The notes below the pieces were generated by a model. The model saw only the letters and a list, made by a program, of their open reading frames with translations, had not been told where the DNA came from and did not search any database. The position numbers and the translations under genes are program-made. A DNA stretch of 46,907 nucleotides, taken from sequence record MK327140.1. The stretch is one strand, 5' to 3'. Positions 1 through 46,907 of the stretch are shown piece by piece. The DNA comes from Klebsiella phage YX3973. Each line of letters begins with the position of its first letter. Within the stretch, counting starts at the first letter, position 1.

Positions 1-346
1 TCCAGCAGGCATACCCACAAAAGGAGCATATTTCTACCTTGCCACGTGCGCATAGCCGCATTACCACAACGGAAAGAGCACTCCAGGACTTACCACACGT
101 ACTTTTGCGCATAGGTCGTCACCAGTGCGGGCGTGTCCCCTGAAGCTACCTGACAATGCTCTTACCTGTTGTGTGCCCATTATTAATCACACCGGGCCAG
201 TGCGCCGAATTCATTGACAAGGAGTCGGAAGACCTTGCTGGTGTTTAGCCGTTAGGCTACTGCCAGATACATTTCTTCGTTTGCATTTATCTTTGTGGTC
301 AGTTTCTAAAAACCCGCAAAGTCGCACCGAAAACTATCTGCCATTA

Positions 347-386
347 AATCTACACCACCAATCAAAACCTGTCAACATGATATAAT
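347..386. promoter_or_regulatory. Back-to-back promoters upstream of the major tail gene. + strand: extended -10 TGaTATAAT (378-386). - strand: TTGACA (375..370), 17-bp spacer, TAGATT (352..347). The TAGATT lies within a degenerate copy of the 12-mer AATCTACACCAC (347-358).
   Basis: Hexamers read directly; GGAGAGG RBS before ATG 421. Confidence 0.4.
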
Positions 387-420
387 GCGATTGTTTAGCT
401 AAACGGAGAGGATTCTAAAC

Positions 421-1176
421 ATGGCTATTTGTGCAAATGATAACGGCATCATCACGGGTCGCCAGTCGCTCATCGAGCTGGCTGATGGCTGCTGGGATGC
501 TGCGCCAGCAGAGGAAGACTGGAAGTTTTTTGCTCCCATGACCTCAAAAGGCGTCGACTTCAGCCCAAGCACCACCACCTCAGAGGCTGATGATGGCGAT
601 GGCTTTGTCGCGACGCTGGTCACTACCGCAGACCTCACCATTTCCGGTGATTTTGAAGTTCGTAAGGCTGACAAGGCTGATGAGTATGGCGTGCACAACC
701 TCATCAAATACTTTGTCACCGAAGTAAAAGCGCGTCGCCAGCCATCACTGTGGGTGCGTCAAACCACCGGTAATACCGTTGTCGTGGCTTACTGCAACAT
801 TACCGCACTGAGCTACGATGGCGGCACCAACGACATTATCACCGGCTCAGTTGAGTTCAAGCCGTATGATGGCTCTACCGTTGATGTGTCCAGCATCGAA
901 GATTTAACGCTGACTACTGATATCAGCAAAACCCAAAACGTTGCTCATGGCACCGCTCTGACGCTCGGTCCGGTAGTTGCGGCTGGCGGTGTCGAGCCTT
1001 ATACCTACCAATGGTATAAAGGCACTACGCCGATCAGCAGTGCTAATACCGACGCGTTCACCAATACCAATGCCGTCGCAAGTGATGCTGGTACGTACTT
1101 CTGCCGCGTGATGGACTCGGCAACCAGCCATGATTACGTTGACTCAACCAAGTGTGTTGTTACCGTTACGGGATAA
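421..1176 (+). CDS. Major tail (tube) protein with C-terminal Ig-like domain (lambda gpV-like architecture)
   Basis: 251-aa ORF directly upstream of chaperone/tape-measure genes; C-terminal ~90 aa has the Ig-like signature (YxYQWYK..G.Y.C.V) as in gpV/Hoc-type Ig domains; strong RBS. Confidence 0.6.
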   Translation: MAICANDNGIITGRQSLIELADGCWDAAPAEEDWKFFAPMTSKGVDFSPSTTTSEADDGDGFVATLVTTADLTISGDFEVRKADKADEYGVHNLIKYFVTEVKARRQPSLWVRQTTGNTVVVAYCNITALSYDGGTNDIITGSVEFKPYDGSTVDVSSIEDLTLTTDISKTQNVAHGTALTLGPVVAAGGVEPYTYQWYKGTTPISSANTDAFTNTNAVASDAGTYFCRVMDSATSHDYVDSTKCVVTVTG

Positions 1177-1180
1177 AGAA

Positions 1181-1207
1181 AACCCCCGAAAGGGGGTTTA
1201 TTCTGTT
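1181..1207. terminator. Bidirectional rho-independent terminator: stem CCCCC/GGGGG with GAAA loop, T-tracts on both strands
   Basis: aacccccgaaagggggtttattctgttc immediately after the tail gene stop; convergent - strand gene ends at 1198. Confidence 0.6.
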
Positions 1208-1398
1208 CTGACATATCTAAAAAACAACTTATCTTGAGATATCATCTTTAATTTGCCATCTCGCTCCATTCTTCTTGCTATCCTCCGCATGTTACTATGC
1301 GAAGATTTAAATTTATGGACATAAATCCAGCCGTAATATTCAATCATTTCGTTCACATGGCTTTCTTTTTTTATTTTATGAATCGCTCTCATTATCAC
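1198..1398 (-). CDS. Hypothetical small protein (64-66 aa), last gene of the leftward moron cassette
   Basis: ORF track; GTG/ATG start with GAGGAAGG RBS; 4-nt overlap with the upstream small paralogue gene. Confidence 0.4.
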   Translation of the reverse strand: MIMRAIHKIKKESHVNEMIEYYGWIYVHKFKSSHSNMRRIARRMERDGKLKMISQDKLFFRYVRTE

Positions 1399-1547
1399 GC
1401 CTTCCTCGTCTTATTTTTAATCGCCCACAAAATCAGATTAGCCATAAACTCAGATCGCTTTAAGTGAATGGCAATCGCGCAATTAATGTCAATGCGCTGT
1501 CCGGCATAGGCGGATATGACATCAGCATCTGTTTGGTCAACCACCAT
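1395..1547 (-). CDS. Small 50-aa protein, paralogue A (MVVDQTDADVISAYAGQRIDINCAIAIHLKRSEFMANLILWAIKNKTRKA)
   Basis: Below the ORF-track size cut-off; ~70% identical at DNA and protein level to the ORF at 1883..2035; stop overlaps the next start. Confidence 0.4.
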   Translation of the reverse strand: MVVDQTDADVISAYAGQRIDINCAIAIHLKRSEFMANLILWAIKNKTRKA

Positions 1548-1565
1548 TGGTTTTCTCCCGCAACA

Positions 1566-1886
1566 TCATACACACTCATCAAGCTGACGGCGCAACATGC
1601 ATAGCGCGCCATGCGGCATAAACTGATTAGCCATGCCATCGAATATCTGGCGGTTTAATTTATTATCAATTCGCGGCCTGATTGCTGACCAGCACGCGCG
1701 TATTGATTTGTTAACCTGGCGAGACTCCATCATGGCAAACTTAGTTGCTAGTTCAATTGTTACCAAGGCGTCAAGGTATTGCTCGCATGCATAGCGGTTC
1801 TCATCGTCCGCTGACTCCCTCAAGCCTGTAAATTCACCATCAGAATGATCGCCATCATCTTCACCTACATATTCAATATCCATCAA
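1566..1886 (-). CDS. Hypothetical acidic protein (105 aa from ATG at 1883)
   Basis: ORF track; AGGAGA RBS 5 nt upstream; TGATG stop/start overlap with paralogue B. Confidence 0.45.
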   Translation of the reverse strand: MMDIEYVGEDDGDHSDGEFTGLRESADDENRYACEQYLDALVTIELATKFAMMESRQVNKSIRACWSAIRPRIDNKLNRQIFDGMANQFMPHGALCMLRRQLDECV

Positions 1887-2035
1887 GCTCTCCTGGTTTT
1901 ATTCTTTATACCACACAAAATCAGATTGGCGATAAACTCAGCGCGTCGCAGGTGAATTGCTATCGCGTAGTTTATATCGATGCGTTGGCCTGCATATGCA
2001 GATATCACATCTTCGTCGTCTTTATTGACTGGCAT
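1883..2035 (-). CDS. Small 50-aa protein, paralogue B (MPVNKDDEDVISAYAGQRIDINYAIAIHLRRAEFIANLILCGIKNKTRRA)
   Basis: Tandem duplicate of the ORF at 1395..1547; translationally coupled to the downstream gene. Confidence 0.4.
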   Translation of the reverse strand: MPVNKDDEDVISAYAGQRIDINYAIAIHLRRAEFIANLILCGIKNKTRRA

Positions 2036-2037
2036 TT

Positions 2038-2166
2038 TTAATCCTCAACCACTACGCCAATCTTAGCCAGTAACAAAATCGCCTTTACGCGGGCCTCATC
2101 ATAGGTAAACCCGCAATCAACGTACAGGTCGATGTAAAATCTCAAATCAGCATCTGTTTCGCTCAT
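2038..2166 (-). CDS. Small 42-aa protein (MSETDADLRFYIDLYVDCGFTYDEARVKAILLLAKIGVVVED), first gene of the leftward cassette
   Basis: AAGGAG RBS 8 nt upstream of ATG 2166; stop 5 nt before the next ATG. Confidence 0.35.
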   Translation of the reverse strand: MSETDADLRFYIDLYVDCGFTYDEARVKAILLLAKIGVVVED

Positions 2167-2195
2167 CTTATGCGCTCCTTATGGCTTACAGAATC

Positions 2196-2234
2196 AATCT
2201 ACGTCAGCTTTGCACGCCCTGTCAATGGTATAAT
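2196..2234. promoter_or_regulatory. Divergent promoter region. 12-mer AATCTACGTCAG (2196-2207); - strand TTGACA (2225..2220), 18-bp spacer, TAGATT (2201..2196); + strand extended -10 TGgTATAAT (2226-2234). Paralogous to the region at 347-386.
   Basis: Shared CCTGTCAAnnTGnTATAAT block with the region at 347-386. Confidence 0.4.
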
Positions 2235-2262
2235 TACGTCATTATGAAAACAGGATTTAGAC

Positions 2263-2970
2263 ATGAGACAACGCACACCGCTAACAGAAATCGGAGAAAT
2301 GCGCATCTCCCTGGATGACAAGTCTTTTTTCTTCAAACCATCATTTGCGGCGATGAATGAGCTTGGCTCACCAAAAGAGATTGTCGAGCTGTATGCTACG
2401 CTTAATGGCTATGAATACGCGGCTGTACTTGGCGCCATTCAGTCATTGCCATACGGCGCACAGATTCAGGTGGCAAAAATCCTGTCGCGTCCCGCCTATG
2501 GCAAGAAAGTGCTCAGCGCCGCCTGCCTCATCATGCAGTCCTGTTGCGATGATGATATCTCGGTTCTCATTGGGTCATGGAAGCCGACTCTGCGCGGTGT
2601 GAAGTACGTCACCGGAAGAATGCCAGTAAATGACATTATTATTATTGCTCGCAACCTGATGGAACATGGCATCATCGGAAAGTCTCCGCTCAAGGTTCCT
2701 CAGCGCTCGGAAAACCAAAAGCGCACAACCAGTGAGTTGAGAATGTCGGATTACATCATCTCAGCTCGCACCCATTTCGGAATCACCCGCGAGGAAGCCG
2801 AAGACCTGACCATGACCGAGTATCAGCAGATGATAAAATCAAAATACCCGGAACCGGAAGGCATGACGCGCGAGCAGTATGATGCGTCCTATGAGCGGGC
2901 TAAGCTGAATAAACAGAAACTGAAAGAGAAAGCCGCCAGAAAGGCCGCTAAAAGCAAAGGAGCAAAATAA
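2263..2970 (+). CDS. Putative tail assembly chaperone (call rests on position between major tail and tape-measure genes)
   Basis: 235-aa ORF whose stop overlaps the tape-measure ATG (ATGA); no frameshift product identified. Confidence 0.35.
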   Translation: MRQRTPLTEIGEMRISLDDKSFFFKPSFAAMNELGSPKEIVELYATLNGYEYAAVLGAIQSLPYGAQIQVAKILSRPAYGKKVLSAACLIMQSCCDDDISVLIGSWKPTLRGVKYVTGRMPVNDIIIIARNLMEHGIIGKSPLKVPQRSENQKRTTSELRMSDYIISARTHFGITREEAEDLTMTEYQQMIKSKYPEPEGMTREQYDASYERAKLNKQKLKEKAARKAAKSKGAK

Positions 2971-5900
2971 TGGCAGAAACAGTTGGCGGCATTATCTATG
3001 AGGTTGGCATTGACACATCCCAGCTAGTGGCTGGCAGTCGTGAATTGCAGTCAATGCTAAATGGACTTAGCGGGAACATGGGGCGACTTGAGGCCAGTGT
3101 AAACAGGACAGAGCGCTCTATTGGATCGATGGAACGAACAATGTCCAGCCTTTCTGGCGTTGCCAAGGGATTGTTCGCGGCGCTTTCTGTGCAACAGGTT
3201 GCGAGTTACGCCGATGCCTGGACTGAACTAAATAACAAGGTAGCTAACTCGGTTCGTACTGGAGAGACGCAGACCGAAGTTATGCAGCGGATCTTTGATG
3301 TTTCACAAGCAACCCAGTCATCCCTTAACGGCACGGCGACTCTTTACGCCAGACTTGAGCGAGGAACCAGGGCGTACAACACCAGCGCGGAAGATTTAGT
3401 CCGCCTGACCACTATTATCAACCAGGGGTTTGCAGTATCCGGTGCAACAGCTCAGGAAGCTGAGAACGCAATCATTCAGCTATCACAGGGTATCGCTTCC
3501 GGCGTTCTGCGCGGCGAGGAGTTTAACTCAGTGTCAGAGCAAGGCAGCCGCCTCATGGTAGCTCTGGCTGATTCGATGGGTGTTTCTATCGGTCAGTTGA
3601 GGGCTATGGCCGCTCAGGGGCAGCTAACAACAGACGTTGTAGTTAAGGGGCTTCTGTCACAAGGGGATGCAATCGGCAAAGAATTTGCCAACACCACCGT
3701 CTCAATCGCCAAGGGATTGCAGGTAGCCGGTAACAACGTAACGAAGTTCTTTGGCGAAAACTCGACGGTTAAATCATTTGCAGCAGGGTTCCGAGACTCT
3801 GTCATCACAATAAGTGAGAACCTTGAGACGCTGAGCGGCGCCCTTATCATTGTAGCTGGCATAATGGGAAGTCGGTATGTTGGCGCGCTGGCTATGGCTA
3901 CTGCTGCGAAAATATCAGATATAGCAGCGTCAAGACAACAATTAATGGCCGAGAACCAGCAGGCACAATCAGCGCTTGTGGCTGCAAATTCCGCGCGGAG
4001 GAAGGCGCTGGCTGATAAAGAGGCGGCGCTATCATCTCTGGCGCTTGCTCAGGCTGAATATAACGTAGCAAAAGGCAGCGCAGCCGAGATGCTGGCGCTT
4101 GATGCTCTGGTTGCGGCAAAATCAAGAGCGAGCGCCGCGTCACTATCCCTTGCTCAGGCTGAAAACGCACAGGCTGCCGCATCAGCGAGAGCAGCATCAG
4201 CGGCAAGGGCCGCATCGGTAGGGATTGGACTTGCCAGAGGTGCACTTTCATTGATAGGCGGCCCAGCTGGCGCGGCAATGTTAGCGGCGGGGGCAATATT
4301 TTACTTCTGGCAGAAAGCACAGCAAGCCAGAGAAGAAGCAATCCGCTTTGCCGATAGCCTGGATAAAGTTAACGCCTCAATGAAGGCGATGAACAATACC
4401 CAACTCAGGGGGGTAATTGCCGACGCTAATAAGTCTATTCAGGCACAAGAGGAATATGTAAGGGATCTTGAAGACAGCATTGATAAACTTAAAGGTGAGA
4501 TTGATGACTATACCGCAAGAGGAAAGCTGTTCGGAACAACAATAGAGCAAGGAAACGGGTTACTAAAAATCGCATCAGATAAAACTGATGAACTGAATCA
4601 AAAATCGCGCGACCTTGCGAACGCCAAGGAAAAACTAGCAAGAACTCAGGAAGCCGCATCTGAAGCACGCAGAACCCTTACAAACAACATGCTCACGTCT
4701 ATGGGTGTGCATGACAGCCTGATTGAGAAGGGATCAACGCTTGAAAGGGTGCAGGGCGCTGTAGCAAGAGCATTTGGCCTGACTGCCGATGAGATAAACC
4801 GAGCAAATCAGGCAGGCCAAAACTTCAACCCAAAATCCTTGCAAGTGTCGCCCCCAACAGAAGAAGCTGACAAGATAATCCTCAATCTTGAGGAGCAAAA
4901 CCAACTTTTAAAAATACAGGATGAAAGACAAAGGGCAGTAACAAAGGCGAGAATGGAGGCAGCTAAGGTAACTGATAACCCCAATCAGATAGCCAGAGCT
5001 GCTGAGCTTGCAGGTCAGATATATGATTTAACTGAGGCTGAGAAAGCAAGAGAAAAAGCGCAAAATGATTCTCAATCAGCGGCCCAAAAAGCCGCCACAG
5101 AGCAGGAGAATATCGCCAACAAACTTGAGCAACTGCGGCAAGAATCATTGCTAACAGCAGATAGCACAAGAGAGCTAAGTCGAGAGCAAGCAATACTACA
5201 GGCACAACAATCATTAGGAAAAGGCGCCACAGAGGAGCAAATAAGGCTCGCTGGAGAGTACAAGGCTAAGGCATGGGATAATGCCAACGCGATAAAGGCT
5301 CAGGCAGAGGCGGAGAAACAAAGGGTCGAAGCTGTAAAAGGATTCGCTGCATTAAAATCGCAGACATCACCAATGTTTGCCGTTGAAACAAACTATCAGA
5401 AGGATTTAGCAGCGCTTAATGCTTACGCAGTAGCTTACCCGCAAAAGATAGCGGAGGTTGAGCAGGCCAGAGCAGCAATTGAGGAGCAATACCGCCAGCA
5501 GCGCCTTGATGCCATGTGGCAGGAGTGGAGTCAGCAGAATGCGGCTACGCAGGCGGCTGCTGCTGCATTTGATGCTTTTGGACAAACTGCAAGTAATGCC
5601 TTAACTGGCATCCTGACTGGTTCAATGTCTGTTAGCGAGGCGCTACAGTCAATTGGCAGCACTGTGTTAAACGCCGTGATTAACTCATTCGTTCAGATGG
5701 GCGTGGAGTGGCTTAAATCAGTAATCATGGGACAGGCAGGAATGGCAGCAGCATCTGCCGCAACCGCCGCTCAGGCGGCAGGAATAGCAGCGGCTATGGC
5801 GCCAGCAGCAGCGATGACCTCGCTTGCTACATCTGGAGCTAACGCAATCCCAGCTCAGGCTGGTATTGCTTCTACGGTTGGTGTGGCTAAAGCAATGTCT

Positions 5901-6251
5901 GTTGCCGGGGCATTAAAGAATGGTGGCCCTGCGCAGGCTGGATCAATGTACAGAGTTGGCGAGAACAACCTACCTGAAATCTTCCAGGCCAGCAATGGCA
6001 ATCAGTACATGATACCTGGCGACAACGGAAAGGTTATCAGCAACAAAGACCTTAGCGGCGGTGGCAGTGGTATCATTATTTATAATAATGTCACCAATAA
6101 CAGCAGCGGAGCAACAGCCTCATCAACAGCAAGAGATAATGGTGACGGCTCTGTTACAATTGAGACGATTGTGGCAGATATTAGCGAGGGAGGCCCGATA
6201 GCACAAGCGATCTCCAACCACACCACTGCAACCAGAAGGGCAACAGAATAA
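2970..6251 (+). CDS. Tail tape measure protein
   Basis: 1093 aa, Ala/Gln-rich coiled-coil centre, hydrophobic glycine-rich C-terminal third, C-terminus resembling lambda gpH; position after the chaperone. Confidence 0.85.
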   Translation: MAETVGGIIYEVGIDTSQLVAGSRELQSMLNGLSGNMGRLEASVNRTERSIGSMERTMSSLSGVAKGLFAALSVQQVASYADAWTELNNKVANSVRTGETQTEVMQRIFDVSQATQSSLNGTATLYARLERGTRAYNTSAEDLVRLTTIINQGFAVSGATAQEAENAIIQLSQGIASGVLRGEEFNSVSEQGSRLMVALADSMGVSIGQLRAMAAQGQLTTDVVVKGLLSQGDAIGKEFANTTVSIAKGLQVAGNNVTKFFGENSTVKSFAAGFRDSVITISENLETLSGALIIVAGIMGSRYVGALAMATAAKISDIAASRQQLMAENQQAQSALVAANSARRKALADKEAALSSLALAQAEYNVAKGSAAEMLALDALVAAKSRASAASLSLAQAENAQAAASARAASAARAASVGIGLARGALSLIGGPAGAAMLAAGAIFYFWQKAQQAREEAIRFADSLDKVNASMKAMNNTQLRGVIADANKSIQAQEEYVRDLEDSIDKLKGEIDDYTARGKLFGTTIEQGNGLLKIASDKTDELNQKSRDLANAKEKLARTQEAASEARRTLTNNMLTSMGVHDSLIEKGSTLERVQGAVARAFGLTADEINRANQAGQNFNPKSLQVSPPTEEADKIILNLEEQNQLLKIQDERQRAVTKARMEAAKVTDNPNQIARAAELAGQIYDLTEAEKAREKAQNDSQSAAQKAATEQENIANKLEQLRQESLLTADSTRELSREQAILQAQQSLGKGATEEQIRLAGEYKAKAWDNANAIKAQAEAEKQRVEAVKGFAALKSQTSPMFAVETNYQKDLAALNAYAVAYPQKIAEVEQARAAIEEQYRQQRLDAMWQEWSQQNAATQAAAAAFDAFGQTASNALTGILTGSMSVSEALQSIGSTVLNAVINSFVQMGVEWLKSVIMGQAGMAAASAATAAQAAGIAAAMAPAAAMTSLATSGANAIPAQAGIASTVGVAKAMSVAGALKNGGPAQAGSMYRVGENNLPEIFQASNGNQYMIPGDNGKVISNKDLSGGGSGIIIYNNVTNNSSGATASSTARDNGDGSVTIETIVADISEGGPIAQAISNHTTATRRATE

Positions 6252-6721
6252 TGGCTATAGCTTACCCATCATGGCTTCCGCTGGCGCAGCGGGCCAGCAA
6301 GAACATGACGACTCAAACCCCATTCCGCAGCGATCAGCCTGCGGTTGGGGCGCCAATATTTCAAAAGTTAACTACCGATGTTGCAGTAACATGGAGTTTG
6401 ACGTGGGTTTTTACTCTGGAGCAAGACCGGGCTTTCATGCAGTGGTTAAGGAGTCCCAAGTATCTCAATAAATGCAACGAATGGTTTACAATGGATGTTG
6501 ATCTTGGGGGTAGTGGAAGACAAAACCAGACATTGCATTTTACTGACTATCCCGTTCAAACCAGCATCAATGGTGGCGTCGTAACATGGACAGGAAACGT
6601 GATAGCAAAAACGCTAAATAATAGTGATGATGGCTCTGATGATATTATCGTTGAATATCCACCAAGCCAAAGATTGTGGCTCGATGAAATTGTTAACAGA
6701 GACTGGCCGGAGTATCCATAA
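6251..6721 (+). CDS. Minor tail protein (gpM position)
   Basis: 156 aa; ATGA overlap with the tape-measure stop; first gene of an M-L-K-I/J-like block. Confidence 0.5.
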
Positions 6722-7191
6722 TGCCAACATTACGTGAATACCAGTCGAAAAGGCCAAACTGGAAACTGTATGACACCATAACCTTTTATCATTCTTCATT
6801 TGGTTACGTCCGGTTAGTTGGCAATGAGTTTTCTGATATTGTACTTGGCGGTCAGTCTTACCAGCCAGTGCGCATGGATGTAACCAGAAGCCAGCAATCG
6901 AACACACCGGTAATCAATGCCACGTTGAAGTTTGCGCGACTGGCTAATGACTTTAAGCAATATTTAAAGTTATGGTCAGGTTCTGGACGCATTGAGCCTA
7001 TCACTGCGTTATACCAGCGTTTTGACGAGACCGACAAAGACACACCATTAAAACCATATACGCTTTATGTGAACGATGTGACGCTTGATCAGTCTGATGT
7101 AACTGTCTCCATCTCCATAAAGAACCCAATCAATGGCAACGTGGCAAAACTTTATGACATCACAGAATTCCCAGGACTGCGTACCGTTTGA
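6721..7191 (+). CDS. Minor tail protein L-like
   Basis: [12 protein letters not shown]... matches the gpL pattern G..YQP.PI; position. Confidence 0.55.
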
Positions 7192-7612
7192 CGATTTTGA
7201 AAAAATGATGACTGGTAAGCCATACGTCGACAGATGTTGTCACGTTGATGCAGTGGACTGCTGGGGTTTGGTGGTGCTGTTCTATCGCCTTTGCCATGGG
7301 ATTAATGTTCACCATGATGATTCATATTCAACAGGTGGCGACTTTGTCACCTGCTTTGATAATGAGGTTGAGTTCTGGCGAGAAACCACGATACCAAAAG
7401 TCGGTGATGTGGTGGTCGCCTATCGCGGGAGTCATCCGGTACATGTCGCGCTGTGGTGGGGTCGTGATAAAATACTGCATGCGCGAGAGAAAACGGCAGT
7501 CAAGACAGACCGCCTTAAAACACTCGAAAAATTATCAACAAAATTAAGGTTCCTGACTTATGCCGGTTATTCACATTCAGAAGATGCCAGGTGTTCCAAA
7601 AGAGACGGGTAA
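7133..7612 (+). CDS. Tail assembly protein K-like, NlpC/P60 (CHAP-like) domain; true start may be ATG 7205
   Basis: Cys (DCWGLV) and His (HVALWW..ILHA) catalytic motifs typical of NlpC/P60 and gpK. Confidence 0.6.
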
Positions 7613-10040
7613 TGTTCCTGCTGGCACTAATCTGTGGCGATGGCTGGAGAATTCCGGCCTTCCATCTGATATCAGGATTGCGCTGAATGGCCGCATTTTT
7701 GGCCCTGATGATGAATTGTCGATATCGTTAAAGCAAAACGATATTGTTAACATTTACTGTCAGCCTCGCGGCGCCATTGGCGACCTTATCAGTACGATAC
7801 TAAAACCTGTAACTAAGGTGCTTTCTTTCCTGCTGCCTAAAGCATCAACGCCATCAACCAGCACTGGTACAACCGTTGAATCACCCAATAACAGCCTGAA
7901 ATCGCAGACCAATATCGCGCGAAACGGAGAGGCAAGGCCTGACAACTTCGGGCAGGTAAGGTCATTCCCTGATCTGATTCAGGAGTCATTATTCGAATAC
8001 ATTGACGACCTGAAGTATGTCACTGAGTTCATGAACTTTGGCCTTGGTAAATACACCATTTCTTCGGTTCGCTATGCGGAAACTAATCTTGGCTCCCTGC
8101 CGGGGGCAAGTCACGTCATCTACAATCCAGGCGATGTTATCGAACAAATCATTGAGCCTTACCAGTTCGACGGACTTGATGGTCAGGAGGTTCCAGGGCT
8201 TAATGAATCGGAAGACACCCCGATAGAGACAGCAACCACGACATCTGTTACCAGCGGAAATTACGCTGGCGGTCAGCTGTTGATGGTCATACCAAAAAAC
8301 ACCGATTTCGATTACTTTATGGGGCTGTCTCTTCCTCATTCAGTAACATTAACAATAAATATAACTTACAGCACAACGTCAGGTACTGTAACCAAAAACA
8401 TTGAGCTTAGCGGCAACATCATTTCCGCCGATGAAACTGAGACAGGAACTGCGCCTGATATTCAGTATTTTTATAATTTCACCTTCAATAACCTGACTGG
8501 CGCAAATCTTGGAAACCTGAGCGGCGCAACCATCAATAATACTTATTTCCAGATTGTGGATAATGAGGCGCTTGTTGTTGGCCCATATGTTGGAGCCGTG
8601 GAGTCTACGCAGGTTTGGGTGCACGTTCAGTCTGAGCTTGGCCCTACCAGTGGCACGGCAGATTACCTGATCAAAATATGGGCGGTTGATGATAATGGCG
8701 ATGCAATTCCAGGAACCAAGGAGCAGCTCGCAGACAGTATTGACAACCCATTTACTCAGACAACAAAAACCTATTATCGCACGTATAAGTTTGCTCCCGC
8801 TTATGGGGTGGCGAAGTACGCCATCAGCATTGAAAGGACAAATAACTCAAACTCTGGCAACCGCGTAACGTTGCAGGCAGCGCACGCCATCAACATCCGC
8901 GAGAATGTGGTTTATCCTGATGACACCCTTGTTAAAGTGACGGTAAAGGCCACGCTTCAGCCCACATCAGTCACTGAGCGCAAATATAATGCGCTGATTA
9001 CCCGCTGGACTATTGGATATAACAGAACAACGGGGGCAGTCGACTATGCGTTAAGACCATCGAGAAGTTTTGCAGATTCAGTGCTGCATAACTGGATTAT
9101 TACTGCTGGTCAACCTGAAAGCACTATTGACGTGGTAAGACTCTATGAAATAGCTGACGCACTGCCTGATGAGCGTCTTGGGTATTTTGATTACACATTT
9201 GACGATGAGGATAAATCGATCGGTGAACGAATTCAGACCATATGTGATGCAGCGCGTGTAACCGTGTTTTGGGATGATGGCGTCTTGTCTTTCTCAAGGG
9301 ATGAGCAAAAATCAACTCCTGAAACCGTGTTCAATACCAGAAATACGCAGGCCGATGGCTATAAAATGTCTTATGATATGACTTTGCCAGGGTCATATGA
9401 TGGCGTAAGTGTTCAATACCGCGACCCAAACACCAACAAACAGGCTTACGTTTATTATAAAGTTGGAACATCTGGTATCGAACCGGGAGAGCCGACTAAG
9501 CCGAAAAAATTCGACATGCTATATGTTCGAAACCTATATCAGGCAACAGACCGGGCCATGCTTGAGTGCAACCGTCTCATGTACTCACGCCGTGGAATGG
9601 AGATAAAAGCGCTTGCTGATGGTGAGTGGGTAAACGTTGGCGATATGATTTCCGTTGTTGACATTTATGATTCTGTACAGCAAACAGGCGTTATCCGTTC
9701 AAGGTCTGGAAACGTATTTACCACCAGTGAACAGCTCACGGCGGGAAGTGGCCTGTTTGTAGTTATAACTGGCGCCAATGGAAATGTGTCAGATCGATTG
9801 GCTTGTACCGTTACTGGATTGAATACATTCGAGTGCGCATTACCATCTGACTTCGGGTTAAACATTTTTGACGGTGTTAACGTTCAGTCAGAATCAAGAT
9901 ATGCCATCTCAACAGAGGTTGAGCTTGACTCAACTTTATGGACAGTCAGCCAGAAAACTCCAGGTACAGATGGCACAGTGTCTCTTACAGTAACTGAGTA
10001 CAATGACGCCATGTACGCCTACACCAACCCTGTTGCATGA
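7560..10040 (+). CDS. Tail tip / host-specificity protein (gpI-like ubiquitin-like N-terminus fused to a J-like body)
   Basis: 826 aa immediately after the K-like gene; synteny with lambda I/J. Confidence 0.55.
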
Positions 10041-10069
10041 TACAATAGGGCAATCAATGATTACGGAGA

Positions 10070-12532
10070 TTGCAGCCAATGGCTACCACCCCAACTAACA
10101 AGCCAGTCCCGTCTAACGACCTGAGTGATTTTAGATACAACTGTGAAAAAGTTGACGAGATTGTAAACTCAGGTAGTGAGACGTACACTGATAGATTCGG
10201 CGTGGAAAGATATACCATTGATGGGGTAAGAAAAAATCTTATTCCTCTTGGTAAGCAATATATGACACTTTCTGATGCACAGGCTGATATTGCTAATATA
10301 CCGGTCAACTCTTACACATACGTGCGCGATGCTTCGGGTACATCTCTGGCGCTGGAATATCAAAATGTAGCTGGTACTCTAACAGCAACTGGTCGTGCAA
10401 TGCCGTCACAACAATCAGTAGACAAAGCATCAAAAGCCGTTGATTCAGGTTTGAATGTTTTGTTTGATCCGCTATTTGAGGTATTGCTATCCAATCCTAC
10501 CGTGGGAAGCAAAACACACATTGTTAGCGGAACGTTAACCGCGGCTTTGTCGACCAATGCTAAATTAGGCTTCCCGGCTATTGTGGCCGGACCCGATGCG
10601 GGCGCAATTGCCGCTCGCAGATTATGGCTCGCCGATTGTGCCGTGGCTGTCGGGGATACCATATCTTTAAATGTTATCGCATGGTACGCCAACGCTGGTG
10701 GGCGCGTTGCTTTTGTTTTTCGTAATGCGTCTGGTACTGCTATAGGGACACAGTATTTATTATACGCCACCGGAACAGGGTTCAATCGGTATTTGCGCAC
10801 TCTAACAGTCCCATCTGGTGCGGTTATGCTTGATGTGCGTGTCGAAAACACCGCTAATGCTGGTACGGTAGAGCTGGACGCAGTGTTTTTGATGTCTGCT
10901 ACATCCGAAGCACATCCAACTGTGCCTGGTAGACCCGTGGCCCCCTATGCAGTGCCTCTGCAAAACAACGTTGTGACTACTTCTTCAATTCAAAAGGCCG
11001 CCGTCACAGTGGATAAAGCATCATTTTTCATTCCAGGAGTTAACCTTTTTGATAAAGCTGCCGTCACATCGGGGTATTATGTTAACTATAAGACCGGTAA
11101 TTTAATCACTAACGCTTCGTATTCTGCATCTGATTATATCCCTGTAACAGCGGGTCAGAATTACACGCAAAGTTTTTCGCATCAAACAGCCTTCTACGAT
11201 GCAAATAAAACTTATATTTCTGGCGTTAATGCTCTTGTATCTCCATCAACAGCGAGGACTTTAACTATTCCTGCTGGGGCAGCTTATGTACGAATGTCAG
11301 TCGCAAATACCGCACTCGATACGATGCAATTCGAAAAAGGTAATGAATCCACAGGTTACCAGCCATATGCATTACAGCTGGACCCGTCTTTAATACCAAC
11401 TACAGCAGCCCCAGTCGTCGATTATGTAGAGAGAGCCTATCAGCTTCGCGTTACTCGGATGAAATTGGGGCAACTAGAAGCCGGTGTATCGGCCATTCTT
11501 AATGTTGGTATTTTTGGCGATTCATGGGCAACATTAACCGAGAGATTCGCGAAACCTTTAGCAAAAGCGATTCGTGCTAAATATGGATCCGGCCCTGGTG
11601 TTGGCTGGGTATCATTCGGCCGTCACAGCACATCCGCATCAATAATTAACGGCAACATTTTCTCAGTCAGCAGAGACCTGCCAACGCAATTCACATGGAC
11701 AGGATCATGGTTGTTTAGTTATAGCGGCAAGAAAAACCCAACCAACTCCAGTCCAGATACTGCTGTTGTTACGTCCTCTACACCAGGGGATGCACTGAAG
11801 GCTACGGTCCCTGGCACCTCGGACGGCGGGTGGTCAACCTGCAGGCTGGGCTTTGTGGGTACAAGTAACGGTGTTATTCGATATAACTGGGATGGAGGGG
11901 AATGGACGACGCTCAACGTGCAAGGTAGAGGACTGCTGTTTGTTGATATTAACCCACCGGCTACTGTAAATGCCTCTAATGTGATTAACGTTGAGGTTGT
12001 ATCTGGCACGGTATCGTTATGTGGGATAAAGCCGATTGGCACTGGCTCTGGTGTGCGCGTTCATAAGCTTGGCGCATCTGGTTCAAGTCTTGCTTCATGG
12101 CTGTCAATGGACGCCACTGATTTCGGAAAGGCTCTCGCCGAGATGGCGTTGGACACCGTTATCATCCTTACTGGTACAAACGACCAGCGGATCACTGGTG
12201 GCGCTACTGCATTTGAAGCTAACCTGCGCGCTTTTATTGCTCGTATCCGGGCGACGTTGCCCGGCGCTGATATCCTGTTTGTCATGCCATGCGAGAATGA
12301 GCGGACTGACAACCCGGTAACGATGGCATCAATGGCAGCCAGGGCCAGGACTGTAGCCTCAGATCTGAATTGCGCGTTTATAAACCTGCAATATATCTTC
12401 GGCGAAAACCCCGCAGATTATGCCGATGGTTCGATACACCCCTGGTTTGCTCCTGACGGTATCCACCCCGCCCCGAAAACTGGAGGGTATTTAATAAAAG
12501 ATGCAATATATCGTGTAATGACAATGAGATAA
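10070..12532 (+). CDS. Tail fibre / receptor-binding protein with C-terminal SGNH (GDSL) hydrolase domain
   Basis: 820 aa. Block I GIFGDSW (around residue 483), block III GTND, block V DGIHP. Central region has repeated beta-rich segments resembling carbohydrate-binding modules. Confidence 0.65.
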   Translation: MQPMATTPTNKPVPSNDLSDFRYNCEKVDEIVNSGSETYTDRFGVERYTIDGVRKNLIPLGKQYMTLSDAQADIANIPVNSYTYVRDASGTSLALEYQNVAGTLTATGRAMPSQQSVDKASKAVDSGLNVLFDPLFEVLLSNPTVGSKTHIVSGTLTAALSTNAKLGFPAIVAGPDAGAIAARRLWLADCAVAVGDTISLNVIAWYANAGGRVAFVFRNASGTAIGTQYLLYATGTGFNRYLRTLTVPSGAVMLDVRVENTANAGTVELDAVFLMSATSEAHPTVPGRPVAPYAVPLQNNVVTTSSIQKAAVTVDKASFFIPGVNLFDKAAVTSGYYVNYKTGNLITNASYSASDYIPVTAGQNYTQSFSHQTAFYDANKTYISGVNALVSPSTARTLTIPAGAAYVRMSVANTALDTMQFEKGNESTGYQPYALQLDPSLIPTTAAPVVDYVERAYQLRVTRMKLGQLEAGVSAILNVGIFGDSWATLTERFAKPLAKAIRAKYGSGPGVGWVSFGRHSTSASIINGNIFSVSRDLPTQFTWTGSWLFSYSGKKNPTNSSPDTAVVTSSTPGDALKATVPGTSDGGWSTCRLGFVGTSNGVIRYNWDGGEWTTLNVQGRGLLFVDINPPATVNASNVINVEVVSGTVSLCGIKPIGTGSGVRVHKLGASGSSLASWLSMDATDFGKALAEMALDTVIILTGTNDQRITGGATAFEANLRAFIARIRATLPGADILFVMPCENERTDNPVTMASMAARARTVASDLNCAFINLQYIFGENPADYADGSIHPWFAPDGIHPAPKTGGYLIKDAIYRVMTMR

Positions 12533-12533
12533 C

Positions 12534-12560
12534 AAAAAGGGCCATTCGGCCCTTTCTTCA
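12534..12560. terminator. Bidirectional rho-independent terminator (GGGCC-attc-GGCCC flanked by T-tracts on both strands) between convergent tail and replication modules
   Basis: aaaaagggccattcggccctttcttc. Confidence 0.6.
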
Positions 12561-12677
12561 TCAAAACGGAATATCATCATCAAAATCCATCGGCGGCTCA
12601 TTACCTCCTTGTTGGCTTTGTTGTTTTGGTGGCTGCTGTTGTCTCTGAGGTTGTTGGCATGATTGCTGGCGTGGTTG
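12561..12677 (-). other. In-frame 38-codon extension after the VRR-NUC amber stop, encoding QPRQQSCQQPQRQQQPPKQQSQQGGNEPP-MDFDDDIPF (an SSB C-terminal linker plus acidic tip)
   Basis: Read codon by codon in the same frame as the ORF at 12678..13145; TAG at 12680..12678; ends TGA 12563..12561, abutting the terminator. Confidence 0.4.
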
Positions 12678-13145
12678 CTAAAAGCCATCAAATATCAATG
12701 GCTCTGATGGTTTTTTATAGTTTGGGTAATTCTTTGCTCTCCAGTCGTTAAATGCCATCATCGCCGCTTCCCAACCGAGACATACGCACGCGAAGGATTC
12801 TAATTCTTTTGCAGCCTTGAGGTATGCCATTTGCCCTGGCTGCCATTTTGATAAAGTATGATCCATTCTTTTCATCTCCATAACGAATGATTGCTTTCCG
12901 ATGATAATGATGTCCGAGGCACCGAAGTTTAACGCGCCCTTTTTCTTCAGGTTTTCAACTTCATACCCTTTACGCTTTCCTTCATTTGGAACATGAATCA
13001 TAACTCTTGCAAAGTCAGGATATAGCTTCCTTATCTGATTAACAAAGGTCTCCAGTTCAGCATCTTCTGACGGGCACTTTTTGTTTCTGTAATCTAAATC
13101 TCCATATACCTTAACGCCTTCTGGAAAAATCATAATACCCCCCAA
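12678..13145 (-). CDS. VRR-NUC domain nuclease (PD-(D/E)xK superfamily)
   Basis: IHVPNEGKRKG ... ASDIIII ... FVMEMK motif arrangement typical of VRR-NUC; TTG start with a GGGGGG-type RBS; overlaps the helicase 3' end. Confidence 0.6.
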   Translation of the reverse strand: MGGIMIFPEGVKVYGDLDYRNKKCPSEDAELETFVNQIRKLYPDFARVMIHVPNEGKRKGYEVENLKKKGALNFGASDIIIIGKQSFVMEMKRMDHTLSKWQPGQMAYLKAAKELESFACVCLGWEAAMMAFNDWRAKNYPNYKKPSEPLIFDGF

Positions 13146-16036
13146 TACATGCCTTTAACGTTGAAATATTTACTCCCCTTGTCTCTTCTGAACATAATAA
13201 CTGATGGCGCGACAGCCTCATCTCTTTTTGCTATTGCATCATCAATTGACATGTCAGATTCACCAAAGCACTTCCCGCAAAACTCTTCCCACTCCTTCTT
13301 CATCCATTCCTTCTCAGAGTTTGGATTGTAGAACTTGCTAACAAAAAATGGCTTCTGGTCAATGGCAAATTTTACGTGCACCAAATCTTCACCACTTGAA
13401 ACGTAATGCTTCATAATGTTCATCATGGTTACGCTTGATTGCTTTGTTGCATAAGGAGAAGAATCAAGCCTGTCAGCTTCTTCTTTTAGCTTTTGGTTTG
13501 GGTCAATTATTTCAGCACCGCATGATGTGCAATTTCTTGCTGCTATATCATTTTCAAACCCACAATCTGGACACTCCTTTACCGACCATTTATAAGTACA
13601 CCTATGCATTTCCCTTAGCGGTCCATGCATAACGTAGTTTTTACACCGCCTACCAAAATGAGCAGGCATAGGCTTGCTTCCAATCTTTTCACCTGACTTA
13701 TCAAAAATATCAATCATTACTCTGTCACCCGCCAAATCCAGCCAGTAACCTTCCTTGTCAACTTCAAGATTTTCAGGATTTGGGCGCACACCAAATTCAT
13801 TAATAAAGCCACAAAGAGGGCATTTGACATCCATTGGCACGGATGGTTTTTTCCTTGTTGCTTTTATTTCTGGAGTGAACAAGTCCCCAGTCTCAGAAAA
13901 GTGGCGCTGAATGTTGCCTGCGTAATCGCTGACAAGAAAGTCTTCCTTACCTTCATAAAGACGCGTGCCCCTGCCAATTATTTGCTGGTACAGTCTTGGT
14001 GATTCTGTTGCTCTCATTACTGCTATGTGATCACAATGAGGGACATCAACCCCTACAGTAAGGATATTCTGGTTAACGATGTATTTAACTTTTTGTTCCT
14101 TGAACTCTGATATTGCCTTGTTGCGATCTGCTGTTGGCATATCACCAAAAACATAACTATAAGACCCGGGAGGAAGTGACTCCATTATCTCCATAGCGTG
14201 TTTCTTGGTGCTGGCAAAAATCATAGTTCCGCGCCGATTAACAGAGCGACGGATAATATCTTCAACAATACGTGATGTTTTCCTTCCCTTGCCAACCATC
14301 GCCTTTTCAACTGAAGCTGTTGTGTACCGACCCAACTTATCCTTTTCAAGACAAGACGTATCATACTCGTCAAAAACAGGCTCTGTAACTGGTGGCGTAA
14401 GATATCCATTTTCGATGAGAAATTTAGCTTCAAGCTCATAAACAACCTTGTCATAGTAAGGTTCAATCGCCGTCTCTTCGTCGGTTGGTCCATCAATATA
14501 GTGCTCTTTATAGATATAACCAGTGCCAAGGCGATAAGGTGTAGCGGTCATCCCAATAACACGCAGCTTTGGATTGCGGCGCTTCATCTCATTAATAATA
14601 AATTTAATGGTTGGTGTTATTCCATCACACTCATCAATAATGACAGCACCATACTTATCACCAAACATCTCTATTGAGTTCTTGATTGTAACTGGTGAGC
14701 CAAAAACAACCGGATGCCGCAGGTTTTTTGGCCCAGCCTTTGCGCTGAACATGCTGGCTGGTTCTCCGGTGAGAGAAAGATAACGCTGCCTGTTTTGTAC
14801 AACTAACTCGCTTGTTGGGGCAACACATAGAACACGCTTGCCAGTATTTTTAAAAACCCAATCGGCTATTGATGCAACAACAACGCTTTTACCGCTATTA
14901 TGGTGTATCGTGAAGTCACTAGTTAGATAGAGGTGATCACCATCCAAAGTAAAACCATAGAAATAATCCTCTGGCAATTCTTCAACCGTAAAACCAGTGC
15001 ACAATACGTCTTTCTTCTGCTTTCTTGCTGATGCCTTTTTATAACCAATCATTGGTTTCAAAATATCAATATCACCACTTATCGTGACTCTGTATTTATC
15101 AGAAATGAACTCACCATTCAATGTAGCTGCTCCGGTATTAACGTACGCAGCCAACCCAAGAGAACGAGCCACAAAAGCAACATCATTAGCCAGATGTTTT
15201 GATACAGTAGTTAACTCATAGTAATTGTTACCAAGATAACCGTCCGTATCAATAAGGCCAGAAAGCAATTCAATTCTTTGCTCTCTGGATGCAACCTTAT
15301 AGCAATAAGGAATAAAAACGCTATAAGAATTTTTGTTCAGCAAACCAAGCGATTCCATCTCTACTTGTAAACCATTCTTTTTGCCTCCGCGCTTTCCTTC
15401 GGATGCGTGAATGTGTTTGGTCGATGTTGATTTCTTCATTGTTACGTTTGCATAGCAACCAAAATCTGCAGCCACCTTGCAAAAATAATCAATAAGAACA
15501 TCTTCGCTACCTGAAAAAGTTACAGTTCCTCTGGTGGTTGAGCCATCACCCAACATCATTCCAATAAATCTCGCGGGCAGATTTTGTTTTGCTTCCGGGA
15601 ACTGAACCCCAGCACGACATAACTTATGCGTGTGCTTATGCCATTGGGAAGACGATTCAAACTCTGATACTTTCTCATCAATGTAACCATGCTTTTGAGA
15701 TGGATATTTGCTTCCGCTCGCAACCTTCTTGAGGTGCAATACGTGACTTGCGTTAACAACAAAAGGCTCACCTTTTGTTGGCGTTATCTTTCTCATTGAC
15801 TCTCTGCCACGACACAGAAACAAAACATTGCGCGGCTTGCTGTCCGGCCCCATCAGCTTATCACCGACAACAACATCCTCTACTTTTTTTATGCTGCCAT
15901 CAAACATAAGAACCTCAGTCCCTTTCGCGTGGCAGCCCGTAGGCAAGATGATCATGCACGATGAAACGCTTGAACGAATATGACCTATAACAGAATCAAC
16001 AGCTTCTTGTTGGTATGTTCTAAGCTGTACTTTCAT
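13130..16036 (-). CDS. SF2 (DEAD/DEAH-type) DNA helicase interrupted by an intein; C-terminal zinc-ribbon region
   Basis: Walker A reconstituted as PTG|SGKS across the intein; motif II DECD; CxxC...CxxC pairs near the C-terminus; mature protein ~622 aa. Confidence 0.8.
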   Translation of the reverse strand: MKVQLRTYQQEAVDSVIGHIRSSVSSCMIILPTGCHAKGTEVLMFDGSIKKVEDVVVGDKLMGPDSKPRNVLFLCRGRESMRKITPTKGEPFVVNASHVLHLKKVASGSKYPSQKHGYIDEKVSEFESSSQWHKHTHKLCRAGVQFPEAKQNLPARFIGMMLGDGSTTRGTVTFSGSEDVLIDYFCKVAADFGCYANVTMKKSTSTKHIHASEGKRGGKKNGLQVEMESLGLLNKNSYSVFIPYCYKVASREQRIELLSGLIDTDGYLGNNYYELTTVSKHLANDVAFVARSLGLAAYVNTGAATLNGEFISDKYRVTISGDIDILKPMIGYKKASARKQKKDVLCTGFTVEELPEDYFYGFTLDGDHLYLTSDFTIHHNSGKSVVVASIADWVFKNTGKRVLCVAPTSELVVQNRQRYLSLTGEPASMFSAKAGPKNLRHPVVFGSPVTIKNSIEMFGDKYGAVIIDECDGITPTIKFIINEMKRRNPKLRVIGMTATPYRLGTGYIYKEHYIDGPTDEETAIEPYYDKVVYELEAKFLIENGYLTPPVTEPVFDEYDTSCLEKDKLGRYTTASVEKAMVGKGRKTSRIVEDIIRRSVNRRGTMIFASTKKHAMEIMESLPPGSYSYVFGDMPTADRNKAISEFKEQKVKYIVNQNILTVGVDVPHCDHIAVMRATESPRLYQQIIGRGTRLYEGKEDFLVSDYAGNIQRHFSETGDLFTPEIKATRKKPSVPMDVKCPLCGFINEFGVRPNPENLEVDKEGYWLDLAGDRVMIDIFDKSGEKIGSKPMPAHFGRRCKNYVMHGPLREMHRCTYKWSVKECPDCGFENDIAARNCTSCGAEIIDPNQKLKEEADRLDSSPYATKQSSVTMMNIMKHYVSSGEDLVHVKFAIDQKPFFVSKFYNPNSEKEWMKKEWEEFCGKCFGESDMSIDDAIAKRDEAVAPSVIMFRRDKGSKYFNVKGMYWGVL
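14897..15934 (-). mobile_element. Intein (346 aa) with a double-motif LAGLIDADG homing endonuclease, inserted in the helicase P-loop
   Basis: Starts with Cys35 (CHAKGTEVLMFDG), ends ...FTIHHN followed by Ser; LAGLIDADG motifs GMMLGDGS and LLSGLIDTDGYLG. Confidence 0.8.
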
Positions 16037-16045
16037 AGTGTCCTC

Positions 16046-16072
16046 TCGAATAAAAAAGGGCCACGAATGGCC
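16046..16072 (-). terminator. Intra-operon hairpin plus T-tract (attenuator) between the SSB-like gene and the helicase gene
   Basis: - strand GGGGCCATTCGTGGCCC followed by TTTTTT. Confidence 0.45.
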
Positions 16073-16090
16073 CCGTCATTACAATCTAAA

Positions 16091-16612
16091 TCAAAACGGC
16101 ACATCATCACTAAAGTCCATCGTCTGCTCGTTAGACGGTGCAGATTGCTTAGGAGCAGGTGCTGCTTTTGTCTGTTGACGACTGAAAACACCAGCCACAT
16201 AGTTACCAGTTTTTTGCTTATCCTCAGATTCCCAAACGCGCAGAAGAAGAATCATCGGGCGATTTGCAAGCGCACTGGCAATAGCAAAATCAGTCGGCTC
16301 TTTTCCTGATGCCATCAGCTTTCCACCAGCGTTTGCGTCAATTGCTGCAAGCATAGTGATAGCATTGTCTCGCTGCTTTTCTTTAGAGCTAAATACTTTC
16401 AGCTTCTGGAAGATGATGCGATTTTTATACTCACCCTCAAGAATTCGCCACTTAAGATTGAAGAATCGCTCACCTTCCCACTGGTCGTCTTTACATTCTT
16501 CAACGGCAGCAAGAACACGGCTACCATCAGGAATTACTTCGAAACCACCACCCAGCTCAAATTCAGATTTAGATTCAACAGCTTTACCGTCAGAAAGATT
16601 CCAGAAACCCAT
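16091..16612 (-). CDS. SSB-like protein (DUF669-type, Sak4-associated) with SSB-style acidic C-terminal tip ...MDFSDDVPF
   Basis: C-terminal DDVPF tip; sits next to Sak4/Gp157 as in Sak4-type recombination modules. Confidence 0.5.
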   Translation of the reverse strand: MGFWNLSDGKAVESKSEFELGGGFEVIPDGSRVLAAVEECKDDQWEGERFFNLKWRILEGEYKNRIIFQKLKVFSSKEKQRDNAITMLAAIDANAGGKLMASGKEPTDFAIASALANRPMILLLRVWESEDKQKTGNYVAGVFSRQQTKAAPAPKQSAPSNEQTMDFSDDVPF

Positions 16613-16628
16613 TTTTGTGTCCTCTCGA

Positions 16629-17123
16629 TTATTTGATGATCAGTTTCGGTTTGCCGTCGGTGATGGCACAACCATTAATTTCAATCCCGGCTTTAATCGC
16701 ATTTTTAATCGCTGCGTTATCTGCCGACACTTTCACAACGCGGTACTGCTCAGGAAGCTGCTCAACAGGTACAAACACATCAAGAACTTGTGATGGTTTG
16801 CCAAGCGTGATACTGAACAATTTTCCTTTGATATTCGTCTTTCCTGAAGCCATCATGTTCTGACGAAGATAATCTTTAAGATTATCAATCTTCGAAACTA
16901 AAACACGCTTACGCTCAGAAAGTCTGTCAATCTCTGACTTCAGTCCGGCCTCATCAGCTTCAAGCTCACGAATGTAAGCAGCAACCATTTCAGCCTTTCC
17001 TTCAAACTCCTCTTCAATAAGATTGATTGTATCTTCAATCTGCTCCCGTGGAATATCCTCCATAGCCATCAGTTCATTAAGCTGTTTCGTTATCTCGTAG
17101 AGATGCATAATATTTAATCTCAC
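16629..17123 (-). CDS. Siphovirus Gp157-like coiled-coil protein
   Basis: Coiled-coil N-terminal half; position between Sak4 and the SSB-like gene. Confidence 0.45.
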   Translation of the reverse strand: MRLNIMHLYEITKQLNELMAMEDIPREQIEDTINLIEEEFEGKAEMVAAYIRELEADEAGLKSEIDRLSERKRVLVSKIDNLKDYLRQNMMASGKTNIKGKLFSITLGKPSQVLDVFVPVEQLPEQYRVVKVSADNAAIKNAIKAGIEINGCAITDGKPKLIIK

Positions 17124-17919
17124 TCAAAAGCGGGTTCTCACCTTTTTCAAAAGGAATTTCAGGCTCAAGGTTGTATCTGTTTTTAGCATTAACATACCCA
17201 ACACGACCATCACCAGAGGTAATAAGAACTCGCTGACCAGTCTGAACCACTTTACCAAACTTGGTTACCTGACCTTTCTTATCAGTCTCAGTACCTTTCA
17301 CAAACTCCTCATTCCTGATGTAAATAACAGCATCACTCAGATTCACATAACCAGAAACTGAAGCATCATGCATGTCAAGCGTGTAAACTGTGTATTCATC
17401 AGCATCAGGGCGATTCTTCATCTTTTTAACACCTGCGTGTGCAAGATAAATAATGCTCATCCCTTTTTCTTTGCGAAGATACTTACATGCATTTATTATT
17501 TCAGCGTGCATTTCAGAAACAACAATATATCCTTTGTTGTAACCTCCAGCAGCAGAACCAACGTTGTCAACACCGTAGTTTTCACAAACCTCATGCTCAA
17601 ACATTGAATGCAGGCTTGTGATTGAGTCAATTACAAGCGTTTTGTAATTATGTTCCTCAGTAATTAATGCGCGTAGCTGTGACAGCAAATCATCCTTTGT
17701 GCTTGTTTTGCGTTTAGCATCAGCTCGCTTCAGCACAGGAAATGAATCTGGTTTCTTTTCATCATCCCAGTCATCAAAAACACCAGTGATCTCTTCAGCC
17801 TGAATAAAAACTGGATTTGGGAATAGTGCCGCAAGAGTCGTCTTGCCAACGCCAGGCGTGCCGACAAGAGTAATGATAGGTGCAACTGGTTTTGGTTTTT
17901 GAATCATTGATAAGCTCAT
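17077..17919 (-). CDS. Sak4-like RecA-fold ATPase (AAA_24-type single-strand annealing/recombination protein)
   Basis: Walker A GTPGVGKTT near the N-terminus; ~280 aa; context. Confidence 0.65.
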   Translation of the reverse strand: MSLSMIQKPKPVAPIITLVGTPGVGKTTLAALFPNPVFIQAEEITGVFDDWDDEKKPDSFPVLKRADAKRKTSTKDDLLSQLRALITEEHNYKTLVIDSITSLHSMFEHEVCENYGVDNVGSAAGGYNKGYIVVSEMHAEIINACKYLRKEKGMSIIYLAHAGVKKMKNRPDADEYTVYTLDMHDASVSGYVNLSDAVIYIRNEEFVKGTETDKKGQVTKFGKVVQTGQRVLITSGDGRVGYVNAKNRYNLEPEIPFEKGENPLLSEIKYYASLRDNETA

Positions 17920-17995
17920 AGTGTCCTCTCGATTTAACTCAGCATATCGCTGGTGTGACTTAAAGATACGTCAACATGATGGTAAACGCAATACC

Positions 17996-18024
17996 TTGAC
18001 GAAAATTTTTTTTGAGTTCATTAT
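17996..18024 (+). promoter_or_regulatory. Sigma70-like promoter for the Cro-like gene: TTGACG, 17-bp spacer, CATTAT
   Basis: Hexamers read directly; partial 12-mer TACGTCAAC at 17980-17988 nearby. Confidence 0.4.
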
Positions 18025-18053
18025 TGCTGCATACAGATAGCAGAGGTAAACAC

Positions 18054-18296
18054 ATGAAAAGCATCGCAGAACAGATAAGAGAAATGGAACAGAAGAAGCT
18101 GTCAGAGCTGATTGATTATGTTGGCGGGCAGTCTCAACTGGCAAGGTTCCTTGGCGTATCAAAACAGGCAGTCAATCAATGGGTATCAAGAGGAAGGATT
18201 AGCGCAACAGCAGCAATTCATGTCGAGGCGCTTACTGGTGGTGCTTTCAGGAAGGAAGATTTAAGGCCAGCAGTTACAAAATGGATAGTAAAATAA
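18054..18296 (+). CDS. Cro/YdaS-like HTH DNA-binding protein
   Basis: HTH QSQLARFLGVSKQAVNQW; GAGGT RBS; lies between the two leftward replication operons. Confidence 0.55.
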   Translation: MKSIAEQIREMEQKKLSELIDYVGGQSQLARFLGVSKQAVNQWVSRGRISATAAIHVEALTGGAFRKEDLRPAVTKWIVK

Positions 18297-18298
18297 TA

Positions 18299-18323
18299 AA
18301 GCCCGCGTTTGCGGGCTTTTTGT
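18299..18323. terminator. Bidirectional rho-independent terminator
   Basis: aagcccgcgtttgcgggcttttt. Confidence 0.55.
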
Positions 18324-18342
18324 TGCGTTTGCAGTCTCTTTG

Positions 18343-18738
18343 TTAAATCCCTTTCGAACTCAAGCTGTCTTTCTCTCTCCTTCCTCCATACTCTTTGTTT
18401 ACTTCCTCGTACGGAACGCCAAACGCCTTGCAGAAATTAAATAGTGCGTCACCTGCAAACACTTCGCTTGGATGCCAGCTTCCTGAATGTCTTGCAACAT
18501 CCCTGTATGAAGCTGTCACTATTCCGACATTGTTTTTGTATTTTATCCTGCAAAACAAAACGTCATCATCAATGCAGACTCCCATATTGCAACGGAACAC
18601 AGGGAACTTCCAGTAGTAAACCTCCATCAGGTGTTTACCTGTCATCAGAGAGATTGCGTTGTGATGCCCACCTTCAGGTTCTTCAGATTCAAAGTAGTCA
18701 AACAACCCTTTCATTACAATGAACTTGTAGTTAATCAT
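18343..18738 (-). CDS. Hypothetical protein (131 aa)
   Basis: ORF track; ATGA overlap with the primase gene. Confidence 0.4.
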   Translation of the reverse strand: MINYKFIVMKGLFDYFESEEPEGGHHNAISLMTGKHLMEVYYWKFPVFRCNMGVCIDDDVLFCRIKYKNNVGIVTASYRDVARHSGSWHPSEVFAGDALFNFCKAFGVPYEEVNKEYGGRREKDSLSSKGI

Positions 18739-21068
18739 ATTTCAACCTCATCATTTGTTAATTTGTAAATAACTACAGCATTACTTGTTCTTTTTGCGCT
18801 TTCATCTTTCTCAATAACACCATCTTCAATAAGTTTCTCTATGCATCTTTTCACATCATCGCGTTTATACCCACCTTCTTTTGCAACGCCTCTAACTATT
18901 GCGGTCTTAGTCATTCCGCGCTTAACATATTCTTTAACCATGGAGAAAATACCCTCAATTCGTTCTTCCATAGCTTTAGACTTCGCTCCGGAGATACTGT
19001 CAGCACGCATCATCAGGTCGCTTGTTGATTTAATCGTTAATGCTACCGCATATCTCAGGTGCTCCATGGTTATGACGCCAGTATCGCACGCGAGAATGCC
19101 AGCAATCTTTGCCACCTTCACAGCGCATCTGTTTATCAATGGGTGATAACCAGTACCGTTTTCTACATGCTTTCTTGCAACGGTTTTAATCCATGAGAAG
19201 AACTCCTTAGCGAGCTGAGAAACCTCAGGCGTAGCTTTTATAATCCGTCTTTCTTTTTTACTGATGATTGAGTCTGTCCAGTTTTTGTGCCCTGCCGTTC
19301 CGCCATTTATTATTGTTTTTATGGTCAGTTGCATATCCATAGGTAGATCACAGTAGTTGACGTTTTCGTTTTCGTCAGCAATCTCCTGCAACTCCTGCAT
19401 AATCATTGCGCGCCCCATAAGACCTGACTTAATGTTCTCTTCAGTGATAAGGCGCTTAAACTGATCATCAGTAGACACACCAAAGATTGAAAAAAATGGA
19501 TTCCTTATAGCTCCATCAATTCTGTTTATCACATCATCAAACTGACACTTAATGTCAACGGGGTCTGCCTGTATTTCATTTTCCTCAATAGCCATCAACA
19601 GCATAGCCTTTCTCTTTTCGAAAGACTTAATGAAATCCTCAGTAACCCGCTGATCACAATAAAGAACTTCTGACGTGTAAGCCTCCATGATCGCACCAGC
19701 GGTTGCCATGTTGTACTCGCTTACTTTCTGACCAACAACACTCCCAAGTTTTATCCCAATCTCATCCATGATGATATTAAACATCTGGTTAGCACAAAGA
19801 CCTTCGTATATCGCACGCTCTGAACGTATCTTACCGGCGACAGTCTTACTCAATCCTGAGCAATCAATTATCTTTTGTAGCGCAGCAAGGACATCACCCT
19901 TACCTGAACCTGAACCAGCGATACCAACAGCAAAAAGGTTTGGTAAAGCCTTCCTGTTTGTAAGGTAAATATCAGATGACGCTCCGCAAATCATGGATGC
20001 GGCATGCAATGCGGCAAGTGCTGCAATATTCTCTCGCTTCTCTGCACAGTTCTTATTAATCCACGCCGTAAGGCGACCAACAAATCCAGGTGGATAACGG
20101 ACATCAACACTTTTGTACTCTACAGGGCATTCACCAACACCCATTGCCATCTCTCGCTCGAAAGACTCAAGTTTCTCAATTTCCTCTGGAGTAGCCTCAA
20201 AAGTTACTTGCCTTACCCACCCTCCCTCTTGTGCCAGATAAACAAGAGTTCCTGCGGTTATCTTGTCGTCAATTCCATCTTTACCAAAGGAATGCCATTT
20301 GGCATCCATCTCCTCTGGTCGGTATTTGCTGAACTGTGATGACCAGTTATTCCACAGGTCAAACCCATTACCATCAGTTGCTTCATGGATAGCCATCCCC
20401 ACATTTATCCACGGATTGTACTCATCACCATCCTTGATGTATTTGAGCATGTCCTCCATTTCAGCAATGCTGTAATTTTTACTATCAAGCGTGAAAACCT
20501 CATCTTCCGATCGCTCAGGACGAAGCAGGAGTTCAATAAGTTGATATGGAGCTTCAGTTATCTCAGAAGGAGAACCATGCTCGGCTTCATAAAAATTACC
20601 TGACTTATGGAAAGAGCCGCAGCCAATAACGAAGCCAGATGATTTAAAGTCAATGCCATTAAATCTCCTGTCATGAGATCGCAGCTTCATTCCTTCAGGA
20701 AGTTTGTAATAGATATGGCGACCGCCGCCACCAGTCTTTACCGTAAAACCAGCTTCATCAGCAAGTTCAACATCTAACGCATCACACAACGCCTCATATC
20801 CATCGTCACCTCCATTCCTGGGGTCAATATCAACAACAAGGTACCCATTCACAAGAACACCGAATGACTGTAACTTGCCATACTTAGCCATGCTCTCAAT
20901 CTGCTCATCATCCCACTGGACACCAAGCTGCCAGTTACTCATAATCGGATGCTTTCCCGCAGCCTTACATTCCGGATCGCCACAAGTACAGTTGCGCTCT
21001 TCATCCATCGGATGAATGTCGATAATAGGGAAGCCGCATTTGCGATAATCTTCATAACCAATCATCAT
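18735..21068 (-). CDS. Bifunctional primase-polymerase (prim-pol N-terminal domain) with P4/D5-type NTPase C-terminal region
   Basis: VVDIDP...GGRHIYY prim-pol motifs; internal P-loop GSGSGKG; 777 aa. Confidence 0.7.
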   Translation of the reverse strand: MMIGYEDYRKCGFPIIDIHPMDEERNCTCGDPECKAAGKHPIMSNWQLGVQWDDEQIESMAKYGKLQSFGVLVNGYLVVDIDPRNGGDDGYEALCDALDVELADEAGFTVKTGGGGRHIYYKLPEGMKLRSHDRRFNGIDFKSSGFVIGCGSFHKSGNFYEAEHGSPSEITEAPYQLIELLLRPERSEDEVFTLDSKNYSIAEMEDMLKYIKDGDEYNPWINVGMAIHEATDGNGFDLWNNWSSQFSKYRPEEMDAKWHSFGKDGIDDKITAGTLVYLAQEGGWVRQVTFEATPEEIEKLESFEREMAMGVGECPVEYKSVDVRYPPGFVGRLTAWINKNCAEKRENIAALAALHAASMICGASSDIYLTNRKALPNLFAVGIAGSGSGKGDVLAALQKIIDCSGLSKTVAGKIRSERAIYEGLCANQMFNIIMDEIGIKLGSVVGQKVSEYNMATAGAIMEAYTSEVLYCDQRVTEDFIKSFEKRKAMLLMAIEENEIQADPVDIKCQFDDVINRIDGAIRNPFFSIFGVSTDDQFKRLITEENIKSGLMGRAMIMQELQEIADENENVNYCDLPMDMQLTIKTIINGGTAGHKNWTDSIISKKERRIIKATPEVSQLAKEFFSWIKTVARKHVENGTGYHPLINRCAVKVAKIAGILACDTGVITMEHLRYAVALTIKSTSDLMMRADSISGAKSKAMEERIEGIFSMVKEYVKRGMTKTAIVRGVAKEGGYKRDDVKRCIEKLIEDGVIEKDESAKRTSNAVVIYKLTNDEVEI

Positions 21069-21481
21069 TTAACCCTCGCTACATAAGCACCACCGACAAC
21101 AGGCTTGACGCTAAATTTTTTCTTTATTGACAAGCCAACCCAGTACAAAGCATTGCGCAATTGCTTAACGTCTTTTATCAACGTAAACTCATCAAACTCA
21201 AAATACTTACCGCCACCCTTCCCCACCTCTCTCGCAAACTGGTAAGCCTCATCGCTCTTACTGCCAAATTTAAAATTATCACTAGCGCAACCAACCATCA
21301 CGGTTAGACCATTGACATCACGATACTTCTCGGCTTCGGCTCTTGTTTCAAATCGTCTGGCATAATCAATGTCATCCGTGTACGCATCGCTATCAGAACG
21401 TAAATACAATACACACGCAGAACCATCTACTCCCACGCAGGGAGAATCAAGATAATAAAATTTCATATGCTCCACCATCAT
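21065..21481 (-). CDS. Hypothetical protein (138 aa)
   Basis: ORF track; overlaps neighbouring genes by 4 nt. Confidence 0.4.
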   Translation of the reverse strand: MMVEHMKFYYLDSPCVGVDGSACVLYLRSDSDAYTDDIDYARRFETRAEAEKYRDVNGLTVMVGCASDNFKFGSKSDEAYQFAREVGKGGGKYFEFDEFTLIKDVKQLRNALYWVGLSIKKKFSVKPVVGGAYVARVK

Positions 21482-21726
21482 TTAACCCGCTTCACCAACA
21501 ACCCCTCTTCCTTAACCTTAGTCTTGTACCTGGCGCAAATCTCTCCACCTATCTTTGCAGCCATCATACGGAAAGTCTCAACCCTTACTCCATGCGCCGT
21601 AAGCTCATCACGTGTGATTAGCAACTCATCACCAGTTTCCATCATATTAACCTTACCCCATACCCATGAAATCTTCGTTCCAGGCTTGTACATCATTACA
21701 CCCTCTCTTTTTGCTATGAATTCCAT
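21478..21726 (-). CDS. Hypothetical protein (82 aa), first gene of the leftward replication operon
   Basis: ORF track. Confidence 0.4.
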   Translation of the reverse strand: MEFIAKREGVMMYKPGTKISWVWGKVNMMETGDELLITRDELTAHGVRVETFRMMAAKIGGEICARYKTKVKEEGLLVKRVK

Positions 21727-21938
21727 TATATATAACTTTTAGTAACGCGCAACTACATTTAATATCCACATAAGATATTGATTTCAAAGCAAGAAAAAGA
21801 TACTTGACAAAGCATAACTGGAGAGCAATACTACAACCAATTGATTTATAAAGATTTTTTAGTTGCTAAATGCCATTTAATTTCTTGCTAACTTCCTGTT
21901 AAATTCTTAATTAAGTTGTTGATTTTAAAATATGTTCT

Positions 21939-22026
21939 CTTTTTACCCTAAATGCCACGGTTCTAAACGATATTTGATACCCGGGCATAAAAATTGAATA
22001 ACCCACGTGGCATTTAGGGTAAAAAG
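21939..22026. repeat. Perfect 21-bp inverted repeat (ctttttaccctaaatgccacg / cgtggcatttagggtaaaaag) flanking a 46-bp spacer, centred exactly on CCCGGG (21980-21985)
   Basis: Arms at 21939-21959 and 22006-22026 are exact reverse complements; TAAATGCCA 9-mers at 21869 and 21948 and in reverse orientation at 22009 and 22078. Confidence 0.6.
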
Positions 22027-22080
22027 AAATTTAGAGAAAAAAAAGAATAAAAACAACAACATAAAAGATAATAAGTTTGG

Positions 22081-22121
22081 CATTTAAAAAGAATTTAAAA
22101 AGCATTTAAAAAATATTTAAC
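22081..22121. repeat. Four tandem ~11-bp A-tract repeats (CATTTAAAAAG / AATTTAAAAAG / CATTTAAAAAA / TATTTAA) in phase with the helical repeat
   Basis: Read directly. Confidence 0.5.
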
Positions 22122-22130
22122 AAACATAAA

Positions 22131-22160
22131 GAAACCAGCTTAACCGCTGGTTTTCGTGTT
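22131..22160. terminator. Hairpin AACCAGC-ttaacc-GCTGGTT followed by a T-tract
   Basis: Read directly. Confidence 0.4.
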
Positions 22161-22318
22161 TCTGTTATCTAAGCTATTAATATCTATAATAAATATAAAG
22201 AAGATCTTAATATACTTTATAGATGTAATAAACAAAGGTTACTATTAGTAATGTATGTAACTATATATGTAAGCTAGCATTCACTAACATTTAGCTGTGA
22301 TTTTTCTCCATCTGTGTG

Positions 22319-22347
22319 TTGACGTAGAATCATCGTTGATGTAGATT
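22319..22347 (+). promoter_or_regulatory. Rightward sigma70-like promoter built from two 12-mer copies: TTGACGTAGAAT gives the -35 (TTGACG), a 17-bp spacer follows, and TTGATGTAGATT gives the -10 (TAGATT)
   Basis: Hexamers and spacing read directly; ATG 22378 with GAGGG RBS lies ~25 nt downstream of the predicted start. Confidence 0.55.
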
Positions 22348-22377
22348 GAACTCATTGGAACAAACGAGGGTGAAGAT

Positions 22378-22524
22378 ATGAAAATTAAAGACCTTGAAGA
22401 ATTTGAAGATGCACAGGCTATGGCGCGTATCGCAGTTGAGCGCACAAACAACAGCATTCCTGCCGAAGCATTCTGGAACGCAGCAATGCAGGCTTTAATC
22501 TCAGCGTATGGATTAAGCAAATGA
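22378..22524 (+). CDS. Small early protein (48 aa)
   Basis: RBS GAGGGTGAAG; first gene after the promoter. Confidence 0.35.
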   Translation: MKIKDLEEFEDAQAMARIAVERTNNSIPAEAFWNAAMQALISAYGLSK

Positions 22525-22616
22525 CAGTCGCAACATTCGAGCTTATTGCCAGCATGGTTATCGTGGCATTCATCATTATCTCAGTGGCAGTTTCCAAATC
22601 AGGGCATAAGGAGTAG
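22521..22616 (+). CDS. Possible 31-aa single-TM peptide
   Basis: ATGA overlap with the preceding ORF; hydrophobic core. Confidence 0.25.
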   Translation: MTVATFELIASMVIVAFIIISVAVSKSGHKE

Positions 22617-22704
22617 AAAAATGAGCAACTGGCATAACGAGCACATCATGCAGTGGTATCGCCGTCACATTAAGGCAATCACTAACTCTTATGAGGTTTA
22701 ACAC

Positions 22705-22890
22705 ATGGCAAAGACTATCTATCGTCGCGAGAAACTGGAGTCGGAACTAGGACATGTTGGAGCGCAAAACTTTATGATGGCGCAGGCGATGCATGCATAC
22801 AGCAACGGTAAGCGCGTCTGTCGCGTTTTTAGTGGCGAAGGAAAGCAGAGAGTGCTTGAGCAGGTTATCGTGTCATCTGGTGGAAACTAA
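22705..22890 (+). CDS. Hypothetical protein (61 aa)
   Basis: ORF track. Confidence 0.35.
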   Translation: MAKTIYRREKLESELGHVGAQNFMMAQAMHAYSNGKRVCRVFSGEGKQRVLEQVIVSSGGN

Positions 22891-22905
22891 ACCGGTTTAG
22901 CAACG

Positions 22906-23184
22906 ATGAATAAATTACTGGCAGTGGTTTTACTGGTTATCGCTAACGCAGCAAGCGCTGAGACTATATGGGTCACGAAGTATGCGTTAACCCGTGGCAT
23001 TCAGAAGTACGAAAGCGCACAGCTATTCGCAGATGGGCAGGTGGCTGTAGTTGGCGATGTTTACTTTAAACGTGGTGAGTACTGGCTTGATGAGCAACAG
23101 GCAAAAGAGCATGCAGAAACTTTGCGGCAACGCCGGGTATCTGCGCTGATGCGTGAGCTTGAGCATTTACAGGCGGTTAAGTGA
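22906..23184 (+). CDS. Secreted small protein (N-terminal signal peptide MNKLLAVVLLVIANAASA)
   Basis: Signal peptide followed by an AXA-like cleavage site. Confidence 0.45.
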   Translation: MNKLLAVVLLVIANAASAETIWVTKYALTRGIQKYESAQLFADGQVAVVGDVYFKRGEYWLDEQQAKEHAETLRQRRVSALMRELEHLQAVK

Positions 23185-23190
23185 GGATTT

Positions 23191-23592
23191 ATGGATATCG
23201 AAATTAACGAAGTTCATGAAATTATTAAAAACCTTGAGGGCGGTGGTGAGCTCTCAATCAAAGAGGAAAAATACCTCAAGATTGCAAAGCTGTGCGTGCA
23301 GCTGGCTGCGGAGAATGTGGCGCTGAAGACGTTCTGCAAAAACGCCGCATTTGATGCCGACTATGAAGCCGAACTTGGTATGGAAAGGGGCGGGCTTACT
23401 GACGCTCTCAACAATATCGAAACCCCCTCCACCGATCGCATCGTGGCCGGGATTAAGGCTGATGGGGTGGAGGAGTTCGTATCCAACACCGTGCATAAGA
23501 TTTTTGATGAAAGCGAAGCAGTGTCAGATTTGGCTTGCTTTTCCCTGGCTAATTCACACGTGAAGAAGCTGCGCGAGGTGGCCGACAAATGA
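23191..23592 (+). CDS. Hypothetical acidic protein (133 aa)
   Basis: ORF track; GAGG RBS. Confidence 0.45.
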   Translation: MDIEINEVHEIIKNLEGGGELSIKEEKYLKIAKLCVQLAAENVALKTFCKNAAFDADYEAELGMERGGLTDALNNIETPSTDRIVAGIKADGVEEFVSNTVHKIFDESEAVSDLACFSLANSHVKKLREVADK

Positions 23593-23907
23593 GCAACCGA
23601 ATCCCTAACTTCGGCTGGAACGCCGGCCGCGCCACCATGCTCAACGGAAGTAAGTCATGAAACCCTACATCATCCGCAGACTGATTGCCGCAGCTCTGCT
23701 GGCATTCTGGATTGTTGTTGCGCTGGCCGCCTACTTTATCGTGAGGTGATTTATGCTGTGGAGCGACATTCAGGCAGCGTGCGAAGAAGCTGACTTTCTG
23801 TATGAGGAGACCGGGAGGCATCATGCCGTCATTCAGGTTGGCAGCATGATGATGGTGGTTGAGCATAACAGCATGCTTCGGCATATGTACTCAACTACGA
23901 GGTATCA

Positions 23908-24105
23908 GTGATGCCACAAAAATCAAAGCAGGAGGTGTGGCAGATGGCTCAGCTCGAAGGCGTCGACCACTTCATAGCAGCAATCGCCAAAGCCTTTCCT
24001 GATGCGATTGAGGTGGTTCACGTTCAAAGCAATAACTGTAATGTTTGGTGTTATGCGAAAACTGATGTACAATCATCTCATCAATCATCACCCACCACCC
24101 TTTAA
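23908..24105 (+). CDS. Hypothetical protein (65 aa). Micro-ORFs of 23-52 aa lie between 23590 and 23911.
   Basis: ORF track; overlapping start/stops. Confidence 0.35.
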   Translation: MMPQKSKQEVWQMAQLEGVDHFIAAIAKAFPDAIEVVHVQSNNCNVWCYAKTDVQSSHQSSPTTL

Positions 24106-24106
24106 C

Positions 24107-24131
24107 CCGCTTCGGCGGGTTCTTTTTTGCC
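24107..24131 (+). terminator. Rho-independent terminator ending the early-right operon
   Basis: aacccgcttcggcgggttctttttt. Confidence 0.55.
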
Positions 24132-24205
24132 ATTAACGTCATGGTGTAGAATCTGTTACAATATCGAATAACGGAAAAAAAGCGGAATATTGATGGGTTT
24201 TATCT

Positions 24206-24622
24206 ATGGCTAAAAAGCTATTCAGTAAAGAAAATCAACCACAAAACAAACGCGGGAAAGATAAGCGCAAGTTGCTCGTTGAAGCTCTTGAACGAAAGGG
24301 ATTTAGCGAGGAAAAGCTCTATGACACCATCGTTGAGATGGCAATGATTGAGCGTGACACTGCAATGATGAAGGAGCTTATCGTTCGATTCAGTCCGTTA
24401 CCTAAACCTGTTGCACCTGTCTTTGAAGTGGACTTCCCTGATGATGGAACTCCTGTTCAGAAGATTGACGCCGTTATTCGTGGCATAGCCGCTGGTGTTA
24501 TACCTGTGGACATTGGTAAGACATTTGCTGAGGTTATCAGGACTGGTCTGGATATTGCCGAAGTTACCGAACTCGCCGCGCGCCTTGAGCGACTGGAGAA
24601 GTTACTGGAGCAACAACAGTAA
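24206..24622 (+). CDS. Putative terminase small subunit
   Basis: 138 aa; basic N-terminus, coiled-coil C-terminus; directly upstream of HNH and TerL. Confidence 0.45.
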   Translation: MAKKLFSKENQPQNKRGKDKRKLLVEALERKGFSEEKLYDTIVEMAMIERDTAMMKELIVRFSPLPKPVAPVFEVDFPDDGTPVQKIDAVIRGIAAGVIPVDIGKTFAEVIRTGLDIAEVTELAARLERLEKLLEQQQ

Positions 24623-24725
24623 CTGATTTATAATAATTAATGCGGCAAAGGGTAGCTCCCTGCCCGGATTGGTCTCCGGGCTGCTGCATCCAATCAATAG
24701 ACCGCCTGTAACCGAGGATTCAAGA

Positions 24726-25238
24726 ATGCCATCATTAAAAGAGCTCGCTCTCACTCAGGAAAGACTTAAGCATCTACTGCATTACAATCCAGATACTGGT
24801 GTTTTCACATGGGTTCAGCGCGCCTCAAAAAGCGTAAGAGTTGGTAATTCAGCGGGCAGTAAGAATAAGTCAGGCTATATAGATATACGCATCGATAAGT
24901 CTTTACACAAAGCTCATCGGCTTGCGTGGCTTTACATTTATGGTGTGTGGCCCAATGGGAAGATAGATCACATCAATAACGTGAAGACAGATAACAGAAT
25001 CTGCAACCTGAGAGAAGCAAGTAATAATGAAAACGGATGGAATGTTGGTAAACCATCGACAAATACGTCAGGAGTAAAAGGTGTGAGTTGGGATGCAGAG
25101 AAAAATAAATGGAAGGCGCATTGCAGGGTTTTTGGGAAAAAATATACGGTAGGTAGGTCTTCGTCAAAAGAAGATGCTGAGAGAGCTGTGGCGGAGTTCA
25201 GAAATAAACATCACGGGGAGTTTTGTAATCATGGCTAG
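24726..25238 (+). CDS. HNH endonuclease with AP2 DNA-binding domain (terminase-associated)
   Basis: HNH motif IDHINNVKTDNRICNLR; AP2-like GVKGVSWDAEKNKWKA; AGGA RBS before ATG 24726. Confidence 0.65.
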   Translation: MPSLKELALTQERLKHLLHYNPDTGVFTWVQRASKSVRVGNSAGSKNKSGYIDIRIDKSLHKAHRLAWLYIYGVWPNGKIDHINNVKTDNRICNLREASNNENGWNVGKPSTNTSGVKGVSWDAEKNKWKAHCRVFGKKYTVGRSSSKEDAERAVAEFRNKHHGEFCNHG

Positions 25239-26655
25239 AAAAAGACTCTCAAGTTTGGCAATCGAAAAACTTGAACAGGTAGTTGGCAACTCAACTGCAA
25301 AGCCAGAATCAGCAGTTTTTGGGCTTGTAGATAACTTACTCCAGGATGGCGCTCCAAATGTCGTAAAGCGCCTTAAGATGACAGCCACCGGAGTATCTGA
25401 AACTGATGAAGAGCCAACAATATTAATTCCTGAGCGAATGGAGCTATTACTTTATCCTCGTCGCTTTAAAGTGTTCTATGGTGGCAGGGGGTCAGCAAAA
25501 TCGAGGTCGTGTATATCCTACCTTATTGAAAAAGCAAGATTCCGCAACAGTCGCGTTGGTTGTTTCCGTGAGATACAGAACTCGATCAAAGAGTCAAGCT
25601 ATGCCGAGCTGGTCGATGAGATAAGCAGGAAGGGGCACACTCAGGAATACCGTTGCGTTGATGGTGAGATAACCCACCATTCAACGAGGTCAAAGTTTGT
25701 TTTTCGTGGTCTTTGGCGAAACATAACCGCCATCAAAGGTATGGCTGGCCTTACTGATGTGTTCTGTGAAGAATCCGAAAATATCAGTCAGGTGTCATGG
25801 GATACATTAATCCCGACAGTCCGCGCTGCTGGTTCTGAAATTATTATTGTTTTTAACCCGAACAAAGAGACGGACCCGACATGGACTAACTTTGTTGAGC
25901 CTTACATCGACAAGATGGTGGATGGGATATATCAGGATGATGATATTGTCGTTGTGAACGTTAACTACATCCATAACCCCTGGTTTACCGAGGAACTTAA
26001 ACAGCACATGAACCAGATGAAGGCGGTAGATTATGACCGCTATCTATGGGTTTATGAGGGGTTGTTTAACAGGCGATCAGATGAGGCCGTACTTGGTGGT
26101 AAGTGGCAGACTCTTGATTTCGAGCCATCGCCAGATTGGGGCGGGCCTTACTATGGTATTGACTTTGGTTTCTCGCAGGATGCTACGGCAGCAACTGAAT
26201 CTTATGTCGAGGATTTGGGCGGCGGAAGAAGAAACCTGTATATCTACCGCGACTTTGCAAAGGTTGGTCTTGAGATAACTGATACGCCAGAGGCTATGCG
26301 ACTGGCATTCCCCGGCTCCGAAAAATACAGATGGTATGGTGACTGCGCAAGGCCAGAAACAATAAGCCATATAAAGCGCTCAGGTTTTGATATCCACCCG
26401 TGCGCAAAGTGGCCTGGAAGCATTGAGGACGGAATTACATGGCTCAGGGGTTGTGACAGGATTTTTGTTCACGAAAGATGTAAGACTGTCATTGAGGAGT
26501 TTACTCTTTACAGCTACAAAGTGGACAAGCTCACGGGAAATATACTTCCTGATATCATCGACAAGCACAACCACGCCACAGATAGTTTGCGCTATGGCCT
26601 TGGCGATCACATCGTACAGCGTGGCTCTGGATGGATTAGAAGGAGCAGGAGATGA
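25231..26655 (+). CDS. Terminase large subunit
   Basis: Walker A FYGGRGSAKS; acidic nuclease-domain residues in the C-terminal half; overlaps the HNH stop. Confidence 0.8.
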   Translation: MARKRLSSLAIEKLEQVVGNSTAKPESAVFGLVDNLLQDGAPNVVKRLKMTATGVSETDEEPTILIPERMELLLYPRRFKVFYGGRGSAKSRSCISYLIEKARFRNSRVGCFREIQNSIKESSYAELVDEISRKGHTQEYRCVDGEITHHSTRSKFVFRGLWRNITAIKGMAGLTDVFCEESENISQVSWDTLIPTVRAAGSEIIIVFNPNKETDPTWTNFVEPYIDKMVDGIYQDDDIVVVNVNYIHNPWFTEELKQHMNQMKAVDYDRYLWVYEGLFNRRSDEAVLGGKWQTLDFEPSPDWGGPYYGIDFGFSQDATAATESYVEDLGGGRRNLYIYRDFAKVGLEITDTPEAMRLAFPGSEKYRWYGDCARPETISHIKRSGFDIHPCAKWPGSIEDGITWLRGCDRIFVHERCKTVIEEFTLYSYKVDKLTGNILPDIIDKHNHATDSLRYGLGDHIVQRGSGWIRRSRR

Positions 26656-26675
26656 GATGAGACCCCAGCAGGGGT

Positions 26676-26966
26676 CTATTTATAAAGCCAGCAATGAATC
26701 CCCGCATTGCGCATGGCCGCGTAAATAACATCATCAGACACGACCGCCATTGCCACCCTTTCAGCGTCAACCTGCTGGTGCGATGCCATGATGTCATCAT
26801 AGAAAACATCGTTAGCATGCAGCCACTCATACGCATGCTTTGCCCTCATGATTAGCACATCGTGACCGGCAGAGTAGAGCGACTTAGCCAGCGCTACGTT
26901 GCCAGCAATAGCATTTCCCTCCGCATCACGCAGCACACCATCAAGCTCGAAAATGACACATTTCAT
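26676..26966 (-). CDS. Hypothetical protein (96 aa) with weak HAD-like N-terminal motif FELDGVL
   Basis: ORF track; GGAGAA RBS; driven by the promoter at 26993-27021. Confidence 0.35.
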   Translation of the reverse strand: MKCVIFELDGVLRDAEGNAIAGNVALAKSLYSAGHDVLIMRAKHAYEWLHANDVFYDDIMASHQQVDAERVAMAVVSDDVIYAAMRNAGIHCWLYK

Positions 26967-26992
26967 AAGATTTCTCCGAGAGGTTTCATTTT

Positions 26993-27021
26993 AATCTACG
27001 CCATGCTAGAATCTACGTCAA
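26993..27021 (-). promoter_or_regulatory. Leftward sigma70-like promoter made of two 12-mer copies: TTGACG (27021..27016), 17-bp spacer, TAGATT (26998..26993)
   Basis: Read directly on the - strand; ATG 26966 lies ~20 nt downstream of the predicted start. Confidence 0.5.
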
Positions 27022-27055
27022 GGCGCATTGACATAACTACATCACCGGGGGCATC

Positions 27056-27295
27056 ATGAAGGCATACTCATCTTTTTCGTGGGAGCAGAAGGAAAAAATA
27101 TACTCACTCGCAAGAGCTGGCGTGTCTGATGAAGCACTGTGCGAAAGGTACGATGTTGATGAGGCTATTCTTCTGCGCATGTATGATGAGGTGCTGTGTG
27201 AGTTGCAGCGGCGTCGTGGTTACAGCGGGCTGAAGACGATTAATGATTTCTTTCGGAATGTTGAGTTAAATGACGATGAGGGTGGTGATTTGTGA
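27056..27295 (+). CDS. Hypothetical protein (79 aa)
   Basis: ORF track; leader CATCACCGGGGG shared with the endolysin gene leader. Confidence 0.4.
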   Translation: MKAYSSFSWEQKEKIYSLARAGVSDEALCERYDVDEAILLRMYDEVLCELQRRRGYSGLKTINDFFRNVELNDDEGGDL

Positions 27296-27326
27296 AGGGT
27301 ATCGCATTTATGATTGAGGCGACGAA

Positions 27327-27815
27327 ATGACAACAATTGCATGGGATGGGGTTACGATTGCGCACGATAGTCAGTCCACTGCCGGAAGCCTGATTATGGC
27401 TAACCAGCAAAAGTCTTTTGTACTTGATGAAAATGATAAGTTTTTTATTTGCGGTGAGCTTGCTGTATTGATTGTTGGTAGTGGTGCTGCTGGCGACGAA
27501 CGATATGCGAAGCAGTTCATGCGGCGGGCTGTTGATGACATTATGGAAATGCCTGGAGAGCTTGACTTTACTCAGTGGGTATTCACAGAGAAAGGAAGCT
27601 GTTTTGCCATCCAGAAGATTCCTGGCAATAAATATCCGGCGGTTTACGCAGTCACTCCCCCGCTTGCCGCTGGTTGTGGGCGCGACTTCGCTATGACCGC
27701 AATGTATTTGGGGCAGACCGCTGAGCAGGCGGTAATTACCGCGTCAGTTCTGGATGCGTTCACTGACTCGAACGTTAAAACATATAAATTTAAACACGGT
27801 GAGGGGATGAAATGA
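27327..27815 (+). CDS. HslV/proteasome beta-subunit-like N-terminal-nucleophile hydrolase (Thr directly after the initiator Met)
   Basis: MTTIAWDG..IAHDSQST..K28 lines up with HslV TTIVSV..AGDGQAT..K33; GSGAAG and AAGCGRDFAMTAM correspond to HslV GFAGG and GSGGPYAQAAA; 162 aa. Confidence 0.6.
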   Translation: MTTIAWDGVTIAHDSQSTAGSLIMANQQKSFVLDENDKFFICGELAVLIVGSGAAGDERYAKQFMRRAVDDIMEMPGELDFTQWVFTEKGSCFAIQKIPGNKYPAVYAVTPPLAAGCGRDFAMTAMYLGQTAEQAVITASVLDAFTDSNVKTYKFKHGEGMK

Positions 27816-27944
27816 TTATTGAAGGTGAACGTTTTCACGATGTTAAGTTGTTTCTAAGTGACAGCGGCGCGCTGCATTGCAGTGTTCATGCTGGTTGCGT
27901 CTATGGTTGGCGTGCTGTTTCTTAGTAGAATTGATTGAGGTGGG

Positions 27945-28130
27945 GTGATGTCGTATTTCTTCCTGATATTCGTAATCACAAGCAACACGTCCAATATGCA
28001 GGTGGTGCCAATGCAAAGCATGGAGCAGTGCCGGGCGGCTGTTACGGCGATGAAAATCGCGGAGGAAAAACGGACGTGGCACGATGTAAGTCCAGATATT
28101 GACAGTTTGCAATGCGTTGAGGTGAAGTGA
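27945..28130 (+). CDS. Small hydrophobic protein
   Basis: ORF track only. Confidence 0.25.
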   Translation: MMSYFFLIFVITSNTSNMQVVPMQSMEQCRAAVTAMKIAEEKRTWHDVSPDIDSLQCVEVK

Positions 28131-28327
28131 TGCACTTCAAGTCACTAAGCGCCATCAGAGATGAGATGGTTGGTGGTAAATATAAAAACCAAAGAGGCGA
28201 AATCGCAATCGTAGTTAACGTTGTTGGCGCTGGCGGTGGCTATCAGGTTCACTTTAATTACGGCATGCCATACAATGTTGTTTGCGGGCTTGGAAAGTTC
28301 AGAAAGCGATACCCGCATAAGGTTTAG
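28127..28327 (+). CDS. Hypothetical protein (66 aa)
   Basis: ORF track; ATGA overlap with the preceding ORF. Confidence 0.35.
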
Positions 28328-28349
28328 CTACATACCATCCATGCTATAA

Positions 28350-28377
28350 TCCCATCACTACCGATGGGATTTTTTAT
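28350..28377 (+). terminator. Hairpin CCCATC...GATGGG followed by a T-tract
   Basis: cccatcactaccgatgggatttttta. Confidence 0.5.
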
Positions 28378-28386
28378 GGTGACGAA

Positions 28387-29781
28387 ATGTCAAAGTTAGA
28401 GGCGGTGAACGCCTATATTCAGCAGCGAGTGGCGAACAATAACAGGCTTATTGAGCGGCAGCGTCGCGAGTTTGGCGGGAAGAACCTTGACCAAAAGCAC
28501 GATAGGCTTTGGTCGGAGTGTGGGTATAGCCAGGAGATTACAGCAGCAGATTTCCGCTTCGCCTATGAGCGATATCCGTTAGCAACTGCGGCGGTTAACC
28601 TTGTGCTCAATAAGTCGTGGCAAGGCATGCCAACCGTTCTTGAGCGCGATGCTGATGATGAGGCAACATCTCCATGGGAAGTGTCGGTAAACAAAATCCT
28701 CAAGAAGTCAGCCCCGTTCATTAAGGATGCCGACAAGCGCAACCTGATCAACCGTTACTCAGGCCTGCTGCTTCAGATAAATGATGGCGGCCAATGGCAT
28801 GACCCTGTTAATGTCACCAAAACAGGCAGAATTAAAGATGCGGCAATCGTCAGGCTAATCCCATGCTGGGAGGAGCAATTACGTGTTTCACGGTGGCAAA
28901 ACGACGAATCAAAAGAAGATTACGGCCAACCTTTGATGTTCGAATACCAGGAAAGCGCCGTTGATGATTTTGATAACGATGGTAAGCCAAAGCGATCGGT
29001 TCAAATCCACCCTGACCGTATCATCACCCTAGCAGAGGGTAGTTTCGATGGAAGTATCTTCTCTGGCATTCCTCTAATTCGGGCCGGATTTAACGCTTTA
29101 ATAGACTGCGCCAAAATTACCGGAAGTTCAGCGGAAGGGCTTCTCAAAAACTCATCACGTCAATTATCTATATCCTTCAACAAAGATAATGTATCTGTGC
29201 AATCCCTTGCGCAGCAAATGGCCGTTACGGTAGATGAGCTGCCAGATATCCTTAATGAAGATATAGAAAGAATAAATGGCGGGATTGACGCGGCGATGTT
29301 TGGGTTTGGCAATGATGTGGATGTGCTGTCAGTAACCATGAACGACCCTGAGCCGTTCATGTACGTAGCGGCCAGTCAATTTGCTTCATCAGTCAACATC
29401 CCACTTAACTCATTACTCGGCAGTCGCAGCGGCGTGCTTGCGTCCGCAAATGATGAGCAGTCACTTGCCATGATGGCAATGCAACGTCGTGACGGGTGGC
29501 TTGATTATCTTATCTCTGCATTTGTTGAGCGTTTAATTAAATTTGGCATCATCGATAAATCGCCGGAGAATGGTTATTACTGCAAGTGGAATGACTTGCT
29601 GGAGCCTACGCAGAACGACAAGGCAGAATTGATTGTCAAGCTGGCGCAAGCTGCGCAGAGCGCTGCGAATGCAGGTTTGGACCCAATACTGACGGCAGAT
29701 GAAATTCGCTCATTCCTTGGTCTTGATCCAATAAAATTGCCAGGCGGCATGAGTGAGGATGACCCATCACAAGAGGAGTGA
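28387..29781 (+). CDS. Portal protein
   Basis: 464 aa, acidic C-terminus, located between TerL and the head morphogenesis genes. Confidence 0.7.
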
Positions 29782-29875
29782 TGATATAATAAATGTGCAG
29801 CTAGGGGGCGCCCTAAAAGATGAACGTAGACATCCTGCTGCATCCTCAATCTACGAACCTACTACGAGGTTAATC

Positions 29876-30781
29876 ATGGCAAAAAGACTCACCACGGAAG
29901 ACTTCATTTCTCGCGCCAGGCAAAAACATGGCGATAAATACATTTATGATAAGTCTGTGTTTTCTGGAACGAAAAAACAAGTAACGATAACCTGCAAAAA
30001 ACATGGCGATTTTACTCAAAAAGCGGAATGCCATCTCGCTGGTTACGGCTGAGAACTTTGCGCCAGAGATGTTCGGGCAAGAAAGTTAATGACATCAAAT
30101 GATGAATTTATCTCTAAAGCTAAAATGGTTCATGGTGATAAATACTCATATGACAAGTGCATATACTCAGGAAATCACAGGAAGGTGTTGGTAACATGTC
30201 AAAAGCATGGTGACTTTTCACAACAACCGGCAAACCATCTATCAGGAAATGGCTGTCCATCATGCAAGCTTGAGCTCCTGTCTGAAAAGTTCAGCGATAA
30301 TAAAGCCTCATTCATAACAAAAGCAAGAGCAATTCACGGAAGAAGATACTCATACGAGAAAGTTAATTACATGAAAAGTTCAATAAAAGTGTGTATTACG
30401 TGTCATATCCATGGGGATTTCTATCAGACACCTAACTCGCACTTGTGGGGGTCCGGTTGTAATAAATGCACAACTTATGGGTTTAAACCTGCAAGTGTAT
30501 ATGTGGCTGAAATGGATGGGGCGTGCAAGATAGGTGTAAGCAACAACACTGAAAGAAGAATGAAAAGCATATCAAAATCAGCAGGGAAAACTGTCGCTGT
30601 GGTTGCTGAGTACTCATTTCCATCATGGGCTGACGCGAGAAAGGCTGAATCAATGATACACAAAGAAATAAAACATAAAAATGCAGGGTTAACCGGATTT
30701 GATGGGGCGAGAGAATTTTTCAATATATCAACCCATGAGGCGGCCGACTTGGTTTTAAAGCATGGAGGAAGAGTGAAATGA
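29876..30781 (+). pseudogene. T5orf172 (GIY-YIG-related) homing-endonuclease-like gene with four N-terminal zinc-ribbon repeats, interrupted by an in-frame TGA at 30050-30052 where a conserved Cys codon is expected
   Basis: The ORFs at 29753..30052 and 30089..30781 are in the same frame. The repeat HGDKY.YDK..Y.G....V...C.KHGDF.Q....HL.G.GC..C occurs 4 times, and the stop sits at the Cys position (HLAGYG* ELCARD where the repeat predicts G.GC..C). C-terminal domain has the T5orf172 signature (VYVAEMDGACKIGVSNN). Confidence 0.5.
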
Positions 30782-31725
30782 AAATTCTCAGACTTAACGC
30801 CCGCCTGCCACAGCCAAGGGTGTCGCAAAGCCTGACTGACCCGTTAGGATCAGCGCCACGGCTTAATAAGATGGATAAGGATATCACCACCAGGTACAAG
30901 CGCATTCGCACAGCTCTGCTTGACCTGTTCCGCAGCATTCCAGTAAGTGAAAGAAATGCTGAATCAAGTGGTAATTATTATTATGATTTCAGCGCCTCGC
31001 GTGCTGCGTCTTTTATGGATGAACTGCAACGCCTGCTTGATCAGTTTTTGCTTGAGGGTGATACATTCGATCATGGGCAGATGTGGGCGAATATTTATAT
31101 TGGCGACGCATGGGCTGCCGGAACTCAAAAAGCAAACTCAGAACTGTCAAGCCTGTCAAATCTATACGCTGAGCAGCGACCCATGGCATCCATCCTGTAT
31201 AGCGAGCCATATCTTGACCGTCTGCAACTGGCGTACACTCAGGGGTACTCTGACTGGTCTGGGCTAAGTGACTACACCAGGCAGCAGGTTGCATCGGTTG
31301 TAATGGAGGGCATTGCTCGTGGTGCTAACCCTCGTGATATTGAAAGCGATATCGTCAAACGCGCCGACGTATCGCAGAGTTACGCTCGCTCTATAGCGCA
31401 GACCGAGATAACTGGCGTGCTGCGTGAGTCAAATCGCAAGGAAGTGATTGAAGCGCGCGAGACGCTTGGCATTGAAACCATCATGCTCTGGCAGTCGGCG
31501 TTGATGAAGACCACCCGCGTTGCTCATGCCGCGCGTCATGGGAAGTATTACACCCCGGAAGAGATTGATGAGTTCTACAGCGAAGGCGCAAACCGCCGTA
31601 ACTGCCACTGTGCGCAAACCCCAGCACTGGTGATGGATGGCAAGCCTGTGATACTTGAAAAAACGCAGGAAAGACTCGATAAGCAGCGTGAAGCATGGCA
31701 GGACACACACAAGAAAGCCACCTGA
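30778..31725 (+). CDS. Head morphogenesis / minor head protein (Mu F / SPP1 gp7-like)
   Basis: 315 aa; position after the portal; ATGA overlap. Confidence 0.6.
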   Translation: MKILRLNARLPQPRVSQSLTDPLGSAPRLNKMDKDITTRYKRIRTALLDLFRSIPVSERNAESSGNYYYDFSASRAASFMDELQRLLDQFLLEGDTFDHGQMWANIYIGDAWAAGTQKANSELSSLSNLYAEQRPMASILYSEPYLDRLQLAYTQGYSDWSGLSDYTRQQVASVVMEGIARGANPRDIESDIVKRADVSQSYARSIAQTEITGVLRESNRKEVIEARETLGIETIMLWQSALMKTTRVAHAARHGKYYTPEEIDEFYSEGANRRNCHCAQTPALVMDGKPVILEKTQERLDKQREAWQDTHKKAT

Positions 31726-31738
31726 TGGCGGCCTTTTG

Positions 31739-31933
31739 TTAAATCTTAGTTTTCTTGTTGTTTGCCAATGGAAACTTCTTATCAACAAAGTCAGTCATCT
31801 TAATCCTGAGGCGTCTTACATAATAGCCCCAGTCATCGGCTTTATTCAGTATCACCTCGACAACCAAAACAATGAAAAATAGTGGCGCCATAACAATTCT
31901 TCCGGCAAGGCTTTTCTTGCTCATTCTGTACAT
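31739..31933 (-). CDS. Small membrane protein (one TM helix)
   Basis: Hydrophobic stretch APLFFIVLVVEVIL. Confidence 0.4.
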   Translation of the reverse strand: MYRMSKKSLAGRIVMAPLFFIVLVVEVILNKADDWGYYVRRLRIKMTDFVDKKFPLANNKKTKI

Positions 31934-31934
31934 A

Positions 31935-32729
31935 TCAATCCTCCAGCTTCATGCCAGGCACTTTTCCAGCAGCAACGAGGTCGTAAATTTCCTCGGCAGC
32001 AGACTGGCACCATCCTGTTAACATAATTGCTTTCACTGCCTCTTCGCGCTTCAGCTCTGCTTCTGAGCGGATTTGGCGGGTAGGGCGGAATGTGACGTCG
32101 CCAATGTTATAGGCATCCTCCATGCCGCTTTCTTTCAACTTAACTACAACAATTTGACCGCTTGCGAAGAGTATTTTGCATGACTGCCATTCATCGCCAG
32201 CCCATGAGCGTTCGCACACGAAACCAACTGGAGGCATCACGCCCTCGCCATTCCAAACCGTTGCAGAATCCTGGCCAATGCACTCATTCAGGTCGGCTTC
32301 GTCATCGGCCTTGGGCTGTACTGCTTCCTGCGGCTGGTGCAGGCGGTAGGCGATGATGTCAGAATCAGTTCCTTCATGATTCCAGCGCCAACAGTCTGCA
32401 ATATTGGTGGACATTCTCCCACCGTGCCCGAATATAACATCAACCATTTCACTGGCATCCACCGGGCATTCACCACCACCCCACTCAATCCAGCCTTCAT
32501 TTTTGGCGGCCAGCGCGGCTTCGTACTGTTCGCGGGTGACCGCATTTGTGTAACTGAATGGGTGTTTATGACTGTCCCATGCGTCGGATGCTACAGGTAA
32601 AGTAAATCCATGTGGCGACTGACCATCGAAGAACACGCGTCCGCATGATGTAGAGGATATTTTAATAACACCCTCCGGCCAGCCACCGCGCTTCGGCAGT
32701 TCTTCAGCCAAAATATCAATCAGATTCAT
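31935..32729 (-). CDS. Hypothetical Cys/Trp-rich protein (264 aa)
   Basis: ORF track. Confidence 0.45.
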   Translation of the reverse strand: MNLIDILAEELPKRGGWPEGVIKISSTSCGRVFFDGQSPHGFTLPVASDAWDSHKHPFSYTNAVTREQYEAALAAKNEGWIEWGGGECPVDASEMVDVIFGHGGRMSTNIADCWRWNHEGTDSDIIAYRLHQPQEAVQPKADDEADLNECIGQDSATVWNGEGVMPPVGFVCERSWAGDEWQSCKILFASGQIVVVKLKESGMEDAYNIGDVTFRPTRQIRSEAELKREEAVKAIMLTGWCQSAAEEIYDLVAAGKVPGMKLED

Positions 32730-32857
32730 TTCTTATCTCCGTTATAAATGCTTTTCAGTTCATCCATCACATTCAGCCATGCTGCATGCTCATCCATGCC
32801 GCGCATCACCAGCCTTACGTAGCGATTACGGGCCTTAAACATCAGTAGCGGGCACAT
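32730..32857 (-). CDS. Small 42-aa protein (MCPLLMFKARNRYVRL...)
   Basis: TAATG and ATGA overlaps with its neighbours. Confidence 0.3.
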
Positions 32858-33147
32858 TATTTGTCGCCCACCGTTGACAGGCAGACTTCACGGGCGACGG
32901 CGGCCACTTCTTTCGGTGTCTTGTCTGTCATTTTGTATGCCCCATCAACGATGGCCTTGCTGAGTTGGTTAAATTCAGCGCTATACTGGCCTCCAAAAGA
33001 AACAATCAGCGCGAGCTGCTTTGATACGCCAGCATCACGGGCTTCTGCTGCCGCTTCACCGAACTCACCAACTGCATTGCAAAACTCGCCAGCCGACGCA
33101 CCAAATGAAGCCATTGCGAATACTGCTGCTGCGATTAATTTTTTCAT
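32857..33147 (-). CDS. Secreted small protein (signal peptide MKKLIAAAVFAMASFGASA)
   Basis: Signal peptide; AGGAGA RBS. Confidence 0.5.
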   Translation of the reverse strand: MKKLIAAAVFAMASFGASAGEFCNAVGEFGEAAAEARDAGVSKQLALIVSFGGQYSAEFNQLSKAIVDGAYKMTDKTPKEVAAVAREVCLSTVGDK

Positions 33148-33169
33148 TTTTTACTCTCCTGTGTTTGTG

Positions 33170-33221
33170 TATCTACATCATCGCTTACGATTCAATCTAC
33201 GTCAAGACTATTGTGATAAAA
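33170..33221. promoter_or_regulatory. Divergent regulatory region: degenerate 12-mer TATCTACATCAT (33170-33181), canonical AATCTACGTCAA (33194-33205), + strand extended -10 TGaTAAAAT (33213-33221)
   Basis: Parallel architecture at 44495-44552. Confidence 0.4.
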
Positions 33222-33246
33222 TAATCTGCATCACCGGAGGTAACAA

Positions 33247-33681
33247 ATGAAACTATCGCAGCGTGGCATTGATTTAATTAAACAATTCGAGGGTTACAGC
33301 TCGAAGGCATATCCAGACCCAGCCACTGGCGGAGCGCCGTGGACTATCGGTTACGGCACAATCAAAGGCGTTAAGCCAGGCATGATTATCACCGCTGAAC
33401 AAGCGGAAAAGATGCTGCGTGACGACGTAGCGAAGTTTGAAAGCGGCGTCTCATCACTCATCACCGCCCCAACCACTCAGGGCCAGTTTGATGCAATGGT
33501 GTCGCTGGCCTACAACATTGGCCTTGGTAACTTTGGTAAATCAACTCTGCTGAAAAAGCATAATGCCCGCTGCTACACCTGCGCCGCCGACCAGTTCCGG
33601 GTATGGAATCGCGCTAATGGCAAGGTCATGAACGGACTCACAAAGCGCCGCGCAGCTGAACGTCAGGTCTACATGTCATGA
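33247..33681 (+). CDS. Endolysin, GH24 phage lysozyme
   Basis: EGYSSKAYPDP...TIGYG catalytic-region motifs. Confidence 0.8.
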   Translation: MKLSQRGIDLIKQFEGYSSKAYPDPATGGAPWTIGYGTIKGVKPGMIITAEQAEKMLRDDVAKFESGVSSLITAPTTQGQFDAMVSLAYNIGLGNFGKSTLLKKHNARCYTCAADQFRVWNRANGKVMNGLTKRRAAERQVYMS

Positions 33682-33923
33682 GGCGCCTAACTAACTGGCT
33701 TATCGGTATCTGGATGGCAATATGCTCTGCCCTCCAGGTATTCCCTGATGTGGCGATGCAGGTCTGGATGATGATGCCTGACGACCTCAAGAGCGCATTG
33801 CCACCATTTACGGTTAAGGCAATCAGCCACTCCGTGCTGGTCATCTCCATGCTTGCGAAGATGCACGGCATGAAGAAAGAGAATAAGGCGCTGAAAAATG
33901 ATTCTGCAAATCCTCAAGGCTAA
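33678..33923 (+). CDS. Putative holin (two predicted TM helices)
   Basis: Position between the endolysin and spanin genes; hydrophobic segments. Confidence 0.4.
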   Translation: MRRLTNWLIGIWMAICSALQVFPDVAMQVWMMMPDDLKSALPPFTVKAISHSVLVISMLAKMHGMKKENKALKNDSANPQG

Positions 33924-34392
33924 ATGGAAAGTTGTTGCCGCTATCATTGGCGTCGCACTTCTGGCTCTGATTGTCTACGGAAAGTGGGTCAATTACGGGA
34001 GGGAGAAATATCACTCTGGATATCTGGCCGCCGTAGAGGCGCAGAAGGTCAAAGACAAAGAGGCAAGCGAACAACATGAGCAAGACAAAAAGACCATCGA
34101 GCAGGAAGCGCAAAACCGCATTGATGCCGCGCGTGCTGATGCTTCCGCTGCTGCTGTTAAGTCTGGCAGGTTGCAGCAACAGCTCACCACAATCAGAAAG
34201 CAGCTCCTCGATTATTCCAGAACTGAGTCCATTGGCAATCCAGCCGCCAGTACCGGAGTTTTGCTCTCCCAACTGCTCAGCGAATCTGTCGAAAGAAATC
34301 GACAACTGGCAGAATATGCTGACTCAGCAAGAGAAGCAGGATTGACTTGTCAGGCGCAATACAATTCCCTGCGCAACAAAAAAGCCCCGTAA
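33898..34392 (+). CDS. i-spanin (Rz-like)
   Basis: N-terminal TM helix plus coiled coil. Confidence 0.6.
   Translation: MILQILKAKWKVVAAIIGVALLALIVYGKWVNYGREKYHSGYLAAVEAQKVKDKEASEQHEQDKKTIEQEAQNRIDAARADASAAAVKSGRLQQQLTTIRKQLLDYSRTESIGNPAASTGVLLSQLLSESVERNRQLAEYADSAREAGLTCQAQYNSLRNKKAP
34124..34345 (+). CDS. o-spanin (Rz1-like lipoprotein) embedded in the +1 frame of the i-spanin
   Basis: Lipobox LSLAGC; Pro/Ser-rich mature part. Confidence 0.6.
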   Translation: MPRVLMLPLLLLSLAGCSNSSPQSESSSSIIPELSPLAIQPPVPEFCSPNCSANLSKEIDNWQNMLTQQEKQD

Positions 34393-34403
34393 GGGGCTTT
34401 GTT
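34378..34403. terminator. Bidirectional rho-independent terminator
   Basis: aaaaagccccgtaaggggctttgtttg. Confidence 0.55.
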
Positions 34404-34415
34404 TGGCTTGGTAGA

Positions 34416-34631
34416 CTAAACAACGAAGCCGATATTTTCGCCGTCGAGTTTTGCGGCAATTTCAACCTCAATAATCATGGTGGCAATCTTTCCTCTCGAT
34501 TGCGTGCTGGTGTCAGTTTTCACCACGCCGCCAACAATTCTTCCATCCTGGTCTACCACTTGCAGGCGCCCGTCAATAATCTCCTGATGTAGCCAGATTT
34601 TCCCAGGGTCTTTCGCTGCTTGTACTGTCAT
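34416..34631 (-). CDS. Hypothetical protein (71 aa)
   Basis: ORF track. Confidence 0.4.
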   Translation of the reverse strand: MTVQAAKDPGKIWLHQEIIDGRLQVVDQDGRIVGGVVKTDTSTQSRGKIATMIIEVEIAAKLDGENIGFVV

Positions 34632-34852
34632 TTTAAATCCTCATAGAGTGGTTTCATTTCATAGCCAAACATGACCGCGTTCTGATGCTCAACACTACCA
34701 GCAAACGCCAGATAGCGGCGACCACGATTGCTTGTGATGATGTAGGCTGCTGGTTCGCTGAGCCTCGGAATGTGGTAATCACGCTGAGCAGGCTCCTGTA
34801 ACTCTACCATATCAATTTCAATGCGCGGCACGGGGTCTTGTATTGGCATCAC
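34628..34852 (-). CDS. Hypothetical protein (74 aa)
   Basis: ORF track; ATGA overlaps. Confidence 0.4.
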   Translation of the reverse strand: MMPIQDPVPRIEIDMVELQEPAQRDYHIPRLSEPAAYIITSNRGRRYLAFAGSVEHQNAVMFGYEMKPLYEDLK

Positions 34853-35322
34853 TTTACCTCCCCATTCAGTTCGTTAACAATTAACGTTGCATAGCCAGCA
34901 ATATCTTTCCAGCTGTCGTCATATGTCGGGTCGCCATTCAGGATGCGACCGATTTTATGCTGAATCATGTCGAGCGCTTCCTTCTGGCTCGCCGTCAGGT
35001 TGCTCCAGCCGTCAACGTCTCGCATGGTGTCTTTCAGTGACTGCATGATATCCGCGCCGTCTTTGAATTTACCATAGCGGTTGCCGCGCTCGGTGATGAG
35101 GGCTTCTGTTGAGATGGTGCGCCAATTCAAGTCATCATCAGTTACTGGCTCACGATGGGCGATAACAATATCGCCAGCCTTTTCGATATCCTTATCTCGC
35201 CCTGCATAATCCGCGCTGAGGTAGTGGATTTTTCCACTGGTTGCTGACTTCACAGCAAGAACGGCATCTTCATGACCACTAAAATAATCAGCACTTCCTT
35301 TCAGGTATTTGTATTTCATCAC
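34849..35322 (-). CDS. Hypothetical protein (157 aa), phage-restricted domain of unknown function
   Basis: ORF track. Confidence 0.45.
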   Translation of the reverse strand: MMKYKYLKGSADYFSGHEDAVLAVKSATSGKIHYLSADYAGRDKDIEKAGDIVIAHREPVTDDDLNWRTISTEALITERGNRYGKFKDGADIMQSLKDTMRDVDGWSNLTASQKEALDMIQHKIGRILNGDPTYDDSWKDIAGYATLIVNELNGEVK

Positions 35323-35519
35323 TCCACCCTCAGCGTAACTTTGTTTTTCTCATCCACGCTGAAGTGCTCACGCACAAACGCATACATTTCTTCAGCGCTC
35401 CATTCCCGCATTGCTACATAGCAGTGCGCGTAATATCTGACATCTCGCAGGCTTAACGGCTGTCGCTTAGCGATAATATCAGTCAGTACTTCCAGTGGTT
35501 CTTTGCGTTGTCTCGCCAT
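35319..35519 (-). CDS. Hypothetical protein (66 aa)
   Basis: ORF track; AGGAGAG RBS. Confidence 0.4.
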   Translation of the reverse strand: MARQRKEPLEVLTDIIAKRQPLSLRDVRYYAHCYVAMREWSAEEMYAFVREHFSVDEKNKVTLRVE

Positions 35520-35548
35520 TGCCGCTCTCCTGTGAAATCATCTTGACT

Positions 35549-35560
35549 AATCTACGTCAA
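35549..35560. promoter_or_regulatory. 12-mer AATCTACGTCAA embedded in the local palindrome ACTAAT...ATTAGT, between divergent gene starts at 35519 and 35614
   Basis: Read directly. Confidence 0.35.
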
Positions 35561-35613
35561 TTAGTCAATACTAGGTGTTGTAGATTATAACATCTTAATG
35601 CGAGTGATGTGGA

Positions 35614-35829
35614 ATGAAAAAGTGGCAGGAGGTGACAGAGGTTCATAAGCGCGATTGCCGGGAGACTCTGCAAATGCTTAATGTTCCAGAGTCAATCATT
35701 AAATCTATCGAGCAGCGCATTGACCTTGCTGCTATGGAGGCCGCCCATGAAGCCGAGGAAGCGCAAATGTTGTCATGGATGGACAGAACTCTACCGGGCG
35801 TTTTACATCGTGGTAAGACTACCGATTGA
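35614..35829 (+). CDS. Hypothetical protein (71 aa)
   Basis: ORF track. Confidence 0.35.
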   Translation: MKKWQEVTEVHKRDCRETLQMLNVPESIIKSIEQRIDLAAMEAAHEAEEAQMLSWMDRTLPGVLHRGKTTD

Positions 35830-35912
35830 AGATGATGACGGGTATCTGCACAACCATAGTCAGGTGCTCAAATATTATGGCGTTCACTACAAAGTGCTGA
35901 TGGAGAGAAAAA

Positions 35913-36104
35913 ATGAATACTGATCAGGTGTACGAAAAAGAATTGCTGAACAAGCTGGAAGAACTCGACCGCACTCGCGCATGGATTGAAAGCGAATTGC
36001 GCGAGGTTCGCAACCGCATGCAACGGCAGGTTAACCGCGAAATTATCGAATGGCGCGAGGGGCGCCCGCATTTCAGCAATATTGGTGAATGGGTGGCGAA
36101 ATGA
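35913..36104 (+). CDS. Hypothetical coiled-coil protein (63 aa)
   Basis: ORF track. Confidence 0.4.
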   Translation: MNTDQVYEKELLNKLEELDRTRAWIESELREVRNRMQRQVNREIIEWREGRPHFSNIGEWVAK

Positions 36105-36328
36105 GCAAGGCCAGCACCCTGCATCAGTTAATCATGGCTGATATCAGGGAAAACAACGCAAGGGCCAGATGGCAGCGAAACCAGCCTGACCGCCGAACAT
36201 TGAAGCAAAAGCTACATCCTAAGCGCAGAAGGCCAAACAGAAAGCGAGATTATCGCAGGGATAGAGTTTTGCGTAAACTTTGTGATATTCAGATGAAATT
36301 TTTTATTATTAATGGGCTGAAAAAATGA
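36101..36328 (+). CDS. Highly basic small protein (Arg/Lys-rich)
   Basis: ORF track; ATGA overlap. Confidence 0.35.
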   Translation: MSKASTLHQLIMADIRENNARARWQRNQPDRRTLKQKLHPKRRRPNRKRDYRRDRVLRKLCDIQMKFFIINGLKK

Positions 36329-36561
36329 AACCAATGATGGGCAGCAATGGGCTGCTTGAGTGCCATAAATGCGGGAGCCTTGATGTTTACGCCTGCGTAA
36401 AGGGTTCGGCGTGGATTATTGAGTGTAATGATTGCGGAAAGAAAGGTGGCGAATATCTCCGCCTTTGCACCGCGGTGAGGTCATGGAATACCAGGGGTGG
36501 CCAGCTATACACGGTCGAAGACTACAAGCATGATGCACTGGAGCGTAAACATGGACTTTAA
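36325..36561 (+). CDS. Lar-family restriction-alleviation protein (zinc ribbon)
   Basis: ECHKCGS ... ECNDCG ... AVRSWNTR, the Lar-family arrangement of paired CxxC motifs and a terminal WN.R. Confidence 0.55.
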   Translation: MKPMMGSNGLLECHKCGSLDVYACVKGSAWIIECNDCGKKGGEYLRLCTAVRSWNTRGGQLYTVEDYKHDALERKHGL

Positions 36562-37021
36562 AACGCAAATACTCACGGTGATAGAGCGCTGCGGCGGCGC
36601 AACCAATGCCATGATACGCAAGCAGACTGGCATGACAAACCGAGCCAGCGTTACTGGTTATCTGATTGAGCTTGAGGGCATGGGATTTATTATTAAAGAG
36701 GAAAGCGTAAGCCATGGCAGGCGCTGCTTTAAGTATTTCCTCAATCCCGATAATACCGCGCTTGACCTGGCAATTCAGACATATCTTGAGGCGAATCCCG
36801 GGCGCAAGAGCAAGCAGATAGCGGAGGCTGTCGGCGTCAACTACACCATCCTCAAGGCACGCATGCGCTATCTGGCAAGCATTGGTCAGGTTGATCGTGA
36901 AATGCTTCCCGGCGGCGCATGGAAATATTACTGGCAGGAGATCATCCCGTTTGGCATGAGCCGTGACAGGATGATGTTTGAAAAGTTGCTGGCCGGGGCG
37001 CGCCAGTCATGTGGGCGGTAA
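36551..37021 (+). CDS. DNA-binding protein with two winged-helix-like repeats
   Basis: Two wHTH-like segments (MIRKQTGMTNRASVTGYLIELEGMGFI and QIAEAVGVNYTILKARMRYLASIGQV). Confidence 0.4.
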   Translation: MDFKTQILTVIERCGGATNAMIRKQTGMTNRASVTGYLIELEGMGFIIKEESVSHGRRCFKYFLNPDNTALDLAIQTYLEANPGRKSKQIAEAVGVNYTILKARMRYLASIGQVDREMLPGGAWKYYWQEIIPFGMSRDRMMFEKLLAGARQSCGR

Positions 37022-37284
37022 AGCATAAATCAGGAACCGTGCTGTTTGTCACCAACTGTGAACGCACGGCCAATAATCGTAGAGAGATGGGGTGGATAGT
37101 GGAAGAGCTAACAGCAATAGAGAGATTGAAGAAAATAAATGAAGATAATAAGCGAGTTGTTACGGTAAGTGTTGGCGTTTTAAAGGCAGCGCTTAGCGAG
37201 ATAAAAGCGCACGTAGCCATGAATGGTGAGGGTCTCCTGACCCGCGCTGTTATTAGAGCTTTAGAGGAGAATATTAACAAATGA
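37009..37284 (+). CDS. Hypothetical protein (91 aa)
   Basis: ORF track. Confidence 0.35.
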   Translation: MWAVKHKSGTVLFVTNCERTANNRREMGWIVEELTAIERLKKINEDNKRVVTVSVGVLKAALSEIKAHVAMNGEGLLTRAVIRALEENINK

Positions 37285-37625
37285 AACTACAACTTAACGA
37301 AATCATGGAAGCAACAATCAGCGAACTGGATGACATTGATATGACGCTTGCCTTTGAGATTGAGGCTATCGAGCGTCAGCTTTCTGGCAACCATGATGCA
37401 GGCAGAGTATGGAAAGAGAAGGCCATGAAGGCGCGTGACCATATGAAGCGCACCCGCGCGCTGGTTCGCACTCGCCTTGATAAGCTCTACTACGGCGAAG
37501 AGAGAATGTTGCATGGCGCCATTCTGGCTGAAATCCGCAAAACGATGCCTGTCGGGAAATTCATGGATGCCGTAAACCGCGCAAAAGTTAACTGCGGAAT
37601 GTTAAATAAGAATAGTCCTCAATAA
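37281..37625 (+). CDS. Hypothetical protein (114 aa)
   Basis: ORF track. Confidence 0.35.
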   Translation: MKLQLNEIMEATISELDDIDMTLAFEIEAIERQLSGNHDAGRVWKEKAMKARDHMKRTRALVRTRLDKLYYGEERMLHGAILAEIRKTMPVGKFMDAVNRAKVNCGMLNKNSPQ

Positions 37626-37807
37626 ATTATCTTCCGTGGCTGTTACCTTGCACTCAGGAGGTAGCAGCCATGCCAATCATACTGATATCATTCTTTGCTA
37701 CTCTTTTCGCTTTTACCGCGTCTCCGCTTTACCTTCTCGCGTCCGTTTCGTGGTGCATATTCATGGTGTGTTATAATCCGGGCATAAAGTAAGCGCGGAG
37801 AAAGGTC

Positions 37808-39211
37808 ATGATTGTCAAAATTGGCGACAAGTGGGTCGTTAAATCTAAGGATGGCTCGCACCAGTTTGGCGAGTACGACACCGAAGAGGCGGCGAAAAAG
37901 CGCCTTGCTGAGGTGGAGGCATTCAAGCACATGAATAATAAATTACAGGTTAACATCCTGTACACCATCAACTCGGCCGGCAACATCAGTGAAAAAATCA
38001 TTGATGGTGACCCGCATTATGTCATCAAGAATGTTGTGCCGGTGGTAGATGACATTGTCATGAATGGCGGCCTGTACCCTGGCGATGAGATTAAAAAATC
38101 ATTTCATGGCCTTGATGGTAAGCCGGCGCCATATGACCACCCGAAGATTGACGGTAAATATGTGTCGGCCAACATGACGCGAGCGGCCAATCAGTTCAGT
38201 GTTGGTGCATGGATTGAGAACTCATCTCATGACGGCAGCAAGGCGCTGGTAGACCTTTATATTAACAAGGTGGTAGCTGAGCGATCTGATAAAGGCAGGG
38301 AGTTACTATCGCGTATTGATGGCCTCAAAATTAACGGCGCCGATGCTGAACCTGTTCAGGTGTCTACCGGTTTGTTACTCAACCGCGAGCAGGCATCGGG
38401 AACCTCTAAGGGTAAAAAATATTCCTGGATTGCCCGAAATATGGAGTGGGACCACCTCGCCATTCTTCCTCCGGGTGTGCCTGGGGCGGGAACGCCAGAA
38501 GATGGAGTTGGTATTTTTGCCACCAATGGCGAAGACATTGAGCGTGTTGTAGTTAACCTTGAGGAATCGGCAATGCCAGACGAAAGTGCAAACAAAATCA
38601 AATGGTGGCGGCGTGCCATCAACTACATCACCAGAAATAGCGACCTGTCATTTGATGAGATTGCCGATCAGATACGTGGAAAAATAAAAGATGAGTTATC
38701 CCAGGATAGCTGGCCTTTTGTGTTTGCTGTTTATGATGATAAGTTTGGCGTTGAGATTGATGGCGTCAAGTATATGCAGTCCTACGTTATTATAAATGAT
38801 GTGGTACAATTAGTCGGTGAACGGGTTAAGGCTGTTTATAAGACAGAGCTTGAACCGGTAAAAACAACTCAAGGGGAAATCTCAATGACTAACGAGGAAT
38901 TACAGGCTGTATTAGCCGATGCCCTCAAACCGGTTCAGGAATCGTTGACCGCAGTCAACCAGAAACTGGCCGATGTGGAGGCGCAAAACAAAACTCTGCG
39001 CGACCAGCTGCAAGCCAATGCCGCACAGGAAGAAACCGCAATGCGCGCCGCCATTATGGCTGAGCTGAAGTTGCCGGAATCTGCTGTTAATGCGCTGACT
39101 GGCGAAGCACTGCGTGAAACCTATGCACTCACCAGTAAAGCGGCCCCTATTTCCGGCGGGTTCCAGCCGAACCGCGCCGAAGAAGATTTTGATATGGAGG
39201 CACCTGAATAA
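37808..39211 (+). CDS. Putative head maturation protease / scaffold protein (C-terminal coiled coil)
   Basis: 467 aa directly upstream of the decoration-like and capsid genes; coiled-coil C-terminal ~100 aa. Confidence 0.45.
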
Positions 39212-39684
39212 TGGCTACTATCCGTTATGGCACCATCATCGGCGGCCCGGCCCGCAAAAATGACCCGCAGATTCGTGAAGGCATCATGAAGGCAGCGTTG
39301 AAGCCGGGCGCACTGGTTGACTTCGATACTGCCGATGACAAAATCATCGCACACGCTACCACTGGTGGTCAGGGTTTCCCTTATGTGCTCCAGCATAACT
39401 ACCTCGGTGGTGGTGATGTATCTGAAGATGTTCCCGCTGGCGCTACTGGCATGGCTGTGCAGTGTGAATTTGGCGTCACCTATCACGCACTGGTTGCTAA
39501 AAGCTCCGAATTGAAGAAAGGCACTCCGCTGGCAAGTGATGGCACTGGTGTGCTGAAAGTTGCCGCTAATAAGGAAAATATCCTGTTCTATTCCGATGAA
39601 ACTTATACCGTTGCCTCTGAGGGCGCTGAGCTGGTTGCAGTTCGTCGCGCTGGCAATGCTTCCATTCCTGCTGGAGAAATGTAA
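39211..39684 (+). CDS. Putative head decoration protein (gpD-like)
   Basis: 157 aa, Gly/Ala-rich beta protein between the scaffold and capsid genes. Confidence 0.4.
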
Positions 39685-40757
39685 TGGAAAAGATTATTTT
39701 TACCAAAGACTTGGTAGCCAACTCCGCAGTAGTGGCTGACCAGTGGAAACATCTGACCATCGACCGCAAGATGTTCTGCAATGCAGAGGCTGAGCTGGCG
39801 AAAACCTACGGTGTGAACGCCACCGCGCTGGTAACGAAAGATTACTGGCGCGACGTGGATAACGTCACCACCCGCGTTTTCCGCAACGAAGCTGGTCAGG
39901 ATATGATGGCTGACCTGATGGGCATCGCGGCAAACATCAATATCGGTAAGACTGTAGCAATCAGCCGCATTGCTTCCGATGCTGGTAAGGTCGTCCGCAC
40001 ACTGTCTGGTCAGGAACCGGAAGATTTGGATAAAACTCGCTACGATTACACTGGCGATGTGATTCCAATCTTTAAGACTGGATACAGCCGCGAATGGCGC
40101 GAACTGCTGGGTATGCAATCTGAAGGTTTTGACCCGCTGCTGGATGACCAGGCTAACGTCACCTTCAACCTGCGTTCCGATATGGCGCAGTACCTGCTGA
40201 CCGGCGACCAGACTCTGAACGTGAACGGCGTGTACACTGGTTACGGTATCACCAACCACCCGAACACCATTCAGGTTAACCTGAGCACCGATTCCCTCGG
40301 CCTGAATATCGACCTGCAAACCGCAACGCCAGATGAAATCGTGACCTTCTTCAATCAGGATTTCCAGGCTATTCTGGATGCGCAGAACGTATTTGAGCAG
40401 GTGACTCTGTGGGTTTCCCCGGCAGTGCGCCGCAGCTTCATGCGTCCGTATTCTGATGCTGCTGGCTTTAAAGGTGGCACCGTTGAGCAGTACATCACTC
40501 AGTTCGGCAATGGCCGCATCGGTAAGATTGGCACCAACTTCCTGCTGACTGGCAACCATTTCGTTGGTTACGTTCGCAACGACATGTACATCCGTCCGCG
40601 TGTTGCTCAGCCTGTTTCCACCTATGCGGCAGCCCGCGCCAACCCGCACGATAACTTTAACTTCCTCGTGTGGTCTGCTTTTGGTCTGCAGATTCGTAAG
40701 GATGCTACCGGCAAGTCCAGAGTGTTCAACGGCTACGGCACACAAACTCCGCGGTAA
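39684..40757 (+). CDS. Major capsid protein
   Basis: 357 aa; position; ATGA overlap with the upstream gene; strong terminator downstream. Confidence 0.7.
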   Translation: MEKIIFTKDLVANSAVVADQWKHLTIDRKMFCNAEAELAKTYGVNATALVTKDYWRDVDNVTTRVFRNEAGQDMMADLMGIAANINIGKTVAISRIASDAGKVVRTLSGQEPEDLDKTRYDYTGDVIPIFKTGYSREWRELLGMQSEGFDPLLDDQANVTFNLRSDMAQYLLTGDQTLNVNGVYTGYGITNHPNTIQVNLSTDSLGLNIDLQTATPDEIVTFFNQDFQAILDAQNVFEQVTLWVSPAVRRSFMRPYSDAAGFKGGTVEQYITQFGNGRIGKIGTNFLLTGNHFVGYVRNDMYIRPRVAQPVSTYAAARANPHDNFNFLVWSAFGLQIRKDATGKSRVFNGYGTQTPR

Positions 40758-40762
40758 TAGAA

Positions 40763-40780
40763 AGGGGCGAAAGCCCCTTT
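40763..40780 (+). terminator. Hairpin AGGGGC-gaaa-GCCCCT followed by a T-tract, after the capsid gene
   Basis: Read directly. Confidence 0.5.
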
Positions 40781-40798
40781 GTGAATTTGAGGTGAATA

Positions 40799-40996
40799 AT
40801 GACTAAGTACGAAGTCATCGCACGCGGAATCTTTGTTAAAGAGAAAGGCAAGATTCGTGAATTGCAGCTTGGCGAGGTTATCACGGAACCTGCTGAACAT
40901 CTGATGTCAAAACTGCGCGTCATGCCAGAACTGGAAAAGTCTTTCGAAGTCGCAACCCCGCAAGAAAAGACGACAAAGAAAAAGAAAGCAGAGTAA
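40799..40996 (+). CDS. Hypothetical protein (65 aa)
   Basis: ORF track. Confidence 0.35.
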   Translation: MTKYEVIARGIFVKEKGKIRELQLGEVITEPAEHLMSKLRVMPELEKSFEVATPQEKTTKKKKAE

Positions 40997-41002
40997 ACTA
41001 AA

Positions 41003-41026
41003 CCCGCATTATGCGGGTTTTTTATT
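41003..41026. terminator. Rho-independent terminator (aaacccgcattatgcgggtttttt)
   Basis: Read directly. Confidence 0.55.
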
Positions 41027-41058
41027 GGGGGTTTCTATGGCTGTAAGATAAAAGAAAA

Positions 41059-41080
41059 GCCCCGTTGCGGGGCTTTTGAT
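41059..41080. terminator. Second terminator, bidirectional (aaaagccccgttgcggggctttt), ending the leftward ParB-methylase-clamp operon
   Basis: Read directly. Confidence 0.5.
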
Positions 41081-41082
41081 TT

Positions 41083-41619
41083 CTACAGACGCATAGGCAT
41101 AACAACAATCTTCGCATTCTCGCCAGATGGCGCACTAAGACAGCAAACTGCGGCATTTGTATTCCCATTCAATTCAAACTTAACGCCACAGAATTTAGGA
41201 TTAAACAGCCTGGCCACTTTCTCAACGTCAACCAGATAGCCAGCATTGAAGCCAATTTCCTCTGCTGCTTTCGTTCCCTTTGGTATCACGCAGTCAATGT
41301 CAGGGAATCTGCCGTCAATCTCTTCGCAGATGCCAGCGCCAACCATCACGCCAGCTTCATCATGATACGTTGCAATTTTCGACTTGGTATCAATGATGGC
41401 GTAGTCATAGCGTTTTGTTGGAGGTTTGCCAATCTTGATGATCACATTTTCCGTCAACTTATTTTCATGATTGCCGCCAATGAATGCGCGATGACCGTCA
41501 GTAGCGGCAACTCGACCATCAGGCATAAAGCAAATGCCATTCAGGTAGTAGCGCACATCGTTGCGTGCCTGAAATATTAATGCTGATTCAAGTAATAGTT
41601 TGTTGATTTTTAGTTTCAT
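41083..41619 (-). CDS. Truncated beta sliding clamp (DnaN) homologue, 178 aa from ATG 41619: domain II plus the C-terminal part of domain III
   Basis: QARNDVRYYLNGICF..AATDGHRAF, IDGRFPDIDCVIPKG, EIGFNAGYLVDV and C-terminal IVVMPMRL match E. coli DnaN QDVRYYLNGMLF..ATDGHRLA, VDGRFPDYRRVLPKN, EIGFNVSYVLDV and YVVMPMRL, in the same order; GGTGA RBS. Confidence 0.6.
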   Translation of the reverse strand: MKLKINKLLLESALIFQARNDVRYYLNGICFMPDGRVAATDGHRAFIGGNHENKLTENVIIKIGKPPTKRYDYAIIDTKSKIATYHDEAGVMVGAGICEEIDGRFPDIDCVIPKGTKAAEEIGFNAGYLVDVEKVARLFNPKFCGVKFELNGNTNAAVCCLSAPSGENAKIVVMPMRL

Positions 41620-41792
41620 CACTTCACCTTTATCATGTGTTGTTTTGCAACCTTCAGGCATTCATCGAAAATCTTGCCATTCTTTTCACTCTGGTTGCTC
41701 CTGTAGTGGGTAATTGCGGCCTCTATAGCCGCGTTGTCGATGCCTGGCAGTTTTTCGCGCAGGTTTTTCTCTATGAATTGCTCGGGGTTCAT
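41620..41792 (-). CDS. Small 57-aa protein
   Basis: GAGGT RBS; stop overlaps the clamp-homologue ATG. Confidence 0.3.
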
Positions 41793-41802
41793 TAAACTGA
41801 CC

Positions 41803-42315
41803 TCATGAATGCTTTAATGAATTCCGCTGCGACTTGCGTAGATATTCCACTGCTTTAAAAAGCAACACTTCATCGTCCTTGATTACTCCAAGCATATGGT
41901 TGCATCCCCGACACAGTAACCCCCTGACCTTACCTGAAGCGTGACAGTGGTCAACGTGCAGTTGATGAGAATATCTTTCACCGGGTTCATCTCCGCATAT
42001 GGCGCATCTGCCTCCTTGAGAATCCAGCATCTCGACATATTCTTCTTTGCTAATCCCGTACTTTCTTTTTATGTGTCTCCACCTATCTCTATCTTCATTA
42101 ACGCCGTACCTCTCCTTTTCGTAATTCGGATTTTTATCTCGCCATTCCTTTGTTTTCTTCGTTCTGCACTTAGTACATTTTGAGGTGTAACTTCCCCTGC
42201 GCTTATCAAACGTAAACTCGGAAATAGGTTTTTCTTCGGCGCACTCAGAACAAGTCTTCAATAGCCCCTCTGAAAGCGGCGATGAATTCGGCAGCGCACT
42301 GGGGTACGATTGCAT
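41803..42315 (-). CDS. HNH endonuclease, Endo VII-like, with N-terminal CxxC zinc finger (start position uncertain)
   Basis: C-terminal GRCAICGDEPGERYSHQLHVDHCHASGKVRGLLCRGCN; only the C-terminal ~170 aa of the 449-aa ORF are plausible. Confidence 0.5.
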   Translation of the reverse strand: MQSYPSALPNSSPLSEGLLKTCSECAEEKPISEFTFDKRRGSYTSKCTKCRTKKTKEWRDKNPNYEKERYGVNEDRDRWRHIKRKYGISKEEYVEMLDSQGGRCAICGDEPGERYSHQLHVDHCHASGKVRGLLCRGCNHMLGVIKDDEVLLFKAVEYLRKSQRNSLKHS

Positions 42316-43243
42316 TGCCGTATCCTCTGAGGCGGGCAACGCGCGCCGGGATGTCTTTTCCAAGCGGGAATCCGATTTCTTCAAAGGCTGCTGCAACGCA
42401 CGGATCGCCGCTATGTCCCATTCCACCGGGAACCCCATCAACCATCTGCTGTGTCCAGGCCTCAACTGGCCTGAACTTTCCATCCCGGCATCCGATCCAG
42501 TCAGCATCTGACCAGAAGCCGTGATGCGGATTGGTCCAACCTTCCACACTTCCCGCCCCAGCAGGCTGCTTGTAGGCACGTTCAAGCATTCCTTCCCATC
42601 CTTGTGGTCGCGTGTCGTTGGCGTCGGCCACGCGGCCAGCTTCGCCTGTCCGGGTAGCTTCAGGCATATCTTTCTGTCCTTCCCGCTGTAGCAATGCGTG
42701 CTGCCGGTTGTGTCGTTTACTATTGGTGTCGCCCAGTTGCCGCGCTCCAAAGAACAGCCTGTCTCTTTTGTGCGGGGCACCGACGCTGCCCGCTGGCAAT
42801 ACTGCCGACCCGCAGGCGTAGCCTTTGTCTTCCAAGTTAAGGAATACAAAATCGAGCCAGTGCTTTCCAATTGCTGCCGCAACCTGCTCTCCAAACAGCA
42901 ATTGAGGCTTGCACTCTCTGATGAGCCTGAGAAATGCTGGGGCAAGGTGCCGCTCGTCGTCAAATCCGAGAGACTTACCGGCAACGCTAAACGGCTGGCA
43001 AGGTGGTGATCCTGTCCAGAGCTGAGTGCTTGCTGGTATTCCAGCCAACTGGAGTGCAAGGGGCCACCCTCCGATTCCGGCAAAGAAGTGACACTGTGTA
43101 AATCCTTCCAGGTCTGAAGGGGTGACTTCGGTGATTGATCGTTCATCGACATATCCGTAAGGAATTAGTTTATTGTTAATTAACTCTCGCAGCCACGCCG
43201 CTGCACTTGCGTCCCATTCGTTGTAGTAGCTGGCTGTCATCAC
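42245..43243 (-). CDS. DNA (cytosine-5)-methyltransferase (Dcm-like)
   Basis: Motif I FAGIGG, motif IV SPPCQPFS, motif VI LFGEQV, motif X GYGNAIVP. Confidence 0.8.
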   Translation of the reverse strand: MMTASYYNEWDASAAAWLRELINNKLIPYGYVDERSITEVTPSDLEGFTQCHFFAGIGGWPLALQLAGIPASTQLWTGSPPCQPFSVAGKSLGFDDERHLAPAFLRLIRECKPQLLFGEQVAAAIGKHWLDFVFLNLEDKGYACGSAVLPAGSVGAPHKRDRLFFGARQLGDTNSKRHNRQHALLQREGQKDMPEATRTGEAGRVADANDTRPQGWEGMLERAYKQPAGAGSVEGWTNPHHGFWSDADWIGCRDGKFRPVEAWTQQMVDGVPGGMGHSGDPCVAAAFEEIGFPLGKDIPARVARLRGYGNAIVPQCAAEFIAAFRGAIEDLF

Positions 43244-44055
43244 AGCTTCTCCAGAATAGCCAGGACTTCACTCAACTCAGCGGAAGGAAGGCGCAAAAAT
43301 TCTTCTGTCTCCTGTGCCACATGACCCTCAGCGACAACCATATGGTCTGCTTCTTTCAGCAACTGAATCAGGCGGTCAATCGGCTTAACTTTTTTGGCCT
43401 TGAGCGTTTTAGCCGTCACCTTATCTTTGCCCTGCGCTTTCGCTTCCTCAACGGCGGCATCAATAACGTTAACGGCATCATCGCCATGCTCACGTGCGAC
43501 CGCAACGGCGTTGGCATAGCTGATTTGGCCTGCATTGATACGCTGCTTGATGGCATCAGGTACGTCACCAAGTGACAGGTGCATCTGCACATCAGAAACT
43601 GAGCGACCGACCTTCTTGGCGATTTCTTCATTCGTCCACCCGAACCCTTTGAGGCGCACATAAGCCTTTGCACGCTCAAGCGGGTCGAGTTGCTTGCCCT
43701 GACTTGAAGACACCATGAAGGCGATTTTATCCGCCTCATCGCCGGTGAAGTCTTTGCACTCAATTCGCGCAATTGGCACGCCGCGCTCAATGGCACGCAG
43801 TGCTCCAAGGTAACGATGCTGGCCGTCAAGAATCTTGATGCGCTTTCCGTCGGCATCAGGAATAACAGTTAACGCCGGGATTGGCTGCCCTGATTCCCAA
43901 CACTGCGCGAAGTATTCAACGTGCTGCTCATCGGCTTCGCGGATGTTGTACCCCGGCTCAAGGTAAAGCTGGTCGACAGGGACCTGATAACCTTTGTTGA
44001 CCACGATTCCGCCGCGAGTTTCTTTGTCTGAGTAAATTTTTCCGAGAGATGTCAT
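43240..44055 (-). CDS. ParB N-terminal-domain (ParB/Srx-like nuclease) protein
   Basis: ILDGQHRY motif; GAGGGAAAG RBS before ATG 44055; ATGA overlap with the methylase. Confidence 0.6.
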   Translation of the reverse strand: MTSLGKIYSDKETRGGIVVNKGYQVPVDQLYLEPGYNIREADEQHVEYFAQCWESGQPIPALTVIPDADGKRIKILDGQHRYLGALRAIERGVPIARIECKDFTGDEADKIAFMVSSSQGKQLDPLERAKAYVRLKGFGWTNEEIAKKVGRSVSDVQMHLSLGDVPDAIKQRINAGQISYANAVAVAREHGDDAVNVIDAAVEEAKAQGKDKVTAKTLKAKKVKPIDRLIQLLKEADHMVVAEGHVAQETEEFLRLPSAELSEVLAILEKL

Positions 44056-44062
44056 CTTTCCC

Positions 44063-44179
44063 TCACTTTGATAAACAGATTGCACTGGCAATGGCGAATC
44101 CGATAACGATTAACGCCAGCTTGATTTTGAACTTATCCCACGCCTTCAGGTCTTCTTTTCGTATTTCGTTGCGGATCAT
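44063..44179 (-). CDS. Small 38-aa single-TM peptide
   Basis: GGAGAA RBS; ATGA overlap with the upstream gene; hydrophobic LALIVIGFAIASAI. Confidence 0.3.
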   Translation of the reverse strand: MIRNEIRKEDLKAWDKFKIKLALIVIGFAIASAICLSK

Positions 44180-44475
44180 TTTGATTCTCCGAGTGCTTTT
44201 TTGATAGCTTCTCGTGCGATGGTTATTGCATGCTCTGGCCCATATTCTTCATCATCTGCAACTCTAACTAATAAACCCTTCAACGCTTCCAGTAATTCCG
44301 GAGCAGCGGCAATCAGGTCAGCATCTTCGCGCCGATATACTGTGTCACAAATGCATTCACCGTCAGTGCCGAAAGTCACCTCGAGGTGTACAAGTGCAGG
44401 ATTGTTCCAGTGTTTCCCAATAGTGTTTACACGCCATGGCCCCGGCGTACCTTTGAATTCATTCATCCTCATCAC
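44176..44475 (-). CDS. Hypothetical protein (99 aa), first gene of the leftward accessory operon
   Basis: ORF track. Confidence 0.4.
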   Translation of the reverse strand: MMRMNEFKGTPGPWRVNTIGKHWNNPALVHLEVTFGTDGECICDTVYRREDADLIAAAPELLEALKGLLVRVADDEEYGPEHAITIAREAIKKALGESK

Positions 44476-44494
44476 CTCTAACGTTTATTGTTGT

Positions 44495-44552
44495 TTCTAC
44501 GTCATCACTATAGCGACACCCTCAATCTACGTCAACACTTTATGATAAAATT
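44495..44552. promoter_or_regulatory. Divergent regulatory region: degenerate 12-mer TTTCTACGTCAT (44495-44506), canonical AATCTACGTCAA (44524-44535), + strand extended -10 TGATAAAAT
   Basis: Same architecture as 33170-33221. Confidence 0.4.
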
Positions 44553-44696
44553 AAACCAACAAAACTCAACCCGCGCTGTTCCGTGCTGAAAAACGTAAGG
44601 CGGCGAAATTGGATATAGCAATCGGCGTTATCGTCATGGCGCTTTCGCTGGTTCAGGTGTACAGATGCTGGAAGTTCATCATTCGGAGAATAATTA

Positions 44697-44984
44697 ATGA
44701 GAGACGCGCTTCAGCACGCCGCAAACCAGATAATTAGTGGCACTGTCGGCCAGGTAATCGACAAAGCCGGTTACACATCCATCGGTACAGGTCTTGGCCT
44801 GAAGGTGGCAGAGCAGACGCCGGTCGCACAATCATACATTGCCTCAATGATCCCCCACTCGATTACCGAGTGGGCAGCGGTAGCCTCTATACTTGGCGCG
44901 CTGTCACTGGTGGCAAAAAACCTTTTTGAGATGTGGTGGAAGATTCGGGAGAGCAAAAAGAATGGCAGCACCGACAGCAAGTGA
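44697..44984 (+). CDS. Hypothetical protein (95 aa)
   Basis: ORF track. Confidence 0.35.
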   Translation: MRDALQHAANQIISGTVGQVIDKAGYTSIGTGLGLKVAEQTPVAQSYIASMIPHSITEWAAVASILGALSLVAKNLFEMWWKIRESKKNGSTDSK

Positions 44985-45354
44985 ACTTGTCGCCGCCATG
45001 GCGTCAAGAGGCGTGACTATCACCACAGCAGACGCAACGGGAATCCTGTGTCTGGTGGCGAGCATCACAGAGTGTCTTGAGCTTAATTACCCTGAAGACA
45101 CATGTAGGCAGGATGCAATTCTGCTATGGGCCTCAATCCTTATCGCCTCAAATACAGCCGGAAGATACATAACCAGCCACCGGGCGCCATCTGGTGCGTC
45201 GCAGTCATTTGGCTATGGCAGTAAGCCGTGGATGGCCCTTTACAATCAGATGAAGCTACTCGATACGGCAGACTGCACAGGCGACCTTGTGGAAGAGCCT
45301 GATGGGGCAGCAAAGCCGTGGTTTCGTGTTGTCACCGGGAGTAAGTGCAGATGA
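44962..45354 (+). CDS. Putative head-tail connector / adaptor protein (start at ATG 44962 with GGAGAG RBS)
   Basis: Position between the head and tail modules; the genome appears to run circularly from 46907 into 1. Confidence 0.35.
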   Translation: MAAPTASELVAAMASRGVTITTADATGILCLVASITECLELNYPEDTCRQDAILLWASILIASNTAGRYITSHRAPSGASQSFGYGSKPWMALYNQMKLLDTADCTGDLVEEPDGAAKPWFRVVTGSKCR

Positions 45355-45472
45355 AAACGTCAACATTAACTGTAAATATCGCAATCCGTAAATGGTGCAT
45401 GCCGCTGCTGGTTATTCTGGTATTGCTGCGCCTTCCTGTTCCGCGCTGGATTTATACTCTTGAGGCCGCACC

Positions 45473-45817
45473 ATGTCAGCGATAGCGAGATGGAGCTATA
45501 CGCAGCCATGCACAATCTGGCGGCTTACTGGCAAGGATAAGTATGGCAAGCCAACATTCGCCGCGCCAGAGTCCATCATGTGTGATTATGGCTTCGATAA
45601 GAATCTGACCACCGGCACAGCTGGCAATGAGATTGCACAGAAAAACACATTCTGGACGGAATACCAGGATGCGTCTGTTGGCGACTTCATCATGCTTGGC
45701 ACCATTACCAGTGCTGACCCTTTGGCTGCCGGAGCTGACCAGATTAGAAACGTCGTGAATTACGGCAATACACTAAATCGCAACGACCTTCCTGATTTTG
45801 CGCTGGTAACGGGGTAA
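45473..45817 (+). CDS. Putative head-tail joining protein
   Basis: ORF track; position. Confidence 0.35.
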   Translation: MSAIARWSYTQPCTIWRLTGKDKYGKPTFAAPESIMCDYGFDKNLTTGTAGNEIAQKNTFWTEYQDASVGDFIMLGTITSADPLAAGADQIRNVVNYGNTLNRNDLPDFALVTG

Positions 45818-45820
45818 TGT

Positions 45821-46237
45821 ATGGCCGCCAAAATGAGAGGTATCCAGCAGGCGATTAAGCGCACCCAGCAGATAGTCGGTGAGATTACTGGTGAGAAGGC
45901 GGTATCAGCAATAAAAGCCGCCAACTACATCATCAGGACTGAATCGGCCTCCATGACGCCAGTAGCCACGTCAACGCTGATAAACAGCCAGTATGATACC
46001 GTTGAGGTTAATGGCACCAGGATAACTGGCAGGATTGGCTATTCTGCCAACTACGCCCTGTATGTCCACAATGCACCAGGCAAACTGCTGGGTACGAACA
46101 CGCCACGCACAGGGCGGCTCAAAGGGAAGGGTAACGTGTGGGATAAGAGTGGCGAGCCTAAATTCCTTCTCAAGGCTGGCGAAAACACACGCGAGCTTGT
46201 CGATCAGGTAATTAAAAAAGAGATGGCGCTAAAATGA
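45821..46237 (+). CDS. Putative tail completion / neck protein
   Basis: ORF track; position. Confidence 0.35.
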   Translation: MAAKMRGIQQAIKRTQQIVGEITGEKAVSAIKAANYIIRTESASMTPVATSTLINSQYDTVEVNGTRITGRIGYSANYALYVHNAPGKLLGTNTPRTGRLKGKGNVWDKSGEPKFLLKAGENTRELVDQVIKKEMALK

Positions 46238-46617
46238 GAGATATGCTTGAGCTTGTTGACCAGTACCTTAGCGATGCCGGTCTTTATGATGGGTGGACTT
46301 CTCAGCTTGAGTTCTGGAACGATACCGAAGTTGGCACAGACCGGTTTATGGTGCTGCAATCCAATGGTGGTACGAACGTAAGCAAAGACCTCAGCAATGA
46401 TTATTATTTTTCGCTCTATGTTGTCGGCCAGCAGGGTCAGTACAACATCGAGGAGACAAAAGCAAAAGCGCTTGATGTCATCGCATACATCAAGGAGCAT
46501 CCCGTTGATAGCTGCATTGGTATGATTCAGCTACAGGCGCCGCTTGGTCGCCCCACGCTTACGACAGAGAAAAGGCCTGTTTATGAGTTGCTGCTGAGGG
46601 TTGTTTTTGGTGAATAA
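46234..46617 (+). CDS. Putative tail terminator / neck protein
   Basis: ORF track; ATGA overlap; terminator follows. Confidence 0.35.
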   Translation: MRDMLELVDQYLSDAGLYDGWTSQLEFWNDTEVGTDRFMVLQSNGGTNVSKDLSNDYYFSLYVVGQQGQYNIEETKAKALDVIAYIKEHPVDSCIGMIQLQAPLGRPTLTTEKRPVYELLLRVVFGE

Positions 46618-46645
46618 AAAAGGCCGCTGATGCGCGGCTTTTAAT
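46618..46645. terminator. Rho-independent terminator (aaaaaggccgctgatgcgcggcttttaat)
   Basis: Read directly. Confidence 0.5.
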
Positions 46646-46826
46646 AATCATTACTACATAATAAATAATCAATGGCATCGCCAAGAGATTCGAATCTGGC
46701 ATCATATCTCCCGGCAGAATTTGCAACAATATACCACTTCCCGACCTTTGATATACCAGCAACCCTGCTATTATTTTGGTCAGCTATGCGCCAGTAATCA
46801 TCGTGGATTTTTTGGATTTGTATCAT
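46641..46826 (-). CDS. Small protein (61 aa from ATG 46826)
   Basis: ORF track; GGGGAG RBS. Confidence 0.3.
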   Translation of the reverse strand: MIQIQKIHDDYWRIADQNNSRVAGISKVGKWYIVANSAGRYDARFESLGDAIDYLLCSNDY

Positions 46827-46907
46827 TGCGCTCCCCAAAGATGGTTCCCGCGACAGGATTCGAATTATTGTTGTGGCCCTGGTGCCTCCAGGTTGCTGGT
46901 CGGTAAA

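What the first reader, a model, noticed from the sequence alone, without database searches (positions are those of the whole stretch)
347..44535. Conserved 12-mer AATCTACGTCAA / TTGACGTAGATT at essentially every divergent intergenic junction
The 12-mer occurs on the + strand at 2196, 27010, 33194, 35549 and 44524, and in reverse orientation at 22319. Degenerate partner copies lie 17-29 bp away at 347, 22336, 26992, 33170 and 44495, and partial copies at 17980 and 29848. It is always between a leftward gene and a rightward gene. On the bottom strand it reads TTGACG + TAGATT, a -35-like and a -10-like hexamer fused with no spacer. At 22319-22347 and 26993-27021 two copies are phased so that copy 1 supplies the -35 and copy 2 the -10 with a 17-bp spacer. 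At 347-386 and 2196-2234 its TAGATT lies 17-18 bp from a perfect TTGACA. At 35549 it sits in a candidate spacer. This looks like a phage-specific promoter/operator module that mainly drives or controls leftward transcription of the moron/accessory operons and the early-right operon. Candidate binders encoded in the window are the Cro-like protein (18054-18296) and the double winged-helix protein (36551-37021).
Basis: seen in the sequence. Interest (0 to 1): 0.6.

Follow-up and report, generated by a model that had tools for sequence, protein, structure and literature searches.

The report
Shared early-promoter 12-mer of a phage
A 12-base motif, TTGACGTAGATT, marks the start of nearly every early or accessory gene cluster in this virulent Klebsiella phage and about 200 relatives; it most likely forms the core of their host-polymerase early promoters, which is a useful but ordinary kind of regulatory signal.

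Summary
AATCTACGTCAA occurs exactly 4 times (0 expected). Twelve copies fit TTGAYGTAGATT within 2 mismatches (1.9 expected), and all lie in the 8% of the window that is non-coding. Every one of the 8 divergent junctions carries a copy, though 17963/17996 are only degenerate.

The window is a virulent Roufvirus-like Klebsiella siphophage. The motif sits at the same junctions in Salmonella E1, Akira and E. coli Bas79, where the flanking spacers have diverged.

Read as TTGACG+TAGATT, it supplies the -35 or the -10 of sigma70-type promoters for the small-gene and early clusters. Gene-proximal copies end 22-30 nt before the start codon. These promoters lie back-to-back with a second, conserved class of extended -10 promoters (TGnTATAAT, no -35) that serve the structural and lysis genes and do not need the motif.

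The whole 12-mer is conserved in either register, and some copies have no partner hexamer. This suggests an extra, unidentified reader, possibly acting at an operator; that is inferred, not shown.

The Cro-like gene is unique to this window, the MarR-like gene is missing in Akira, and ParB-like is missing in VLCpiS13d.

This is a new member of a known kind, of moderate interest.

The parts
347..358 (-). Motif copy GTGGTGTAGATT used as a -10. With TTGACA at 375-370 (17-bp spacer) it forms a leftward promoter at the junction upstream of the major tail gene.
   Evidence: Conserved as AATCTACACCAC in ZX4, ZCKP8, Bas79, Akira and VLCpiS13d.
2196..2207 (-). Motif copy CTGACGTAGATT used as a -10. With TTGACA at 2225-2220 (18-bp spacer) it forms a leftward promoter for 2038-2166 and the small-gene cluster down to 1198. 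It ends 29 nt before the start codon.
22319..22347 (+). Two copies 17 bp apart, TTGACGTAGAAT and TTGATGTAGATT. Copy 1 gives the -35 and copy 2 the -10 of a rightward promoter for the small genes from 22378 on. This is the only junction where the motif points rightward.
   Evidence: The same arrangement is present in E1, Bas79 and Akira.
24141..24152 (+). Copy ATGGTGTAGAAT lying in the spacer of TTAACG-18-TGtTACAAT, just after a terminator and upstream of gene 24206-24622. The syntenic gene is annotated terminase small subunit in Akira and VLCpiS13d.
26993..27021 (-). Two copies 17 bp apart, TTGACGTAGATT (27021-27010) and ATGGCGTAGATT (27004-26993). They form a complete leftward promoter for 26676-26966. 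The proximal copy ends 26 nt before the start codon.
33170..33205 (-). Distal copy TTGACGTAGATT (33205-33194) gives the -35 for GATGAT (33182-33177). Proximal copy ATGATGTAGATA (33181-33170) overlaps the -10/+1 region and ends 22 nt before the start codon. Together they form the leftward promoter for 32857-33147.
   Evidence: In E1, Bas79 and Akira the second copy is inverted instead of direct.
35543..35592 (.). Composite control region between the clusters 35519<- and ->35614. It holds an exact copy at 35549-35560 (bottom strand) flanked by the inverted TTGACTAA/TTAGTCAA; an opposed copy GTGTTGTAGATT at 35575-35586 (+); and a leftward extended -10, TGTTATAAT, at 35592-35584.
44494..44535 (-). 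Distal copy TTGACGTAGATT (44535-44524) gives the -35 for TATAGT (44512-44507). Proximal copy ATGACGTAGAAA (44505-44494) lies at about +1 and ends 27 nt before the start codon. This is the leftward promoter for the operon 44466<- that includes the ParB-like and methylase genes.
   Evidence: The surrounding 81-nt block is conserved in 202 phage records.
17963..18007 (.). Degenerate hits AAGATACGTCAA (17963, +) and TTGACGAAAATT (17996, +). These are probably ordinary divergent -35 elements of the swapped-in replication module, not true family members.
16083..16094 (-). Possible copy TTGATTTAGATT between two leftward genes, upstream of the terminator hairpin that precedes the helicase gene.
378..386 (+). 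Extended -10 promoter TGATATAAT (no -35) for the major tail gene. It belongs to the second, 'late' promoter class that lies back-to-back with motif promoters.
2226..2234 (+). Extended -10 promoter TGGTATAAT for the tail gene block, directly abutting the leftward TTGACA.
33214..33222 (+). Extended -10 promoter TGATAAAAT for the lysis genes. Its hexamer starts 11 nt after the motif.
44543..44551 (+). Extended -10 promoter TGATAAAAT for the head-tail connector genes. Its hexamer starts 10 nt after the motif.
28342..28350 (+). Extended -10 promoter TGCTATAAT for the portal gene, with no 12-mer nearby. It overlaps the terminator hairpin at 28348-28371.
37769..37777 (+). Extended -10 promoter TGTTATAAT for the capsid gene block, with no 12-mer nearby.

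Best explanation
The 12-mer, read as TTGAYG+TAGATT, is the signature of this phage lineage's sigma70-type (-35/-10) promoters. These drive the early and accessory gene clusters: small genes of unknown function, the ParB/methylase/RusA cluster and, in relatives, the replication genes.

The motif is used in two registers. A gene-proximal copy provides the -10 (TAGATT). Its -35 is either a plain TTGACA 17-18 bp upstream or the TTGACG of a second copy placed exactly 17 bp upstream. Elsewhere the TTGACG of a copy is the -35 for a different -10 (TATAGT, GATGAT).

These promoters sit back-to-back with, and partly overlap, a second promoter class: extended -10 (TGnTATAAT or TGaTAAAAT, no -35). That class serves the structural and lysis genes and does not depend on the motif.

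Shown here: the presence, enrichment, placement, geometry and cross-genus conservation of the motif.

Inferred: that host RNA polymerase starts transcription there, and that the two classes correspond to early and late expression.

Also inferred, at roughly even odds: something besides sigma70 reads the whole 12-mer, because it is conserved whichever half is used. The likeliest such reader is a protein that shuts the early promoters off. Its identity is unknown.
For: Enrichment and placement:
- 4 exact copies against 0 expected.
- 12 family copies against 1.9 expected, all in the 7.9% non-coding DNA.
- Every divergent junction is occupied.
- Orientation always follows the adjacent small-gene cluster, including the single rightward case at 22319.

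Promoter geometry:
- TTGACG-17-TAGATT at 22319 and 27021.
- TTGACA-17/18-TAGATT at 375 and 2225.
- TTGACG-17-TATAGT at 44535 and TTGACG-17-GATGAT at 33205 (sequence).
- Proximal copies end 22-30 nt before the start codon at 7 of 7 junction promoters, leaving room for a start site and a ribosome-binding site (for 35575 the distance is to the ATG at 35614).

Conservation:
- The same copies are present at the same junctions in KpV2811, ZX4, ZCKP8, E1, Bas79, Akira and VLCpiS13d, while the spacers vary.
- Information content drops to zero outside the 12 positions.
- The 81-nt block around 44524 is conserved in 202 records from Salmonella, Klebsiella, Escherichia and Shigella phages.

Lineage specificity: the foreign replication module 12678-21696 has only degenerate copies.

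A separate late class: TGnTATAAT occurs 6 times against 1.6 expected, and all 6 are intergenic. It is conserved upstream of the portal, coat and major tail genes in nearly every genome compared, and as TGnTAnAAT variants upstream of the terminase small subunit gene. At 28342, 29782 and 37769 no 12-mer is nearby.

A second reader:
- In -35-type copies the unused TAGATT half differs at 2 of 12 positions between the window and E1, and at 0 of 12 against Bas79. The next 11 spacer bases differ at 12 of 22 (read).
- The proximal copies at 33170 and 44494 lack the T at the last -10 position yet are conserved.
- Many copies have no partner hexamer at 16-18 bp.
- The second copy at the lysis junction is direct in one clade and inverted in the other.

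A parallel case: phage 9NA, which has the same genome layout, carries 11 copies of its own junction motif AATTCTTGACRGATTAC, again a -35 plus a conserved extension.
Against: No transcription start sites, RNA data or binding data exist for this phage group in the literature I could search.

Generic sigma70 consensus scans find no more promoter-like sites than shuffled sequence does (31 against 34.6; 36 against 31.6). Hexamer matches alone are therefore weak evidence.

TAGATT is a sub-optimal -10, and its near-invariance is not what sigma70 alone would select.

Several conserved copies (35549, 35575, and the 24-bp-spaced pair at the helicase/primase junction of relatives) have no -35 at all.

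The early/late assignment rests on gene function only.

No candidate second reader passes a presence/absence test.
Confidence: 0.6

Rival explanations
1. The 12-mer is primarily a dispersed, asymmetric operator for a phage-encoded (or host) DNA-binding protein. This protein switches the early promoters off, and may relieve their interference with the overlapping late promoters. The resemblance to -35 and -10 hexamers would then be secondary, arising because the operator overlaps promoter elements. This overlaps with the best explanation; the difference is which role comes first.
For: The whole 12-mer is conserved whichever half is used.

Copies occur at the -35, in the spacer (35549; 24141), at the -10 and at about +1 (33170, 44494).

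Pairs occur at start-to-start spacings of 10, 17, 21, 23, 24 and 29 bp, and either direct or inverted.

Relative to the conserved promoter upstream of the terminase small subunit gene, the copy sits in different places and orientations in the window, Bas79 and VLCpiS13d.

Orphan copies exist.
Against: No binder has been identified. MarR-like is absent in Akira, ParB-like is absent in VLCpiS13d and Cro-like is present only in this window, yet the motif persists in all these phages.

Pfam scans of 50 proteins found no other regulator.

The tight 22-30 nt distance to start codons and the exact 17-bp phasing are promoter properties.

The phage appears to be virulent, so it has no immunity repressor of the kind that uses such operators in L5 or P1.
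Confidence: 0.3
2. The motif is an activator box for the rightward structural-gene promoters. It would replace their missing -35, as a MotA box does at T4 middle promoters, or act as a class II activator site.
For: At 27010, 33194 and 44524 the motif ends 10-11 nt before the -10 hexamer of a rightward extended -10 promoter, which places it at about -34 to -23. The equivalent distance is 11-12 nt in E1 and Bas79. At 347 and 2196 the distance is 21-22 nt, and at the E1 site orthologous to 2196 it is 31 nt. These distances differ by roughly whole helical turns.
Against: Extended -10 promoters of the same class, equally conserved, have no motif at all at 28342, 29782 and 37769.

The motif points the other way at 22319, where it matches a complete rightward -35/-10 promoter.

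Distances of 10, 21 and 31 nt are not one fixed activator position.

No MotA- or AsiA-like protein was detected in 50 proteins scanned.
Confidence: 0.06
3. One reading: the motif is the operator of the Cro-like protein (18054-18296) or of the MarR-like winged-helix protein (36551-37021).
For: Both have helix-turn-helix signatures. For the Cro-like protein: YdaS_toxin 1.7e-18 and P22_Cro 1.1e-11. For the MarR-like protein: MarR/HTH_24 hits below threshold, and phrog_1687 'MarR family' 1e-49. MarR-like homologues are confined to the same phage group that has the motif (149 records).
Against: The Cro-like gene has no homologue in 7 motif-bearing relatives.

The MarR-like protein is 32-36% identical across clades that share an identical motif. 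It is deleted in Akira, which retains at least 14 copies.
Confidence: 0.04
4. The motif is not transcriptional. It would instead be a recombination boundary sequence for module exchange, a homing-endonuclease or nicking site, or a ParB/partition site.
For: Gene content of the leftward clusters varies between relatives while the junctions stay constant. The phages are rich in HNH endonucleases. A genuine ParB/Spo0J/KorB-family protein is encoded (Spo0J 1.4e-11).
Against: Twelve bases are too short for homologous exchange.

The site is asymmetric, unlike parS, OB or NBS sites, and it persists in VLCpiS13d, which lacks ParB.

Its orientation tracks the direction of transcription, and its distance to start codons is fixed.
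Confidence: 0.03

Closest known systems
Lineage-specific early promoter families of virulent phages read by host sigma70 RNA polymerase (for example the T7 A1-A3 and T5 early promoters; from general knowledge). Also the junction motif of Salmonella phage 9NA found here.
   Same: Many near-identical strong -35/-10 promoters are spread over one genome, each at the head of an early gene cluster. Conservation extends beyond the two hexamers. 9NA has 11 copies of AATTCTTGACRGATTAC at the same kind of divergent junction.
   Different: Here the -35-like and -10-like hexamers are fused into a single 12-mer, and that 12-mer is used in either register. The 9NA motif lacks the 'TA' that creates TAGATT and is used only as a -35.
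Stoperators and operators of mycobacteriophage L5 repressor gp71, and the asymmetric C1 operators of phage P1 (from general knowledge).
   Same: A short asymmetric site that includes a -35-like hexamer occurs in many copies dispersed through the genome in intergenic positions. Its orientation is tied to the direction of transcription, and it overlaps promoters.
   Different: Those belong to temperate phages and have an identified immunity repressor. This phage appears virulent, no cognate binder was found, and none of the 12 window copies lies inside my gene calls.
Two-class promoter strategies in which -35-dependent promoters are switched off while extended -10 promoters stay active (T4 AsiA; Thermus phage P23-45 gp39; from general knowledge).
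   Same: One class has a consensus -35. The other has TGn plus a -10 and no -35, and lies in front of the structural genes.
   Different: No anti-sigma factor was identified, and the timing has not been measured. In P23-45 the early genes use a phage polymerase, whereas here they look sigma70-dependent.
The phi29 p4 switch at the divergent early A2b and late A3 promoters, and lambda OR (PR/PRM) (from general knowledge).
   Same: Early and late promoters lie back-to-back and share a short control region where a single bound protein could repress one and favour the other.
   Different: The p4 and CI sites are inverted repeats bound by dimers of known proteins. Here the site is asymmetric, its binder is unknown, and the late promoters also exist without it.

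Membership tests
sigma70 -35/-10 promoter | A TTGACA-like hexamer, a 16-18 bp spacer, and a TATAAT-like hexamer with A at position 2 and T at position 6. | tested here: met
   Met at 375-347, 2225-2196, 22319-22347, 27021-26993, 33205-33177 and 44535-44507 (sequence). Not met for the copies at 35549 and 35575.
sigma70 -35/-10 promoter | Located upstream of, and oriented toward, a gene at a distance that allows a leader and a ribosome-binding site. | tested here: met
   Proximal copies end 22-30 nt before the start codon at 7 junction promoters.
sigma70 -35/-10 promoter | Transcription starts 5-9 nt downstream of the -10, and the site is bound by the holoenzyme. | not testable with these tools
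   No RNA or biochemical data were found for this phage group.
Extended -10 promoter (the partner class on the opposite strand) | A TGn immediately upstream of the -10 hexamer, with no recognisable -35. | tested here: met
   TGnTATAAT at 378, 2226, 28342, 29782, 37769 and, on the minus strand, 35592. That is 6 against 1.6 expected. TGATAAAAT lies at 33214 and 44543. The class is conserved across the clades compared.
Dispersed asymmetric repressor operators (L5 gp71 stoperators, P1 C1 operators) | A non-palindromic site in many copies across the genome, with orientation tied to the direction of transcription. | tested here: met
   12 copies in the window, with orientation following the adjacent cluster. 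The site is not palindromic beyond its ACGT core.
Dispersed asymmetric repressor operators (L5 gp71 stoperators, P1 C1 operators) | A cognate repressor is encoded by the phage and co-occurs with the sites. | tested here: not met
   Each of the three annotated DNA-binding proteins is missing from at least one phage that keeps the motif. No other regulator was found in 50 proteins scanned.
Dispersed asymmetric repressor operators (L5 gp71 stoperators, P1 C1 operators) | A temperate life style with immunity. | tested here: not met
   No integrase or CI-type repressor appears in the annotation of the relatives or in my scans.
T4-type MotA-box middle promoter | An activator box at a fixed position centred near -30 that replaces the -35, together with a sigma70 -10. 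| tested here: not met
   The distance from the motif to the rightward -10 hexamer is 10-12, 21-22 or 31 nt, and three promoters of the class have no box.
T4-type MotA-box middle promoter | MotA and AsiA homologues are encoded. | tested here: inconclusive
   No Pfam hit among the 50 proteins scanned. Not every ORF was scanned, and small anti-sigma proteins are hard to recognise by sequence.
ParB/KorB/Noc binding site (parS, OB, NBS) | A palindromic site of about 13-16 bp, bound by a ParB-family dimer encoded in the same genome. | tested here: not met
   The motif is asymmetric. The ParB-family protein is real, but VLCpiS13d lacks it and keeps at least 14 copies.

The most novel reading that the evidence does not exclude
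The 12-mer is a bifunctional 'toggle' element of a virulent phage. Early in infection, host sigma70 reads its TTGACG or TAGATT halves to fire the early clusters. Later, an unidentified small core protein (for example the HTH-like 79-residue product of 27056-27295) or a host factor binds the whole asymmetric 12-mer at all junctions at once. That binding silences the early promoters and frees the overlapping extended -10 late promoters on the other strand. This would be a genome-wide dispersed operator system, of the kind known from temperate phages L5 and P1, working instead as the early-to-late switch of a lytic phage family. Phage 9NA would carry a related 'extended -35' version.
Probability: 0.25. 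Interest if true: 0.6.

Novelty: new member of a known kind. Interest (0 to 1): 0.35.

Why it matters
The motif gives a simple, testable transcription map for a large and therapeutically relevant group of Klebsiella, Salmonella and E. coli siphophages (Roufvirus, Skatevirus, Macdonaldcampvirus, Akiravirus). I found no published regulatory information for this group.

About ten motif promoters serve the early and accessory clusters. About ten extended -10 promoters serve the virion and lysis genes. The two sets are often placed back-to-back.

The map marks which small unknown genes are probably expressed first, as host take-over candidates. It also provides compact natural promoters for phage engineering. 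And it defines a clean experiment to find whatever switches this family from early to late transcription: mutate the half of the 12-mer that a given promoter does not use.

Tried and rejected
- Candidate binders by presence/absence. The Cro-like gene is window-specific. MarR-like is lost in Akira. ParB-like is lost in VLCpiS13d. All three are rejected as obligatory readers.

- Structure of the MarR-like protein. The model has pLDDT 57 and is unusable. Sequence search against solved structures found nothing.

- Structure of the core 79-residue protein 27056-27295. The model has pLDDT 78 and a tri-helical HTH-like fold. The nearest PDB neighbours are DNA-binding HTH domains, but none is significant (best E = 0.4). 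It remains only a lead.

- Pfam and PHROG scans of 50 proteins for further regulators, or for MotA/AsiA-like proteins, found none.

- A scan of IMG/VR for the 14-mer TTGACGTAGATTGA gave mostly unrelated contigs, as expected by chance in so large a collection, and was uninformative.

- The search for related loci with the MarR-like protein returned only close relatives. These were useful for the conservation profile but not for covariation.

- Whole-genome k-mer counting was swamped by coding repeats.

- Literature. No paper in the library contains the motif as a phage element. I found no promoter or transcriptome study of these genera. The 9NA-like genomics paper (J Virol 2019) is not held.

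- I compared the motif from memory with E. coli transcription-factor consensus sites (FNR, CRP, DnaA, NarL, MetJ, IHF and others) and found no convincing match. This was not a database test.

- Activator-box reading for the late promoters: rejected, see the rival explanations.

Full report
**What the window is**

Megablast places the window among Klebsiella siphophages of the KpV2811 / ZX4 / BUCT541 / ZCKP8 / pIS4-A group (Roufvirus-like). Identity is 85-97% over about half of its length. More distant DNA matches go to Salmonella and E. coli phages of the E1 (Macdonaldcampvirus), Skate, seszw and Akira types.

The annotations of these relatives, and my own gene map, give one layout:
- Virion and lysis genes run rightward: major tail 421-1176; tape measure 2970-6251; terminase 25231-26655; portal 28387-29781; lysis 33247-34392; capsid genes 37808-40757; head-tail genes 44697-46617.
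- They are interrupted by leftward clusters of small unknown genes and DNA-metabolism genes.
- Two rightward runs of small genes also occur, at 22378-24622 and 35614-37625.
- I found no integrase or CI-type repressor, and the group is treated as virulent small siphoviruses.

**Checking the observation**

The exact 12-mer AATCTACGTCAA occurs four times, at 27010, 33194, 35549 and 44524, all on the + strand. None of 100 shuffles contained it. The copies at 22336, 26993, 33170 and 44494 are real degenerate partners. The copy at 347 stands alone. Nothing lies at 17980; the nearest hits are 17963 and 17996, each with 2 mismatches.

I then used the consensus that emerges from all copies, TTGAYGTAGATT. 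The window holds 12 copies against 1.9 ± 1.5 in 200 dinucleotide shuffles. All 12 lie in the 7.9% of the window that is non-coding in my gene map. The core GTAGATT alone occurs 11 times against 4.3 expected, and 10 of the 11 are intergenic. All eight leftward/rightward junctions carry at least one copy. At 17920-18053 the copies are only degenerate.

**Conservation**

The motif is a family feature, not a peculiarity of this genome. KpV2811, ZX4, ZCKP8, Salmonella E1, E. coli Bas79, Salmonella Akira and Klebsiella VLCpiS13d carry it at the orthologous junctions.

Alignments of five junctions show that the 12-mer, the partner hexamers and the ribosome-binding regions are held, while the spacers between them vary. 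Pooling copies from the window, E1 and Bas79, information content is high over exactly the 12 positions and about zero on either side. That scan also picks up some chance hits inside genes. The 81-nt non-coding block around 44524 is at least 80% identical in most of 202 phage records: 126 Salmonella, 44 Klebsiella, 20 Escherichia, 4 Shigella and others.

The window's replication and recombination module (12678-21696) has no homologue in any of the seven relatives. It carries only the degenerate 17963/17996 hits. This is what one expects if the motif belongs to the lineage's own regulatory system and not to generic promoter requirements.

**Anatomy on the strand where the motif reads TTGACGTAGATT**

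*(a) Use as a -10.* TAGATT is preceded at 17-18 bp by a perfect TTGACA at 375-347 and at 2225-2196.

*(b) Phased pairs.* At 22319-22347 and 27021-26993, two copies start 17 bp apart. Copy 1 gives TTGACG as the -35 and copy 2 gives TAGATT as the -10, with a 17-bp spacer.

*(c) Use as a -35.* TTGACG pairs with TATAGT at 44535-44507 and with GATGAT at 33205-33177.

The gene-proximal copy ends 29, 30, 26, 22, 29, 27 and 27 nt before the start codon at the seven junction promoters (with 35614 taken as the start for 35575). This is the spacing expected for a -10 followed by a short leader with a ribosome-binding site. Orientation always follows the adjacent small-gene or early cluster. That includes the one rightward case, at 22319, which heads the rightward small genes 22378 onward.

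**The opposite strand carries a different promoter class**

Upstream of the structural and lysis genes there are extended -10 elements without any -35:

| Element | Position | Gene(s) served |
|---|---|---|
| TGATATAAT | 378 | major tail |
| TGGTATAAT | 2226 | tail block |
| TGCTATAAT | 28342 | portal |
| TGATATAAT | 29782 | HNH insert |
| TGATAAAAT | 33214 | lysis |
| TGTTATAAT | 37769 | capsid block |
| TGATAAAAT | 44543 | head-tail genes |
| TGtTACAAT | 24154 | gene 24206-24622 (syntenic with terminase small subunit genes in Akira and VLCpiS13d) |

TGNTATAAT occurs 6 times against 1.6 expected, and all six are intergenic. These elements are conserved in nearly all the genomes compared.

Three of them (28342, 29782, 37769) have no 12-mer nearby. 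The distance from the 12-mer to the rightward -10 hexamer is 10-11 nt at 27010, 33194 and 44524; 21-22 nt at 347 and 2196; and 31 nt at the E1 site orthologous to 2196. The late promoters therefore do not depend on the motif, and I reject the idea that it is an activator box for them.

The two classes are often back-to-back and overlapping, so RNA polymerase can probably occupy only one at a time. A consensus -35 class for early genes and an extended -10 class for late genes is a layout known from T4 (AsiA) and Thermus phage P23-45 (gp39). That comparison comes from general knowledge. The temporal assignment here is inferred from gene functions only.

**What sigma70 alone does not explain**

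- *The unused half is conserved.* In the -35-type copies at 33194 and 44524, the unused half TAGATT differs between the window and E1 at 2 of 12 positions, and from Bas79 at 0 of 12. The next 11 spacer bases differ at 6/11 and 6/11 (sequences). In -10-type copies the unused half keeps the pattern nTGryG.
- *The -10 is nearly invariant.* The -10 is almost always TAGATT, a sub-optimal hexamer. The late-class -10s, by contrast, drift between TATAAT, TAAAAT, TACAAT and TAGAAT at the same site in different phages.
- *Some proximal copies cannot be -10s.* The copies at 33170 (TAGATA) and 44494 (TAGAAA) lack the T at the last -10 position. They sit at about +1 of a complete upstream promoter, yet they are conserved in all clades.
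- *Some copies have no partner.* Several conserved copies have no partner hexamer at 16-18 bp: 35549, 35575, and the 24-bp-spaced pair at the helicase/primase junction of relatives.
- *Some copies lie in spacers.* At 35549 the copy lies in the spacer of TTGACT-18-AATACT, between inverted TTGACTAA/TTAGTCAA, and faces an opposed copy that overlaps a leftward TGTTATAAT. At 24141 a copy lies in the spacer of the promoter upstream of 24206-24622.
- *Arrangement varies.* Pairs occur at 10, 17, 21, 23, 24 and 29 bp. At the lysis junction the second copy is direct in the Klebsiella clade and inverted in E1, Bas79 and Akira.

These are the properties of a protein-binding site that overlaps promoters. 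I therefore think a second reader of the whole 12-mer is about as likely as not. This is inference.

Pfam and PHROG scans of 50 proteins recognise only three DNA-binding regulators:
- the Cro/YdaS-like protein (18054-18296);
- the MarR-like protein (36551-37021; Pfam hits below threshold, phrog_1687);
- a genuine ParB/Spo0J/KorB-family protein (43240-44055; Spo0J 1.4e-11).

None passes a presence/absence test:
- The Cro-like gene is unique to this window.
- The MarR-like protein is 32-36% identical between clades with an identical motif. It is reduced to a 23-residue remnant in Akira, which keeps at least 14 copies.
- The ParB-like protein is well conserved (81%) but absent from VLCpiS13d, which also keeps at least 14 copies.

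One of these is the 79-residue product of 27056-27295. It models with reasonable confidence (pLDDT 78) as a three-helix HTH-like domain, but it has no significant structural match. It is only a lead.

**A parallel in phage 9NA**

Salmonella phage 9NA has the same alternating genome layout and a ParB-like protein 32% identical to the window's. It carries 11 copies (0.3 expected) of its own junction motif, AATTCTTGACRGATTAC. This again is a -35 hexamer followed by a conserved 'GATT' extension, but without the 'TA' that makes TAGATT in the present lineage.

This suggests that lineage-specific early-promoter signatures extending past the -35 are common in these small virulent siphophages. The fused -35/-10 12-mer would then be one variant of that theme.

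**Verdict**

- The sequence observation is confirmed and highly non-random.
- The promoter interpretation is well supported by geometry, placement and conservation, but it is not proven without mapped transcription starts.
- The operator interpretation is plausible and unproven.

In kind, this is a lineage-specific phage promoter or regulatory motif, which is a known category. I found no description of this particular motif in the searchable literature. I rate it a new member of a known kind, of moderate interest.

Noticed in passing
window 13130-16036 (-): The 968-residue DEAD/ResIII helicase carries an intein: a Hint domain at residues 35-126 and a LAGLIDADG homing endonuclease at 253-322, ahead of the helicase motifs.
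   Followed up: partly
window 12678-21696: The whole replication and recombination module has no homologue in 7 otherwise close relatives, so it is a mosaic module swap. It comprises an SSB-position gene, the intein-bearing helicase, DUF669, Gp157, a Sak4-like ATPase, a Cro/YdaS-like gene and a Prim-Pol/PriCT-2 primase of 777 residues.
   Followed up: partly
window 21697-22377: A 681-bp AT-rich non-coding stretch contains a perfect 22-nt inverted repeat (21938-21959 / 22006-22027, 46 nt apart), three CTAAATGCCA/TGGCATTTAG copies, and three 11-bp-phased GCATTTAAAAA units at 22080-22123. It may be an origin, pac site or centromere-like region belonging to the swapped-in module.
   Followed up: partly
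window 28342-28376: The portal promoter TGCTATAAT overlaps a terminator hairpin (28348-28371) followed by a T-run, and the arrangement is conserved in nearly all the genomes compared. Transcripts arriving from upstream would terminate there, while transcripts started at this promoter would lack the 5' arm of the hairpin. It looks like a built-in terminator/promoter insulator.
   Followed up: partly
window 378, 2226, 24154, 28342, 29782, 33214, 37769, 44543 (+) and 35592-35584 (-): A coherent class of extended -10 promoters (TGnTATAAT or TGaTAAAAT, no -35) lies in front of the structural and lysis genes. It is conserved across the Klebsiella, Salmonella and E. coli clades.
   Followed up: yes
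window 36101-36328 (+): A 75-residue protein (DUF7301) with 24 Lys+Arg, including the run KRRRPNRKRDYRRDR. This is an arginine-rich motif of the kind seen in N-type antiterminators or nucleic-acid chaperones.
   Followed up: no
window 27056-27295 (+): A 79-residue acidic protein found in all 8 genomes compared. It models (pLDDT 78) as a three-helix HTH-like domain. Its nearest PDB neighbours are DNA-binding HTH domains, but none is significant.
   Followed up: partly
window 29782-30781: A small ORF (29876-30052) and a 230-residue ORF (30089-30781) are inserted between the portal and head-morphogenesis genes. The syntenic gene is annotated HNH endonuclease in ZCKP8. The insert has its own TGATATAAT at the portal stop codon and a partial motif prefix, AATCTACG, at 29848. 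It is absent from ZX4 and KpV2811.
   Followed up: no
L165 (Salmonella phage 9NA), e.g. 984, 2837, 5687, 9320, 12861, 21419, 40179, 45630, 47421: 9NA has 11 copies of its own junction motif, AATTCTTGACRGATTAC (0.3 expected). It is an A/T-rich stretch, then a -35, then a conserved GATTAC, found at divergent and some co-directional junctions.
   Followed up: partly
window leftward clusters 1198-2166, 31739-33147, 34416-35519: In each leftward cluster the promoter-proximal first gene (2038-2166, 32857-33147, 35319-35519) is conserved in all 8 genomes, while the genes behind it are mostly variable. The pattern is a conserved first gene followed by exchangeable cargo.
   Followed up: partly
window 1-346 and 46827-46907: The leftward promoter at 375-347 is followed by about 165-400 nt without a convincing gene. 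The next well-supported leftward ORF is 46641-46826, reached across the window ends. This may be a long leader or a small RNA.
   Followed up: no

Follow-up and report, generated by a model that had tools for sequence, protein, structure and literature searches.

A probable non-coding relic of an ssb 3' end behind the nuclease stop codon of Klebsiella phage YX3973, at a mosaic junction

On the minus strand of Klebsiella phage YX3973 (MK327140.1; the window is the whole stretch of 46,907 nucleotides that was analysed), the TAG stop codon of a nuclease gene (12680..12678) is followed by 38 in-frame codons, QPRQQSCQQPQRQQQPPKQQSQQGGNEPPMDFDDDIPF (12677..12564). They open with QPRQQSCQQ… and close with GGNEPPMDFDDDIPF, the final codons being ATG GAT TTT GAT GAT GAT ATT CCG TTT before a TGA (12563..12561). 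Why does the tail of a bacterial single strand DNA binding protein (SSB) stand in frame behind the stop codon of another gene? A sequence-only reading of this DNA had given the coordinates and the 38-residue peptide after the amber stop exactly, and had proposed readthrough, a recently mutated fusion, a remnant of an ssb 3' end or a free mini-peptide. The remnant is the proposal supported here, by homology, synteny, the native stop of the nuclease and a mosaic joint, together with the absence of fusions and the relaxed variation of the proximal part. With a probability of about 80%, these codons are what survives of the 3' end of a canonical ssb gene, as a non-coding relic at a mosaic junction (Table 1).

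Table 1. Features of the window around the nuclease stop codon and the ssb-like stretch.
Feature	Coordinates	Strand	Description
Two tail genes	7560..12532	+	826-aa tail protein (7560..10040) and 820-aa tail fibre (10070..12532); 97.4% identity to ZX4
Predicted terminator hairpin between convergent operons	12528..12562	-	Core GGGCC-GAAU-GGCCC (12552..12539), U-run (12538..12534)
Crossover interval	12558..12638		Sole overlap of the Sa179lw/Sf11-like and ZX4-like tracts
Probable ssb 3'-end relic	12561..12677	-	38 codons of linker and acidic tip NEPPMDFDDDIPF, plus the original ssb stop
Distal relic, codons 25-38	12564..12605	-	GGNEPPMDFDDDIPF; ZX4-type allele
Proximal relic, codons 1-24	12606..12677	-	ZCEC08/L092-type ssb linker, common to Sa179lw, Sf11 and ECO111 5-P
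VRR-NUC-like (PD-(D/E)xK) nuclease	12678..13133	-	151 aa from ATG 13133; PHROG 824; profile match to 4QBL
DUF669-family SSB	16091..16612	-	PF05037; PHROG 9002 'single strand DNA binding protein'
Gp157-like gene	16629..17123	-	Sipho_Gp157, 1.3e-37
RecA-like/Sak4-like NTPase gene	17077..17919	-	P-loop ORF; Sak4-like label from orthologue annotation

The 38 codons contain both a disordered-type linker rich in QP and Gly and the D-F-D-D-D-I-P-F tip of canonical SSB (PF00436). A tblastn comparison of the window with the SSB of Escherichia phage ZCEC08 gave 92% identity over 39 residues (SSB 124-162; E = 2.7e-19). In addition, among 5,426 complete E. coli genomes, 4,929 carry a chromosomal ssb1 whose 3' end matches the last ~49 nt of the relic, in most cases at 90-95% identity. 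Hence, the likeness to an SSB tail is homology and not chance. The ZCEC08 protein ends in ...GGKRDDSGQQPRQQSGQQPQRQQQQPPKQQSPQGGNEPPMDFDDDIPF; the stop codon of the window's nuclease aligns with the first Gln (CAG) of its 'QQPRQQ', and the sequence past the stop aligns wholly with its linker and tip. The proximal part carries a Gly-to-Cys change private to the window. The relic lacks an OB-fold part, does not open with a start codon and has no ribosome-binding site of its own, and no OB-fold ssb was found in the whole window by tblastn with two intact phage SSBs, which matched only the relic and the C-terminus of the DUF669 protein. A host-derived origin was considered and rejected: host ssb1 is a much poorer match to the linker and the flanking terminator than phage ssb alleles are, so the source of the relic would be a phage ssb gene.

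On the minus strand, the TGA of the relic is followed by a hairpin with a U-run and then by the stop codon of the convergent tail-fibre gene. A simple scan for consensus terminators listed none; the hairpin and its U-run were seen by folding instead (-19.1 kcal/mol, z = -4.7), and none of 200 shuffled sequences folded as well. A 66-aa open reading frame in another frame (12491..12691), annotated in Sf11 as gp12, was also considered as a gene and rejected, since it starts inside the nuclease gene and crosses the terminator hairpin, and close relatives have wholly different sequence over its downstream half. In annotation, 'ssb pseudogene fragment' is the proper label for the relic, and the overlapping 'hypothetical protein' of the Sf11 gp12 type should be dropped.

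The gene in front of the relic ends where a nuclease of this family normally ends. Its mechanical open reading frame begins at TTG 13145, and its last codons are TTT GAT GGC TTT TAG, giving a protein end ...F-D-G-F. Although Pfam scans with the single nuclease sequence returned no match, even at E up to 5, a family profile built from 28 sequences matches the solved VRR-NUC structure 4QBL (E = 3.1e-5), with the GASD...E-x-K motif aligned and with D74, E86 and K88 invariant in the family; it took this profile search against solved structures to assign the gene to VRR-NUC. The nuclease C-terminus, '...F-stop', lies at the same aligned position in three clades of relatives and in one further genome. 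It reads DGF followed by TAG or TAA in clade A (the window, Sa179lw, Sf11, ECO111 5-P, four IMG/VR contigs and one Logan contig), DSF followed by TGA in clade B (Klebsiella-type: VLCpiS13c and others), NEF, KEF or TEF followed by TGA in clade C (VLCpiS13b type), and EEF followed by TAA in L017, where the terminator comes directly after the stop and no ssb sequence is present. Within clade A, Sa179lw and Sf11 have TAA where the window has TAG. The comparison of related phages suggested in the sequence-only reading therefore yields TAG, TAA or TGA at this place and no sense codon. Furthermore, a query made of the nuclease, a Gln and the tail, run against 5.8 billion proteins, returned 57 nuclease homologues of 119-152 aa each; all aligned to the nuclease part of the query alone, and none was a fusion of nuclease and SSB tail. 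The two largest nuclease clusters in this collection comprise 341 and 182 sequences. The stop codon is the nuclease's own native stop.

The window is one of a set of ~46-kb enterobacterial siphoviruses, in which two arrangements are found. In Klebsiella phage ZX4 and Escherichia phage ZCEC08, the helicase gene is followed by a VRR-NUC-type nuclease, exonuclease/recombinase genes, an intact ssb and the terminator, ssb being the final gene ahead of the same terminator and the convergent tail-fibre gene. In the window, Sa179lw, Sf11 and ECO111 5-P, the order is RecA-like/Sak4-like NTPase, Gp157, DUF669, helicase, nuclease and ssb tail. The relic thus corresponds to a portion of a gene found whole at the syntenic site in ZX4 and ZCEC08.

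How much of ssb is left differs among the relatives, the series being 38, 22-24, 15 and 0 codons. Clade A keeps 38 codons in frame with the nuclease, and clade B keeps 22-24 (e.g., MKPSNTPKPPANEPPMDFDDDIPF), also in frame, with an ATG that abuts the nuclease TGA (ATT in L016). The 15 codons of clade C (QQPSNSPPMEDDIPF) lie in frame +1, beyond the reach of readthrough, and ECO95 1-6-1 and L169/L170 retain about 24-36 nt, followed by the terminator, with no tip. In clades A, B and C, ssb homology begins 0-4 nt past the nuclease stop and starts with CAACCA. It seems unlikely that three independent deletions all ended flush with the nuclease stop. The series might go back to one old junction, altered later by unequal crossovers at the CAACCA repeats of different linker alleles, and clades A and B would then be in frame by descent. 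All relics with a tip keep the frame open to it (about 8 distinct sequences in clade A, about 8 in clade B and 3 in clade C). Moreover, none of the 12-13 Gln codons of each clade-A relic has turned into a stop, a mildly unexpected result for a sequence that is wholly neutral and seldom exchanged with intact genes.

A second protein of the window makes the loss of ssb intelligible. The DUF669 protein matches PHROG 9002 at 2e-69 and ends in MDFSDDVPF, a host-type acidic tip (…SNEQTMDFSDDVPF), as had been remarked correctly from the sequence alone; a host-type tip ends this protein in all relatives examined (e.g., ...SNEPPMDFDDDIPF in Sf11). For phage HK620, Hutinet et al. 2018 (PMC5928155) show that the DUF669 protein adjoining sak4 is a genuine SSB, and that it needs its last six residues to stimulate Sak4. 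Orthologues of the Sak4-like gene of the window bear the annotation recA-like NTPase or Sak4-like ssDNA annealing protein. The DUF669 protein is predicted to be the window's own full-length working SSB, and the Sak4-like/Gp157/DUF669 module takes the place of the exonuclease/recombinase/ssb module found in ZX4 and ZCEC08. With a DUF669 SSB that carries a host-type tip, the canonical ssb would be redundant in the window's lineage.

Two tracts of similarity meet in the relic. From 17500 to 12558, the window is 92-94% identical to Sa179lw, Sf11 and ECO111 5-P. From 12638 to 7403, it is 97.4% identical to ZX4, a phage with an intact ssb, over the last ~75 nt of that gene, the terminator and the two tail genes, which are convergent with the nuclease operon; the tail genes of Sa179lw, Sf11 and ECO111 5-P are only ~70% identical to those of the window. 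The similarity breakpoint lies inside the relic (12558..12638). Since the two tracts overlap solely there, the window is a recombinant jointed in the ssb tail, and the distal relic appears to be part of the tract imported along with the tail genes. Comparable exchanges are seen in other genomes. Over 296 nt, clade-B relics and the DNA downstream share 98-99% identity with contigs whose ssb is intact, beginning 5 nt past the nuclease stop. Six contigs encode one and the same nuclease protein (P0009), yet from the relic stop codon onward they fall into three unlike sequences. In addition, the relic tip variants DFDDSIPF (L010/L011) and MDDDIPF (VLCpiS13c/L013) are also found in intact ssb genes of the pool.

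The distribution of variable sites over codon positions, counted in eight clade-A sequences, bears on whether the relic is under constraint. These counts replaced pairwise dN/dS; pairwise pN/pS of the relic (about 0.15 in the proximal part, 0 in the distal part) gave an initial impression of constraint but was rejected as a measure of it, because the pairs do not track nuclease divergence. In the 151 codons of the nuclease, variable sites at positions 1, 2 and 3 number 5:7:42, a strongly coding pattern (p = 4e-11 against a uniform spread). The ratio in relic codons 1-24 is 5:4:9, for which a uniform spread is not rejected (p = 0.31). There, positions 1 and 2 taken together are variable at 19% of sites, about five times the 4% of the nuclease (p = 7e-4), with no difference from the 28% of nuclease third positions (p = 0.26). 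The proximal relic thus varies as if it were unconstrained. Codons 25-38 give 3:2:11, with 79% of third positions variable against 28% in the nuclease (p = 3e-4), and all the tip differences between the window and Sf11 are synonymous. A distal pS of about 1 points to allele replacement, and third-position variation beyond what the divergence time of the genomes allows points to replacement by divergent ssb alleles. We infer that the tip is conserved by import of alleles and not by selection in place.

Taken together, these observations suggest the following history. In the window's lineage, Sak4-like, Gp157 and DUF669-SSB genes upstream of the helicase would have replaced the exonuclease/recombinase/ssb module. 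The OB-fold body of ssb would have been lost, leaving linker and tip abutting the nuclease stop. The relic would now lie in a 3' untranslated region, between the native stop of the nuclease and a terminator shared with the convergent tail-fibre gene; it is probably untranslated, none of the observations calling for a product, and its in-frame position is probably a historical accident. As DNA, it offers a patch of homology with the 3' ends of ssb genes, which are well conserved in related phages and in the host. When tail-fibre, and hence host-range, modules are swapped by homologous recombination, crossovers land in this patch, the window being one such recombinant. Such exchanges would repeatedly overwrite the tip with alleles selected in intact ssb genes while the proximal part drifts, which would be why the relic still resembles a perfect, open, codon-periodic SSB tip. 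Most likely, then, homologous exchange of tail-fibre modules with relatives that bear ssb is both marked by the relic and the process that maintains it.

Readings in which the tail is or was made into protein can be weighed against the same data. A recent CAG-to-TAG nonsense mutation in a genuine nuclease-SSB-tail fusion gene would explain the continuous frame and the alignment of the stop with a CAG in intact ssb linkers. This history is extremely improbable, as all clades end the nuclease at one aligned residue, as does L017 with no ssb sequence downstream, the stop is of three kinds across the relatives, and the 5.8-billion-protein collection holds no fusion, no homologue exceeding 152 aa. 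The same evidence leaves nothing amber-specific about the site, and this weighs on the idea of readthrough, programmed or by suppressor tRNA, yielding some nuclease with an SSB linker and tip that docks on SSB partners or SSB-coated DNA. That idea draws on the in-frame position in clades A and B, on the frame that is open in all sampled members and on the place of the window's TAG at a CAG Gln position of the intact linker, where a supE-type host would insert the ancestral residue. However, TAG, TAA and TGA alternate in close relatives (TAA in Sa179lw and Sf11, TGA in the Klebsiella type) with no conserved context, clade C is out of frame, ECO95 and L169/L170 lack the tip, no sense-codon version occurs among the 57 homologues, the proximal extension varies as if unconstrained, and the phage already has a full SSB with a tip; we give readthrough only a slim chance. 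Hardly better placed is translation of the relic alone, into a small SSB-tip peptide that would compete with host SSB for ExoI, RecQ, PriA, Pol III chi and others. The candidates are the 22-24-codon frame of clade B, whose ATG abuts the TGA in 11 of 12 genomes sampled and could allow termination-reinitiation to give a 22-24-aa SSB-tip peptide, and the 9-codon MDFDDDIPF frame of clade A, with AAGGAGGT upstream of its internal ATG; this internal ATG and the tip are kept in all relics. No expression signal is common to the clades, though: clade A has no start at the 5' end of the relic, clades B and C have no Shine-Dalgarno sequence ahead of either ATG, and L016 has ATT in place of the abutting ATG. 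The clade-A mini-frame, raised in the sequence-only reading, was rejected for want of specific support, its GGAGG standing 13 nt from the ATG, being a Gly-Gly codon pair that intact ssb alleles share and that clades B and C lack. The tip is dispensed with in ECO95 and L169/L170, and its conservation elsewhere is accounted for by imported alleles, so that a free peptide is highly improbable.

The relic might instead be kept as useful DNA, either as a homology anchor for the capture of tail-fibre modules or as a conversion template for the DUF669 tip. Crossovers demonstrably fall in it, and in clade A, relic and DUF669 tips paired within one genome are closer than cross-genome pairs (exact permutation p = 0.002, in a test that takes no account of relatedness or shared donor pools); tips also differ between near-identical genomes. 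Nevertheless, the fact that crossovers fall in the relic is no proof that selection retains it, the same permutation comparison gave no within-genome signal in clade B, and the relic is lost in some lineages. Within-genome gene conversion between the two tips, with its signal confined to clade A and confounded by relatedness and donor pools, was rejected as an explanation and kept as a lead; retention for use as DNA is very unlikely. More broadly, that the relic is not inert, through a tip peptide in clade B, a low level of readthrough nuclease-SSB-tail in clade A or a selected DNA anchor or conversion template, is unlikely. If it were so, a peptide or readthrough product would act on the partner proteins of host SSB, by competing for them or exploiting them, and a selected anchor would let phages without ssb keep exchanging host-range modules and SSB tips with relatives that have it.

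A non-coding relic overwritten by intact alleles carries a caution: a motif that looks perfect after a stop codon need not mean function, its perfection here probably coming from overwriting. The locus is also a worked example of phage mosaicism, in which a tail-gene module appears to have moved between an E. coli/Shigella-phage backbone and a Klebsiella phage, with the crossover pinned to about 80 nt of conserved ssb 3' end that survives as a homology patch after the loss of ssb.

The relic can be set beside four known systems. Programmed stop-codon readthrough is exemplified by the A1 coat extension of Qbeta. The relic is likewise an in-frame open extension past a stop, but the identity and context of that stop are not conserved, the frame is broken in clade C and the extension is absent in others. 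With canonical SSB (PF00436), it shares homology to the last 39 residues of the group's phage SSBs and the host-type tip NEPPMDFDDDIPF; unlike an SSB gene, it amounts to only about a quarter of the gene, stands after another gene's stop and has neither OB-fold nor start. The Sak4 and DUF669 SSB module of HK620 has its counterpart in the RecA-like/Sak4-like gene, Gp157 and DUF669 SSB with a bacterial-SSB-like tip. A module of this type accounts for a dispensable canonical ssb in the window, while the relic itself lies outside it. The closest likeness is to the gene remnants, or 'scars', of mosaic modules: a truncated piece of a gene that relatives have whole in the syntenic place, lying at a border between conserved and swapped DNA, variable in length among relatives and with relaxed variation where it is not overwritten. 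It differs from them in being unusually well preserved and in frame, probably because it is repeatedly replaced by intact ssb alleles, and in having a crossover located within about 80 nt. Overall, the relic is a fresh example of a feature type already known, the gene relic at a mosaic junction.

In the tip-less relatives L169/L170 and L008, the spacer retains 'CCACCAAAA', which matches the linker of the ssb relic (…CAG CCA CCA AAA CAA…), the 38 codons of an ssb 3' end that directly follow the nuclease stop codon in the window. This linker match suggests that the SSB tip was deleted between short AAAAC repeats in these relatives, rather than never having been there. Contig L098 carries an intact ssb and, ~290 nt downstream of it, a stretch similar to the 3' terminus of the ECO95-type nuclease gene. 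This stretch may be a nuclease-gene relic, in which case it would mirror the ssb relic. In addition, an ORF of 60-66 aa spans the ssb relic and the terminator hairpin in a different frame. We rejected it as a real gene: close relatives do not share the sequence that makes up its downstream half, so it is almost certainly spurious.

Features compared in the window and in relatives (L-numbers are handles for relatives' sequences; L004 is Sf11).
Feature	Coordinates	Strand	Remarks
Tail-gene tract	window 7403..12638		identity to relatives
Replication/recombination tract	window 12558..17500		identity to relatives
Short spacer, nuclease stop to terminator	L169/L170 1957..1995; L008 4492..4540		match to relic linker
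Helicase gene with intein	window 13130..16036; insert ~14894..15935	(-)	Hom_end_hint, LAGLIDADG_3, Hom_end matches
DUF669 SSB acidic tip	window 16094..16135; equivalent site in L001, L004, L005, L009-L011	(-)	tips compared
Nuclease-gene 3' end match	L098 3766..3830		65 nt, 91%; contig with intact ssb
ORF in other frame	window 12491..12691; Sf11 gp12, L004 5511..5693	(-)	Sf11 annotation: hypothetical protein

The DUF669 SSB, the phage's own SSB, has an acidic tip that varies among genomes that are near-identical elsewhere: MDFSDDVPF in the window, MDFDEDIPF in L009, MDFDDDIPF in Sf11 and MDFDSDVPF in L011. Within clade A (the window and the relatives with a 38-codon relic), the synonymous codons of this tip follow those of the relic tip of the same genome (permutation p = 0.002, relatedness ignored). 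The two copies are 3.5 kb apart in direct orientation, and gene conversion between them, although unproven, may lie behind the matching codon choices.

The helicase has 968 aa in the window versus ~620 aa in Sa179lw and Sf11. The insert is an intein of ~347 aa carrying a LAGLIDADG homing endonuclease (Hom_end_hint, 6.7e-22) and splits the P-loop region (…ILPTG/C … HHN/SGKS, slashes at the junctions). It is also found in the IMG/VR contig L009 and is absent from the remaining clade-A genomes.

Sequence identity marks the window genome as a host-range chimera. The pair of tail genes matches that of Klebsiella phage ZX4 at 97.4% identity, whereas the replication/recombination module is 92-94% identical to that of the E. 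coli/Shigella phages Sa179lw, Sf11 and ECO111 5-P. Given this combination, the true host of the phage may be Klebsiella, not E. coli.

Follow-up and report, generated by a model that had tools for sequence, protein, structure and literature searches.

The question raised by this locus is what a protein of about half the size of the bacterial beta sliding clamp does in a phage. The window, that is, the whole 46,907-nt stretch of DNA analyzed here, is the genome of the Klebsiella siphophage YX3973, with identities of 96.4% to vB_KpnS_ZX4 and 99.1% to KpV2811 in the region tested. On its minus strand, at 41083..41619, lies a coding sequence of 178 aa (stop codon at 41083-41085), which had been picked out in a sequence-only reading as DnaN-like; this ORF was confirmed, and its product, a short beta-clamp homologue, is referred to below as the mini-clamp. 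The protein is 97% identical to KpV2811 gp36. As read from the sequence, a Shine-Dalgarno-like AAGGTGA is located at 41624..41630 (minus strand), 4 nt ahead of the ATG at 41619. A longer in-frame version of 192 aa is likewise open, and Met1 of the 178-aa form was kept in 95% of the family alignment. The start codon overlaps, in a TGATG, with the upstream orf57 (41619..41792, minus strand), a translationally coupled 57-aa ORF for which no family match was found. Directly after the mini-clamp stop codon, an intrinsic-terminator-like hairpin with a T-run (41055..41077, minus strand) faces a second, bidirectional hairpin at 41000-41020, which forms the end of the convergent head-gene block.

The mini-clamp gene is the last in a minus-strand block with the order orf99, ParB-like gene, C5-methylase, Endonuclease VII, orf57, and mini-clamp. 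The block starts with orf99 (44176-44475), which is followed by the ParB-like (HTH_ParB/KorB) gene of the same operon (43240..44091), the C5-cytosine DNA methylase gene dcm (42245..43243; Pfam DNA_methylase, E 7e-21), and the HNH-type Endonuclease VII gene (41803..42264; Pfam Endonuclease_7, E 7e-25), all on the minus strand. The best sigma-70-like promoter match (10/12; 44507..44535, minus strand) is located upstream of orf99; it is a consensus match only, and the four sigma-70-like sites found in the region compare with 3.7 expected from shuffles. The tight packing on one strand, with the promoter-like site upstream and the terminator after the last gene, supports the proposed co-transcription of the mini-clamp with the ParB-like, Dcm, and HNH genes.

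The dcm gene itself gave a separate observation. In the +1 frame, an ORF of 449 aa (41803-43152, minus strand) spans almost all of dcm (42245-43243) and extends into the Endonuclease VII domain, and it matched no Pfam family. Its overlapping part gave tblastn matches in 243 phage records, and the matches in N15, Seifer, and RcPescado lie in a different frame from the annotated methylase. The non-coding +2 frame of dcm likewise gives a "shadow" similarity, and similarity alone therefore proves nothing for the overlapping ORF. When synonymous codons were shuffled, the observed +1 open length was reached in 0/2000 shuffles for the window, 0/2000 for Seifer, 14/2000 for N15, and 175/2000 for RcPescado. 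The 449-aa ORF is thus a candidate, and not a demonstrated, conserved overprinted gene.

In the homology analysis, a phmmer search against all PDB chains returned only beta sliding clamps, the best of them gamma-proteobacterial (E 7e-12), with mini-clamp aa 7-154 aligned on beta 136-289 or, alternatively, aa 118-178 on beta 313-366. The Pfam domains beta_2 and beta_3 scored 16.6 and 17.1 bits, respectively, both below the cutoff of 27. The NCBIfam DnaN equivalog TIGR00663 gave 31.4 bits against a cutoff of 137.65, indicating that the mini-clamp is a DnaN homologue and not a DnaN. The profile phrog_3007 matched the protein end to end (E 2.3e-62, aa 1-178 on profile positions 1-186 of 190). When 1.84 billion cluster representatives were searched exhaustively, 1578 relatives were obtained with E <= 1e-3; nearly all of the top ~110 were 170-210 aa long and aligned end to end, and full-length DnaN entered the list only near E 1e-12. 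At the level of 50% identity, more than 100 clusters give an end-to-end alignment with the mini-clamp. The family alignment used below (A1) comprises 104 diverse members with roughly 30-50% identity, the family median length is 187 aa, and the A1-based profile matched E. coli beta at E 5e-28. The homology of the mini-clamp to the beta clamp is far beyond chance. The claim of a truncated DnaN homologue was therefore upheld.

A competing label had to be dealt with, because PHROG 3007 and RefSeq (e.g. NC_054653.1 gp36) carry the name "RusA-like Holliday junction resolvase". No RusA Pfam hit was obtained at E <= 10, and BLASTP against the true RusA of Bcep781 (gp22) gave only E 4.6; the reading was rejected, and the label is wrong, being a propagated annotation error. 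An anti-phage defence protein was also considered and rejected, as PADLOC gave no hit.

Homologues were found in at least 272 phage records, many of them named "DNA polymerase III beta subunit", with hosts including Salmonella, Escherichia, Vibrio, Klebsiella, Burkholderia, Pseudomonas, Shewanella, and others. A relative is also encoded in 347 IMG/VR stretches, mostly close relatives, as found with a 29-sequence sub-alignment as the query. Shorter phage polIII-beta homologues were reported by Kazlauskas and Venclovas in 2011 (PMC3201878), and the Bcep781 record annotates gp15 as "DNA Pol III b subunit fragment". The short phage clamp family is thus already known and annotated, and the opinion in the sequence-only reading that this is not a commonly annotated phage function was wrong. 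The mini-clamp belongs to the short polIII-beta homologues of PHROG 3007, with the same ~180-aa length and nothing essential that differs.

To locate the retained parts, isolated segments of beta were scored with the family HMM, which gave 25.2 bits for beta 313-366 versus 5.9 bits for beta 254-312. A synthetic construct of beta(125-253 + 313-366) scored 107 bits end to end, compared with 83 bits for beta(125-312). These scores show that the mini-clamp corresponds to DnaN ~125-253, which is domain II with the interdomain linker, plus ~313-366, the second half of domain III. Domain I is missing, as are the first half of domain III and a channel-lining helix in domain II. The absence of domain I was as predicted from the sequence; the accompanying statement that most of domain III is lost held for its first half (254-312), and the second half (313-366) is kept.

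Three modules follow one another along the protein. According to the alignments and the secondary structure of the model, aa 1-101 (41317..41619, minus strand; beta ~130-237) form a domain II-like module that carries the DVRYYLNG loop and the ATDGHR strand, which belong to subsite I of the pocket for clamp-binding motifs (CBMs). In the alignments, aa 102-116 (41272..41316, minus strand; beta 238-252) form the DGRFPD...P linker, which supplies the pocket residues P242, R246, and V247; P106, equivalent to P242, is the top-conserved column of the whole family. From the family HMM scores, aa 117-178 (41086..41271, minus strand; beta 313-366) form a beta-alpha-beta-beta-beta half-domain with the EIGFN..Y motif and the VVMPMRL tail, which belong to pocket subsite II.

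An AlphaFold2 monomer model made with the A1 alignment reached pLDDT 97.0 and pTM 0.91; the single-sequence run gave pLDDT 36, and the A1-alignment run was the one used. The model has 12 strands and just two long helices. It shows the clamp fold when compared with E. coli beta and, when superposed, follows the beta ring along an uninterrupted arc. Foldseek concurs with the clamp fold over alignments of ~260 columns, which is the length expected when some 60-80 residues of the clamp are skipped, and BFVD contains many phage models of equal size and fold (TM 0.8-0.9). Helix alpha2 of domain II, 16 residues between strands in E. coli beta, is replaced by a 9-residue Pro/Gly-rich loop, and this loop is found in 74/104 family members. 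A decayed pseudogene fragment was rejected as an explanation of the short ORF on the grounds that its length and motifs are conserved across the more than 100 clusters and that the structural model is confident and compact.

The deleted parts are those with which the clamp closes into a ring. In the beta dimer interface, I78 and F106 of domain I contact I272, L273, E298, and E304 (PMC11139829). The latter four residues fall within 254-312, precisely the deleted half, and their domain I partners are likewise absent from the mini-clamp. The sequence-only reading had assumed that domain III still provides its side of the head-to-tail dimer interface, which was not borne out since the residues concerned lie in the missing segment. 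It had also suggested that the protein could cap host DnaN protomers. Such a poison subunit, heterodimerizing with host beta protomers and blocking ring closure, would share its fold with beta and has free domain II-like edge strands to offer; however, both natural interface sides are in segments that the mini-clamp lacks, and poisoning of beta would harm a phage relying on host Pol III. We consider this very improbable.

The mini-clamp also departs from bacterial DnaN (E. coli/Klebsiella) in size and charge. It has 178 aa against 366, lacks domain I and the first half of domain III, carries neither the dimer-interface residues nor helix alpha2, and is basic (pI 8.2; family median pI 8.3), whereas DnaN is acidic, as ring clamps are by an electrostatic criterion (PMC3201878). 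With domain I, the interface half, and the channel-lining helix lost, a closed ring around DNA is most likely not formed. The arithmetic of the fold does allow one homo-oligomeric alternative, a six-domain processivity ring of four 1.5-domain protomers arranged as two-fold-related dimers of dimers. Four times 1.5 domains makes six, the model lies on a continuous arc of the ring, and the exposed half-domain face might invite pairing; but the odd number of half-domains would rule out a head-to-tail arrangement and leave only D2 symmetry, with pockets on both faces. The canonical interface residues and one inner helix per protomer are missing, the pI is basic, and the phage has no clamp loader, so that a ring of this kind is improbable. 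As a hint to the oligomeric state, tandem or fused forms were sought, and none were found among the top relatives; one candidate, P0242, was rejected as a WD40 false positive.

The analogue for such a ring would be E. coli beta*, a UV-inducible short beta from an internal dnaN start near residue 135, which Skaliter and Livneh reportedly described in 1996 as comprising domains II-III and forming a ring clamp. The mini-clamp resembles this protein in being N-terminally truncated and in retaining the pocket. It differs in that beta*, by these accounts, keeps the whole of domain III and the interface, whereas the mini-clamp lacks 254-312 and one inner helix.

The pocket is what the mini-clamp retains. 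The CBM pocket of beta consists of subsite I (R152, L155, T172, G174, H175, R176, L177, P242, R246, V247, V360, and M362) and subsite II (H175, N320, Y323, V344, M362, P363, M364, and R365) (PMC11139829). The mini-clamp is identical to E. coli beta at 15/18 pocket residues versus 41/149 other aligned positions (Fisher p 6e-6). Across the family (n = 104 members; Met1 set aside), pocket residues make up 10/14 of the most conserved columns (hypergeometric p 9e-9), namely R152, L155, T172, G174, H175, P242, Y323, M362, P363, and R365; the remaining top-conserved columns (D150, Y154, and G157) sit in the loop adjoining the pocket. The predicted retention of the protein-binding cleft was thus confirmed, and the conservation pattern in the alignment argues that the pocket is kept under strong purifying selection. 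The pocket residues are the most conserved part of DnaN generally, and part of this signal is therefore inherited and not specific to the family.

To place the mini-clamp among the other replication functions of the phage, the window was surveyed for replication genes. Besides a Prim-Pol/PriCT_2/DUF3987 primase-helicase and an SF2 helicase, it codes for AAA_24, Gp157, and an SSB-like DUF669 protein. Neither a DNA polymerase of the A, B, or C family nor a phage clamp loader gene was found in the 46,907-nt window. Two of these genes gave side observations. The SF2 helicase (13133-16036, minus strand; 968 aa) contains an intein with Hom_end_hint and LAGLIDADG homing-endonuclease domains, and the KpV2811 helicase gene has 2043 bp (about 680 aa) compared with 968 aa in YX3973. 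The DUF669 protein (16094-16612, minus strand) ends in ...MDFSDDVPF, an acidic SSB-type C-terminal tip, and in Vibrio phage PVP-XSN the last residues of the annotated SSB are ...MDFDDDIPF. These tails suggest that the DUF669 protein is the phage SSB, which may recruit host SSB-interacting proteins.

The composition of the replication genes bears on the possibility that the mini-clamp acts as a loader-independent tether or adaptor like HSV UL42, recruiting host Pol III or a phage polymerase to phage DNA. Its basic concave face would hold DNA or a phage replisome protein, and its pocket would hold the polymerase. There is no detectable sequence relationship between the mini-clamp and HSV UL42, HCMV UL44, or EBV BMRF1. 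These viral factors are built of two full domains, and a cognate polymerase is always encoded alongside them (PMC4889955), whereas the mini-clamp has no phage polymerase beside it in the YX3973 window. Of the three expected channel helices the mini-clamp has lost one, neither a partner nor a second binding surface was identified, the scan of the phage replication proteins gave no CBM, and a DNA-bound tether alone cannot tell phage from host DNA (PMC4889955). A tether of this type is therefore unlikely, if somewhat less so than the ring considered above.

Gene neighbourhoods differ between lineages. In Skarpretter, the mini-clamp gene lies between Dam and Dcm methylases, and in Vibrio phage PVP-XSN it adjoins an N6-methyltransferase and SSB. 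In Bcep781, a Kagunavirus, and Shewanella phage 1/41, it is a lone opposite-strand gene among head genes. In many lambdoid relatives (46-56% identity), it is flanked directly by cII on one side and by Phage_rep_O plus DnaB/DnaC-like genes on the other. Bcep781 encodes a PolA of its own, which means that the gene is not confined to polymerase-less phages. In the Dhillonvirus vB_EcoS-101114BS4, an Escherichia phage (L004:5176-5940), the mini-clamp and Nmad5 (Pfam E 1e-54) form a two-gene opposite-strand cassette in the head-gene block. A point mutation in Nmad5 has been described to let Dhillonvirus phages escape from Tmn defence, in a report that leaves the clamp homologue unmentioned (PMC11846954).

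These neighbourhoods bring in another explanation, namely that the mini-clamp is an accessory of a phage DNA-modification module and might couple the methyltransferase, the ParB-like protein, or Nmad5 to replication, by analogy with PCNA/DNMT1. Such genes adjoin or lie near the mini-clamp in several unrelated lineages (YX3973, Skarpretter, PVP-XSN, and Dhillonvirus), but this context is missing in the lambdoid relatives, Kagunavirus, Shewanella phage 1/41, and Bcep781. Moreover, methyltransferases are common in phage early regions anyway, and the neighbouring modification proteins contain no CBM. We regard a role in modification as a long shot.

To find possible ligands, the window proteome was scanned with CBM regular expressions, and nothing above chance was found in the proteome as a whole or in the operon, replication, and modification proteins. 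A match in the ParB-like protein, QMHLSL, was dismissed, as it sits in the HTH helix. With no convincing CBM in the operon, replication-module, or neighbouring modification proteins, the ligand is probably a host protein. Among host proteins, RecB has the motif QVEMEF, which binds the canonical clamp pocket (PMC13254535).

A scan of mini-clamp neighbours for terminal CBMs gave only the CII tail. Lambda-type CII proteins end exactly in Q-[IV]-x-[MI]-x-F, which fits the hexameric CBM consensus; the tail is QIQMEF in lambda (cII at L097:61-354) and QVTMNF, QISMEF, QITINF, or QIDMHF in relatives, the first three of these beside mini-clamps. In lambdoid relatives, the cII homologues are just upstream of the mini-clamp genes (L011:2684-2983, L080:4689-4982, L088:4699-4992, L077, and L079). 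The CBM-like tail was present in about half of the lambdoid mini-clamp neighbours; lambda, which lacks a mini-clamp, has it as well. The other half of the CII neighbours are without the motif, making a CII-mini-clamp link suggestive only, and the patchy occurrence together with its presence in lambda means that the tail is not strictly co-conserved with the mini-clamp. Toxicity of CII and inhibition of replication by it are documented (PMC5869508), and our literature search found no paper tying CII to a clamp-binding motif.

Taken together, the retained pocket, the loss of ring and channel elements, the basic charge, and the absence of a clamp loader fit best with a module that forms no ring and binds CBM-bearing proteins, most likely those of the host, and we would give this explanation an even chance. 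The protein would be a streamlined derivative of the proteobacterial beta clamp, the smallest contiguous piece still forming the CBM pocket, and may act as a soluble, off-ring receptor for Q-phi-x-(L/M)-(x)-(F/L) motifs. As such, it would compete with or replace host beta in binding CBM-bearing proteins, for which Pol III alpha/epsilon, delta, Hda, Pol II/IV/V, MutS/L, and RecB are candidate clients, and clamp-dependent host processes could be redirected or blunted during phage DNA replication. Titration of clamp-binding proteins, one of the functions raised in the sequence-only reading, is the best available account. A sponge that blocked the binding of Pol III to beta would hurt a phage dependent on host Pol III, and the proposal therefore has to assume some selectivity; a monomeric pocket would compete mainly for single-motif clients and not for the multivalent replisome. 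No single universal target is evident, as the family also occurs in PolA-bearing phages and its gene contexts vary.

A wider form of this proposal extends to all of the ~180-aa proteins, which might constitute a distinct host-interaction class: monomeric decoys or adaptors with a clamp pocket, incapable of ring formation, that capture Q-phi-x-(L/M)-x-F tails. The candidate ligands would be Pol III alpha, Hda, delta, and the RecB motif, and, in lambdoid relatives, the adjacent CII tail. We put this forward tentatively, as a possibility somewhat against the odds.

Stand-alone phage polIII-beta homologues have been flagged as unexplained in global surveys (PMC3201878, PMC4889955), and the 2016 survey of Kazlauskas and Venclovas asked about their role in polymerase-less genomes (PMC4889955). 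The literature describes short phage homologues as covering "the second and third domains"; the ~180-aa group instead shows 1.5 domains and a family-wide helix loss. In the literature on truncated and phage clamps, on Nmad5/Tmn, and on ParB-like proteins of phages, we found no experimental or functional study of the short-clamp family. What is added here is the 1.5-domain architecture, the family-wide loss of the helix, and the statistical evidence that conservation is concentrated on the CBM pocket. A vague annotation is thereby turned into a concrete, testable function, in which the pocket is kept and the ring-forming elements are discarded. If CBM binding is true, the mini-clamp would offer, as a natural scaffold of minimal size, the pocket targeted by beta-clamp antibiotic programmes and would represent a new phage route to manipulate host replication and repair. 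If the decoy reading is true, clamp mimicry would be linked to replication takeover, RecBCD evasion, or CII stability/toxicity.
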